Shown one piece after another: positions 1 to 64,000 of a DNA stretch of 64,000 bases. The stretch comes from Piedraia hortae CBS 480.64. Lineage: Eukaryota. The stretch's first letter is position 1, and each line of letters opens with the position of its first letter. The notes under the pieces were generated by a model, which saw only the letters and a program-made list of their open reading frames with translations, was not told where the DNA came from and did no database searches. The stretch lies in the NCBI GenBank assembly GCA_010093745.1, contig MU005965.1:1-64000 (forward strand), written 5' to 3'. A program made the translations under genes and the position numbers.

Positions 1-34
1 AATAATGCGCGTAATATACCGCATATTCACAACA
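1..34 (-). mobile_element. End of a family-D solo LTR (truncated by window edge), abutting or nested in a family-C element
   Basis: aataatgcgcgtaatataccgcatattcacaaca is identical to the end of the copy at 26617-26740. Confidence 0.8.
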
Positions 35-71
35 CGTTGTTCATGGTCATCACGTGACACACCCTTCAACT
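35..71 (-). mobile_element. Partial family-C short LTR-like element
   Basis: Reverse complement agttgaagggtgtgtcacgtgatgaccatgaacaac matches the starts of 11358-11476 and 28618-28736. Confidence 0.75.
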
Positions 72-648
72 ATAGTTGACATAACTACTGCCTGGATCCT
101 TGTCAAATGTCTCGGAAATTCATGAGTTGAACAGGCTGCTGCCAGAGAGAGTGGAGATGAGTTTGTATGGATTGCTGGTCGCGGCTGCGGAGGCTTGCGA
201 GGCAAGGAAGCCGAGGGCTGCTACGAGGGCGAACATTTTTGTACTGCTGCGAGAGGCATTTCCTCGTTTATACAGACGGTTATTAGCCTGCCATTTTGGT
301 ACAGCAGTTCCCGATTCAGATGTGGATCAGGTTGGTGGCTTTTGGATAGGAACGCCATGCAAAGCTGAGTGCCAGAGCCTCTAAGCGAGGTCTTTTGCCT
401 TTGTTGATTGGTGAAGCCACCACAATTCTTATTTAAAAGGTGCTTGATGCCTTTAACCAATTGGTTAGATTAAAGGACTGGAGTTGCTTAAGTGACAGCC
501 ACTTGCCACAGCCTAATGGTACCTATTTGAGATAGCTCTTCCTTGTTAATTGGTCAACCTTAACACAGTCGTCCGTACTTCTCGTAACTTGGCATATTGC
601 GTGATGCACAAGTCTCATCCAGAGCAATGTACCAAATGCATCACATAA

Positions 649-1632
649 TCACACAACCAGCTCTTCCACCTCCATTCCGCAACCGACACAAGTCTTCTTC
701 AGCATTCCCGTCTCAGTATCCTCCACTTCCCTACCCCATTCATGGACATGCTTCACCTCTCCGATCGTATCCCCAAACTCGCCTCCCCCACCCTTTCTCG
801 CACGTTTATACGCTTCAACTCTGGTTCTCCGTTTCAAATCTTGCAATTTGTTCCTGAATTTCTTCTCCTTTCGCTCCTTCTTCTCTGCAGTCCTCCTCTC
901 AAACTCCTTGTCGAGTTCCTCCTCCCCACCCCACTTCTCAAATGCATACTCCTCAACCTGATATCTCACAAACAGCAGCATATCATTCCAAGTACTCTTA
1001 TGCGGATTTGTCTTGGTCAATCTTCTCAGCAGACTCTCATCCTTCAACTCCGGCTCCGTTAGCAAATAATCCTCCTTTGCCTCCGTCTTCGTAAGGAGAC
1101 TGTACTTCTCCGGAAACTTATCCTTACAGCTATTACAAACCTGCGTCTTGAACACCTCATCCCACTCCCAATCAATCTCTAGCCCCCTACACTCTCGACA
1201 GCGTTTCTCCTCCTCTTGTTTACCCAAGACACTTAGACCCGGCTCGTAAGGACCTGAGCGCGAAGCCTTTAGCTTCCGCTGTAGCTGCGTCTTCTCCCAC
1301 TCTGCCATGCTCACCCCGGGAGGTTTCTGCGCGATGCTTGCGCCGTGCATGGCTTTGTTATAAGGGTCGTCATCGCTAGCGAGGAAACCGCCCTTAGTGT
1401 CTGTGAGACGACTGAAGTCGTATTCGATAAATGAACGAAATTTCTTCGCAGCACGAGGCGCCGTCGTATGTGTGCCGCTTGCGTCCCTCCTGTTGCTGGG
1501 TTGTCCTTCAATGCTGGAGTGCGCACGCTTCGTTCCACTCGGCTGCGATGTTTCGCGCAGCGATTTGGCTTTTAGCCGCACTTCTTCCATGCGGCGCACC
1601 TCTTCGGCTGTCATGCTTGGTTGGTCCGGCAT
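649..1632 (-). CDS. RAD14: DNA damage recognition protein Rad14/XPA, intronless
   Basis: FIEYDFSRLTDTKGGFL, C4 zinc finger (CREC...CNSC), KYSLLTKTEAKEDYLL, NPHKSTWNDMLLF, C-terminal HVHEW...CVGCGM. Confidence 0.97.
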   Translation of the reverse strand: MPDQPSMTAEEVRRMEEVRLKAKSLRETSQPSGTKRAHSSIEGQPSNRRDASGTHTTAPRAAKKFRSFIEYDFSRLTDTKGGFLASDDDPYNKAMHGASIAQKPPGVSMAEWEKTQLQRKLKASRSGPYEPGLSVLGKQEEEKRCRECRGLEIDWEWDEVFKTQVCNSCKDKFPEKYSLLTKTEAKEDYLLTEPELKDESLLRRLTKTNPHKSTWNDMLLFVRYQVEEYAFEKWGGEEELDKEFERRTAEKKERKEKKFRNKLQDLKRRTRVEAYKRARKGGGGEFGDTIGEVKHVHEWGREVEDTETGMLKKTCVGCGMEVEELVV

Positions 1633-2499
1633 GTTTGAATTGTGGCCGCATGTTGGACTTCTTTGATTGAGTGCTGGGTTTGGATGACGTCATTTGCCAG
1701 ACGCTCTCAGGGTCTTAGGGTTTGTTCAGTGCCACCGAATTCTCTAAGCTTGGCACGTTCAGTGCACATGTCGAATATTCTAGGCGGATTCCCTCCAACT
1801 TTTTCCGCAACTCTACCACAGGGCAGAGTATACAGTGGAATATAAGTACCAAGTCCCTGCTGAAGTACGTTACCGGCTACCTAAAGTGGCCGGGTTGGGC
1901 CCTCAAGAGACCGATGGGGCGTACATCAGAGAAAACCGGGCCAATATGGAACACTGATTTGCTCGAGACGCACCAGTCAAGGCAATTCATGTAAACGCGT
2001 GTGTATCCTCGGTCTAACGCTTCGCAACCTTTACACGTTCAAGCAAGTGGAAGGCCACCTGCGAAAGACAAAGTAGTCGAATATATGCCCTATCTTCGGC
2101 GGATCGGCATGGGAAGAAAACTGTTCTTGATGAAGTCAGAACGGCGAGGTTTATCGCATGCACTACCGAACATGCGGTTCATTTGCAACTTCCAGTGCCG
2201 CGCAGGTACATTGACATCAAGTTACCTAAGGATTTGGGTGCGACAGTAGAACCTCTGCCTTTGTCTACTTCAGCTACGGAGGCCCTATCACGGCCCTCAC
2301 TGCTTTTGGTCGGGTTACGGTGAACGTACTTCATCAACGTCTACATCCGAAGGTCGGAGAAGGCGCAAGTAACGACAAAGTTGAGAGGCGTCGCAAGATC
2401 TGTGACTGGAATGCACTCATGACAGATAGGGAGAAGCGTGATATCAAGGCTCTATTGTCTCACAGTTATGAACTTGGTAGCTGGACCCACCAAAGCAAG

Positions 2500-3470
2500 A
2501 ACAACTGGCTTCGGCCGCCGCAATCTGGACGCGCTGGCCTGCCAGTTTATAGCCAGCAGTTATAATCTTTAACCTTGCGGAGAATGAAGGCTCTCAGGCC
2601 ATTCTCTCCGAGTATCGGCAAATAGACACTACGCTGGCGGCTCTAGAAACTTATGCGACCAACACCGAAGCCACGCATGATCGGGCGGTAACGGCAATCG
2701 CGAAGAAGATGAGGGAGGTCCTTGGCAGCATTCCTCTCACCCTTGACACCTGGACGAGTCCAAACCAGAAGTCAGTATTGGGTATAACTACCCACTGGAT
2801 CACCGAGGACTGGGCCCTCGTCGACATGGTCCTGTCTGCCAAAATGCTTAACGACTTACAAAGTGGGCCCAACATGGCGCAGGCAGTGGAGTCTATCCTG
2901 GATGGATTTGGCATTCGTGGCAAGGTGCAGACAATTACCACCGACAACGCCAAAATTACTGTAACGACACAATGTCCGACGAACTGATCGACTCTTTGCC
3001 TCAGTTCGACTATCATCAATACATCCTGTGCCTTGTACAAATCTTTAGTCTGGCCGTACGGGCTGGGTTGAAGCAGCTGAACGTCAAAGAGGCGATTTCA
3101 GACGAGGAAGCGTTTCGAGAGGCGGCACCAACGCTTAGGATAGTACTTCGGCTGCATGATGTTCAAGCTGGACGAGTATAGGGACAAAATTGGGTCGAAG
3201 ATGTCGCTTTACTCTGCCATGATGCTGGATCTGAGGTTCCGATTCCGCCACAGCCGCGTGGGCCAGTTGTTTCGCCAATCAATTTGCCAAGTACCAACAG
3301 ATTCAGGAATTACATTTTGACGGCAGGAACATCAGAAAATATTCCGCACGTTTCCGACTGTGGCGGTGGGCATCAGAATGTGGCGTTAAATTTGGTATCA
3401 AGATGGCAATATACTGATTCATTATCCCAATGTCTCACCAACTTCGCCTCAGACTTCGACAAATGATAAA
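2500..3470 (+). mobile_element. Decayed hAT-family DNA transposase fragment (boundaries approximate)
   Basis: LTLDTWTSPNQKSVLGITTHWI and ITTDNA motifs, then a CxxH-like HILC-LVQIFSLAV region after a frameshift; several stops. Confidence 0.85.
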
Positions 3471-3629
3471 AGTGCTCAGTGAGTGCTTGGATTACCGCGC
3501 AGCTCTGACCAAACTCGTAGCTGTTGCAAGTTTTATCTTCCGAGCTTTCCATAGCCTCACTGTCTTAAGAGAAAGCTAATCATGTCACATGCCAATCCTG
3601 TTTCTCTTCTACATCGCGACTTCACTAAG

Positions 3630-5197
3630 TCCACGAGTCCAAATATGATATGTTGGTCGTCGACTTCAAAGACAGCACCAACATATTATGTTCGGGATGA
3701 GGCATGCAGGCCAATTGTAAGAGGATCGAACATGTGCTGAGAAATTGCTTCGAACGGGCGAAGGAGTGGGGACGCAATTTGTCCTCAAACAGAAGTCGAA
3801 GCAGCACAATCTTACCCTGACAAGGCTCGTAGCAGACGCCTTGGACGCGCGAGATGACAGAGGCGCTCATTACGCACCTCGTGCAAGTCAAGAGACAAAG
3901 CAAGAATGCACAGAGCGGATTCAAGGAAACCTTTGCCCACATAGCAGGCTTAGTGGGATGTAGCCCCGTCAAATCAAAAGTCATTGTGCACGAAGAAGTC
4001 CATGAGAAACATATGGACCAATCTGATGATGGACAGAGAGATCGGCACAAGTTGCTGAGATAGTCTGCATGGGACAGAATGAACGCAGGATGCCCGACAA
4101 CGACGGCGGAGAATCTGCGCTCCTATCACAAGCATGATAAGGACGCCTAAAAGTTCAGGGAGAAGCCCATGGACTTCCAAAAGGAGATTGCCTTCCTGGT
4201 GAACGGAGTCGTTGCCACCGACATAGACGCCGTACAGCCACCCCGTCCTGAGCCCATTGTGGAGTCGTCTACAAACCTGGCGAATGGCCATCAAGATATG
4301 TCCAACTGCGAGGAAATGCCATTGGATGTATCCGAGGAAGGACTTGTGGAGATCGCTGCGTCTGCTGGCGGGAAAAGGGCGGCTCCCATGGAATCTTAGG
4401 CCAACAAGCGTCGGAGGTTCAACGCTGACGCCACGTTGAACGAGCCTGTCACCGATATTTCGACCAGGCTTGCAAGGTTCAACAGAACGCTTGAAACTCC
4501 TGCACGGATGATTCCGTGGACCTTGCATATGAAGGACTCTGACAAATTCGACTATTACACCAAGAACGTGAAGATTACGTACCCAGATAATGGGTCCAGT
4601 GTGAGCATGGTCATCCCCGGTGTTGTGCTTCACTGCGACACATTCAACCATTTCGGGAAGACGGGTGCCTACATTGGCATACCGAAACAATTGACCGATA
4701 TGTTGACAAATAAATTCATCGCTGTTCGTCAGCATGCGGTCATAGATTATCCCACTGTAGCATCGGACGACCGCTATTGGTGGGCTAAGCAAGGTTTCGG
4801 TGCTGCAGAGGCGGAGAAGGAATACGTCTATGTGGTTGATGAGGACAATGGCGAAATTGTAGAAGATGCATTTCCGTCGTTTCCAGAACTCTTCAACACA
4901 GTAGGTGTGACCTGTGCGCTCAAGATGAGAGCTAAATTGTCGGTTGCCAAGAAAGGTGCCTTCACCGCGGAGGATGAGTTGCGCATGGGCATTAGTGTCA
5001 GTCGTGCCAATATAACGGACATAGTGGACGTTGACAAACCGCTCTCAGGGCTCATCCAGCACAGTATTGCTGGGACTAAGGACAAAGCCAGTGCCTTATT
5101 ACAGGAGTCAAAACCTCAGCACCTCTATACTCGACACTCGTTAGAAAAGGAAATCAGTCCATTGAGATTTTGTGTTCGAGACAGTATGAAGCAATAG
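3630..5197 (+). pseudogene. Orphan pseudogene, about 450 codons or more, no family recognised
   Basis: ORFs at 3854, 4169 and 4436 share one frame, broken only by TAG 4061, TAA 4148 and TAG 4397. Bipartite NLS-like KRAAPMES*ANKRRR. Upstream extension probably frameshifted. Confidence 0.65.
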
Positions 5198-5376
5198 AGC
5201 ATGCTGCGAGGGTTCCACTGACAAAGAGTACACAATCTATTACGGGAGCACATGTGACCACTGCGAGGGAGGTGATTTCTGTTATGACATTAGACTGATG
5301 TGCTAATTTCATTGTGATCAGAGAATCATGTACGTTGTATTTGAATAGTTTCTCTATGTCATGTATCTCAGCAATG

Positions 5377-5795
5377 TCATTCCATTTTCTCGCCTGTTTT
5401 TGGATGCTTCACCAGTGTTGCTAGAGACATATTCTGATAGGCATGTCTCCTAGTCTTGTCAAGATAGACCAAGATATCTACATTGTATACACCCTCAATA
5501 TTGATATAGAAGTCATGTGATAGAGACGATCCAGAGCCCACCCTCATTGGGATGTAAGCACTGTCGTATGTGGGATCTGCATGGAAAGCTAGCCTTACAT
5601 TACCGAATCTAAATTTATTGAAACCCACCAGCCACTGTGGGGCACGAGACTTAACATACTCCATAAACTGAGACACAGATGCACGGATTCTGCACACACG
5701 ACCAGTGGAACTCCTTGGAAGTGTGAAGGATGAATTAATTGAGCATCGCTGTGGCGCTGTTGCATTTCAGGGATGTTGTTGTTTTGATGCTGCAT
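5377..5795 (-). pseudogene. Possible second orphan gene fragment, convergent on the previous one
   Basis: Globular-looking 106-aa frame (MEYVKSRAPQWLVGFNKFRFG...) overlapping an upstream ATG ORF in another frame. Confidence 0.3.
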
Positions 5796-6459
5796 TCCAG
5801 AGTTGTGCCTTAAGTGTTGTTTGTTCTCTCGTTCTAGATACGATCACTAATCATCCGCTCTCGACACTGCACCCTCGGTTCTCTCCATCACTCCCTTTCT
5901 ATGAATTTGGCCGACTTTTAACGGAAATTAAGTCTTGACTATAAACGAGAACAAAGTTTTGGAAGAACCGGACCTAAGGTGTGACCTTGTCTAACACAAT
6001 TTTCACCCCTCTGCCAACTTTTATGTTGCAGTTAGTGCCAAGATGGATGCCACCAGTGTGCTCCAATAGTTTGTTGGAAGATAGTTGTTGCGTAGCGTAA
6101 TCGTTCTGGAAATTGACTTCTTACAAAATTATCTTTTCTGATTTTCAGCGAGCTTATATACAATTTGCTTCTTTGTTCAAGCAATTTCAAATATTACTCC
6201 ATTGCCCCAGTCTTCTTTATTATGCTCTTTGAGTATTTTGCTATACAGGAATTTTCATTGTATAGTCTTTGTTATCAGGCCAAGGTATAGCACCGATACT
6301 TCTCAATAACATGGTTGGTATCACGGATAAGTTATGATATATAACAGCTGCAAAAACCTTGGCTGTAGGTACGACTTGAACCCAATACATCTCACCTCAC
6401 TCTTCGATCAGAGATCCTGAGCTCGCTTCGATCAATAGTTCTGTCTTCCTGACCAGCAA

Positions 6460-6900
6460 CAGCCCCGGGATATCTTCGCCTTCACGGGCGAAAATAAAGT
6501 AGAAGATGGCAAGACAGTATACGGCTTCATTGTCTACCAGGAAGGCCACAGAGTCGTAACCGGAGTGAAACCTCTAGGTGCGCAATGCGAAATATATGAC
6601 GCAGGGGCAGAGAGCACATTGGTCGCCTTACACGCCATAATGAACCGTGCCTGTACACATCTGGCCGGCAATGCCTACGTTCCTCAATCCTCTATCATGC
6701 CGGGAAAATACGCGCGCTCGCTCGAATTTCTATCGACAATCAAGCAGCGGCTGGCTTCCTTGGGGCCTGACGAGGCCCTTCGATGCCCATGAAACTTCAA
6801 TCTTAGAATTCCATGAACTCACAAAGAGATGGCCGTCACGCGAGAGGATGGCATTTTATCCATTCGCATCGCACGCGCAACGCACGAGAGGCCTCTGCAT
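6460..6900 (+). mobile_element. Non-LTR retrotransposon (Tad1-like LINE) RNase H remnant
   Basis: DIFAFTGENKVEDGKTVYGFIVYQEG...LGAQCEIYDAGAE resembles a decayed FTDGSK...GYGFVVY...EVYDAEA LINE RNase H. Confidence 0.7.
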
Positions 6901-7041
6901 GCATGCTGGGCCTAAGTCCTACCAAGACATTGCGATCGGTATCTCAACCAAGAGGGAAAAGAAGCTGCAGTCAAAGAGGGTTGGCTAGAGGCCAAATGGC
7001 CTTCCGAAATTTTAATCCCGGAAGCGGGGAACTCTAAAAAC

Positions 7042-7412
7042 TGTAGCGATAGTACTCTCGTGGATGACAGTGCGCAGCGGCACGAACTAGAAGGACTTAG
7101 CGATAGACGGAGATCGAACGACAGAAACAGGAAATGTGCAGGTGGGTGGAAGTCAATACCCGTGTCGATATGACAGTGTGAATGACTATCTATCTCTACA
7201 AAGGGACATCAGATAAATATTTTGTACCGGCGGGCCGGTGACATCACGTCGTACACTAGCAGGGTGCATTCGCCATGTCACATATGACATGGCTCTGAGG
7301 GAAAACCTCTGTGAGGGAAAAACCTAGGGCGCAGCCGGTAGTGTAGGAGGTATCGCTGACTTGCTATGCAAGTGTCCCGCATACGCGCTAGCGGCGATGC
7401 TTGAATCGAACA
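7042..7412. mobile_element. Solo LTR, family B copy 1
   Basis: TG...CA ends, 5-bp TSD aaaac on both sides, homologous along its length to 10855-11206. Confidence 0.85.
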
Positions 7413-7960
7413 AAAACAAAGTCACCTTTGACAAGAGTTGTCGCCTTGCTCGTGCGGACGAGGAGCCTGAGACACATGCAAATCAGTCTTCAAACCGCTA
7501 TGGTCCCCTATCACTAGTCGTCCAACGGTGGGGAGTGTTGAGTACTGTCGAAATATGAACCAAGTGGATCTGCCCGAGTCTATAGACTAGACAATATATA
7601 CTAACTTATTTCATGACTATGTGTTCTGATTCTTGGGACACTGTGTAGTAGCCTGGCTATTCTCGTCATCCGACAATGAGGAGTGTGGGGGATTTCCGAA
7701 CGACAAACCATGTGGGTTTAGCCGAGTCTATTGACTTAACAATGAATACCGACTCACTCCCTAATTGTGTGCCCCGACACAATTAATAGTACACCTCATT
7801 GTCAGTCCAACAAAGCGTTGAAATCCAACCAATAAAGCATTGTTTCTTAGTTCACAATTGCCCGACCCAATAACCCATTCTCCATCCCCGAAACAGTCCA
7901 CGGGCGATGTGCATATAAGCTCTCTCCCACTTTCCCTTCTCCCACCCAGAAAACACAAAC

Positions 7961-8401
7961 ATGACTCCCACCACGAACAAAATTTCTTCACGCCTCACTC
8001 AGGTTCGCACAACCCTCACCTGCGCAGTTGCAGAGCTTTACAACCTCACGCAACGCTACACCAACCTGACTGGGAAAGTTAAAAACACGGTCAAGGTAAT
8101 ACTGTTCCTCCGCTCAATCAGGGCCGCACTGGACATTGCTGAGGCACGTTTGCATCATGGAGAGACGCAGATCACGTGGCAGATTGTTATCTTGCAGATT
8201 GTGTGGTTGAGACATGAGGGGTTAGCAGAATGGTTTCAAGATCTGAAAATGGAGGTTGAGTCCTTCGAGACTAAGGGGAATATCGAGGCGGATGTTTTGG
8301 GCGACATGTTGGGAGGTTTGGCGTTGGAGAGTGGGGAGGAGGAGTGCCTTCAATTGATGGGGGAGTTGAAATTTGAGGATGTTGGTTTACTTTATGGATA
8401 A
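7961..8401 (+). CDS. Lineage-specific small helical protein (146 aa), probable paralog of 8881-9291
   Basis: ATG after a pyrimidine/CA-rich leader; N-terminus MTxT..L..xTTL..A..E...L..R(Y/F) shared with the next ORF. Confidence 0.5.
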   Translation: MTPTTNKISSRLTQVRTTLTCAVAELYNLTQRYTNLTGKVKNTVKVILFLRSIRAALDIAEARLHHGETQITWQIVILQIVWLRHEGLAEWFQDLKMEVESFETKGNIEADVLGDMLGGLALESGEEECLQLMGELKFEDVGLLYG

Positions 8402-8880
8402 GCGTACTATTTTCTCCCAATTTTCTGGAGGAGTGGGTGGTAGTCCCATATCTTGTAGTGGGTCGTGCTTGATAAGCTTATTCGTCATAGGGTTTGGAAT
8501 TATAGGTCCGTTCTTCAAGATTGTGACTGCATAGAAATGTACACAGAAACCTCTTCCTTCACACAACCGCCGCATTATCCGCTGGCCATGGATTCCAAGC
8601 CTAGCCTAGGGATCATAGCGACACACTTAACCAGGCTAATGCAACAAAGCCTTGTTGTCTCTTGTACTTACAAGACATGCCGCTCCCAAACAAAGCAAGT
8701 CTACAGTATCGCCCAGCACAATGACACAACCCCTTCCCAATAAGGCAGGTCCACACTATTGTCCAGCAACAGTGATCTAGCCAACGTATTGTTCCCACTG
8801 TTATCCCACATTGTTCCAATCCCTAATAAAACGTCCATTAGCCATGCACCATCCAATCCAAACCTTGAATCATATTCCCA

Positions 8881-9291
8881 ATGACCCTCACGTACGAACA
8901 ATTCCCTTTCCAACTCATCGGGCTTCAAACAACACTTGCTCACGCCCGCAACGAAGTCAATTCCCTCAAAGAACGGTTCGAGCAAGCTGCATCATCCATT
9001 ACGTCCATACCCATTCCACAGCTCGCGTATGAAGAGTTTTTGGAGTGTCCTTCCCGGTTCGAGGATCTTTTCGAATCGGTGCAGAGTGCAGTTTGCAAGG
9101 TTGAGAGCGCTCTTAAGAATGGCAATCTGAGCGTCGCGGGTCATACGTGTTTGTTGTTCATTCACATCTTAAGAATGAATCTTGTGGCTCCAGGAAACAG
9201 ACAGAATGCTTCGACAAGCCTACGTGGCATTCATCCAGCTATTGCTTATTTACCTAATGTCTTATACGTAGAGACCCGACAGCTCCTGTGA
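8881..9291 (+). CDS. Lineage-specific small helical protein or pseudogene, probable paralog of 7961-8401
   Basis: MTLTYEQFPFQLIGLQTTLAHARNEVNSLKERF aligns without gaps to the previous ORF N-terminus. Confidence 0.4.
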   Translation: MTLTYEQFPFQLIGLQTTLAHARNEVNSLKERFEQAASSITSIPIPQLAYEEFLECPSRFEDLFESVQSAVCKVESALKNGNLSVAGHTCLLFIHILRMNLVAPGNRQNASTSLRGIHPAIAYLPNVLYVETRQLL

Positions 9292-9963
9292 TGGGCAAAG
9301 TCTAATGCGGCTCGTATGGGTATCCGGAAGCTTTCCCTATTGACTCCCGAAATATATATTGAGGGGCAATTCAATGCAAATTATACGAACCATTTCACTG
9401 GCTCAATCCTTTATGTTCTTGATATGCTGTCGTCTACATCGCTGTTGACGGAAAAGATTTTCGAAGGATGCAGATTATGCTCCCGATCAGTCTGGACGAG
9501 GCTAGGCGTAATCCGGACGTCGGCCCTCATGCAACTACGCCGAATGATCGACAAAACTGTTTCAGCTCAAAGGTCACCCAGCTCGCTGTGAGGCTGCGCA
9601 ATATGCGTGTTGTTATGAGCCAGTGGACCAGTGCGGAATATATAAACATTTTTTGTCACGCTTTGACCGGCCCGCCCCGACCCGAAACAGAACCGGAAGC
9701 TACACGCTTTTTTTGAAGCTCTTTCTACAACGCAGTTACAGGCATCACCGAAGAAATGTCCACACCAGCCACGGGTAGTGGTGAATTCACAGTCCTTGCG
9801 CTTCGGTAGCGCTTTTACTACTCACGTTCTGACTGGACACAGATCTCATGACATATCGCCTAAGCAACCTTCCTTCGTCGCCTTCTTCGGTTCTACTCAT
9901 ACGCCATCTGCCGCCTCTTTCGTCGCAATTTCAACCGAGTCCTCTCAGGACTCCGTACCATCG

Positions 9964-10268
9964 TGTCAAAAGGATGTGGCACCCACCATGACCAGAACTA
10001 TAGATAGAAGTCGAAACTTCTCAGGGTTTTTACCTCTTTAGAGGAAGTTTCCCCTGAGACGGGTCATTGTCTCGTTCATGCTTAAGGGCATAGTTCGCTG
10101 ACGTTGTCCTGGCAAATGCGGTTAGACTGAGGTAGTGTGGGGGAGATGCTGAACCTCACCTCATAGAGATAGACATCTACATTTCACATTTTTCAGTAAA
10201 AGATGAGTGAAAACTTTTGTCGTTGAAATCCACTCCGCTCTAGTCCTCGGAGGTTCACCCCTCCGACA
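9964..10268. mobile_element. Solo LTR, family A copy 1 (opposite orientation to copies 2 and 3)
   Basis: tgtcaaaagg...ctccgaca ends; TSD catcg/cattg; homologous to 27663-27966 and 30832-31133. Confidence 0.88.
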
Positions 10269-10854
10269 CATTGTCTTGTGGGCCTGTTATCTTCGGTCTG
10301 AGCCCAATAAGTGACGGTGATGGTGCGTATATTGTACCACTTTTCCTTCGCCTGCCATCACTAGCGTTCTTACAGCAACGAAAATCCCAACAACCTTGTC
10401 TGGCCTCATCAGGAATGGCGAAGACTTTCTGTAGCGGGTGAGACAGGCCTTGACAGATGTACCGGGCTGTGCAGTGGGGCATTGTTGCCTTTTTTCCATG
10501 CCGGCTGCGTGTATTGTATGGGAAAAGGCCTACCATGACGGAACAGGTCATGTGGACCGCTGAACACGAATGTGTGTGCTGTTTGGTGCGTAGCGTTATG
10601 TGCGCAATGAAAAACAGAGAGTAAGAGTGAGAACACCGTGGAATACAGTTCTAATCTTAGTGGATTAGTTTTACAGGGGCCTCTAGGATACATAAGGGAA
10701 CTGGAGATAGATCCTGCATTTCACCGGCATGATCGGCGCTGCAGTGAAAAAAATCCTCCCATGACATCCTGCAGGTCTTTCCCAACGAATCAGGACCGCG
10801 ACGTTGCCTATTTTGCCACGATACAAGTGTGATCGTGATCAATAGGGAAAACTC

Positions 10855-11206
10855 TGTAGCGATTGGACTCCCGTGGGCGAGGGTGCGCAGCGGCCCGAAG
10901 AGAACGAAGCGATAGACGGAAACAGGGGCAGGACAGATGTAGATGTATATGCGTCAATACCAGTGTCGATATGACAAGTGTGGATGACTATCTATCTCAA
11001 TGAGGGGACGTTCAGAATAAAAATTCTGCACCGGTGGGCCGGTGACGTCACGTCGTGCACTAGCAGGGCGCATTCGCCATGTCACATATAACATGGCCCT
11101 GAGGGGAAACCTCTGTGAGGGAAGAACCTAGGGTGCAGCTGGTAGTGTAGGAGGTATCGCTGACTTGCTATGCAAGTGCCCCGTATACGCGCTAGCGGCG
11201 CCAACA
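10855..11206. mobile_element. Solo LTR, family B copy 2
   Basis: tgtagcgat...aaca ends, perfect TSD aactc. Confidence 0.88.
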
Positions 11207-11357
11207 AACTCCAAATGGAAAACCTAGGGAGCTCCTGCGATGCATGCCACGTGTTCATAGCAACTAGGCTTCATGATAACAAGCGCTACGTGTATGGATA
11301 CCCCAACGGCCATTTCAGTAGTGTGCCTGATTTTGCAAACCACCTACGGTGGCTAGT

Positions 11358-11476
11358 AGTTGAAGGATGTGTCACGTGATGACCATGAACAACGCCCCCT
11401 CATGTATGAAGTATATATAACCATACAATTATTCACATCTCGGTGTACTCAAACCATCAGCTCGTCCCCTTCAATT
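11358..11476. mobile_element. 119-bp LTR-like element, family C, non-canonical AGTT...AATT ends
   Basis: Terminal inverted repeat agttgaagg/ccttcaatt, perfect TSD ctagt, internal tatatataa; second full copy at 28618. Confidence 0.85.
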
Positions 11477-11999
11477 CTAGTACTTAGTCGTGGGCGTCCT
11501 GAGGGTTATGCCGTCCCGCGATGTCCTAGACTGCTTCCTGAGCTGAGACCAGAGTCAGAAGGTAGACCGGCGCGGCGACTTTGATCGAGGGTGTAGACAA
11601 ATCTTCTTGCCGATGGCGGGACTTGTAGTGAGGTTTGGGTACTTCAGAGTAACATTTTTGTCAGAGCTATGGGCCAAAATAATTGCCGGCCTTGCGGAAT
11701 TCAAGCGGCCACAGGAAGTCTCTAACCTGACACACCAAGGAAAATAGCGACATAGCTCCTGGACAATTGTCTATACAGCACTTTAAAAGTACACCCATGC
11801 CGTGCCCATCGGTATTGGTTACAGTGTTTTCACTTCTTTGGAAGGTGCTTCTCGGCGAGCCGGTCCAACTTAACATGCGGATTTGAAGTTGTACTTGTGT
11901 CATCTTTCAAGAAACGATAAAACACTGAAAAAGCCTCCAAAGATCAGCTGTCCGAATGTCGCGTCTGGTTCCGGTGCTCCATACGAATGCACTTCCATC

Positions 12000-12300
12000 C
12001 CAGTTTTCTCGCGCTATATACCACGTCCAGAGACGAAATTATATTCATTTGATAGCGCGTTCGGAACGCTCTCAAATTGTATCATTTCAAGTTTATATAA
12101 TTGATAAGATGCAAGCAGTAGTTTCGATAGGTAAATAACCCTAAGATCTGGGACAATTTCTTGGAGCACTGTACAACTAGACAGACCGATGCTTCTTAAG
12201 CCAGCAAAAATGCGATTAGGACGACACGACGATGTCGACGTACCGGCGTGTGGGTGTACGAACAATATTCTCTTCTTGCTACTACTCCCCACGCCGCTCC
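12000..12300 (+). mobile_element. Possible PIF/Harbinger transposase N-terminal remnant
   Basis: Fragmentary SFDSAFGTLSN...RQTDAS...RLGRHDDV across frames loosely resembles the Harbinger HTH region. Confidence 0.3.
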
Positions 12301-13526
12301 GTAAGTATCCACAAAAGCGAACTAAAAGCGCGTGAAGGGCAAAACTTGTACCTCCGTCCCACAGGTCTCTCATATCACCAATACTTAACTCTCGTTTAGT
12401 CGAAATGGCAAGCGTTTGTAATTTGATTCGTGGGGGATTAATTAGGGAAGTCTTGCTAGTCCCATCTGATCGTCCCCTGGCATTTATCAGCTTTACAGCC
12501 TTTGGGGAGATCGCCCCGGTCGGCCTTTCAAGGTGATAGGACTGACTCACTTGAAAGCTCCGAGTTTGGGGACATCTTGCAGTGAGAGTCTAATGATGTT
12601 TGGGGGTTTATCGCATGTGGCTTGACGGAGCTGCGTTGAACCTAATTTGCGTTAATTTCGGTGAGAGAAGCGGGCATGGACAACGTTAGGAGATTGAAGT
12701 TGCTCATCGCGAGTGGCTTGTATGCGTATTGGGCAAATGAAGGAGCTTGGGCAAATGAAGGAGCTTGGGCAACTGAGCAAGACGAGGAGCTAGAAGGGTC
12801 GTTTGGTTCCGAAAGAGTATGCTTGATGGAAATCATTAAATCATATCCATCGGTGAAGCATAAGCGGGCGGTTAGTCGCCCTGATCGAGTCTCCTGGAAC
12901 GCTATGCTTGCTTGATTCTCCGGTCACGATTGGTGGCACGTATGAGTGGCTGCTGCTCAACACCAAAACGTAGACTGGTTCATCCAGGTGAACATTCTCC
13001 AACCACACGCGGTCCAAATCGCGCCGCAATAGTTTCTATGAGCCCCATATATGCCACATCGGCGCTGGAACTGTCCCGTTAAGTGATGGGGGCTGAGTGG
13101 AATTCTTGACATTAACATACAAGCATGATCTGCAAAAACAAAGTGGAAAGTTGAGAAAGCATTTTCTTCTGAAGCGAAATAATCTCTGGAGTGATTTACG
13201 TGCTAAAGAACGTGGAGTTACCCCCTCTTATATAAGTTGAGGATGTCAGTATGAGCAAGCAGTCAGGATCCCAGTGCAGTTCGATCCCGCCGTTGGCGTA
13301 TCAACATTATCGCAGGCTGTCAAAGCCAGGTACCCAGCACCATCGGAGACAAGCGTTGAAGTCTATCTGGCCTGCTCTTAATAGGGTCACCATAACTACT
13401 GATTTTGTTCTGAATCTATCCTTGTGGCTGTAGTGTACGCTATTCTCCCACTCGGGTTCCCACCTGAGTACGCTGAAGTGTACTGCCTAGGGCGAGAATG
13501 AACGAACCCCTAACATATGCAAAACG

Positions 13527-14070
13527 TCAGACGTTACACACCCCCTTGGCAGCAGGCGTGGAGGCTAATGCTGGACCTTTGTAAGCTTGTTCATACATCT
13601 TGTCTATTGGATAGTTTAGGTGGTCGGTGTCATCAACGTAGTAGAAGACAATCAGTCGACCATCTGTGTACAGACACTCGACTCCTGGCACATGCATCAA
13701 CGCATGAAGCTTCATTTCTGTGATCAACGTGGCTTGCCATATGTTGCCTGATCCTTTGCAGCCATAGAGTGCGCGCTTCTGCCGCAATAGACGATTGTGG
13801 TGGCGATGGCCATCCCGGGAGTGTACTAAGAACGAGACCGGTAGCTGGGCGTCCAGGAAAGCATTTACAGCGTCCATCTGCTCGTCCTCCGGATCAAATT
13901 TGGTCGTGATAGCGGTTAAAGCGTGGAAGACGCGAGCTGCCAGGGTTGCGTCATAAATGTCATGCTCCGTTGCCTGAAGGTCACCGCGGCCACAGACGAA
14001 CTTTAAGTTTGACTAAATGGCCTTCGACAAAGACTTTACTGCGACCTTTGTTGGCGAAGACCCATTTCAG
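13527..14070 (-). mobile_element. Ty1/Copia reverse transcriptase remnant
   Basis: KWVF, RGDLQ, QMDAVNAFL, RALYG, VFYYVDD motifs; frameshifted. Confidence 0.92.
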
Positions 14071-14088
14071 GGTTTCGATGGTAAGTTA

Positions 14089-14380
14089 CTAGTTGATTGT
14101 GCTCGCGAAGGGTCTGATCGGAAATGTCTTGCGCGTGATAATCCAGCGCAGCTCACCTTCATTGCTCGATATCTTCGTGTGGTATAGAATTTCGTGTTTG
14201 TTATTGAATTCACCTAAAGATTCGACTGTAGGGTGCAAGTGCGCGATCAATAACTTCGTGACGTTGCAGAGCACTCTTCTCGGGTAAAGGTTCCGCATCA
14301 GTATAACAGGTGTCGCGACTTTCAAGCTAAGATGGGATGGAGGCAGGGACGAAGCTAAGCTGGCAAGAAATTCTGTTGCC
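14089..14380 (-). mobile_element. Helitron Pif1-like helicase remnant (C-terminal piece)
   Basis: LPPSHLSLKVATPVILMRNL...LCNVTKL...RKTFPIRPFASTIN matches Pif1 LPPH.L.LKVG.PVMLLRNL..LCNGTRL..RRQFP...FAMTIN. Confidence 0.85.
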
Positions 14381-14523
14381 TGTTGTGCAGGTCGCCACGG
14401 AGCGATCCGCAGGTGATGACCCACATCCCTGACCAGGGTTCGAGTACTCAGAGATTTTCTTGTGTAGCTCTAGATACGCGTGTATACTGACACACCTGTG
14501 AGGTGCCGCTGCTTATTAGAACA
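14381..14523. mobile_element. Solo LTR, family F copy 1 (143 bp)
   Basis: tgtt...aaca ends, perfect TSD ttgcc; interrupts the Helitron remnant. Confidence 0.85.
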
Positions 14524-14686
14524 TTGCCAATTCGTGGATAAATCGCCGGCCCGGGCCACTGCCCTGGCAAATGAAATCCAGCAACAGTTTAGCACATTCA
14601 TCAAGAGACTGCCAGTCTGTCATGGTGCTTTATTTCAGAGTTTGTCTTCTTGACATCCATATTATAGCCTCGCAAAAGACTGTGAA

Positions 14687-14829
14687 TGTTCCGATAAGCA
14701 GCGGCACCTCATATGTGTGTCAGTATATACGCGTATCTAGAGCTACACAAGAGAATTTCCGAGTACTCGAACCCTGGTCAGGGATGTGGGTCATCACCTG
14801 CGGATCGCTCCGTGGCAACCTGCATAACA
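14687..14829. mobile_element. Solo LTR, family F copy 2, inverted relative to copy 1
   Basis: Near-identical reverse complement of 14381-14523; TSD degraded or absent (gtgaa/ggaaa). Confidence 0.8.
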
Positions 14830-15229
14830 GGAAAACTGAAGTTGCTCACATTAGCCAAAACGCCGTAAGATGTCGTGGTTTGTATCGCGGTCGAGGGTAT
14901 CCAGGATTGCTTCGTGTTGATTGTCTCAACGTTGCATGCAGTTGTTGTTGGGTCCATGGTTACGAGGGTGGTGTTCTTTGAAAATGAAAGTCTAGGCTAA
15001 ATGGTATGCCAAGTGAGGCAAAGACGGTCGTGCCTGACTGGTCGAGGCACAGCTAAGTCACAGACTGTTTTGGGCTCATGACTAACCGATAACGCCATGG
15101 AAGCAGTTGGAAAGAGCGAGTCCCTAGCGGTTGGCAGTGCACCCACTGGTGAGACATAGAGCGATGACTAAATAAGAATCGGTAATCCCCAGGATCAGGA
15201 TCTGAGTGGATCTTCACAGTTCTCAGATT

Positions 15230-15480
15230 TTTGCCCCTGCATCATCGCTATCTGCTGAGTCACCCGCATGAAGGTACTGGGCCCCACCGTCACCAGATCC
15301 ATGACCAATTCGTTAGTGTCTGCGATTGTGTCGTTATGCGGGTCGAGAATGGCTCGCGTGTCGGATATTATCGTCGGCAGCTAAATTGACCAGTGAAGCG
15401 ACCGACCGTACGACACCTGCCTGATTCATCGAGCCTACGACTAGTTCGCTGCCCTTTGCAATAGCCTCAATCCTCAATTA
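15230..15480 (-). mobile_element. Helitron Pif1-like helicase remnant (upstream piece)
   Basis: TRAILDPHNDTIADTNELVMDL matches the Pif1 RAILAPxNxxVxxIN motif and is collinear with the 14089 piece. Confidence 0.65.
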
Positions 15481-15531
15481 GCTTGAACTTTGTAGGTTAG
15501 ACCCAGGGAGTAACAGCGGATCTGCTAGAAC

Positions 15532-16010
15532 ATGATGGGCAAGCGGGTTAACTTTGCCGCCCACACCGTCATGTGCCCGGATCTCAATAGCCGTATTTTC
15601 CCTCAAATTGACCTATCCAGATCCCGTAACACAGTGGAACGTTGGATCTGCAGGAAGCTGTGCGAGATGGTCCGCTCAAATAGCGTGGTGCGGTTGCCGT
15701 TGAGGAGAATGGGCAGGTAATCCGTCTTGGAGGCAAAACCGCCGATGAGTAGCTAATATTGGTAGTTAATCATCTTGCGCCGTGTGTAGGTGTGCGTGGT
15801 ATACGGCCCCAAAAGATCTATCGACACCCAAATAACGGGGACATTGTCATTATGAAGAGACAGCCGACGCCACACAAGCCTACAATGATGTGCCATCGAG
15901 CGCGAGTGCTTCCAAGGCAGGAGACGCTGCGAATACCCCACGCCAAATGCAAAACATACAATTCTGATTTTGACGGTGACGAGATGAACCTCCACTTTCT
16001 AAATCAGGCT
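15532..16010 (+). pseudogene. RPA190: Fragment of RNA polymerase I largest subunit (active-site region), decayed
   Basis: MMGKRVNFAA, NGDIVIMKRQPTPHKPTMMCHRARVL, YNSDFDGDEMNLHF (NADFDGD motif); stops and frameshifts. MMGKRVN and HKPSMM-type motifs point to Pol I. Confidence 0.88.
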
Positions 16011-17291
16011 TCGGTTTAATGATTTCGTCCCAAGTTCTCGATCAATTGTCCGGTTTTGACAAGGTCGGTGGTAAACTTAGCAGTTTCATCAAATGTAACG
16101 TCCTGAGTCCGCAAAATGCGATCTTTCGTGTATGCAGCAGGTAACTTGTTACAGAAACTGGCACTCATTTTCAGTTATATATCATTGAGATGATGTCGAG
16201 GGATTCGGGGTAGTCGAAGGTGTCAGAATGTTCAGACATCGCGCTTGGGTAGTGGAAGTTTCGGCGAGTTTCGTGTAGCTGGTCTTCCACTTTAGAATCA
16301 GATAAGGTCAGATTTTTGATCGAAACTAGCTGCTTTTTCCGTATCATCCTTCCGGCCAATATCAGATAGCTCGGAAAGCTAGGTGAGTAGACCGATCTGC
16401 TGAGAGTAGCTGTGATTATCAGTGGTAATGATCCAACATGGCCCATTTTGAGCGTTGCGAGGTCCATAGCTTAACCGAACTTATGCGGCTCTTCAAGCAG
16501 TCCAAACTAGGCCAGAAGATCCCTTAGAACTCGGTCTCTGCTTGTCTGTGATCGTCTTTTCCGTATCATGAATGGAGGGTTGGGGTTCGGTTGATTCGAT
16601 CAGGATACTCTGTCTGCACATCATATCAAAGATCCGATTGGGCCATTAAAACGCAGTTTGCGGCAAATAGTACGACATCAAGTGATACCATCCATTTGCT
16701 GCAACTGGGAATGGAAAGCGGTATCGACCGTTACATCTTGGCCGATTCTGTCCTCCCGCAAGCAATAAGACCGAGGGCCTCGGTCAGTTAACAGCCCATA
16801 AACCTTCGAATTAATTGAATGTCGAATAGGGCAATGGGGCCTTTGTAGGTGCAAGTCAACTGGGCCTCATGCACACGCCACCAGCCTCCTGCTGTAATCA
16901 GCATTTTGCCGGACAATATTGCAGCTATGTTAGACGAGATTAGGGAAAGGTTGCTGCTCTTTCTATGTCTCGCATTCTCTTCGAGATAGGAGATTAAATA
17001 GGGCTGCCCATTGTCTTGGCGACGAATGCATGTTTGATCCACTGAGGCGGCAGCATGAGCGTATGACGAGACCACTATGGTGGTACGAAGAAACTCTGGG
17101 ATTTTTGCGACACCATTATCAAATGTGGATGCCGGGTAGAATCGCCGAGGGAGGTCAAAATTTGGTGTTCTAAATCTGCGCTAGCGTTAGCGCTGGAGAC
17201 AAACTTAACCTAAATGGGGAAGCGCTCCGGCCCGTCTGACATCACCTTAACAATCCTACTGTGACAGGACTTTTCACTACCCTGTTCAACC

Positions 17292-18972
17292 ATGGAGTTC
17301 CCTATCATCCGACGGGAAAAGGAGCCGGAAGCCACGTATACCAATGGTCCTGTTACATCCCCCCTGAGTCGTCGCATAGTTCACTCAGAAGAGCGCGATT
17401 TACCCGGTGGTGCCAATTGGACGGTGCAGAAATTTGGCGGGACGTCAGTGGGCAAAGTCGCGGTAGACATTGCAGAGAACATCGTGATGTAAGTCTTATA
17501 TTCGGCCAGACCGGCTGGCGTACTGAACATCCTCCAGTAAAGCGCTCCAGACGCAGCGAATCGCCGTTGTTTGTTCCGCTCGCAGCACTGGAACAAAGGC
17601 CGAGGGAACAACCAACCGTTTGCTTCGAGCGGCGCGTCATGCCTTCGACCCCACGTCAACCGAGTATGAATCTATTGTAGAAGCCATACAAGCGGATCAT
17701 CTCGCTGCCGGTGAAAGAGCCATTCGTAATGAAGCCATTAGGCTCAAGTACGCAGAAGAGGTAAGGCGGGAATGCGCCTATCTGAAGCGCGCCCTTGTTA
17801 GCGCTCAGTTTCTGCGCGCGGTAACCAACCAGACAACGGACATGGTCATAGGCGTTGGGGAAAAGCTGAGTTGTCAGTACATGACGGCCATTCTGCAGGA
17901 TCGTGGGGTAAAAGCTGAATATATTGATCTCAGCGAGATTGTGAACCCAAAGCTTACCAAAGTAAACGATCAGTTTTACAAAGACCTTGCCCATGTACTT
18001 GGCACTAAGATATTGTCGTTGGACAAAGACGCGGTTCCCGTCGTTACTGGCTACTTTGGTAATGTACCTGGAGGTCTCTTGGAAAAGATTGGCCGCGGTT
18101 ATACCGACCTCTGTGCAGCTTTGCTGGCCGTGGGTGTCAATGCCAGTGAGCTGCAGATCTGGAAGGAGGTCGACGGCATCTTCACTGCAGACCCTCGCAA
18201 GGTTCCCACAGCTAGACTGCTTAGTTCTGTTACGCCTTCTGAGGCTGCCGAGTTGACTTTCTATGGGTCAGAAGTCATTCATCCATTCACCATGGATCAG
18301 GTTATTAAAGCGTCTATTCCCATCCGCATTAAAAACGTCTTCAATCCACGCGGAGAAGGCACCACAGTCTTTCCGGATCCGGTGGATGACCTGCAGGTCA
18401 AACGTCCAGGTCTTTTCCGTAACCGATCTGTCTCAAGTCTGCTGGCATCTCCTATGAAATCGCCCAAGCGACCAACTGCGGTGACGATCAAACCCAACAT
18501 CATCGTCATGAACGTGCACAGTAAACGCCGCACACGAGCCCATGGTTTTCTTATGAGCATCTTCAGCACTCTAGACCGCCATGGGCTCTCTGTAGATCTG
18601 ATCTCCAGCTCGGAAGTGCACGTCTCCATGGCATTGCACTCAGAAGGTGTTCTGCTGAGTGGTCAAAATGAAGAGGAGGTCAAAATCGAGTCGGAGAACT
18701 TGAAAGCGGCTGTCGATGAGCTTGCCGCCTGGGGCGATGTTGACCTGGTAGGTGGCATGGCCATCATATCGCTTGTTGGACGTCAGCTCAGATCCATGGT
18801 GGGGATCAGTGGTCGCTTCTTCTCTGCTCTGGGAGACAACGGAATCAACATTGAGATGATCAGTCAGGGGGCAAGCGAGATCAACATCTCGTGCGTGATT
18901 GAGGAAAGAGAGGCAATTCGTGCGCTGAACGTGGTTCACACGCACCTTTTTACATTTTTGCAGGTCGATTAG
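17292..18972 (+). CDS. HOM3: Aspartokinase; intron 17489-17537
   Basis: VQKFGGTSVG, AVVCSARS, IGRGYTDL, WKEVDGIFTADPRKVP, ACT domains; spliced frame checked. Confidence 0.97.
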
Positions 18973-18974
18973 AG

Positions 18975-20966
18975 CTATCCTGATTCTTCTTCTGACTCTA
19001 CGTCGATAGTCAATGGGGGCATGTTATCGTCATCGTCAGAGTGGGCGTTGGTATTATCTTCTCCGATGGTGGCCTGACTAATTTCATTATACGGAGCAGC
19101 GGGTTTACCAGCACTTGCTGGTGCGGTTGTGTCTTGAGAAGGTGTATCACCTATAGCATCCCCCGACGAAGGTAACGGTGTGCTGACTCTCTGCACCTTT
19201 CTTATGGTAAGATCGATTTCTGGTGTGGAATCTGCAGGTCTTTTACCGTTGACTGGACTTGGAGAAAGGATCGACATCCCTCCTTGATCTGCCTCTACCC
19301 CAACCTGCCCCCCTGCTTTGGCTTCTTCGTCAATTTCCTCCTGGCCATTCATTTTTACATCATCTTGCGATGCCTCCGCATCAGATTCACTCTCCTCTTG
19401 GTCGTTTTGTAAGCCTTCGCTTGCCCCTGCCCAAACAGTTGGCAACCTAGGTCTGACCAAGGCCTCCACCTCAGGTGCATCAGGAAACTTTCTTGTCAAA
19501 ATCGTCAAAGGAGGCGTAGCTATTTTGCCACAATTCAACACGCCTGCCACAAGGCCATCTTTAACTCCCCTCACTATTGTCGTCTTCATGCAAAGCGCAT
19601 ACACACTCCTTGGTATATAATCAGGGTTAACTTTTGCAAGAAAAGTTGACAAAAAGCGCGAAGCAGCCCTATTCTTTGGACCATCACTTCTCGTATTATC
19701 CCGTATAGCATACGGGTGGTCTGTCCCCCCTTCCCTCAGGTCGTCACAACAACATTCGATGAGTTTCTTGAGCTCCCTAACCTGTGACTTGTCCAGCCCC
19801 GGTCCCCAAGTGCGTAAAAACTCGGCCAAAAAGTCATACACAGCGTTGTGAAGCGTTCCATCCTGCATCGGAAGAAGCAACACATCCTCGAATAAAGTTA
19901 TCGGCACTGCGACCCCGCATATTGGGAGGAGGGTCGTCATGACTACCACCACCTGGGCGTGAATTCGTGACATATCGAGTTCAATCTCACCACTCGGGTG
20001 TAGCAACACGATCCGGTTGAGAAGCCTGACAATAGCCCCAACTGGGAGGCTGAAACCGTCTGATCCCGTCGGCGTGAGCAGATACGTCTGTACGATCTGC
20101 AAGAGGGTGATAAGTCGGTTTGCGCCCGCTGCTGCGCCATCCCACGGCGGGAGACTTGATAATTTGCCTATAATAGGGATGCCCTGCGGGTTGAAGAGCG
20201 CATCGCATACTTCATGCGCGGATTTTATCGTCCCTTTGAGAGACTGGGACCACTTTGTTGCTGTACCTGCATCCTTTTTGGGGGCGGTGTGATAGAGGAG
20301 AACAAGTAGCTTTGTGGCGAGGGAGACGGTTTTGGAAGTGGAGTATTCGCCTGCGGCAGGAGGGAAGAGGATTTTGTTCAGAATGTCGTCCCTGATGCGG
20401 CTCTCAAAGGGTCTGAAGGTGGCACTGTGTTTCGGTAGCAGCACAATGAATGCTTCGAGGGTTGAGTTGAGCTCCAGAGCGGAAGAACTGCGCTTCTGAG
20501 TATTTGAGACGCATGTTTCGATGAACACGGGCAGAGAAGGGGTTGTTATTTCCCGTATTAGCTCTGGATGGGACCAGGTTAGGGTGAAGATTCTGCACAG
20601 TGCAAGTGTGGCGAGGGCTCTGGTTGTTGCGGGATCGCTTTGTTTCTTGAGTATTGACAGAACGTTCCTAACCCAGGCATTGTTTATCGGTGTTCTGGCT
20701 TCGATGAGGGGTTTTAGCAGAACAATACCGCTCCATCGTCCCTCAGGACTACCGTCTTGAAGAAGGCTAGATATCTGGGTGCTGATGCGGCTCACACTGA
20801 CGGTTGCACCGGCAGTTTTGTTGAGTGTTTCTGGGGCGCTGGAGAAAAGGTCCTTACAATTCCAAATTTGGTTCGAGAGGTGGGGGACTCGGCATGGAAG
20901 TTGCACTACTGGAGTCGATTGGATTTGAGACGACACTCTTTTTAATATAGCTACTGTGCCTTCCAT
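18975..20966 (-). CDS. RIX1: Pre-rRNA processing protein Rix1 (PELP1 family), intronless
   Basis: TQISSLLQ..SPEGRWSGIVLLK, LIREITTPSLPVFI, EALVRPRLP, acidic tail. Confidence 0.85.
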   Translation of the reverse strand: MEGTVAILKRVSSQIQSTPVVQLPCRVPHLSNQIWNCKDLFSSAPETLNKTAGATVSVSRISTQISSLLQDGSPEGRWSGIVLLKPLIEARTPINNAWVRNVLSILKKQSDPATTRALATLALCRIFTLTWSHPELIREITTPSLPVFIETCVSNTQKRSSSALELNSTLEAFIVLLPKHSATFRPFESRIRDDILNKILFPPAAGEYSTSKTVSLATKLLVLLYHTAPKKDAGTATKWSQSLKGTIKSAHEVCDALFNPQGIPIIGKLSSLPPWDGAAAGANRLITLLQIVQTYLLTPTGSDGFSLPVGAIVRLLNRIVLLHPSGEIELDMSRIHAQVVVVMTTLLPICGVAVPITLFEDVLLLPMQDGTLHNAVYDFLAEFLRTWGPGLDKSQVRELKKLIECCCDDLREGGTDHPYAIRDNTRSDGPKNRAASRFLSTFLAKVNPDYIPRSVYALCMKTTIVRGVKDGLVAGVLNCGKIATPPLTILTRKFPDAPEVEALVRPRLPTVWAGASEGLQNDQEESESDAEASQDDVKMNGQEEIDEEAKAGGQVGVEADQGGMSILSPSPVNGKRPADSTPEIDLTIRKVQRVSTPLPSSGDAIGDTPSQDTTAPASAGKPAAPYNEISQATIGEDNTNAHSDDDDNMPPLTIDVESEEESG

Positions 20967-21124
20967 GTTCGGACAACTTGAGGCGGAGATTTATTTTTCA
21001 ATTAATGTGAACGGATCTACCCGTTCGGGATGTCCCCGCACGGATCTATCCACGTCCCGATCAAGACTAGCGCCGTTAAGGCAACAAACGTCAAATGTCA
21101 CGAACAAGACATGAGGCTGCAGCG

Positions 21125-24100
21125 ATGAGCGCTCTGCAGAGGCTGCCAACCTCGGAGAAGGGAAAGAGATATCTGTCGCAGCTGTCTCAGGCTCTTTGTG
21201 ACGCAAGATGGAACGAAGTCTCTGAATTGGCGAGGAAAACAGAGAAACACGCGCCAGAGAGAAAATGTTTGTGCTGCTGAAGTTTAGTAGATATATTGCT
21301 CATTGATTGATCAGGTTTCACTATAGCTGCCCGGACCGAATCTCTGGTCAATTCTGCCCCAGCCAATGCCGCTGCGTCTGCTGCACTGAAAGACTCAATC
21401 TCGCAGCTGCAACATGCGATTAACGAGGCAGAGTACCCAGAAGATGTCTACTGTGCGAGGATTTGTCTAGCAGAGGTGCATTGGTCCTTGGGTGATGCTT
21501 CGGCCACCTTGGAGGAACTTCCACCAGACAGTCCACCAGAAACAAATGTGTCCGGTTTGATGAACTGGCTGGAGGCGTGCGAGGCAAAGAGGCGGTACTT
21601 AAGGGTAGCAGCTCTGGAGACATTAGGCCAGGCTGGAGAGGCTCAGGAATTATATCAGGTTGTGCCGCAAACCGTAGATACAGGTTCGATGTCATTGAGA
21701 CTAACGAATGAACGGCTGCTGGCAAGGACTTGTTTGCATCAATATGCCCTTGCCCAACCACCCACTCTCCCGGCATTGAATGCTGCTTTAATCAGCTTTC
21801 GCGCCTGGGCCAGTTTTTGGCAGCAAACAACTCCAGCTGCCGAACCCAGCCGCACAGATATTCCTCGACGGAAAGTTTGGAAGGCTTATTATCATCTTCT
21901 CTCTGTTGTGCTTCAACACCGACTCCTTTACAGCCCGTCTGGGACCCTAACTACTTCTGCACAGGGCTTCTCAGACGAACAGTTTCTGGACGCCCGAATC
22001 CGGCAACGATCGGAGCTCAAAAGCGTTGAGACTGTTTACGAGTCTCTGCTGCTCAGTGAGACACGATTTCCCAAAGCGGAACAAAGGAACCTAGAGGCAG
22101 AGGAGTGGACCGAGCTTGCAGTTGCCAATTGGAGCATCTTATGTGGTCCTCATTGGACAGATGCTGAATTGGGCGAAGGTGGAAAAGAAGCAGTTGGCCG
22201 TGGTGTTCTTGACATACTCTACCGTGCTACTACCAAAACCTTCCATTCGACTGCCATCCTAAGACGTCTATCTGCTGTCCATGCGGCCCTAGGCGATTTC
22301 GAACTAGCCAGTCATGCATTTGATAGCTATGCTGGAATTATCAATAGAGGAATGGCTCGAACAGAGAAGACTGGTAAGATCGAAGAGGGGCTTGATGATA
22401 ATGATACTGCCATTCAGATGGCGGCAGCTGCCATGTGTCTGCTTTGTGAATACGGCAACAGGGAGCAAGTGGAAAAAGCAATGGGCCTAATGCCCACCAT
22501 GGAGTCATGGTTGGACCAGGCGACCGAATACCTCCGGACCACAATAGCCGCGGCTTATAGAGCCATGGGGACCACACAGGCTTGTTGGGCACGGCTAACT
22601 TACAATGCTGATTCGAGGTTACAACTCTTCCAGCAGGCCGCCAACAATCTCAAACTAGCCTCCCAATCTGATTCGAGTGTTGCATCTGCGTATTCACTGG
22701 CCCGGGTCTTGGCAGAAACAAGGGACAGTGCTGCTGCGATTGATGTTATTGAGCAGTGCATACAACCAGAGATGAGTCGTGACCCAAGTATGCTGCCTCT
22801 GTGGCACCTGTTCATCCTCTGTCTTGTTGCCGAAGAAGAACACGAGGCTGCAGTCAAGACATGTAACCTCGTCCTAGATGAGGTTGGGCGAATCGAGGAT
22901 GATCTTCAAAAGGAGGCGGTCATACAAATTAAAATGAGTCAACTTCTCTTGATTGAGTTGATGGAAGGTCCTGAGGCCTCTGTGGACTATTGTCCTGAAC
23001 TCATGGCTCTCTATCTCCGATTGTTTGGCAAACCACAGCCACTTGGACCACAATCTCGAGCAGCGTCTGTCAATGCCACTCCGCCTTCGCGAGCCGGGAG
23101 CAGACTGCGAAGCTTGACGGACAATATCCGACCGAGATCTGTGCGGTCAGCAGGAGGTCGACGTCCAGGCAGTGCACATCCCAAAACCAGAGACAGTGAT
23201 GGATCAGGCGAGACCGTTCCCGGGTCCCAAGCAGCGGATATCGAACGGCACCATCACCACCATCTACACCTTCCCTTCCATCAATCTCGGGGTCGTAATC
23301 GCGATTCTTGGCGCCACCGTGGTTTATCGTCCAAGAGAAGCGTGGAAAATCTCAACGATGGCACCAACGGAGCGAACAAACCATCTACTTCCGACATCCA
23401 AGCTGGCGCCGTCCAGAGCAGTCTGGCGGAAGGCCCCAGTCCGCAACAACCTCTCAAGAACTATGAACATAATCACGTTTCTCCCGAAGGGCTACCCGCC
23501 CCAACTGGGCACATAGACCAACCTCCAGAACAAGACATCCGCCTCCCAGCTCCATATCCCTCGAAAACCAAACCAATGACAAAATACAACCGCTTCCAGG
23601 AACACAGTCATCACAGCAGTGTACTTATAGAAACATGGCTCTTTACAGCCCGGCTCTACCTCCGAGCGGGCCTGATAGAAGACGCTCGTGGCGCGACGGC
23701 GGAAGCCACAAGTGTCGTCACCTCACTCGAGAACGAGGTAATAAGCTTGTCGGCAAACGCACAGCATCTCTTCTCCAAAACCTGGGGTTCAGGAAGCAGC
23801 ATTGATGCCCTTTGGGCAAGCATATACACAGTTGTATGTGAACACCCTCCTCTTCCAAACCAAACCACACTAATATCCCAAACAGAACGGCGAAATTGCC
23901 CAAACCGAGGAAAACATGCCCCAAGCTGTCTCATGTTACGAAAGAGCCCTCTTCCACAGCCCTGACTACCCAGACGCAATCATCAAAATATCCGAAATCC
24001 TGCTCGACTCTTACGAGGGAACAGCAAGCGAAACCACCCCACCTACTGACTCTGTCCCCCCAGCGTGGGATGTGCAAAACCTTCGCGCAGGCTCCGCAGC

Positions 24101-24380
24101 GGGATCTACTGTTGATCCCCCTCCTCCAAACCCAGCAAAAAGCGAACCGTTCGTCTCCCTCTCGCAGGTCGCAGCGAGAGACAGGGCGTGCATGCTCCTC
24201 TCCATGCTAACAAAACTTGGTTGCGGTTGGGACTCATCAGACGCTTGGTATACTCTCGCGCGCGCGTACGAGTTGAGTGGTAGGCCCGAAAAGGCTACCC
24301 AGGCGCTCTGGTGGACTGTAAGGTTGGAAGAGTGTAAGACTCTAAGAGGTTGGTCGTGTTTGCCTGGGCGATTGGGGTAG
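21125..24380 (+). CDS. YPP1: TPR protein of the Ypp1/TTC7 (filamentation protein Rhf1) family; introns 21267-21314 and 23834-23885
   Basis: KGKRYLSQL..A.CDARWNEV.ELARK..KHAPERKC N-terminus, ILYRATTKTFHSTAILR, C-terminal LTKLGCGWDSSDAWYTLARAYE; splice frames consistent. Confidence 0.8.
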
Positions 24381-26616
24381 AACAGAACTATAGGAGAGTC
24401 AAATATCGTTATGGACACGTGCATTTTATATGGTTTGGTTAATATTCTTGTTTTCTTTTTATCGGGATTCAGATTCGTGTAGATTGGGGAAGTTGGTGGG
24501 CGTAAGCTTTTGCGTGCTGGGAATTATCGGCCAAAGTCTTCGATGAGGAGTTCCCGTCGAGAGATTCCCACGATGCTTTCAAATGTCCATTGTGAGAACA
24601 TCAGTCGACCCGGACTAAGAGATTGGACACCTTGCTCCAAGATTTCCGCTTATCTCGGTATGCCTATGTCCAGAGTATGGTAAGCTCTGTAGTCGTACGG
24701 CATGCCTGGTATGTTCTGAAACATTCTGGGCTGTAGAATGACTTGTAACACATGCAGGCGAACCCACCCAGTCCACGGTTAAAGGCGAGGGAATCGATTG
24801 TAACGTGACAGACCACATATTCCAGTTATTTTTGTAAATATGAGTCATTGACAGTGAAGATGCATTGTCAGGTGATCCATACGGTATCGAGTTTGAGACA
24901 GTATGTGATGAGAATAAGGAGTTAGCGTGGTCTACTAAGGCTGGGGTCTCGCCGCCCGAACTCCGCAGAGTGAAAACAAGGAACTCTGCGATCCGAGACA
25001 TAGGTAAGAGGGTAGAACAATAAACGCCAACTACGCCACAGTTAACAACCACATCGCACTCTCTGACAATAACTATGTCAGGCTGTTGTGTGTGGTGCTA
25101 TATTCCTTCAAAGTGTTGATCTAAATGCACTCATTGGTGTACTGTACGCATGGAAGAAGACTTCTATCCATTGAACTACCTTTGTAAATTGGATAAGAGC
25201 GGTCACGAGGGGTGTGCACTCAAAAAGACGGAAAGGAAGTGAAGGAGAGGACCAAGTGTGCAGTGTCGAGAGTGTATGATAAGTGATCGTATCTAGATCG
25301 AGAGAACAAACAACACTTAAGACACAACTCTGGAATTCAGCATCGAAACAACAACATCCCTGGAATGCAATATCGCCACGTCAATGCTCAAGTAAAAGTC
25401 GAAAGGGTTTCCAGCGGTCCTGACCCGTAGTCGTTCATGGGCTATCTAGGGTTATAAGTGTCTTTTTGTAGCTTTTTCATTTCGGCTTTCCCTCTCGATT
25501 CAGAAGCAGTCCAAGCCACTCTCTTAAGTATATCCCATCTCTATACTTCGCAACAAGTTCATTTAGCTCAGGCGCATGATAAGCGAGACCATGGTCGATG
25601 CAGTCCAACCTCTTCTTTCCGAGCCTATTCGATACATTAGCGATTCCTGGATTATAATGTTTATCCAGTTCTTACTCGGCAAGAACACGACGTTGGTTTA
25701 AATCTATAGGGACGTGGGCACCCGACCCAAAAACCGTAATCTCGAGAGCAAGCGTGTTGAGGCTATGAAGATACGGCTGACCGAATCGCGGCATAAAGGT
25801 GAGTAATACGTCCTCAATCGTTCCAGCTAGCGAGGTGATACTGGGGTAGTGCTGCTCCGGCGCCATCATGACATCCATTCCAAGGCTGCATCCGATCCAA
25901 AGATGAAGCTTTCAAGGTCCCTAAGAGATGGTAGAATCTCGCATATGCCGAAATCCCTTTTTGTGCAGTAGTATTGAGAGCAAGGACCCTGTCACGTGGT
26001 TGTTTACTGATTATGAGTGTCCGCAGCTTTCGCAATGCTTTGAGAGGATAGAACCGGCGTGAACATTCATATAATTCCCATGGCATTACGGGCTAATCAA
26101 TGATAATTCTAAGCTCTTGAAGGTGAACCATCGTTTCTATGGTCTCAAATCGGCCTTGTGGGTGCCTGACTGTCACGGTAAGCGAATGCAAATCGTGTGC
26201 AAACAGGCTGGGAACTTCATGGGGCATTTTCAGCGCCTGATGATTGGGTAGAGATTTTCTGGTCGACGTGAAAGTCCTGAGGGTTAATGTCTGCAGATCC
26301 TTAGAATCATTTATTGGGTCGCATCCACGGATTTTTAGACGCTCGAAACCTGATAGTTGGGGTAGATGCGGCATGATTAAATCCAGACTGCCCTCTTCTC
26401 CTTTTGCAGATACTTCCAAGCTTCGCAGGCTTTCCAGCTGTCTCAGAAATTTGATCATTTGGGCGCCGAGTGCAGCTTTAGGTGGGCAAACCAGGCTGAG
26501 AGATTCCAAGCGCTGGCATGAGTCATAAAAAGGCTGTAAATAGTGTACTGAATCTAAAATCAGTTTGCGCGAGAATTGTTGGAGGAAAAAGCATCGCCGC
26601 TAAGGCCACGTTTCAC

Positions 26617-26740
26617 TATTATAATTGTGAGCAGATGTGTACCTGCATACAAATCTCTACGGAAAACTAGTTGACGCGTGAAGTCGAGAGCCGAGCGCCG
26701 GTTACTAATAATGCGCGTAATATACCGCATATTCACAACA
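26617..26740 (-). mobile_element. Solo LTR, family D (124 bp)
   Basis: Perfect TSD ttcac; reverse complement of 27456-27583. Confidence 0.88.
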
Positions 26741-26798
26741 TTCACCCCTGCCAATTGGAAATGTAGCACGCTTTCACAGCAACTCGCTTCAGGGGGAG

Positions 26799-27120
26799 TG
26801 TTGCCATGAGGCCTTGTTGCTATGAGCATATGAGCATATATGGCTAGACTTCCTAAAATTTTTACCTCACAGAGGATGTTTTCTCTGGGACGTGATCATG
26901 TCACATGATGTGATCACCGGCGAATGCCGTCCGTAACGTGCCAGAATGAGGGGCAGTCGTACCAATTCACCTCAACCTCTCGCTTCCCCAATACAACATA
27001 AAAAATACAATAAGACAATACAATTAAATACATGAGCATAATCACAGACACTGTTCTTGTTCCCACTCTCTGTGCCCATATTGCACATGACGCTGCGCTA
27101 GATCACCACCTCCATATTTT
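26799..27120. mobile_element. Probable solo LTR of another family (right end unresolved)
   Basis: Starts tgtt, carries the shared two-hairpin motif at 26852-26927, followed by an A/C-rich tract. Confidence 0.5.
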
Positions 27121-27455
27121 ATCAAGATTAAGTCAAGCAGAAGCCCATGCACCCGTTGGGCACCTCGCATGGACTACCTTGAAGAGGTATCTGCCTTAAA
27201 AGTGATGGACAAGTGTTGAAGCTGTGAAAAGCTCATGCCAGTCGTCGTATCATGTCCACTTGAAGAACCTCGCACGTGAAGCGTGCGAGCATTGTTCACA
27301 AGGTACTTACGTCGGCGGCGTGGCGTTTTAGCGGGCGCTTCGTCGGGAACATCACACCACAGGTAAATGCACGAATGCATCATTCCACGATCTGCAAACA
27401 TTTGCTGCGCTTAGCAGTGAGAACTTGTCATCATTTAGGTTTCTCGCTATGTTAG

Positions 27456-27583
27456 TGTTGTGAATATGCGGGATATTACGCGCATTATTAGTAATCGGTG
27501 CTCGGCTCTCGACTTGACGCGTCAACTAGTTTTCTGTAGAGACTTGTATGCATACTGGTACACATCTACTCACAATCATAATA
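27456..27583 (+). mobile_element. Solo LTR, family D (128 bp)
   Basis: tgttgtga...tcataata ends (the latter a C>T version of tcacaaca); perfect TSD gttag. Confidence 0.88.
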
Positions 27584-27662
27584 GTTAGATAGCATTTCCT
27601 GTTGAGGTTAGTTGGGAGCCAGTCCCAATAGAGGTAGGGCGACCGGTAACCTTACCTCCTAT

Positions 27663-27966
27663 TGTCGGAGGGCTGGACCTCCGAAGACTAAAGCGGAACG
27701 TAGGTCAAAGACAAATGTGTGCACTCAAATCTGACCAAAAGGTGAATGTAGATGCCTATCTCTATGTGAGGTGAGGTTCGAATCCTTCTCCACACCACCT
27801 CAGTCTAACCGCATTCGCCAGGACAATGTCAGCGAACCATGCCCTTAAGCGTGAACGAGACAATGACTCATCTCAGGAAAAAATTCCTCTATAGAGGTAA
27901 AAACCTTAAGAAGTTTCGACTTCTATCTAAGGTTCGGGTCATGGTGAGTGCCACATCCTTCAGACA
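27663..27966. mobile_element. Solo LTR, family A copy 2
   Basis: tgtcggagg...ccttcagaca; TSD cctat/cctag. Confidence 0.88.
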
Positions 27967-28392
27967 CCTAGATCCAAGGGAAGAGGTGTCATGTTGTATC
28001 ATATAGGGGTGTTTCTCGACGCGAAATATGAGATGTGGTCCTATAATACGCGCTTTGATCCTTAGCTGACAGTTGACATGAAAGCTCCATGCGCATGTCG
28101 CGTGGACTTGCTTAAGATATAGACCCCAATCGTTTATCTAGAGACCCCCTCCCAAGCCTATTCGGGATTAGCGCTTCTTTAAGCCAAATACCGTGCCCGC
28201 TCGCGACGAAAGGGTTATCGCTAGCGTGCCCGTTCGAGTTTAGTGCCCCATCTCGGCCAATAAGACGGAACCTCCTTCGAACTACACTATACCTATATTA
28301 AGTTAGTGGGAAAGTGACAGCCCTCTCTGATTGGCCGGAGAACGGAATTAGACTCATTTAGGCACGCTAGCGATAGACCCTTCGTTTCGAGT

Positions 28393-28817
28393 TGTGAGAC
28401 GGTAAACCTTCTCATATAGTATTCAGTCAGGTCGCATCTGCAAGCTTAGATAGAGGTCGATGCTTTTCAGGGTTTTTACCTCCATAGGAGGAAGTATTCC
28501 TTGGGACGAGGCACGGTGCCGTTCATGCTCTGTGCGTGCTCGTTGACGTGGTCTCGATGAATGCGGCTAGACCTGGGTCAGCTTGAGGTGAAGTTCCGCA
28601 CTTCAACTCACAACATCAGTTGAAGGATGTGTCACGTGATGACCATGAACAATGTCCACTCATGTATGCAGTATATATAAATACATATTTATTCACGTCT
28701 TAGTGAACTCACACTATCAGTTCGTCCCCTTGAACTACAGCACCTCAAAATGCACATACACACACATAGCATAACATAAATGTGCTCACACACCATTGCC
28801 CACTAAATAATCTCACA
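28393..28817. mobile_element. Solo LTR (tgtgaga...tctcaca) containing a nested family-C element
   Basis: 7-bp terminal inverted repeat, cgagt before and 2 nt after the end, shared hairpin motif at 28468-28567. Confidence 0.75.
28618..28736. mobile_element. 119-bp family-C element
   Basis: agttgaagg...ccttgaact; TSD acatc/acagc; collinear with 11358-11476. Confidence 0.85.
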
Positions 28818-29516
28818 CGCGAGTGAGTATGGTGTATTGCTTTCCAAGGATGCGCAAAATTTCTTCTCCCTAGCTGGAAACTGTGAGGTACATTGCGTGT
28901 CCACAGCCTGCTGGCACACGAATAGAGATAGTACAAGTATTAGACTGGACATGCGATTTGAATTGAATCGCATATGAACAGGCTGCTGACGCACAATAAC
29001 AGGCAATACGCAAAAATATGTAACATTTGATCGAAGCTAATATGGTACTGACACGCGATTTTGTAGCGATATTCTTCCGATACGCGGTTCACCCTCGTGT
29101 CGACACGCAATCTCAAATATAGCAATTCCACCTAGGTGGTATACGTAAGTTGTGTTGTCATTAAAGTATTTGCTCAAGTGTGCCCCAAAAAACAAAAAGA
29201 GTAGAATTTATTGTTACTGAGATTGCATGTTCATTGGTCTCAGCTGGTTCCCTCCAGCATGAGCTATGTTAAGGAACAATAAGAATCATGCAGGGGCTTT
29301 GGTACGCGAAAAGAACAATGTCTTACTCTCGAAGAGAATCATTACAGAAATATGCGTTATTTTCCATGCATGTGCGCATTGTTCCACTTCAGCTTTCCCA
29401 TAAAAGAACCCTCTCCCATCCCCAATCCCATATCACTTCACATACTCGCCTTCAACAAGCACACAAAAACTCAAGAATACAACTACTCTCCAAGCATACA
29501 CTCTCACAGAACTACA

Positions 29517-29831
29517 ATGTCTCAATTTGCAGACCCGGTCATGACGGCTGGCTCCATCTTGGCGTTCTCCAAGGCGAATGGAGAATCAACCCTCACCACC
29601 GACGCAGAGGATAGCCCGCCTCCCAGCGCGGAATTCCACGGCAACTCTCGCCAAGCGGTCGTGATGCGGGCGTACATGCATGCCCCGTCAGACCCAATCA
29701 GGTCGACGCTGAGGGTCGGCGACGTAGTCCGCGTGGACGACGCCTCGGGGTCAGGCTGGACGGTCGAGACCCCTAGCGGAACAACGCTCATAGTCCCTAG
29801 GGACCACCTAGAACTCCTGATGGCAGGTTAG
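29517..29831 (+). CDS. Small protein (104 aa) with a divergent SH3-like domain
   Basis: AVVMRAY...LRVGDVVRV...GSGW...LIVPRDHLEL fits the SH3 pattern; GC-rich coding look with a CA-rich leader. Confidence 0.6.
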   Translation: MSQFADPVMTAGSILAFSKANGESTLTTDAEDSPPPSAEFHGNSRQAVVMRAYMHAPSDPIRSTLRVGDVVRVDDASGSGWTVETPSGTTLIVPRDHLELLMAG

Positions 29832-30831
29832 TTAATTCTTTCCCCCTCAATAATCATGAATAATAACTTATCAGTCCGACAAGTTCACCTTCGACACTTC
29901 CCCCTTCCACAGTCATGATTATGAACTTCCTCTGAGCACCATGGTAGCACCCAGTGTCATCACAACCACAAACACTCCAGAAATTTTATGTCGCTGTGAT
30001 TGGACACTCCGCGATTTTCGACTTGTGCACCCACAACGCCAAGAATTCCTTTTCAACGACAACCACCATCGAGGAATATACCCTACAGATGGAAGAGTTC
30101 TGAACCACCTAAACTGACTGAACTATCGTTGTGCATGGTGTCTGGTGGACGGAGAGGCGTGGGACCACCTCGCCGAATAGTGCACCCGCGCCCCGTCGTT
30201 GGCTACGTACGTTAGTCTGGTCGGCCTGGACTAATGCGTCAGGGGTATCGCAAGGCAAGTGTGCTTAATTCCAAGAACGCACTCAACACTCACTTCATCA
30301 CAAATATCTACGTCACAACAATGCCGCAAGGAACACGAGGATTAGCGGTGAGCGAAGGCTATTTGTTGGCAGTGCTGTGGGTGTCTATATTGACGATTTT
30401 AACCACGAGGGCACGCACCTTAGTAATCCGCAAAGTCAGCTCCACTAATGTGGCAGATAAGTCTCAATGAAAGCTGCGACGACATCGATAAGACCGCGGT
30501 CTTTCGAAGATTATGATGGCAAGTCGGCCGATGCGAAAGAACGGGCTGACACCTGAGTGTATGGGCTTGTAACCCGGCGTTCAAGGGATATACATGACCT
30601 GAAGCGCATGGTATTCGGCTTCTTGGTAGGTACAGCGAAGAGTATTCTAGCGCCTGCGTGGAAAGGCAATCCACCCTTCATAATGGCTGACAGCATGTTT
30701 CCACTCACGCGTCATGCTGGTGAAAGATACGCCAGGGGGTCCAGATTTCAGGAGGTCCCTAACCGACAATATGAACAGCCTATTCGATTTCCAGCGGTGC
30801 AATGACAGAACTAACCCCTCCGGGAGGCAGC

Positions 30832-31133
30832 TCTCGGAGGGGTGAACCTCCGAGGACTAAAGAGGAGCGGATATCGACGACAAAAGGCGTCAGTCAACTT
30901 TAACTGAAAAAGTGAATGTAGATGTCTATGTCTGTATGAGATGAGATTCAAATCCTTCCCCCCACTACAGTCTAATCGCATTCGCCAGGACAACGTCAGC
31001 GAACCATGCCCTTAAGCATGAACGAGACAATGACCCGTCCCAGGGAAGACTTCCTCTATAGAGGTAAAAACCCTGACAAATTTCGACTTCTATCTATAGT
31101 TTTGGTCATGTGGGGTACCACATCCTTCTGACA
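30832..31133. mobile_element. Solo LTR, family A copy 3
   Basis: tctcggagg...ccttctgaca; TSD gcagc/ggagc. Confidence 0.85.
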
Positions 31134-31994
31134 GGAGCAGTTTCCACGACGGCAGTCGACGGCGTGTTTCAACGCACACTTCTTTCAAACGAAGATACGC
31201 AAGGGGGCGTAGATTTTAGTAGATCTCCTTTAGACGAGTAATGAGGGAGACAAGCCCAGCGGGGGTCAGGGGCAGTTCAACGACTACGTCGATCGATGGC
31301 GTATTTCAGGGGGCAATTTTCACTGTGGCTCAGGTCGCGTCGCTGGCCAGGGAATGGAGGTATAAAATCTCGCACATGGGAGTATTGTCTGAGACGGATG
31401 TTCTTCCAAAGAAAGAGGTTTTTGACTGTCTTTTTGGGTTTGTAACATCTTGATGCCGTAGAGGTCAAGTCATCAGTGGTGATGCCTATGCAATTTTTGA
31501 ATGTAAACAAATAAATATTCTTGTGTTATGCATTCGGAATCCTGTTAAGTAGTCACAGCTAAATCGTTTAGGGGGGGAATGAAAAACTCGCGTTTGGTTG
31601 CTTAACTTATGAAAGCATAGGACATGGAATGGAAGGAACTGGAATTTTCATCATGCAACCGACTTCCTCAGTTGTTCAGTCTTCACCTTCGTTCTAGACA
31701 TGATACCCTCGAAGAAAGATCCTTGTTTACGTGTCAAAAAGTGATAAAAACTCTCTTTCACGAGTTAACCCCTTTAGGTGGGGAAGAAGCCATATATCCA
31801 ACAACCTTCGAGGTGGGACGCCAACCTCAAACCTTATCATCCCTTTTTTTTTCCCCACACCCACACGAAGCAAAACAAAAAAAACTCCCATCACTATAAG
31901 TAATACACAGGGTATATCAACTCCTTTAAAAGACACACTTTCCTCGAAAAATTCATCGTCCCACCCATCTATTCTCCTTCCCCTTTATAAACCC

Positions 31995-34900
31995 CTAAAG
32001 CGTCTTATAAACCTTCCTCCTCTTCCCCCCCTTCCACCAAACCCTCCCCCTCGCCACTCCTTTCGCAATCCTATGAAAAACCCACCTCTCCCCAATCTTC
32101 CCCGTGAGCGCTGCGAGAACCCCCAGTGCGAGAACCACCCCCCTGAACCCAACCCCAAGGTACGTCAAATCCATCAGCCTGATCAACCACGGCGCGGGAT
32201 CGAAAAGCAGATATGTAGTAACCGCAAACGCAGTAAGCAGACTTACCACGAATGGCAGATTCGCCGCAGGCGATTCTCTGAATGGCTTGCCGACGGACAG
32301 AACAGCCGCGAAGAGTATGTATTGGTAGCAAGAGAGTAGAAAGAGGGTTGTGTTTTCCGAGTTGAGAATGTTACTTTCCCCTTTGGACGGAACAGGAGGG
32401 ATGTACCACTTTTGGTGTTTGACGAGAATGTACCCTACCGCTTGCGTGGTCGCACATATTGTGATGTGGCCTAGGAGCGGGACTAAGACTTTTGGCGAGA
32501 CGAGGCGCGCGATGGGACGCTTCGCGGAGAGGTTTTTTGCGGGTCCGGTCCAGCCCATGAATATTGCTATGGGAAGGATTAGGAGGAGGTCAATGTAGAG
32601 GTACTGGAAGTCGCCAAGGTTGGAGGCGGAGGCGTAGAGGAAGCTTACGCTTGTGAATTGGATGGCGGAGTAGAGGGACATGTATTTGAAACAGGAGAAG
32701 GATGTGACGAGTGCGGCGCGGCCTTCGCGGATGATGCAAGGTACGCAGGAGATGTCGAAGATGCGGGATGTGAAGGGCGCGGCCACTGAGGCTTCGGCTT
32801 CAGAGAGGGAGACGCCGACGTCGGCGGCTTTGAGGGCCCCGCAATCGTTGGCACCGTCGCCGCAGAAGCCAGTGGTGTAGTCGATTTTTTGGAGGGTTTC
32901 GACGAGTTCGCATTTTTCATCGGGAGACATTCGGGCGAAGACTTGGCCGTGGCGGAGAAGTTGGTTCAGCAGTCTTGGGGAGGCGTAGTCGATTACCCAC
33001 CGGAAGACTTCGCCAGTGCAGGCGATGGAGTAGTTGTGGAGGTTGGAGAGATCATATGGGAGAGAACTGTCGTGGTCGGCGGGGGGTGGGAGAGGTTTCA
33101 GCGTGTTTTCGTCGAGTTTGTAGGCGGAGTTGTCGACGCTTTGCCAGACTAGTTGGGCAAGAGGAGTGCGGGCATCGCCTTCGATGAAGTGAGGGGCGAA
33201 GCAGTGGCCGGTTTTGTCAATCATACTGCATTCCCTCGCTACACTGATGGCGGTCAGAATATTGTCCCCGGTACACATGACTGTGCGGATATTGGCATCG
33301 TTCAGCTCCTCAATAATCTCCGTCGAGCGTTCTTTCAGTTTGTTTTCGAAAATGATGAAGCCGACAAACTCGAGACTCGACTCTGCCTCTTCCCGTGTCA
33401 TCTTCTGCAGCTTCAGCCAGTTGAGCCGGAAGATGTGCTTCGTTGCACAGGCAATGACGCGGAATCCACGGTGCGTGTAGTAGGCCAAGAGCTCGTCATA
33501 GTCTGAAGGGAAGCTGTCTGGTTTGCAAATGCCCTTCATTGCTTCTGGAGCACCTTTGACAAATACATCGCCGCTGCCCTCACCCAGCTTGCGGACAACC
33601 ACACTAGCACGTCGCAAATTAGACACAAATTCGAACACCTTGAGCACACCCAGCTCAATGGGCCGTCTAGATTGAGCTTCATCAATGTCTAACTCCATGC
33701 CCGGCGGTGGACGGGCAATTGATGGAGACAGCGTGCTCTCCTCGTCCTCTTCCTCACCCGCAGGACGGCCTGATCCTTCTTCAAACTGCCAGCCAGTAAA
33801 CTGAAACATCTTCAGATCTAGCGGGTCACCAACAAGCTCTCCGTCGATGTCCCGTAGCGAATGACAGGTGGCCATGGTGTGCAATATAGCCTTATTGGCA
33901 AGATAATCAATCGTCGGATCCCGCTCATATTGTCCACCAGGAAGCAGGGACATGGCATGGGAGAGCAGACCAGTGAACCGATTCGCAGGCCGCGAGACGA
34001 CCCTGACGCCCAAGACATCGAGACCATCCTCAGTCAAGGTACCCGTCTTGTCAAAGCACATAATGTCCAACTTGCCACCAACATTGACCCTCTGCGGGCT
34101 GATACAGAAGATTGACTTGGATTTCAGCCGTTGAAGGGCAAAGTTGGTGCCGATGGTGAGCGTTGCGGGCAGAGCAGGCGGCACAACAATGGTGATCAGA
34201 TCCAACGCACGTACAATGATCAAATGCCACTCCAGTCCCAAGCGGATGAAGTTGATAAACGAGGCCACGAAGCCAATGCTGGCAATGAAAGCCATGAATG
34301 CAATGTACCGGAACGAGTCTCGGTAGAATTTGAACCCCGAGGGCTTGGGGAAGAGCATGGACCGTACGAGAGCGCCTTTGGTCGTGTTAAAACCCGTTCG
34401 GACAACGAGAGCCACGGCAGCTCCCTCGTCGCTCTTGTCTTCTTCCGGCCGTCTCGCACGGACAAGACTGGTGCCGCTGAAAAGCATGTGTTTGGCCACT
34501 TCTGGGTGCATCGAGGAGGCGCTTGGGTTGAGCAGCTCCAACGATTCGTCGTTTGCCGGTGTTTTGGACACGGGAACAGACTCGCCCGTGAGCATGCTCT
34601 CGTTGACTATGCAGTCGCCAGACAGCAGTAGACTATCACAGGGGAATTGGTGAAGATAAGGGTCAGTCACCTCGTAGATATCTCCTGGTACGAGTTCTCC
34701 AGAGTCAATGTACCGCCAGAAACCACCACGCAAGACTCGGATATCACACGAGAAGCGTGATATTTCTTTGAGACGCTTGATAGTCGACTTGGTCTCGATC
34801 AAAGTGGTGGTTATGCTGATTACCGAGATGATGAAGATGCAGGCCGCATAGTAGTAGTACGAGTCCAGGGACCAGAGGACCAAACTGGCAACCTGAAACA

Positions 34901-35900
34901 CATAAAATGGATGGAAAACCTCCTCCACAAGCAACTGGAGCGTCGTCTTCTGCTCAATATCAATCATGTTGGGGCCAAAAACCTGCTCTCGGTGTTCGTA
35001 ATCGTCTACATCGAGGCCATCCTTGACATTCTCAACCCGCGTCCATGAGGGATCCTTCCACGTATTTCCCTGAACGAACCTATCCCGAAGCGGATGGTAA
35101 CAGAATCGAATGTATCGATAATCCAGAATCCGCAGTTCATCCATAATAGGATCATCAAAATCCGAGAAACCCGACAGTTTTGACTTCTCCCCATGCCCAA
35201 ATACAGCCGACATGGACCGTCCAAACTCTCCCACATCAACCTCCTTCACCATCATCTCATTCCACTGATTCTCAATCACAACCCAATCACACGACCTCAA
35301 CGACGTGCTTTTGGCCACTACCCGCACATACCATTTCGGAAACCACCTCAAAACCAGATACCCAATCCCTCCCGTCAACATGCAGATGCAAACATACAGC
35401 ATCAGCCCGCTTACCGTCGTCCTAAAACCCGCAATCACTATCGTCAAATCCTCCGCGAGGATGTACATCTTCTGACTATGTCTCCCGTCGGGGTGATGCA
35501 CACTCGCAGCTGACCCTTCACTCCGATGTCTCTTCAACAGCGGCACCTCGACCGACGTCCTCGACCGCCTCGAAGAATCCGACAACCTCCTCCTTCCCAC
35601 CACATCCTCACTTTCATCACCCGGCAAATCAAACCCATCCTCAAAAATATCATCAACCTCCAACTCCCCTCTCTCCAACCAATCCTCCTCATCAACAATC
35701 GCCTCCTCAACCCCATCCCTCTCAAAATCACCCTCCTCATCCTCATCATAGTACGCGAAGCTGGTACTAGAGTCCGCGCGCGGCCTCCGATGAGAAAACA
35801 ACGACGTCGAGACAGGCACACTCTCGCTCATCGGACCAGCGTACATTTCTTCTTGCGCCATGTCGACGTCGGCGATGAAGCTTGCCCTGACAACAACCAT
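31995..35900 (-). CDS. YPK9: P5B-type ATPase (Ypk9/ATP13A2 family), intronless; true start may be a slightly downstream ATG
   Basis: PPALP, DKTGTLT, TGES, KGAPE, TGDN, GDGAND motifs in a 1301-aa ORF. Confidence 0.96.
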   Translation of the reverse strand: MVVVRASFIADVDMAQEEMYAGPMSESVPVSTSLFSHRRPRADSSTSFAYYDEDEEGDFERDGVEEAIVDEEDWLERGELEVDDIFEDGFDLPGDESEDVVGRRRLSDSSRRSRTSVEVPLLKRHRSEGSAASVHHPDGRHSQKMYILAEDLTIVIAGFRTTVSGLMLYVCICMLTGGIGYLVLRWFPKWYVRVVAKSTSLRSCDWVVIENQWNEMMVKEVDVGEFGRSMSAVFGHGEKSKLSGFSDFDDPIMDELRILDYRYIRFCYHPLRDRFVQGNTWKDPSWTRVENVKDGLDVDDYEHREQVFGPNMIDIEQKTTLQLLVEEVFHPFYVFQVASLVLWSLDSYYYYAACIFIISVISITTTLIETKSTIKRLKEISRFSCDIRVLRGGFWRYIDSGELVPGDIYEVTDPYLHQFPCDSLLLSGDCIVNESMLTGESVPVSKTPANDESLELLNPSASSMHPEVAKHMLFSGTSLVRARRPEEDKSDEGAAVALVVRTGFNTTKGALVRSMLFPKPSGFKFYRDSFRYIAFMAFIASIGFVASFINFIRLGLEWHLIIVRALDLITIVVPPALPATLTIGTNFALQRLKSKSIFCISPQRVNVGGKLDIMCFDKTGTLTEDGLDVLGVRVVSRPANRFTGLLSHAMSLLPGGQYERDPTIDYLANKAILHTMATCHSLRDIDGELVGDPLDLKMFQFTGWQFEEGSGRPAGEEEDEESTLSPSIARPPPGMELDIDEAQSRRPIELGVLKVFEFVSNLRRASVVVRKLGEGSGDVFVKGAPEAMKGICKPDSFPSDYDELLAYYTHRGFRVIACATKHIFRLNWLKLQKMTREEAESSLEFVGFIIFENKLKERSTEIIEELNDANIRTVMCTGDNILTAISVARECSMIDKTGHCFAPHFIEGDARTPLAQLVWQSVDNSAYKLDENTLKPLPPPADHDSSLPYDLSNLHNYSIACTGEVFRWVIDYASPRLLNQLLRHGQVFARMSPDEKCELVETLQKIDYTTGFCGDGANDCGALKAADVGVSLSEAEASVAAPFTSRIFDISCVPCIIREGRAALVTSFSCFKYMSLYSAIQFTSVSFLYASASNLGDFQYLYIDLLLILPIAIFMGWTGPAKNLSAKRPIARLVSPKVLVPLLGHITICATTQAVGYILVKHQKWYIPPVPSKGESNILNSENTTLFLLSCYQYILFAAVLSVGKPFRESPAANLPFVVSLLTAFAVTTYLLFDPAPWLIRLMDLTYLGVGFRGVVLALGVLAALTGKIGERWVFHRIAKGVARGRVWWKGGKRRKVYKTL

Positions 35901-36356
35901 GTCAAACCTTCCAACAAGGAAAATAAAAAATCACTTACTCGCTCCTATTCGACCCGCGACGGTACATTTCCGTCCGGCGCCGTTTCCACTCTTCCCCGTC
36001 CATGGCTGGCGCGAAATGTTGTCGGGGAGTTTTCTTTTGGACGCACGGACGTACAGCGTCGGGTGGGGATGGGGGGTGGCCGTTAGCCGTCACGGTCAGC
36101 CGGGTCACGGCGACCTTGTGACAGCTGACGGTTTCCTGTGCAATGGACAAGATGGCGCTCGTGCAGGATTAGGTTTGGTAGTTTCGGGAGGGCGGGCGGG
36201 ATCAGATCCGCGGCACAGCGTGTCGCTCAACTCTGCTTCGGAAAGTTATGTTGTGAAGGGACTTTGCTTGTGCTGTCACGATCTCTGGCATGGACAGCTA
36301 CGACGACATTGACATGCAGTATATTGAATATTTTTTCTCCCCCCAATGACATACAT

Positions 36357-36442
36357 CTCCCCTTAGCTCAGCTGGCAGAGCGCAAGACTGTAATGGAAAA
36401 GCGTTCATCTTGAGGTCCCTGGTTCGAACCCGGGAGGAGAGA
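36357..36442 (+). tRNA. tRNA-Tyr(GTA) with a 13-nt intron (36394-36406)
   Basis: Acceptor ctcccct/aggagag+A, D arm gctc..gagc, anticodon stem caaga/tcttg, GTA at 36390-36392, ggttcgaac T loop, poly-T terminator; 73 nt after splicing. Confidence 0.95.
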
Positions 36443-37379
36443 GTCTTTTTTTCTGCCTTATCATTATAGCAACACATCCTATTCTTGCTTCCCATACATC
36501 CCAGTCAACGATCTAAGCACTTAGAACGATGTCATTACCACGAGCTCTATCAGCTCGGGACAGACATGCCAAAGCCCTTCGCAACGACCTCCTCAGCTCC
36601 CTGTACCTGCGAATCGCGGCCGGACTGGCTTTTTCGGGGTCCTCTGGGATTTTGAGACCTAGTCGTTTAGTGGGTGATGGCTTGGGGGTAGGGGAAGGTA
36701 CTCTAGCTGGGACGGTGGCTTTGCTTTTGGAGGTATTGGGGCCTCTTTCTGATTCGAGAGGGGATGCCCTAGGCCTTTAAGAGGCGGTGGTTTGAGGTTG
36801 ATGGGTGGGGGTTGGGGTGGGGGCCTTTGAGTTGAGGGTGAGAAGAGTAGAGTGGGTTACTGAAGTGGAAACTCTGTCTTCTGACAATGGGAGGGAAGGG
36901 AGGGTGGGGTGGCTATATAGGTATTGAGAATAGGACATCTTGAGGGGAACAGATGACCTCAGATGCAAGGTGAGAATCTACTGTTGTGCATTGGGGTTAA
37001 ATGCAGACCCGATTACAGGCAACGGGTGCTTTGATTCGGGTTATGTTATGGAGAGCATGTATGACTTCTGGGTGATGATATTCTTCCTGGAGTTGTAGCA
37101 TGGACATCAGGGTGGCCAAGATGTCAGGATGTCAGAATATCGTTAGGTCGGGAGGCATAGGTAGGTGACAAAAGCATGTATGTAGAATGTACGTAGGGTG
37201 GCAGGGATGATAAGTTAGCTAGAATAAAAAGTGTACATGGGGCTATTGGCAGGATTTTTAGCATATAGAGATAGCAGATATACCAAGCTCGAATGAATCA
37301 ATACAGCAAAAATTGTCTGAATAAGGTCGTTCAAAGAAAAGAGTAATGAATGCAATCTTAAGTAATTCCATTACAACCC

Positions 37380-39060
37380 CTAACACTGCAATAAATCTGC
37401 ACCCCCAGACCACACCCCTTCGCTGCCAGCATAACCCGTAACATTTCCAGAGTCCTCCTGAAAGACCAGGACCGGCATCGCCGAGCCGTCCGTATAATTC
37501 TTTACAAATGCGGCCCCGAGCCTCGTACCGGCAATGCCCGGTGTTTGCGAAATGATATTCGGATCGTCTGACGGAACCGTCTGATCACACGCGCCACCAA
37601 ACGAAAGGTTCCTCTGCAGGATCCTATTCTTATCGTCTTGGGTATAGAAGAGTGTGGCCTGGTTGCGTAGAAAAGTCTCATGGGGGGATATCTTGGAATC
37701 TACCTCGCAGAGAAGCTCCGAGTTGGGATTCATATTTTTGTAATCCCTATCCCAGATTTGGATTGTCGAGTTTTGGGTAAAAAACATTACTTCCATGGGT
37801 TTGTCGTTGTCGCGTTGGTAGCATCCTATGGCGTTGTCGATGTCGATGTTGGAGATGGATGAACGATACATCCACGTCGAATTTTGGTAGAGCCACTCGT
37901 CCAGAGATGTTGAGTTTGTGCTAAAGTAGAGTAGCATGCCTTCGGCGCTCAAGGCCGTATTGGACGAGGAAACAAAGTAGACGAATGGGCAGGCGCGTAG
38001 GGCGCGGCCATTGGATACTCCTGTTGGAGGGGATCCCGGACTGATAGATCTGTCAATTGGTGTGTTTGTTTCGAAGACTAGCTCGCGGATGTAGGAGTCA
38101 TAGTCCATATCTCACCGAAGTTAGACGGGGATTGCTCCGCACAGATTGAAAGACACTTACAGAAGAGGTGAATGCCAAGGCCGTCGATCACGGCATGCAG
38201 ATTGGTGCGTGGTTTGGCCGAGATTACAATGGGGAGGTCTTTCGGGGCCCACGTCCCATTCAACAGCAGCCGAAGCTGTCGGATGGAGCCGTTGGGTTCC
38301 TGATAGTAGAGTCGCGCAACATCGTCTTTGGTCGGCCATTCGCTGTCGGACGATGCTCGCGAAATCAATGTAAGGCCTGTTCCGCTTATGGCTTGTTCAA
38401 GCGTTTTGATGTTTGCCTTGGGTTTGCAGTTCACCGCCGCAAAGAGGGATGTAGGTGTGGCTGGGGCCGAAGTCCTGGTCGTCGATGATCGAGCAGAACT
38501 TGGGCTTGATGTTGTCCTAGACGGTGATGAGGGTCTTCATTGATCAGTAGTTGTTCGTACTGAAGAAGCAAAGACTCACGACTTGTTGTGTTTAAGTCCC
38601 AAGCCTACCCCGAGCCCGACTCCAAGGCCTACAACAATGGCCAGTAATAAAAGCAGAATCAGGCCAAAACAAAGCTTCGACATGCCGCAAGTTCTGCCAT
38701 TATTACGCCTTGATGATGACTTCTCTGAATATGGCTTAATGGTCCCATCTTCAGATTGAAAGGGCACCGAGGACACTGGCGTTGGAGTCCCATTTTGCCA
38801 ATTTTCGTACGGGATCGGCAGAACCCTTGAGTCTCTTGGCCGCCCAGGAATCGGATACGACGTGTCTGGGTATGATACTGGTGACTCTAAACATTCTGGA
38901 GCCGAAGCCGCTGGGTCGCATTCCAGTCCATCTGGACACTTTTTCTCCAGCAGGTTGTCCTGCGGATGGTGGTTACGACTATGCCTAGTTAGCTTGCAAC
39001 AAGTTGGACACTAAGCTCGACCTACTTTTCGGTGAATCTCGATCTCAGCCAACTCCCCAT
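37380..39060 (-). CDS. Single-pass membrane protein with a fungal fucose-specific-lectin-like beta-propeller; about 4 exons (intron 1 38985-39025)
   Basis: TM LILLLLLAIVVGLGVGLGVGL, S/T-rich stalk, repeats such as GTGLT..ARLYYQEPNGSIRQL..W and GTRLGA..VLVFQEDSGNV. Confidence 0.65.
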
Positions 39061-39788
39061 GGTTCAATGAGTGTTAGAAAGTGTCTTGCCAACTTTTATG
39101 TTTCGGTTCCAAATTAAAGGATCCGTCTTTCCGCAGCCTTGTTGCATCTCACACGTGAACTTCTAGGTTGTTGAATGGATGGCTGTGCAAGCTTTGGTTG
39201 CACAAACTTCCTTCGGAAGTCATACCGTTCAAGGTCCTTCGATAATTGTAAGAAATCTCCATTGAACTAGCACGTTTGGACTCTTCAAGCATAGGAAAAT
39301 CCAAGAGCGAACCCTGTCCTTCATTCAAAGTCTGCTTCAACGATGTCGCTAAACGATAAGTGTGGCTTGACGCCACGGCCGAAGGATTTATCCTAAGCGA
39401 GCCCCGGGATAATGTAAAGGATTCGAGTAGGAGATTTTCTGCAACCATTGGCTGTCGTTGGGCTCCTTTTAAAGTTAATCAATCCTTGGTTGGACGCGTT
39501 TCCTGGGATTTATCGGGGACTTGCGCCCAGCAAAACACCTGCACTGCCAGACTGTCGACAGAGTAGAATGTATGTAGATGGTGAAAGGTTTGGCACTCTA
39601 TTCTTAGTAGCAGCCCTTGCATATATTGCATATGTGCAAACATCGATGCATCATCCCGCAGGAACGAACACCAGTTCCCAATGTTACGCTATAACGTTGA
39701 GAAACTGGGGTGCATTCTCGTCAGGCAGGTTAGCACAGCCTTGGCACATCCACACAGAACCAACTTCTGCCCATCCTATATCGAAAGA

Positions 39789-41018
39789 TCACGCCTGCTC
39801 CGCCCAACTAACCCACCTCCTCACACATTCGTCCACCTCTTTAACACCCCTCTTCGACGCCTCAACTTCGAACCACTCCCTGTGCTCTTTCCCACACGCA
39901 TCACATGTGGTCAGAACCCTCTTCTCTGCCAACTCCAAATGCACTAACCTCTCTACCCTTTTAACATGCCTGACTTTTCCCACCTGCAAGCCAGCTGTTG
40001 AAGCGTAATAAGGATACCACCTGACCAAGTTGAGCGTATATCCGCATTGACGCTCCCACTCGTTCATGCGTCGAGTGACGTTGTTTGCTCGTCCGATTTT
40101 AAGTTTTATGCTATGCGATGGCTTGCCCCGGGTGGAAGAGGTGGAGAACTCGGAGAGGACGTCGCTGATGCGGCGTTCTCTGGGCCCGGCACCTTTGGCT
40201 GGAGAAAGGAGCGAGCGAGAGGTCTCGTCTCCCGGCGCAGGTTGTGATTGGGGTGTCAGCCAGAAGATGTAAATGTAGCCTTCTTCGTCGTTGGCGGGAA
40301 AGGGTTTGACGAGCTCGTTGAGGATGGACGAGGTGGTGGTTATGGAGAGATTGGGTGGAATCAGTGAGAGTATTTTCTGGTTATCTGATGGTGGCTTGGA
40401 AGTGTTCTCTGGGTGTGGTTGGGGTCTGACTGCACTACTGGGTTTGGCAGCACTGCTAGGTCTGGCGCCATTGCCAGGTCTTTGCTGCTGAACTCGATGC
40501 TCGTGTCTGACAATTTCAAGGTAATCGTCATCACTGTGCTCCGTAATGCAGCACAGGCTTGCCCAAAAACTCGGCTTCTTTTTCCTTTGCTCTTTTCTTC
40601 GGCTAGATAAAGGTGATTGCCGCGGATCCTCCTCGACCATTGGGGGGTTTGACGGCTTAGCATTGGATCTCTCCTCAATGTTAAGCCTTTCCATCAAAGT
40701 GTCAATAGAAGTCCTCTGTTTTAGAGGGAGGATCGGAGCCTGAGCTGGGAGTTGAGCCCGAGCCTGGTCCTTGTGCTGCCAGCAGTAGAAGTCTGCATTT
40801 CCTTTGGAAGAAAGAGCCGCAACGCCGCCGGCTCCGCCCTTCAAGATCCTGCCTGAATCTACTGCCAGAGCTCTTCTGCATGGCCTTCCAGATGTTGTAA
40901 TGCCTTTGCAAGTTGTGTCGGGGTTTTTGGAATCGTTTCTACCCAAAAGAGCTTCGGGGGTGATGCTTGGATGGAAGCGGGACATGGAAGCAGATGATGG
41001 GAGAAATTGATAGGACAT
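39789..41018 (-). CDS. DUF1766 / T5orf172 / Mug113-domain (GIY-YIG-like) protein
   Basis: CKGITTSGRPCRR..FYCWQHKDQ, GYIYIFW, KIGRANNVTRRMNEWERQCG, RVERLVHLEL, CGKEHREWF. Confidence 0.88.
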   Translation of the reverse strand: MSYQFLPSSASMSRFHPSITPEALLGRNDSKNPDTTCKGITTSGRPCRRALAVDSGRILKGGAGGVAALSSKGNADFYCWQHKDQARAQLPAQAPILPLKQRTSIDTLMERLNIEERSNAKPSNPPMVEEDPRQSPLSSRRKEQRKKKPSFWASLCCITEHSDDDYLEIVRHEHRVQQQRPGNGARPSSAAKPSSAVRPQPHPENTSKPPSDNQKILSLIPPNLSITTTSSILNELVKPFPANDEEGYIYIFWLTPQSQPAPGDETSRSLLSPAKGAGPRERRISDVLSEFSTSSTRGKPSHSIKLKIGRANNVTRRMNEWERQCGYTLNLVRWYPYYASTAGLQVGKVRHVKRVERLVHLELAEKRVLTTCDACGKEHREWFEVEASKRGVKEVDECVRRWVSWAEQA

Positions 41019-41177
41019 TTTTACAGAAGACCTACGAGGGCAACGCCTACTTATTACCTGCCGACGTTGAGGGGCGTCAACGTCGAGTGACTGATCTGCG
41101 TGATCGTGGCTGGGAGTGGCTTGCCTGAATATTTTTAATTTGGGGTATTTGCCGTACGACATCGTAACACAAACAGT

Positions 41178-42131
41178 CTAGCCCGTTTCGCGGAACAAAT
41201 GTGCCGTAATTTCATTGATCCATCCGTCATCCAGCGGAAACTCTCTCCCCCCGTTGGGCTGTAGACCAATGAATTCGAATGAGTCTACGACTTGTGGAAC
41301 GCTGAAACCCATGGCCACGAACCTGTCCGTCATGGCTTTGTTATATCCGCGATACGCGTCGTGGGATGCCCTGGGCTGGGAGTGAGACGGAGCCGTGGAA
41401 CTTTTGGACGCTGATACGTTTCGGGAAGACCCTGCCATAGATGGATGAGCTGCGGCACTTCTTGAATAAGTGTGAGATGATGACCATGCCGCGCTTCTCG
41501 ATGTCCCCATTGTTGACGACCCCACGGGAGTTCTGGATGGCGCAGCGGCACTCTTTGACGTCCCTGTGGCATGCTTCGACGATCCTCCAGCACTCTTGGA
41601 CGATCCTGCAGCAACCGATGATCCTGGAACAGTATGCTTGGAGCCACTAGTGGTGGCTGGGGCTTTGGCATACTTGATCGCCCACGATTTCGCCTTCTTC
41701 TTGTACTCTCGTGGGTTATGAATCAGCATGCGGGCGACCTCGGCATCCTGCGGGTCGTCTGGCTGTGGGCTCTGTAAGAGGCTCTGCAACGAAATGATCG
41801 TGCTCTTAAGCGTCAACACCGGGCTCCAGGCATCCTTTAGAATGTCGAGACAGATGGCCCCCGTCTGACTGCTGATGTTGGGGTGCCAAATCTTGGTGAT
41901 GAACTTCATGTCTGGCGCCTTGAAGGGGTAATCGCTGCCGATCTTGATCTCAACCTCGTAGCAGCCGCCTTCAAATGGCGTGTCAGGCGGTCCGCGGAAG
42001 GTCCCCTTGAAGTGGGTAAGGTCAGACACCGGGCTGCCATCCATGGAGGTGATGGTCACACCGCAGACGGTATCCTTCGCAACATCTTCGATCTCGCGTT
42101 GGAGACGCCTTGTTTGATGGGCTCCAGGCAT
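41178..42131 (-). CDS. UBC1: Ubiquitin-conjugating enzyme Ubc1/E2-25K with a long S/A/G linker and UBA-like tail
   Basis: WHPNISSQTGAICLDIL, DDPQDAEVA, DRFVAMGF. Confidence 0.93.
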   Translation of the reverse strand: MPGAHQTRRLQREIEDVAKDTVCGVTITSMDGSPVSDLTHFKGTFRGPPDTPFEGGCYEVEIKIGSDYPFKAPDMKFITKIWHPNISSQTGAICLDILKDAWSPVLTLKSTIISLQSLLQSPQPDDPQDAEVARMLIHNPREYKKKAKSWAIKYAKAPATTSGSKHTVPGSSVAAGSSKSAGGSSKHATGTSKSAAAPSRTPVGSSTMGTSRSAAWSSSHTYSRSAAAHPSMAGSSRNVSASKSSTAPSHSQPRASHDAYRGYNKAMTDRFVAMGFSVPQVVDSFEFIGLQPNGGREFPLDDGWINEITAHLFRETG

Positions 42132-42340
42132 GTTTGTAGAACGGAGAGTGCAGAACCTCGCCTTTACCGTTGCGTGGCAGAGGCGCGGTGAATAGCGGTT
42201 GCATTACGTAACATGTCCACATGCTTAGTCATTGTCGCACGCTAGTCGTGTGTTGCGCTTACTAATCGTTATCGCGTCACGCTTAGTCATGGTTCGGAAC
42301 TCAGCACGCACCGCTGCACAGCTCCTACACTGTAATCATC

Positions 42341-43785
42341 ATGGTAAGTGCCACGGCTGAGCTGCTGAACGTTGCTGATTGGTCCAGGGCCAAGGTCAAT
42401 CAGGACTCGGAGGTCCTGGCGGTCCTCCTGGCGGCGCGGGCGACAATAAGGACAAGAAGAACAAGAAGGATAAGCCAAAGTACGAGCCGCCGCAACCCAC
42501 CACGCGCATCGGCCGCAAAAAGAAGCGACAGACGGGTCCAAATGCGGCGGCCAAACTGCCTAACGTCTATCCGACGGCCCGCTGCAAACTCCGCCACCTG
42601 CGCATGCAGCGCATTCACGACCATCTGCTACTGGAGGAGGAGTTTGTCGAGAACCAGGAGCGCATCCGCAAAGCCAAGGCAGCCAACACGTTGCTGCCTG
42701 CATCGGCCGGCGGCGATAGCGATGCTATGGACCGCAATGCGGACGAGCGGAGCCGCGTAGACGACATCCGCGGGTCGCCAATGGGCGTCGGGACGCTGGA
42801 GGAACTGATTGATGATGACCATGCCATTGTCTCGTCAGCCACCGGCCCTGAATTTTACGTGTCCATCATGTCCTTCGTCGACAAGGACCTCCTAGAGCCC
42901 GGTGCTTCGGTGCTGCTGCATCACAAGTCGGTAGCCGTAGTTGGTGTGCTGACCGACGATGCCGACCCGCTGGTGTCGGTGATGAAGCTGGATAAGGCAC
43001 CAACAGAATCCTATGCCGATATCGGCGGCCTGGAGCAGCAGATCCAGGAGGTGCGTGAGGCAGTCGAGTTGCCGCTGATGCACCCGGAGCTCTACGAGGA
43101 AATGGGTATCAAACCACCCAAAGGAGTCATTCTCTATGGAGCACCAGGCACAGGAAAGACGCTGTTGGCCAAGGCTGTAGCGAACCAGACCTCGGCCACC
43201 TTTTTGCGTATCGTTGGCTCAGAACTCATCCAAAAATACCTCGGAGACGGCCCCCGCTTGGTCCGACAATTGTTCCAAGTTGCGGCCGAGAATGCGCCGT
43301 CGATTGTCTTCATTGATGAGATTGATGCCATTGGCACAAAGCGCTATGAGTCTACTTCTGGCGGCGAACGTGAAATTCAGAGAACTATGCTGGAATTGCT
43401 GAATCAGCTGGATGGCTTCGATGACCGTGGTGATGTCAAGGTCATTATGGCTACCAACAAAATTGAGACTTTAGATCCCGCCCTCATCAGACCAGGACGT
43501 ATCGATCGAAAAATCTTATTTGAAAATCCCGACCAGAACACAAAGAGAAAGATTTTCACGTTGCTCACTGACAAGATGACGCTGGCACCAGATGTCGATC
43601 TGGAAGAGTTGATTGCGCAAAAAGACGACCTCAGCGGGGCCGACATTCGGGCAATATGTTCAGAGGCCGGTCTACTGGCTCTACGAGAGAGGAGAATGAG
43701 GGTTAATATGGCCGACTTCCGGGCGGCGAGGGAGAATGTACTAAAGACGAAGAGCGAGGGAGAGCCAGAGGGTCTGTACTTGTAG
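42341..43785 (+). CDS. RPT2: 26S proteasome ATPase Rpt2; first coding exon is the ATG only, intron 42344-42387
   Basis: M-GQGQSG start, [36 protein letters not shown]-terminal EGLYL. Confidence 0.98.
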
Positions 43786-44445
43786 TGTATTCATTCTCCA
43801 GATGCAATAATCAAAGTGGCCGGTTCGGTCCAAACCTTTTTTCCAAGTCAGCAAGACCAAATACCAAGACGCTGTGCAAAGCCAACTGCGATTCTTGTTA
43901 AAGATCAGGCGACGGACCGTGACGTGTCATGGCACCCCACGGTCCGTCTTTTGGTCTTTCGGACAACCGTGTCGTGGCCACGTGGGAGCGTCCCACGAAG
44001 CCTTGGTTGCAAAGAAGGTACATGGGACAACATAAAGCAACGGGTGGGAAGAGGAAGCTCGACATGTTGACGCAATGCAGTTCAACGGCACACGACATGG
44101 GAGATCACGAGACAAACAGACGGCGCTTGTCAATTCGTCTACAACGAACATTTGTTACAGGTCGGTTAACCAGCCGTTCGCGGCCGCGGCTAATATGAAA
44201 CAATCAGAATACATGCCTTCAACAGGGGCTTGGCAAAGTAAATAAATCCCCGACCATCTCCGGTTGGCCGAGCGACCGTCAGACTTCACCTCTTGCCACA
44301 ACATCGCGGTCAGCCACAGCGCTAGGCCAACGTCGCCGTGGCGATTGATTGCGGTGCCGTAAGCCAGTTAGAGTAGTTTGTTTCCAGCCTCCGTCTCATC
44401 TTTTCTTTTCTCCTTCTACCATCAGCTAGACTGATATACCTCGTA

Positions 44446-46565
44446 ATGTCTTTAACAAGCTTGCAACAAGCAGGCTCCTCTAGCTGGGGCTTGCTGAAGC
44501 AGGCCACTTTCCCTCAATGGCTGGGTGATTCCAAGACGGCTCCTTGGGGCAGCTGCACGGTGTCCAGCTGCCACTACACCAATCCTGACCAAGTTCCTGT
44601 GACGGCGGACACACGCAAATATGAATTCACAATTTCACGCAGTGTCATATACGCTGACGGAGTTGCGCGGGATGTGATTCTCGTCAATGACCAGTTTCCG
44701 GGCCCCGTCATCGAGGCTAACTGGGGCGATTGGGTGGAAGTCAAAGTGAATAATAACATAACCTCTCCAGAAGAAGGCACTTCTTTACATTGGCATGGCC
44801 AGCCGCTGGCCAATACACCGTGGGAGGATGGTGTCAGTGGCATCAGCCAATGTCCCATTGCGCCAGGCACAAGTTTCACCTACAGATGGCGAGCCGAAGC
44901 ACACGGAACTTCTTGGTACCATGCCCACATGAGTGCTCAGTATGCGGCCGGTGTGGCCGGCCCAATGATAGTCTACGGCCCAACCTCACAGGAATACGAT
45001 ATCGACGTCGGGCCTGTGATGCTCAGTGACTGGTATCATATCCCCTATTTTGCCCTCGTCAAAGATGCCGTTGGCAAGAACTATTCGGTTATACCGCCAG
45101 TCAGCGATTCTGTCCTCATAAACGGCCGTGGACAGTTTGACTGCAACAGTCCAACGTTTGACGAGTCCAATGACTCTCTTTCGTCGTCTGTCAATTCTAA
45201 TCTGACCTGGACCTGCGTGCCCAACGCACCCGTGTCCCGCTTCCGTTTCCAAAGTGGCAAGGTGCACCGCTTGCGTCTGATCAACCACGGCGCGAACGGT
45301 GTACAGAAATTCTCCATTGATCGCCACGTTCTGCGGGTCATTGCCTATGATTATGTCCCCGTCGAGCCTTACGACACCAAAGTCGTGACTCTCGGCGTTG
45401 GCCAACGTGCAGATGTCCTAGTCGACGGGCTCGACGACCCGCAGGCAGCCGTATGGATGCGCACTTCAGCCCCAGGCGGCGAAGCATGCGGAGGCTCCAG
45501 CTCACCAGACGCAAAGGCGGCGGTCTACTACGAATCCGCCCGGGCAAACGCCGATCCGGGTACCGACAACGACGCCAGCTGGGCCGATCAGTTCCAATGT
45601 CGCAACGAGGACCTTTCGTTGACCCGTCCATCATATCGAGCCGACCCGATCCCATACACGGACAGCTCCGTCGTAGTCCAGAACATCGACCTCACCCTCG
45701 TTTTAAACGGAACCGGTCACTTCGAGTTCCGCGTTAATGGACGCGCGTTGCGGGCCAACGAGAGCGATCCCCTCCTCGGCATAGTCGGCAGCAAAGAACT
45801 AATCGGCAAGGACTGGAACGTCTTTGACCTGACTCCCAAGTCTCCCAAAGCAGTCGTCTTCAACCTAACCAACAACATGCCACTGGTAAGTTCCTTTAGA
45901 CCGCGAAGCATCCCTCTTTCTGACCAAAACCCCCTCAACAGACCCACCCCTTCCACCTCCACGGCCACGAATTCTCCATCCTCTCCCTCGGCGGGCCCAT
46001 AGAATTCAACTCCTCCGTCCCCTCCACCCCGAACGGCATCTCCCCCGACTTCGAAGCAGCATGGACCTGGCCTGGCGACGTTCCCATTACCAAAAACCCC
46101 ATGCGTCGCGACAGCGTTCTAATCCCGCCCTACGGCTTCGCCGTCGTACAATTCGAACTCATAAACCCCGGTGTCTGGCCCTTCCACTGCCACGTCGCTT
46201 GGCACCTCTCGGGCGGCCAGGGCTGGAACGTTGTCTATGGCTTCCCCGACCTACATGTGGAGCAGGCACTTCCGGATGAAGGGTCCGGTGACCCTAATGC
46301 CGGGAAAGGCGGTACGCAGGACGAGGGCGGCGCGATGTGGGGACATGACAACTCGAATATCCCCAAGAGAAGGGGGAAGAGGACTGCGCCTGTGCCGGGA
46401 CGAATGGCGAGTTATAGCGGGAAGATGAGTCTTATGAGTAAAGAGGCGCAGGATGGAAGGGGAATTCAAGATATGCCGAGTGACTGGCTTGAGAGTACGT
46501 GTAAATCGTGGAGCGATTGGGTGAGTAAGAATGGTGGGTCGGGGATTATTGATTCTGCTTCGTGA
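44446..46565 (+). CDS. Laccase-like multicopper oxidase; intron 45886-45941; 5' end uncertain
   Basis: HWHG, WYHAH, HPFHLHGH (after splicing), WPFHCHVAWH; C-terminus IDSAS. Confidence 0.93.
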
Positions 46566-46852
46566 GTGGGTTTTGCCCAGTGTTGGGGGGGGGGGGGGAA
46601 AGGACGGGTTAATGATTTTCTTTTGATGGGTTTTGATACATGCATTTACGTAGCGGGTATGTATTTCTTATGGGTTATTGGACGACGATTTATGTTTCGA
46701 GAAAAGTCTATATGTATTTGAAAAACCCTCGCTAGATTGCACCTAGAGAATGCTGTCTCGTGGGCCTCGTCCCTCTGTCTCCGCGCGTAGAACTTGATTT
46801 ACAGGACCCTACTATGTGTAGGTTCAGAACGGTGAATGTCTCAATACTCCTC

Positions 46853-47925
46853 CGGCCGGCCGCCCCGCCTAAATCGCTAGGGTAATCTTTAGAAAAAGCT
46901 AGGGTATCTGACTGCATTAGGAAGTTCGCTAGCCCATTTCAGTAAAGTGCCGCGGAAGGACTCGTACGCGTTATCTGATTAGCTACCTGATGCCCCCTTC
47001 TGGAGAGCCTGTACGAGGCGGTGGCATGTCGATCGTATGATCGACATTTTTGTCGCTAAAAGATTAGTTGTTTTCTTGTATATAGTTCCGCCCGCCGGCT
47101 CGGGCGGGCAGTCGCGTCGTCTTTCTTTCATCGCTGTTTACTGTCCACACCAGCGATAGCCTGCTACTGTAGCACGGTGAGTCCTGGGTCTAGATAGGGT
47201 GTCTGAGGCTTCGCAGGGTTTTCTACCTCACAGAGAAATTTTTTCCTGTGACGAGGTCACATAACTGCGTGGTCTCAGCGAATGCGGTCCAGCCCACTGT
47301 GGGTCTGCGGGGGATGTTTCCAGCGTTACCTCTCTGCATGTAAACACACGCCCACACAGACACACAATTACACACACCTTTTCGCCCAGACTTCACCTGC
47401 ATGTTCCAGTGCTCTCTCTATCTGAGACTTAATTAGAAGGAAGCATATTTCGAGTCCTAGATACCAAACGGGCAAGCAGGTAGATGATCAACTTAACGAG
47501 CCAACACAGCCTGTGGTACGCGCGGGCGTGGGAGGAGAGTTAGAGCCAGTCCGGGGCAAGCACAAATCTCTGTAGCTTCTGCGGACGAAATGTACGGTAG
47601 GCATTTGCACAGTTATGAACCGAGATGCAAGCCTGGCGTGAATCGCTCTTGGAACCCCTATGTTGACCTCGTGGGCCAGAACAGGCCGAGGATACCCGGG
47701 ACATCGGATCCTTGGTATCCCGGAGCCTACCTGCTTGCCTTAGGGGTGTATTGACGTGATTTCAGGCTCAGATACAGGCAATGGCTACAGCAATGGGCAA
47801 GAGGTGAAGATGGTACGGGTCCTTCCGCGACACCATTCCAGTATTGCTTGGCGACCTTCCCAATGCGGTTAGATACCCTAGCTTTTTCTCAAAATTACCT
47901 CAGCGATTTAGGCGGGGTGCCGGCC
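46853..47925. repeat. Pair of about 115-bp inverted repeats (46853-46967 and 47813-47925), probably transposon fragments, flanking another LTR-like remnant
   Basis: cgccccgcctaaatcgct...aaaaagctagggtatct versus agataccctagcttttt...agcgatttaggcggggtg; shared LTR motif at 47214-47287 between them. Confidence 0.7.
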
Positions 47926-50389
47926 AGCGGGGGGTTTACTTTATGCTGCTACCTGATGTTCCACCGCAGATGTACCTCATCCCCCTCCCAGCATCCTGAC
48001 GACATCTCCAACCCTCCTTCAGCTGCGCCGCCTTCCTAACCCTTCAAACACCATGATAACTCTCCGAGAATATTTGCGCAATGTGCCTGTACCTTTGGAC
48101 GAGTCTCATCTGCCAATATCTCTATGCCTACTATGCCAAGGATCTTCCCACCATCGGGGCCGACGGCCCATATTCTGAAGACAGGATAGCTTCGGTTTGC
48201 AAGATTATAGATAAAGACACGTCTCACTGCAATCGCAATCAGGGTTTACTCGTTCGTGTCCATAACAAGCAACAATTGAAATGCAAGGATTGGGACGAGC
48301 ACTGAGAAATTCGCTACAGCAGGCTTTGAATGGGCCCATGTTCATGTTGCGATCTTGGATCGAGTCTGCTGTGGACGTATGGTCAGGTTCGTATCCGGGG
48401 CGCAGGCAGATTTCAACCGTCTTAGACTCTTGGGCAATGGGCTTTGCAGCTTCTTGACGGTTGGCCCATTCGGGAAAGGGGAAGAGGAATCGTGTCGCTT
48501 TATTAGGTATTGCTGATCTGAAAAGGCTAGTGAAGGAAGTGACTAGACTCATGGCCGGGGCGGATGCGGAGTTTAACTGTTCTGTGCGCCTGCGAAATTG
48601 GTTGTGCGGGTAGCTGATGATGGGGTGAGAGTTAGAGGGGAATAAGATGGTGTTGGGTCGTGCTCATATGGCTGAACGGGGAAGGTGAGCGATGGTAAAG
48701 TTCATGCGGTAGATGCGGATTCTGTGTGTGCATATCCTGGATGATTTTTCATTAAGATGGGCATGTTCCTTTCTTAATGTGAGGGGATTAGCAAGTATTT
48801 GAATACTTCGTTTTCGGAACAATCCTTTTCGAATATTCTTCTAGGCTTTGTAATAGTCTTGTTCCCCGTCGCGCATGTCTCACTGACCGATGCATTCCGC
48901 CGTCCTATACAAGGCACGAGGTAGGTGTATATCCCAAATGATTTACCGCGTTGCAATGACCTGACCTCTCACCCGACAACACAGTCCTCTACATTGGAAA
49001 GCCCTTGAAACATCTACCTCACGATACCATGAAAATTTGGCTAGGAAGAAACTAAACCCGTGACGAACATTACTGGACTTACAATTTTGCGGAAACTTTT
49101 CCAGGGTCGCGTTGTCGGCGAGAGGATATCACTTTTCCAGCCATCTAGTTTTCTACAACCGCAGCCAATTTTGTCTTCTGGAAAAACAAATCCTCCGCCT
49201 CCAGTTCCGTCTGTGGAAGAATATATATGCGCATCTCTTTTCTCCACCGAGCAATGAATCTCCGATTCGTTCCCAAGATAGAAGTAGACTCCCCATGCGC
49301 GAACAACCAACCTTCCATCCACCTGGAAAGTAACAGGCAATCTTTCTACTTACAGTATTATATCCTAGTCAACAATCACGCGCCCCCTATGAAACTATCC
49401 ATGAGGTCTTGCGTCGAACCGGACAGCCCATGTTGATTCCGATGTCCACATCGTGAAACTACTTTCCACCCAAGTCACGTTGGCCACTTCCGATAATCAC
49501 CGTTGATGTCAGCTGCTAGACCCGTTATCTGGTGCTGTAAAAAGGCAGGCGAGAAGGCTGCGTGTCTTTGCCAGAGCGTTTTGACTGAAGCCAGTGTCCT
49601 TCGGGATGCGGCTTTTACAGAACGAGCGCCGGGCCCCGCGGGCATTGAGCGTGTCAGGAATTGTTGCCTACCAGGGATAGGACGGGTTTTGAGGCATTTA
49701 CCACAGTGTACAGTTCGATGGCGTATGGGATCAGTTAGTCTTCTATTTCTTGACGGTTTGGACTGCATTCTATTTGGAATTGTTTCCCTTTTTGACGGGC
49801 AATATGGAAGGAGGTATCGAAGACCATACGATTTTGGCGAGGCAGAGGGCTTTGCTAGTACGGACGCAAACTTATACGGTACAATATAACTTCCAACAGC
49901 AGTGATGAAGATGAAGGCAGATCAAAGAAGCCATCCCCTGCGAGGGGTACAATCGATCGCGTCTGATCTTTGGTTTGCTGACACTACTTCATCTCAGGAT
50001 TATATCTATCGTCACCTCTCGAATCGGGAACTTCGTGGCGACCCAAATAAGCAGATCTAGCAACTTCTCGTGGTTTGGATTACGATGAAAATTCGCGTAT
50101 GGGGCTCGCAGAAGCCCGTCCAGGACTACTAAGAGCCGATGTTGTTTTCGTTTATTCTAGCGATGTGTTTTCCCGATGGTATTGCGGTACACAGCATACC
50201 AAAAGACCTGCAAAAGGCCTCAAAAATCTTTGGCAGCTTTTTGCCTGCCCCTGACAGGCCGGTTGCCATGGCATCGATAAGCAGATGGAGGTCCGGTGGA
50301 TCGTCATTAGGTACGCCAGCCTTTGGTGGCTCGTTCATTTGCGATAACACCACAGTTTATGGATCGTCTTTGGAACACTCGCTTCCAAC

Positions 50390-51250
50390 TTCGCCCACAT
50401 CACTTGCATAAAGTCGAAACAAGTGATGAAATCCATCTTTCAAAGTGGTTGTCCAGTGTTGAAAGTCCCAGAACGCAGTCGAGGGAAGGTGGTAACTGGT
50501 CTGCATCTACGCCTTGATTTGATGTAACGTAGAGTGGTTCCCTCCACTTTTAGACAGAGCTTCTGACTTCCAAACTATTTCGTTTGGCGATGCGGAAGAA
50601 ATTGGCGATTAACCGCTGGTAAACATTTGCAACGCCAAGGAACCCTTGGACATCCATCATGGATTTTGGCTGTGGCTATTTGTGGATGCAAGAATCTTTG
50701 TCGGGGTCCAGGTGTGTGCCCGATGTAGAGACTATTTGTCCGAGGTACTTTACATCGGTTGCTTCAAATGAACATTTGGAAATGTTTGCATGCAAGTCAT
50801 GCTCACGAGGCCTTTGGAAGACTTGTTTGACATGGGTATGATGCGTCTCAAGGTCGGGGCTATGTATTAGAGTGTCATCGATGGAGGCAGTGAAAAGGAA
50901 ATCGAGGTTTTCTCGCAGAGTTTGATTGATATATGCCTGGAAGGATGAAGGCGCGTTGTACGGCCCAAAGGGCATGACAAGGTATTTGTACAAGCCGTAC
51001 CTGGTCGTGAAGCCCGTTCTCCAACCGTCGCCTTTCCTTCACACGAAGCTTGTTGAGCGCGGATACTATTTCTAGTTTTGTGAAATATCTCGTGAACGAG
51101 AGCTGGGTGAGGGTTTCTTGCATTAGGGGAAGGGTATAACAAGTTTTGATAGTGATTACGTTAAGGCCTCCATAGTCTACGCAGATTCGCAGGCCACCAT
51201 TGGATTTTTTTTCGACGAAGAGAGCTGGGGAGGCTGCTGGGGACCGCGAC
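50390..51250 (-). mobile_element. Ty3/Gypsy reverse transcriptase remnant
   Basis: [42 protein letters not shown], decayed SIDD (YxDD), KCSF..VKYLG, VQGFLGVAN. Confidence 0.93.
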
Positions 51251-51751
51251 GGGCGTGAGCATCCTTTTTTAGGCTGGAATCGATCTGCTCTCGCAGAGCC
51301 TTCAGCTCATGGTAATTCATGGCATATGGGCGAGAGTGAGGCTAGCCTTTCCCGAGAAGGAGGTCGAATGAGTTTGCTGTTGGACAGGAAGCAAAGCGAC
51401 ATTGTGATCCTGACTGTGCTAATGCACTTCTTCTCGTTGCTGCCTCTAACCCCACAAGCCGCATCGAAGGAGAACTGCCAGAGGCGATATGCAAATTCAA
51501 TGTGACAGAAAGGTGAGGTACAATGTTGTGTGCCAAGACTGCACCACCATCAACACCCCACCTTCCCAAACTACACGTGCCAAGACCACATTACATGACA
51601 TCAACGAGAATCACCGGGAGACGGATGGAAGCTGAGTCGCATGGATACTAAATGCATCGTTTGAAGCACGATAGAGAGTATTCCTGTTACTTGTAAAAAA
51701 AGTAGTATAAACCCCCATATAAACCTCCAAGAAGAGATTACGTCTCAACAG

Positions 51752-52546
51752 CTACGGTACAGTAAGAAGCTGCTCAAAGAAACCATTCCTATTAAGCTGC
51801 GGGTCCCTGAGATGCACTTCCAAGATCCAATGTCTCTTGCAGCCACCCTTGCCGGTATCAGTCATACTAACCTTACAGCCGGGTGTTATATACAGCCCAA
51901 TCCTATCGTTTGGAATTCTTTCGTGTGGAAAATCGCCAACAATGTGGCCGGCAATATCTGCCCCCCACTCGTAGCCGCGTTTCCTGGCTTCTTCGCAGCC
52001 TATGGCGTACAACTCCTCGCCGGTCATGGACGGCCGTTCATCGTACCTTTGCTTAATGGCGTACCAAGTCGGCTCTAAGGCATCCCTGAGCGCTAGCTTG
52101 CGAGGGTCGGAACCGAGGACGTAGGTGCGGCCGAAATCGGCTTCCCAGGCCTCGAAGACGGGACCGAGGTCGATGATGACGATGTCGTCAGCCTCAAGCT
52201 CACGGTCTGGGGGATTTTCGGCGAATGGACACAGCGTGTTTGGCCCGCCACGAACGATGCGCTTGTGCCAGTGTGTGCGTACGCCTTGCTCGACGCCGAG
52301 CTCGTAGATTTCGGAATTAATCTTTGACTCGAGCTTGCTCGGTTGGATTAGCGGTTTGAGAGCATCAAAGAGGGCGATGGCTTTGGTTTCAGCTTCGCGC
52401 AGATGACAAGCGCGGTCTGCCTCTTCTTGAGGAGAGGCTATTTCTTGGTCTTTATTGCCAAACGAGGGCATCCACGAGGACAGTGATTGCATCTTGTGGC
52501 TGTGGTCAGGATCTGCAGGGACTGCGTGGTTGTGGATCAAAGACAT
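51752..52546 (-). CDS. Peptidase M24 family (pita-bread fold), intronless
   Basis: HWHKRIVR.GPNTL, DLGPVF..WEADFGRT, GHIVG.FPHE, ILEVH, FFEQL (D,D,H,E,E metal ligands). Confidence 0.9.
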   Translation of the reverse strand: MSLIHNHAVPADPDHSHKMQSLSSWMPSFGNKDQEIASPQEEADRACHLREAETKAIALFDALKPLIQPSKLESKINSEIYELGVEQGVRTHWHKRIVRGGPNTLCPFAENPPDRELEADDIVIIDLGPVFEAWEADFGRTYVLGSDPRKLALRDALEPTWYAIKQRYDERPSMTGEELYAIGCEEARKRGYEWGADIAGHIVGDFPHERIPNDRIGLYITPGCKVSMTDTGKGGCKRHWILEVHLRDPQLNRNGFFEQLLTVP

Positions 52547-52592
52547 TATGCTATTTTGTCGCTCAGCTACAACTACACTGTGCAAACTCGAT

Positions 52593-54143
<1,551 letters not shown>

Positions 54144-54224
54144 CTATCAGGTGCGCTCTTTTCGGAACGATTCCGCAGCAATGGCGTCACACGTCTGTCA
54201 CAATGCGCATCCGCCACACCTACC

Positions 54225-54785
54225 ATGGCCGCTCTGCGCACCTCCCTGCGAGGTCTGTCCTGGTTAAGCCAGCCTCGGTTTCGACGGCCTCTCACAATCG
54301 ACTCCGTTCCCTCCGAGGCCTATAGGCCGCACAGCCTAAAGCCGGAAATGCCGCCGCCGCGGAATGCAGACACATCCGCAAAAACAGACACACCGACCGA
54401 GCCGCCTTTCCGGGAACAAGACAATCCAGCGACCAAGAAAAGCAGATTACGCCCGCGGAAGGCCATTATGACTCTGACGCCCAAAGCTGTCGAGCAGCTA
54501 CAACGACTCTTTGAACAGCCAGACGCGAGACTTGTGCGGATCGGTGTCAAGAACAGAGGATGTTCGGGCCTTGCATACAACCTAGAATACGTCGATAAAC
54601 CAGGCAAATTTGACGAGCAAGTAGAGCAAGACGGCGTCAAGGTCCTCGTCGACAGCAAGGCGCTGTTCAGCATAATCGGCTCGGAGATGGATTGGATAGA
54701 GGACAAACTCAGCGCACGCTTCGTGTTCAAGAATCCCAACATAACAGAACATTGCGGATGCGGTGAGAGCTTTAGCGTTTCATAG
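54225..54785 (+). CDS. ISA1: Mitochondrial Fe-S cluster assembly protein Isa1
   Basis: Arg-rich presequence, GVKNRGCSGLAY, CGCGESF. Confidence 0.95.
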   Translation: MAALRTSLRGLSWLSQPRFRRPLTIDSVPSEAYRPHSLKPEMPPPRNADTSAKTDTPTEPPFREQDNPATKKSRLRPRKAIMTLTPKAVEQLQRLFEQPDARLVRIGVKNRGCSGLAYNLEYVDKPGKFDEQVEQDGVKVLVDSKALFSIIGSEMDWIEDKLSARFVFKNPNITEHCGCGESFSVS

Positions 54786-54816
54786 AAGACTTTATGATAT
54801 CTGTACAGCAGCTTCG

Positions 54817-55399
54817 TCACAACAACTTCAGTTGGCCCGTCACCTCATCAACCTTGCTCTTGGGAGCCGGTCCAATGCCCAGAACCGTTGCCGAACCACT
54901 CGCTATCTGCGTGCGTCCGGCATCATGAATAATCTGGACACACAAGCCGAGACTCACAGCTTGCGCCTGGAGTATGAGCAGTTCCTCTTCCGAATCAGCC
55001 TTCAACGCGACTTTGGCCTGGCCACTCCTCTCCCAACGCCGCAAGAGATTCTTATCACGGATGGCCTTGTAACAGGCCAACGTAGCATGGCCACACTGAG
55101 CTGCAATCTTCCCTTTTACGCATCAGCAAAGCATGGCGGAAGATTGGACAAACCTCACCTTTGGTCATGCCTAGATCCGTGCGAACGACGAGAACGAGTT
55201 TACATTCCTCCCCAGAGTTCTTCTCTTTGGAGCTTGCTTCTTCGTCGCTGCTTGAATTGTCCGCATTCTCGGGCGCAATCGCAGACCCGCCAAAGATGCC
55301 TATGGAGCGCGCTTGGCCAATGTAGTAACCCAGTAAACCCGAAATTATCGCCGAGCTCAGCGCAATTGTCGCTGTAGAGGGAGGCTCTGAGGCTTGCAT
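54817..55399 (-). CDS. PTH2: Peptidyl-tRNA hydrolase 2; intron 55113-55158
   Basis: N-terminal TM, KLVLVVRTDLGMTKG-KIAAQCGHA, IHDAGRTQIASGSATVLGIGP. Confidence 0.95.
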
Positions 55400-56509
55400 T
55401 GTGCTGTTCGATATTGAGAGGTTTGCGAGTGGGTGCTGTGTGTTGATGATGTCACTGCTCTCGAAGCCACAGGCGCGGTACCTGAATGGGAAAAGGTTGT
55501 AGCTCAATGAGGCGTAGTGTGAAAATGTCACAAACGGTTCATGTTTGAGAGCGAGTTATGGAATGACGACAACTATGGGGAGATGTCAACCGACAGGCCA
55601 ACACTCTAGGATGGCTTGAGCAGTCTGGAAGGCTCAACAAGGAGAAGTAGATGAGTTGGATGGCCTGTCTCATGCCTCACTGCCTGGATACATACCACGG
55701 GACACATTCTTTAGCATCCGTCTTCTCCAATGAACTGACCACGAGATAGACTTCGCGTAGAACTGCTTGAACTGATCCAGATGGTAAATAGCAGTCGGCA
55801 ATGAAGTCTGGAGGATGCGATTATGAAACGCGAGGCATGCACCTTTGAGAGTACGCGAATCAATCTGTTCCAGCGTAATGAGGATTCAGACTCTCATCAA
55901 GAGAAAAAAAAAAAAAGAAGTTCGACCGGTGCATCGTCGATGAGATCTAACACAAGATGATATCTACCATGACCGATTGATGTCGTCTTTGTGAAATGCT
56001 TTTATCATACCTGACTGGGTCCTCTATCTTGAGAGGAATCTTTTCCTTGGTGCAGTTGACGTCAGATCCAGTTGCCTTGCAGTTTGACCAACCACATCCA
56101 TGCAGCCCATGTCCATCCTGCTGCTCATGCATGACGACTATGCAGGGTTCAACAAAGGGATCTGGACCCTGCAGCTGTCATCACTAGCGCCTTTTCTGTC
56201 TTTGACGGTGTGTTCGTTGCCACCATGTGCCGAGCGATTAAAGGTACATGTCACCCAGAGTATGTGACTTTCACTGTGAAGGAATTACAACCACGCTATC
56301 CTGCTTGTGACGTTGTTTCTAACATTACCCCGCTGATCTGAACGACCCCTGATCGGCCGGCAGCTGTCTGCAGGGAGCTCAAATGTCAGACTAACCAGAT
56401 TGGGCACAATGCACTGATTACGTGCTGGGGGTGGATTATGGCGTAATGCTAGTGGATATACCTCTTGTAAAACAAGTAGCCCACACTCACTTGTACGCAG
56501 CGAGAAACC

Positions 56510-58210
56510 ATGGACACAACATACAGCCCCAAGAAGGCACCCGAAACGCCACCCATTTCTCCTCCATCGGGCTTCGTTGGCCAGCAAGGCTTCAGCACGC
56601 CCCTCTTCTCCACTCGTCCCAATGTGCTCTTCATCATTGCAGATCAGCTGTCAGCGCCGCTTCTCAAGATACACAAGCCTGATAGCCAGATCAAGACGCC
56701 TAACATAGATCGGTTAGCGGAGCGTTCAGTCGTGTTTGAATCAGCTTATTGTAACTCTCCGCTCTGCGCCCCCAGTCGCATGTCCATGATCAGCGGCCAG
56801 CTGCCTTCACGCATTGCGGCTTACGACAATGCGAGCCCCATTCCAGAAGATACGGCAACGTATGCCCACTATGCGCGGCAGGCTGGCTACGAGTGCGTGC
56901 TCGGCGGAAAGATGCACTTTATTGGAGACCAGCTGCATGGTTACGAATACAGGCTGACATCTGACATCTACCCCGCAGACCTGGGCTGGTCAGTCAACTG
57001 GGACGAACCAGACAGACGACTCGAGTGGTATCACAACAGCTCGTCTATCCTGCAGGCTGGACCATGCGTGCGCAGCAACCAGCTCGACTATGACGAGGAA
57101 GTCATGTACAAATCGAAGCAGTTCCTGTACGACCATGTGCGAAAGCCGGCCGATAGCCGTCCGTTCTTTCTGACCGTGTCGTTGACGCACCCGCATGACC
57201 CTTACTGCATTGAGCAAAAGTATTGGGACATGTACAACGACGTCGAGATTGATCTGCCAGAAGTGCCTGCAATCCCATATGAGAAGCAAGACGGACACAG
57301 CAAGCGGCTGCAGTACGTCTGCGATCTCAAGGGAAGAGAGTTTACAGCCGAACAGATCAAAAAGGCAAGGCGAGCTTATTATGGAGCAGTAAGCTACGTT
57401 GATGACTGCATTGGGATACTGCTGTCGACGCTTGAGCAGTGTGGGCTAGCCGAGAATACGATTGTGATATTCTCTGGCGATCACGGGGATATGTTAGGCG
57501 AGCGCGGGCTGTGGTACAAAATGTCTTACTTTGAGCCCTCGGTGCGAGTGCCACTGCTGTTTAGCTATCCCAAAATATGGGCGCCACATCGGGTGCCGCA
57601 GAGCGTCAGCACGCTAGATCTATTGCCGACGCTAGTCGACGTATTTGGCGGTATTCTGGAACCCGGCCTGCCCATGGATGGCGTAAGCCTCCTTCCGCAT
57701 TTGACAGGTCGCTATGACAGGAACAAGATCCACGATAACGTGTTTGCAGAGTACATGGGCGAGGGCACCGTGGCGCCCATGATGATGATCCGACGCGGGC
57801 CGTGGAAGTACATTACATGTCCCGCCGACGACGATCTGTTCTACAACCTCTCCGACGATCCGTTGGAGTTGAACAACTTGGCCGGTAAGGCCGAGTGCAA
57901 AGATGTCTACGAGGGGTTTGTTCAAGAAGCAAAGGCCAAGTGGGACATGGAAGCGATCCGAAAAGACGTCCTTAAGCGCCAACGCCAGCGGCGATTCTGC
58001 CACCAGGCACTCAAGAGGGGTAAGTGGACGCCGTGGGATTATAAGGTTCCAGACGATGGCCAGGACAAATATATCCGCAGCCATATGGATCTCGATGATC
58101 TCGAGCGGCGCGCTCGCTTCCCCATCGTAGACGAACTTGGCAACATCAAGAAGATGGGAGGAGCGCGAGACTTTTGCATCCCGCACCAAGCTGGTGCTTA
58201 CGGGCAGTGA
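56510..58210 (+). CDS. betC: Choline sulfatase, intronless
   Basis: PNVLFIIADQ, CAPSR formylglycine motif, GKMHF, RLTSDIYPAD.GW, SDHGDMLGERGLWYKMS-like, YIRSHMDLDDLE tail. Confidence 0.93.
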   Translation: MDTTYSPKKAPETPPISPPSGFVGQQGFSTPLFSTRPNVLFIIADQLSAPLLKIHKPDSQIKTPNIDRLAERSVVFESAYCNSPLCAPSRMSMISGQLPSRIAAYDNASPIPEDTATYAHYARQAGYECVLGGKMHFIGDQLHGYEYRLTSDIYPADLGWSVNWDEPDRRLEWYHNSSSILQAGPCVRSNQLDYDEEVMYKSKQFLYDHVRKPADSRPFFLTVSLTHPHDPYCIEQKYWDMYNDVEIDLPEVPAIPYEKQDGHSKRLQYVCDLKGREFTAEQIKKARRAYYGAVSYVDDCIGILLSTLEQCGLAENTIVIFSGDHGDMLGERGLWYKMSYFEPSVRVPLLFSYPKIWAPHRVPQSVSTLDLLPTLVDVFGGILEPGLPMDGVSLLPHLTGRYDRNKIHDNVFAEYMGEGTVAPMMMIRRGPWKYITCPADDDLFYNLSDDPLELNNLAGKAECKDVYEGFVQEAKAKWDMEAIRKDVLKRQRQRRFCHQALKRGKWTPWDYKVPDDGQDKYIRSHMDLDDLERRARFPIVDELGNIKKMGGARDFCIPHQAGAYGQ

Positions 58211-59386
58211 TTGACGGAGTGACAGAAAGACCGAGCTTAACAGGAGCCATGTGAGCATAAGCAAGACTTAATTAGACGAATGCAGTACGTGACCGTTGCC
58301 AAGAGATATTCTTTGTGTGACTGACGCGTCACCCCATTTGGCGCTAATCCATCTCCGGCCGCATGCGGCCAAGTGGCGGGGTCTGTCAAGTGGCAACGTC
58401 GCCACACGCTCAACCAGTCCGCCATTTGCATTGCGGAAAGGAAGTTCCTGAGGGAGGATTAGAGAGAGGAAGTAATAGATAAGCCCCCGGCCCCAAGAAA
58501 CCGAGCTATTTTCAGCCTGCGAACGGTTCCAGCCGAACGTCCGAACCATTCCGACAGGGATTGTGATCTTTCAATGACAAGAGATAGGTAGAAAGCATGC
58601 AAGGCCAACGGGCTCCTGTGTCACGCGGTGAAACTTGATCCTGTTTGCGATCTGCTATGCAACACCAGTTCTTGTTTACCATTCCTTCCAGACATGTGGG
58701 TCTGGGCCACCAATTTTTGACAGATTGTACCATGGTCCACCATCGGCGTTCGGTATCTTTTTGGTTGTTTTCCTTTTCTTCGTAGAATTTTTAGAGAGGC
58801 AAAGATGCGCCACAGTTGTGTACATGCTAGATGGACCCAGCCTCCAGATCTTCCTGTAGAAGGAAAAGAACAAAAGTAAATTAAGCCGCATGCGGGAATA
58901 TCGCCACCACAGCTCAATCCCCCCAGCCATTGTCCGAGACTAAGTGCTCACATGCAAAGCGTAGTTGGGGAGGGGGGGGGGGGGGGGGGGGGAGGGGGGG
59001 AATCTCGTGCCGGTACGAGTGGTGAGGGCCAAGCCCCCAATGAGAAGGTAAGGTCGGTGATCCACTTCTTGCCTCTGCGGCGCTGGTAATCGGTGCCTCT
59101 CGGCTTGCCGCCCACTTGCAACAACCCCCCACCCCCGCGCGCGCGTGTGTCCGTTTTCAGTTACAAATTGAGCTCACATTCCTTGCCTCCCTCTTCTGAC
59201 TGCTTTTTGCATTGGTGCCAAAAACAACAATATCACAACACAGCCATAAAGTCTCAGCCTTTCCTCCTTCGTCCAACCAACAAACAACAATTGTCCTCCA
59301 CCCACGTTTGACAACCTCTCGTTTCCGTGGCCGATTTTAATACGTCGTCTTTAATTTCATCCCACCCCGCAATACAGTATCCGAAG

Positions 59387-60650
59387 ATGCGTTCGTCATT
59401 CGCTGTCGTCGCCGGCCTCGTCGGCCTGGCCGTCGCCAGCCCCATGCCTCAGGGTGTCACCTCTGCCATTGCCCCATCTGCTTCGGCTGCGGGCTGTTCG
59501 GCCAGCTACAGCGGCAAGTTTGAGATCCAGGTGGTTAACATTACGTCCAAGCGCATGGTCAAGGTAAGGAGCAAGCCCGTTTAGCTTCTCTTGGGAAATT
59601 GACGACTGACACTGTGCGTAGCGTGCTGACGCCCTTACCATGACACTTAAAGATGGTGTCCTGAAGGATGCCAAGGGACGTACCGGTTACATTGCCGCCA
59701 ACCACCAGTTCCAATTCGACGAGCCGCCGCAGACGGGTGCGATATACACGGCTGGCTTCTCAGTCTGCCCGAACAACTCTTTGGCCATCGGCAACGACGC
59801 CACCTGGGCTCAGTGCCTCAGTGGCACCTTTTACAACCTCTATGATGATAGCGAAGCCTCGCAGTGTTCTCCCGTTCACATTCAGGTCCTCGGCGGCAGT
59901 GGTAGCAATAACGTTGCAAGTCAGACGGCTGACGGCCAGGTCACTGGCTCGCCTGTCGCGTCTGTCAGCCAAATCTCGGACGGACAAGTGCAGGCAACGT
60001 CGGGCGCCGTTTCTCAAATCTCGGACGGACAGGTTCAAGCAACGTCGGCCGCGGCTGGAGGTGTGAGCCAGATCTCCGACGGCCAGGTCCAGGCCACCGG
60101 CGCTGCTCTCGGCGAGCTCTCTGACGGGCAGGTTCAAGTAAGTTTCTTGGTCAAACTCTATCTCCGCGAAGACAGCGACTGACTGCCATCTCAGGTCTCG
60201 ACTGCTGCTGCCACTGCCGCTGCCGCTGCCACCGGCGCAGGCGTCTCGCAGATCTCTGACGGCCAGGTCCAGGCCGGCACCACGGCATCCGCTGCCGGCT
60301 CGGCCGCATCTTCGGGCGCTGCTGTCACCCAGATCAGCGACGGCCAAGTTCAGGCCGCGACGACCACTGGCGCCGCTGTTAGCCAGATTAGCGACGGTCA
60401 GGTCCAGGCCGGTACGACCACCGGTGCTGCTGTGAGCCAAATCAGTGACGGTCAGGTCCAGGCCGGAACTGCCACCGGTGCTGCTGTGAGCCAAATCAGC
60501 GACGGTCAGGTTCAGGCCGGTACGGCCACCGGCTCCGCCGCTTCCGCTTCCGCTTCCGCTGAGCCATACACCGGCGCCGCGTCGATCTCGTCGGTGAAGA
60601 AGGAGTCCTTTGCCCTTGTCGCCGCCATCGTTGCACTCGCCTATCTGTAA
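59387..60650 (+). CDS. PIR-repeat cell wall protein; introns 59564-59621 and 60138-60194
   Basis: Signal peptide, [29 protein letters not shown] domain, about 10 [10 protein letters not shown] repeats, hydrophobic GPI-like C-terminus. Confidence 0.93.
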
Positions 60651-62489
60651 ATACTCTGGACGGGTCTTGGTTGTTTTTGTGTTTCATGTGCATATGAACG
60701 AAGGATGGATAAGGGTTTAATGTCTGCCGTGAACAACTTCTCAAGGGAAGTTGTTGGGCTTGGTCCATGAGTTGGGTGTCCTCTTGTTAGCGTTTTAGAT
60801 GGGCTCGCATTAGACGGGATTATTCATTTCCATTGGTCTGGTTTCTTCGTCTTCGTTGTGCGAGTGTAGTTCCCCTTGGCCCCTTGAGAAATGACGATGG
60901 AACTGGTACGGGTCACTTAGCGTTGGCACATGTGAGAGACGATGCATTAGGTTTCATGCAGGAAGATCGCTTTGTTGGTTTGTCTACAACTCGTGTCCAG
61001 CATTCTCGAAAGCAGAGCACCCTCAATGGTGGAACTCCAGATAGTTTGATGCCTAATGCATAAAGGCTATATGAACCGAGGACTCGAGGAAAGGTGCACC
61101 GTTAAACCTGCAGTATGCAGGAGGTAACCCGCTATCATCAATATATGACTATATAACTCGTTTCGCCGCTACAGTTCCTGCATATCGTGTTAGCACGCTC
61201 CCTGATAATAGCAGGCAAGTGCAGTGCAGAATATCAGACATCCAAGGAAGTGTTACGCTCAACGGCTCCCTGAGGGGTTCTCGGTGGGGCTCACGTGGAA
61301 ACTGCGAATGTAGGGAAGAGTTTCATCATGGAAGAGAGAAAAAAAAATGATTGCTTCACTTACCATCGGGTTCCGAACAATCCGGCCCGGTGGCAGCCAG
61401 TGCGACCTCCAGCGTGCAGTACAACCTGGTTTCTGTCAGCAGTAGATCCACTAAGGATAACGAAAGCGGTTCGAGTTCCTGTATCAGACAAGAGTAACTG
61501 GCAAGTTTACATCCACAAATGGACGAACAGACTGATTTCAGCATGGGCGAATCAGGTGGGAAAAGAAGACAATTTGTTGGTTGTCATCAGGGAGAGACGA
61601 GGCAGGAAAAGAAGAAGACTTACCGAACGCGCGGTGCAGCTGGACGGTTGATAGAGAGGGCCGTTGGCCGGCCGGTGACTGCGACGCGGTGGATTGAAGA
61701 AGAGAAGAATGAAAAAGTCGCGCACAGAATTTGAACCCCTAAAAATTGGGTGGAACGGGCCGGGGTGGGCCGCCCCCACTGGACCCACTTCTCAGCTCCC
61801 CATGACCAATGCGCTAATTTTCGGGTACTCTCATCCATCGCACCCAACCACGTCGTCTGCAGTCGCATCACCCAGTACTAATCATCTTCACTCTTCATCT
61901 GTATCGACCTTTGGTTGCCAGATCACTACATCGGTACAAATCACATCCAGCCACCAGTTCACTCCCCGGATTGGAGTGGCGGGCGTCATCCCGACCAGCG
62001 CGACAGTCGCTAACATTTGTTCCCAGACCGACGCGATTGACTTGGACAGGCCATTTTTTTTTGGCCCTTTACATCTCCCGGGTTCCCGACTCTCCGAATT
62101 TGGCCTATTCGGCTACTTTCGAGCGACATCGCACTTGGAGCGCTGTCGCGTTCGGCGCCTAACGAAGATCCACCTACCAGCCTTTTACAATTCAGTCGCA
62201 CCTCATTTTGACTCGAAAGCAGCTTGTTTGCATCCAAAATCGACGAAAAACTTGCAAGGACGGGGTGGAGAGTTGTTGCACAATTCCCCTTCGTTCATCT
62301 GGGAAATGTACTAGACCAGCGCGGTTCAGAACTGTCCAGGCGCTCTATGAATTGCAGGTCGGAGCGGGGATCAGCGACGCGACCGCGACCCCATCGCCTT
62401 CAGAGCACCGGCACCACGACGACGGACTATCTAATTCCTACAGCAAACAGCTTGATTGCCTCGAGATATCTTGATATAATTGTTGCAAG

Positions 62490-64000
62490 ATGATGGCAGC
62501 CTACCCTACGGCGGGCATGCAGCCTGGACTTGCACATCCTGGCGTAGCTTCAACTCCCTCACAGCTCGGGCAGCCCATGATGCACCCCGGTGTATCTGGG
62601 CCGGGCCAACCACACGCAAATCCGGCCAACGCTATGATGGCCATGCAGCAGGGCGCCATGCCCGCCGGACAGCCTCAGGCCGTAGCAGGGATGGGCATGC
62701 CTCAGCCCGGACAGGCAATGGCCGGACAAAGCGTGCCAAGCGGTGCGGCGGCTGCTCATGCCATGCAGCAGCTGAACCCGCAGCATCTCCAAATGCTGCA
62801 GCAGTTTCAGTGTAAGTCATAGGCATGGATGGTGAAGGCCGAGCTAACATTTCAGTGCAACACTCGCAAATGAACATCCATCAGCAGCGTATGATGGCGC
62901 AGCAGCAGCATCAGCAACAGCAGCGACAGCAGCAGCTTCTTCAGGCACAGATGGTGGCTCAGCAGGCAAACAGCATGGGCAGACTGCAGTCTGGCGCGAT
63001 GCAGCTGAACCCGCAAATGCACTTTCATCCAGGTGCCGGCTTCCATCCGCCAGGAACGGCCGTGCAGCTGCCGCCGCATCTGAAGCAGCAACAGCAGAAT
63101 GCTGAAATGCAACTCGCACAGAGATATGCACATTCCCAGAGTCACCAGGCGCACATTCAGCAGCAGCAACAGCAGCAGCAAGGCATGCAGCATGCGAATT
63201 CTCAGCAGAGCAACGCGAGCCAGGCGGGACATGGGGCGAATTCGCAAATGCGACCTCCGTCACGCGTGGCGAACGCCCACGGTGCGAGTCCCGGCGTGTC
63301 GCAAGCGCACCATCAGGGCGGGCCGGTCAAGACGGTGCACACGCCGCAACCGAGCCAGACGCCGCAGATCCCCCCGCCGCCATCGCAACCGCCACCGCAG
63401 ATGCCGATGCCGGCACAACGGGTGACGATGCCTATGCAGCAGCAGCAGCAACATCAGCTGCAAAGGCTCAAGCAGGTACAGCAGGCGCAGATACAAGCGC
63501 AGGCGCAGCAACAGCAGCAACGCCGGTTTGGGTCCTCGATTCTGCGCATCAACCAGTTTGCGGATCATCTGGGGAACTTTGACCAACAGCGCGGGCTCGA
63601 TCTGACGGCGTGGCACGAGTTTGTCGACAAGCATTTCCACGAAAAAGGACGGTTAATGCACAGCTTCGACGACAGCCCAACCGGCGGCAAGGGCAAGCGG
63701 TACGAGGTGATGCGGGCCAACATTGCACGGTATTTCTACATGTGGTTCATGTCGGGCACGTCGGGCCCCCGTCTGCACACGGAAGATCCCAGCGAGTCTG
63801 TGATGCCCGGCGGACGACTCAAGGTGCACTGCTCTCGTGCCACGCTGTCGGCCTACTTTCCGAACGGACTCCGGTGGGAAATGTCGGGCTCGCTGATGGT
63901 CTTGTTCGCGCAGGCATCGGACGAGATTGAGTGTCTGGAACTGCGGCAGACTAACTCGGAGGAGGTGTTGTCCATGGCCGAGATTGAGCGGGTGCTTGCT
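62490..64000 (+). CDS. ptaB: Q-rich LIM-domain-binding transcription cofactor (PtaB/Mfg1/Adn1 family), runs off the window; intron 62812-62855
   Basis: PolyQ/P N-terminus then ILRINQFADHLGNF..DLTAWHEFVDKHF..KRYEV...IARYF. Confidence 0.75.

Follow-up and report, generated by a model that had tools for sequence, protein, structure and literature searches.

The window, a 64,000-nt stretch of DNA from Piedraia hortae CBS 480.64, contains eight copies of a two-hairpin motif within short repeats of five families (Table 1). These repeats had been taken for LTRs in an earlier note on this DNA, and TG..CA ends together with 5-bp target duplications in the A, B and C copies bear this out; the duplications are exact in A7, A11 and C26 and match at four of five bases in each of the three B copies. 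The ends of the B10 LTR coincide with contig loose ends at 9964 and 10268, and the A11 LTR shows a deletion close to the 5' end when compared with most of its family (contig loose end at 11200). Copy number is high, with 826 contig pieces of run X1 on 9900-11260 and a run X1 depth of 950-20000 over the LTRs, against about 14 in unique flanks. Neither gag nor pol was found among 146 ORF pieces around the repeats, the sole related ORF match being an unlinked RVT_2 fragment (13530-14012). Same-strand LTR pairs were 81-83% identical, no closer than unrelated copies, and no full-length element with a PBS, a PPT and gag-pol between two LTRs was found in the window. The LTR types had also been called otherwise dissimilar. 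Five families can indeed be told apart, but their dissimilarity was overstated, as sequence is shared beyond the motif: B' is 73-77% identical to B across about 128-133 nt, and A and B have two further blocks in common, ATAGNAAGTC upstream and TAGAGATAGA..CATTCAC downstream. A repeat of a further family, E, begins at about 28616, after the B' motif copy.

Table 1. Solo LTRs, motif copies and hairpins in the window (target duplications or flanks are given as left/right)
Feature	Positions	Strand	Details
Solo LTR, family A (A7)	7042..7412	-	371 nt; TGTT...CTACA; GTTTT/GTTTT
Motif A7	7257..7334	-	hairpin 1: U5 opposite U4 directly between G-C stems
A7 hairpin 2	7272-7293	-	9 perfect pairs, then GAATGC
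Solo LTR, family B (B10)	9964..10268	+	305 nt; TGTCA...CGACA; flanks CATCG/CATTG
Motif B10	10015..10128	+	hairpin 2 = 10061-10113; AAATGC = 10114-10119
B10 hairpin 1	10019-10059	+	8-bp lower stem UCUCAGGG/CCCUGAGA, U-rich internal loop, CCUC/GAGG
Solo LTR, family A (A11)	10855..11206	-	352 nt; GAGTT/GAGTT
Motif A11	11061..11138	-	hairpin 2 = 11076-11097
Solo LTR, family C (C26)	26802..27211	+	410 nt; TG..CA; AGTGT/AGTGT
Motif C26	26847..26936	+	lower stem decayed via transitions (UAAAA/UCUCUG); hairpin 2 = 26892-26921
Solo LTR, family B (B27)	27663..27966	-	flanks CTAGG/ATAGG
Motif B27	27802..27915	-	degenerate lower stem; hairpin 2 = 27817-27869
Motif B'	28461..28573	+	hairpin 2 = 28508-28558
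Solo LTR, family B (B31)	30832..31133	-	flanks GCTCC/GCTGC
Motif B31	30969..31082	-	hairpin 2 = 30984-31036
Motif D47	47208..47294	+	hairpin 2 = 47253-47279; 8 pairs incl. 2 G.U

All eight motif copies were found where, and on the strands on which, the earlier note had placed them, and its consensus was confirmed as CAGGG-UUUUU(A)-CCUC-loop-GAGG-(AAG)UUU-CCCUG-RGAC-variable hairpin-(G/A)AAUGC. GAATGC is present in seven of the eight; B10 has AAATGC, the majority of its family having G at position 10114. The C that precedes this tail is replaced by U in B'. The reported TAGATAG about 20 nt upstream of hairpin 1 (in B, B' and D) and the A/C-rich tracts downstream of the motif (in C, D and B') were likewise recovered. 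In A and C, AU-rich or A-rich sequence follows 50-110 nt downstream. When a covariance model of the eight copies was run on both strands of the entire window with filters off, it returned exactly these copies (61.9-94.5 bits, E 4e-15 to 5e-24), the next-best match reaching 12 bits (E 0.18); since the eight matches are the model's training set, the scan excludes further copies in the window and lends no independent support.

The lower stem of hairpin 1 is G-C-rich, 5-8 bp long and ends at its top in GGG/CCC. Above it is an internal loop in which a 5' U5 run faces a 3' run of U3-6, and a short upper stem, CCUC/GAGG, is capped by a loop of 3-4 nt. RNAalifold, given the eight copies, placed pairs in the lower stem and in the inner CCUC/GAGG stem and left the U-rich stretches unpaired. 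In the 11-pair structure, 84.1% of cells were standard pairs, compared with 42-63% when partners were slid by 1-3 columns. The best-kept letters of the motif are the unpaired U's and the flanking G-C pairs, with T13, T14, T17 and CCTC/GAGG invariant in the alignment. The 5' loop strand is TTTTT(A/C) in six of eight copies (TTCTT in A11 and TTTTCT in D47), and the 3' strand has a run of at least three T's in six (TCTT in B31 and TATT in B'), TTTT being the family-B majority (C>T at position 10051). In the lower stem, the two pairs next to the loop (columns 12-41 and 13-40) are both G-C in five of eight copies (A7, A11, B10, B31 and B'); B27 and D47 have G.U at the pair that touches the loop, and the stem of C26 is decayed. 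Only in family A does CCUC/GAGG abut the U runs directly. The other four families carry an A on the 5' side and AAG, AUG, AAU or AAA on the 3' side between the U runs and the upper stem, and these A-type bases can pair with part of U5, leaving 2-4 U's per side. Covariation in hairpin 1 was not significant (score 0.237 vs. 0.203 in shuffles, reached by 87 of 500), and the inner stem does not vary at all among the copies. Folded alone as a single-sequence MFE structure, hairpin 1 took the expected shape in four of eight copies and showed no strand bias. The change from CCTCT/AGAGG to CCTCC/GGAGG, put forward earlier as a compensatory pair, carries little weight, as the fifth pair in B would close a 2-nt loop.

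The second hairpin, said to change in sequence and length with its fold preserved, does so: it ranges from 22 to 53 nt and pairing is kept in every copy. Its folding energy was -8.2 to -18.7 kcal/mol on the strand chosen in the earlier note and -4.0 to -13.2 kcal/mol on the other, with better folding on the chosen strand in seven of eight copies and one tie. It contains 0-4 G.U pairs per copy and no 1x1 A/C mismatch. Between 0 and 53 of 200 shuffles folded equally well, and no more than 10 did in six of eight copies. Since the better folding comes through G.U pairs on the chosen strand, RNA of that strand appears to be under selection, which supports the choice made earlier and marks the motif as a conserved structured element of that strand. 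Conservation relative to the flanks was a check named beforehand. Within families the motif was 88-94% identical, compared with 75-77% in the rest of the same LTRs; between families identity peaked at the motif (0.49-0.64 vs. 0.04-0.45 elsewhere), and in LTR B summed contig depth was highest in the motif bins (6202-9011 vs. 1731-4165 in the rest of the LTR). The motif is best read as a conserved RNA module of related LTR retrotransposons, of which the window holds only solo LTRs of five families.

The architecture of hairpin 1 recalls that of the ENE, a poly(A)-clamping stability element. In known ENEs, the poly(A) tail of the same transcript is gripped between two U strands through U.A-U base triples, and additional adenosines bind the minor groove of neighboring G-C pairs; deadenylases are thereby kept from the tail and the RNA is stabilized. 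A review defines the ENE as a stem-loop with a U-rich internal loop adjoining G-C pairs (PMC7583470). The ENE of the Arabidopsis LTR retrotransposon Evade/Copia93 is reported to protect the poly(A) tail and to require both the U tracts and the flanking G-C pairs, and RNA stability and transposition are reported to fall when the element is lost (PMC12501189). Some transposon ENEs are described as embedded in the 5' and 3' LTR (PMC13541005). Transposons of plants and fungi have been predicted to carry ENEs (Tycowski et al., 2016, as cited in PMC12501189, PMC7583470 and PMC13541005). Hairpin 1 is a stem-loop with a U run on both internal-loop strands and has G-C pairs next to the U-rich loop that could provide an A-minor platform, features shared with the KSHV PAN RNA ENE and the plant and fungal transposon ENEs. 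It is single-domain, like viral ENEs, and lies within an LTR on what the G.U bias suggests is the transposon sense strand, like transposon ENEs. With the Evade/Copia93 element it has in common an LTR retrotransposon setting, U-rich internal loop sequence and flanking G-C pairs, although that element is from a plant and the present motif from a fungus. Unlike known ENEs, four of the five families have the extra A and AAG-type bases separating the U runs from the upper stem, and these four are less canonical as ENEs than family A. A second conserved hairpin and a GAAUGC tail further set the motif apart from known ENEs. No counterpart of this second part was found in the portions of the ENE literature examined, and hairpin 2 with GAAUGC is an unexplained add-on to an ENE-like hairpin. 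No Rfam family matched the LTR copies, including in narrow 111-nt and 141-nt scans of A7 and B10 at E<=10, and no score came near any gathering score; as the presence of ENE models within Rfam 15 is not established, this counts neither for nor against ENE membership. That hairpin 1 is an ENE is put at slightly under an even chance. The description of the motif as previously undescribed was probably wrong, given that the architecture of hairpin 1 is the one that defines ENEs, and that ENEs are already on record from transposons of plants and fungi, some of them within LTRs.

Other explanations account for part of these observations. An unlikely though serious alternative is that the motif is an R-region or leader structure for replication, with a role in minus-strand transfer, dimerization or packaging. 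Retroviral R regions carry paired hairpins, and transcription starting about 25-30 nt after the TATA-like TATAGATAG would place the two hairpins at the 5' end of R. The TAGATAG upstream of hairpin 1 in B, B' and D fits such a start, as does TATATATAA at the corresponding place in the related E repeat; the RNA strand bias and the conservation fit equally well. One run X2 contig ends at 10125, just past GAATGCGG, which could be the R/U5 border if X2 is RNA. However, that X2 is RNA is a guess, the run also covers unique intergenic DNA (depth 5.7), and an RNA end cannot be read from the end of a contig. A TATA-like box is absent upstream of the motif in family A, the implied U3 would be very short (about 56 nt in B and 82 nt in A), and an R-region role leaves unexplained why the unpaired U runs are the best conserved part. 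The motif could instead act as DNA, as an LTR promoter control region in which dimeric host transcription factors bind palindromes, namely CCTCTATAGAGG and the GTCA..TGAC arms of hairpin 2, as well as the GATA-type TAGATAG blocks, with no need for RNA structure. In its favor, family B has an inner stem that reads as a perfect DNA palindrome, the hairpin 2 arms of A, B, C and D share a GTCA/TGAC-like core, and both A and B have (A)GATAG blocks on the two sides of the motif. Decay should then be symmetric, yet stem G.U pairs occur on one strand only, and the one-sided folding of hairpin 2 and its freedom from A/C 1x1 mismatches tell the same way; its length variation is hard to square with a fixed protein site, and DNA-level control is considered improbable. 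Slightly poorer prospects are given to simple common descent, by which the five families go back to a single ancestor that left the motif as a slowly decaying, functionless remnant. It draws on the LTR ends and the two further blocks shared beyond the motif, on the roughly 75% identity of B' to B and on the non-significant covariation of hairpin 1, but runs against the excess of within-family conservation in the motif and the replacement of hairpin 2 in sequence and length with pairing always retained.

The two remaining alternatives tie the motif to known RNA classes. A module derived from tRNA or 5S, with the T5 run of the motif as a Pol III terminator, is very improbable. Downstream of the motif in B27, the opposite strand carries a B-box-like GGTTCGAA, but B10, B31 and the other families do not preserve it; an ARAGORN tRNA search of the window was negative, and the Rfam tRNA and 5S models had no match to the LTRs at E<=10. 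Parts derived from tRNA are known in fungal LTRs: Cassandra, Helenus and Ajax are TRIMs with 5S- or tRNA-derived sequence in their LTRs, and the present repeats resemble them in carrying a structured module in short fungal LTRs with 5-bp target duplications and many solo LTRs (PMC10886601). Unlike these elements, the motif matches no tRNA or 5S model and has no conserved A/B boxes; the hallmark of Helenus and Cassandra-type TRIMp3 elements, an LTR segment derived from tRNA or 5S and bearing Pol III boxes, was not found. The earlier note had also remarked on a likeness to HDV/CPEB3 ribozymes, and a self-cleaving RNA of this or another small class that processes the LTR transcript is scarcely credible. 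The local likeness is real, in that CCCCUG, a 4-nt joiner, a hairpin and GCGAAU resemble the P1-P4-J4/2 part of the HDV/CPEB3 fold. The fold itself, a nested double pseudoknot with P2 formed from the 3' tail, cannot be built. The would-be first strand of P1 is followed only by UUUUUA and the inner hairpin, where nothing complements the UGCGG, UGCACC or UGCCG after GCGAA, so there is no P2; P1.1 cannot form either, the 3-8 bases between the would-be P3 and P1 are the wrong spacing, and the C before GAAUGC is replaced in B'. Rfam ribozyme searches (4701, 111 and 141 nt, E<=10) gave no match, with no hit to the HDV, CPEB3 or drz models over four copies or in the narrow A7 and B10 scans. A tempting ribozyme reading is thereby corrected.

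If hairpin 1 is an ENE, its U strands would clamp the poly(A) tail of the element transcript, and protection of the tail may leave more template for reverse transcription of the retrotransposon. Hairpin 2 starts 0-1 nt after hairpin 1 and may serve as a spacer stacked on it, returning the chain to the foot of hairpin 1, where the conserved single-stranded (G)CGAAUGC and a downstream poly(A) site or tail could emerge beside the clamp. The whole would form a composite 3'-end module of ENE clamp, single-base joint, stacking spacer hairpin of free sequence, and a GAAUGC that marks or positions, at the clamp's foot, the cleavage/poly(A) site; this is a speculative and rather unlikely proposal. Were it true, the tail would be captured as soon as it is made, with the poly(A) site beside its own clamp, an arrangement that to our knowledge has not been described for viral, cellular or transposon ENEs.

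For annotation, the motif offers a short tag by which one group of LTR families can be recognized. Should hairpin 1 prove to be an ENE, hundreds of LTR copies in a fungal genome would carry a poly(A)-protecting RNA clamp, which would help to explain the high copy number of the families despite host RNA decay, as with Evade in Arabidopsis. It would also add to the ENEs a fungal case that is single-domain, lies within an LTR and has an unusual second hairpin attached, and solo LTRs could donate transcript-stabilizing 3' ends to nearby genes.

All eight copies of the two-hairpin element that an earlier note had listed were found by direct reading on the strands it had assigned, each with the same order of parts. 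The 5' half runs from (C)AGGG through a U run, an A or C, CCUC and a 3-4-nt loop to GAGG; the 3' half continues with another U run (frequently after AAG, AUG or AAU), CCCUG, RGAC, a hairpin of free sequence and (G/A)AAUGC. The CAGGG/CCCUG frame belongs to hairpin 1, and the hairpin of free sequence is hairpin 2. A covariance model (R1), as the earlier note had proposed, was built from an alignment (A3) of the eight copies and scanned over both strands of the whole window with filters off. It returned the eight at 61.9-94.5 bits (E 4e-15 to 5e-24) and no further copy in the window, the next best match scoring 12 bits (E 0.18). Since the eight copies were the training set, the scan demonstrates the absence of more copies and is not an independent test. 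A metagenome scan with the pattern GGTTTTTMCCTCN{3,5}GAGGN{40,70}GAATGC gave eight loci (L001-L008), all without the CAGGG/CCCTG frame; in number about as expected, they look like chance matches.

The window carries fungal, eukaryotic genes (P5-ATPase, RIX1, multicopper oxidase, TIP49, proteasomal ATPase and a Ypp1-like TPR protein), and its self-comparison yielded five motif-bearing repeat families (Table). The proposed location of the motif in LTRs is borne out: families A, B and C consist of solo LTRs with TG at the start and CA at the end. Three of these LTRs have exact target duplications; those of the three B copies match at 4/5 bases, and for the ends of B' and D there are only several 4/5 candidates. 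A survey of 146 ORF pieces in the surroundings of the repeats found no gag or pol next to any copy and turned up only an RVT_2 fragment that is not linked to them and some fragments of genes. Neither same-strand pair, A7/A11 or B27/B31, makes up the LTRs of a single element, since the members of a pair are no closer to each other than unrelated copies are. The families had been described as otherwise dissimilar LTR types. They are instead relatives: beyond the motif they have in common ATAG-N-AAGTC upstream, TAGAGATAGA..CATTCAC downstream, and LTRs that begin alike. GATA-type words (TAGATAG, GAGATAGA(T)AG) stand on both sides of the motif in families A and B, where they might act as sites for GATA factors, as a TATA-like box or as efficiency elements for poly(A).

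Contigs of two coded sequencing runs, X1 and X2, were aligned to 9900-11260 at a likeness of 80%, giving 826 pieces from the first and 333 from the second. Summed X1 depth is 950-20000 over the LTRs versus about 14 in the unique flanks, and loose contig ends fall exactly at 9964, 10268, 10855 and 11200; together, these indicate that families A and B exist in very many genomic copies. Past the B LTR (10268), the loose-end consensus has an agreement of 0.36-0.39 and, compared by eye with primer-binding sites, proved too noisy for use. Contig joints also reveal deletion variants of the module elsewhere in the genome: some B copies skip 10111-10189 and lose GAATGC and a third hairpin (joints at 10110-10190), and one genomic A copy is without hairpin 2 onward (joints at 10974-11136).

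Motif-bearing families and other features of the window
Feature	Coordinates (strand)	Details
Family A		2 copies, 83% alike
Family B		3 copies, 81-86% alike
Family B'		73-77% identity to B across about 128-133 nt
Families C and D		one copy each
A7 LTR	7042-7412	exact 5-bp target duplication GTTTT
A11 LTR	10855-11206	exact 5-bp target duplication GAGTT
C26 LTR	26802-27211	exact 5-bp target duplication AGTGT
GATA-type words	9991-9999, 10164-10174; 7199-7211 (-)	also at the corresponding sites of the remaining A and B copies
Repeat family E	11358-11474 (+), 28618-28734 (+), 34-72 (-)	without motif; stops after about 115 nt
Inverted repeats around C	26615-26740 / 27456-27585	
Inverted repeats around D	46854-46967 / 47813-47925	
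tRNA gene with intron	36357-36442 (+)	Rfam tRNA 49.3 bits; 14-nt insert after anticodon loop; anticodon region GTA
Copia-type RT fragment	13530-14012 (-), in a TE-rich stretch that also covers 14092-14469 (-), 14376-14525 / 14685-14834, 15753-16016 (+)	RVT_2, E 8e-8
Pif1 helicase 2B-domain fragment	same TE-rich stretch, 13530-16016	next to 150-nt inverted repeat (93%)
Isolated RNA polymerase Rpb1 domain 2 fragment	same TE-rich stretch, 13530-16016	E 4e-24
Tandem array, 54-nt units	60315-60584 (+)	inside overlapping long ORFs

Several neighbouring features were recorded. The start of repeat family E (GAAGGATGTGTCACGTGATGACCATGAAC) resembles the 5' end of LTR B, and E has a box TATATATAA at the place where LTR B has TATAGATAG; one E copy abuts B', either truncating it or nested in it. 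The inverted repeats flanking C and D are about 110-130 nt long, 91% and 80% complementary and 700-850 nt apart, and the inner end of the first recurs at window 1-35. C and D may be LTRs that landed in foldback/MITE-like elements, or parts of a composite element. The gene fragments of the TE-rich stretch are probably captured or decayed pieces. The tandem array consists of overlapping 108-nt copies every 54 nt, with 62-82% identity to the reference copy and an extra 61% copy at 60000. ARAGORN called no tRNA in the window, the intron-containing gene found by Rfam included. On the strand opposite to the B27 motif, downstream of it at 27770-27800, lies a B-box-like GGTTCGAATCC accompanied by a short stem that resembles a T-arm; B10 and B31 have not kept the box, and neither ARAGORN nor Rfam called a tRNA there.

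Within families, the motif is better conserved than the rest of the LTR, a comparison that the earlier note had called for. Motif identity is 87/99, 93/99 and 89/99 in the B pairs and 60/64 in the A pair, with the remainder of the same LTRs 75-77% identical (gaps counted as differences). Between families, with one representative of each, identity is 0.64 and 0.49 in hairpin 1, 0.24 in the variable hairpin, 0.54 in GAATGC and 0.04-0.45 elsewhere. The bins of X1 depth that cover the B motif stand at 6202, 6221 and 9011, versus 3411, 2140, 1731 and 4165 in the rest of the B LTR. In family A the bin of greatest depth (20082) is immediately upstream of the motif, which is therefore not the sole conserved block there. 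Both within and between families, conservation ends directly after GAATGC(GG).

The best evidence for RNA structure is hairpin 2, whose pairing is retained while its sequence changes and its length varies from 22 nt in A, 27 in D and 30 in C to 51-53 in B' and B, in keeping with the earlier statement that the fold is kept. A single hairpin is the fold in seven of the eight copies, the lowest-energy fold of B27 being two hairpins. Among 200 dinucleotide shuffles per copy, 0, 0, 10, 53, 1, 18, 4 and 8 folded as well. Folding energies on the strand listed for each copy are -13.2, -11.0, -16.1, -13.2, -18.7, -18.6, -13.9 and -8.2 kcal/mol; those on the opposite strand, in matching order, are -13.2, -8.9, -8.0, -10.0, -9.8, -10.3, -8.3 and -4.0. 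The listed strand thus folds better in 7/8 copies with one tie, counts that are not all independent, as the B copies and B' are kin, and the earlier choice of strand holds. The difference arises because G.U pairs fall on that strand: hairpin 2 has 0-4 of them per copy there, and a 1x1 A/C mismatch, which would be a G.U pair on the other strand, occurs in none of the eight. Neutral decay of a DNA palindrome should give both kinds equally, so the one-sided G.U pairs point to selection on the RNA (or single strand) of the listed strand.

Hairpin 1 is less clear-cut. RNAalifold recovered the lower stem and the CCUC/GAGG stem across the eight copies, and 84.1% of the cells in the structure are standard pairs, versus 42-63% with the partners slid. 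In a shuffle test, covariation in hairpin 1 was not significant (87/500 shuffles scored as high), and its inner stem is invariant. Folded alone, hairpin 1 takes the expected shape in 4/8 copies, without strand bias. Family A retains the lower stem in another sequence (CUAGG / CCU(C)AG, including one bulge), which would amount to two double changes if the alignment is right. In C26 transitions alone have destroyed the stem (UAAAA / UCUCUG), which shows how decay biased towards transitions can look like G-C to A-U 'compensation'. In B, B' and D the lower stem reaches 8 bp (B10: UCUCAGGG / CCCUGAGA) with one base between the hairpins; in A there is no gap. The most conserved letters of hairpin 1 lie outside its stems: they are two U runs facing each other in the internal loop, with G-C pairs on either side. 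In B10, GAAACUUC (10011-10018, the 8 nt immediately upstream of hairpin 1) is the exact complement of GAAGUUUC (10043-10050) on the 3' side of the loop, and is also complementary to GAAGU further upstream, giving a small GAAGU-CGAA-ACUUC hairpin. This complementarity may provide an alternative pairing that closes or opens the U-rich loop; C, D and B' have the complement in a weak form only (CUUY).

What kind of RNA this might be was judged against several known classes. At gathering scores, Rfam matched only the tRNA in the window; at E<=10 it had no match over 26600-31300, which holds four copies. Narrow searches (111 and 141 nt) of A7 and B10 gave only chance-level matches far under threshold: PsrR1 (17.9 bits, gathering 42), mir-2567 (24.7, gathering 79), snoU54, L31 leader, WT1-AS_2 and STnc420. 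The suggested likeness to HDV/CPEB3 ribozymes fails: P2 cannot form, since what follows the would-be P1, namely UUUUUA and the inner hairpin, pairs with nothing after GCGAA, and the would-be P3-P1 gap is three to eight bases. A hammerhead reading of CUGAGAC...GAAU meets core letters that misfit and differ among families; the motif is not a ribozyme. A tRNA-like reading, with the lower stem as anticodon arm and hairpin 2 as T-arm, lacks acceptor pairing and was negative in ARAGORN and Rfam, and a primer-binding-site-like reading of TGGCGAATGCGG finds its TGG only in families A and B.

A closer parallel is the ENE (element for nuclear expression), a triple-helix RNA stability element that clamps poly(A). 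The loop in the PAN RNA crystal structure is described as gripping oligo(A) by five U.A-U and three A-minor triples, and more than 200 ENE-type elements have been predicted, with plant and fungal transposons among the hosts (PMC7583470). ENEs are reported to be strongly associated with LTR retrotransposons (PMC12501189), some being embedded in the 5' and 3' LTR (PMC13541005). The ENE of Arabidopsis Evade/Copia93 is reported to shield the tail from the CCR4a deadenylase and to raise RNA stability, cDNA level and new insertions, its U tracts and flanking G-C pairs both being required (PMC12501189). Hairpin 1 shares the architecture that defines ENEs, an internal loop with U runs opposite each other and G-C pairs at its borders, and in family A its form is canonical (GG-UUUUU-(C)CCUC...GAGG-UUUU-CC). 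In the other families the U runs are separated from the upper stem by an A on one strand and by AAG, AUG, AAU or AAA on the opposite one. In folding of the free RNA, these intervening bases can pair with part of U5, and the triple stack left outside family A would be 3-4 triples. In the ENE descriptions cited here, nothing corresponds to hairpin 2 or GAAUGC. Scripts that scanned for ENE-shaped hairpins proved too rigid, recovering 0/8 and then 1/8 of the copies. From the conserved facing U runs, their G-C bracket and the precedents, hairpin 1 is read as a putative single-domain, LTR-embedded ENE, an assignment held with slightly less than even confidence.

If hairpin 1 is such a clamp, hairpin 2 could be a stacking spacer, conserved only in its pairing, that brings the chain back to the foot of hairpin 1, and GAAUGC could be a linker or a site that presents to the clamp the RNA lying downstream, which may be the poly(A) site itself. 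The stop of conservation after GAATGC(GG) and the end of one X2 contig at 10125 fit this role and prove nothing; X2 is only guessed to be RNA, and its contigs were not used as expression evidence. On the sequence evidence, the motif is real: a conserved and structured element, specific to one strand, that a group of related fungal LTRs carries. Rather than a candidate undescribed element, as first proposed, it would most likely belong to the known ENE class, its second hairpin being an unexplained addition.
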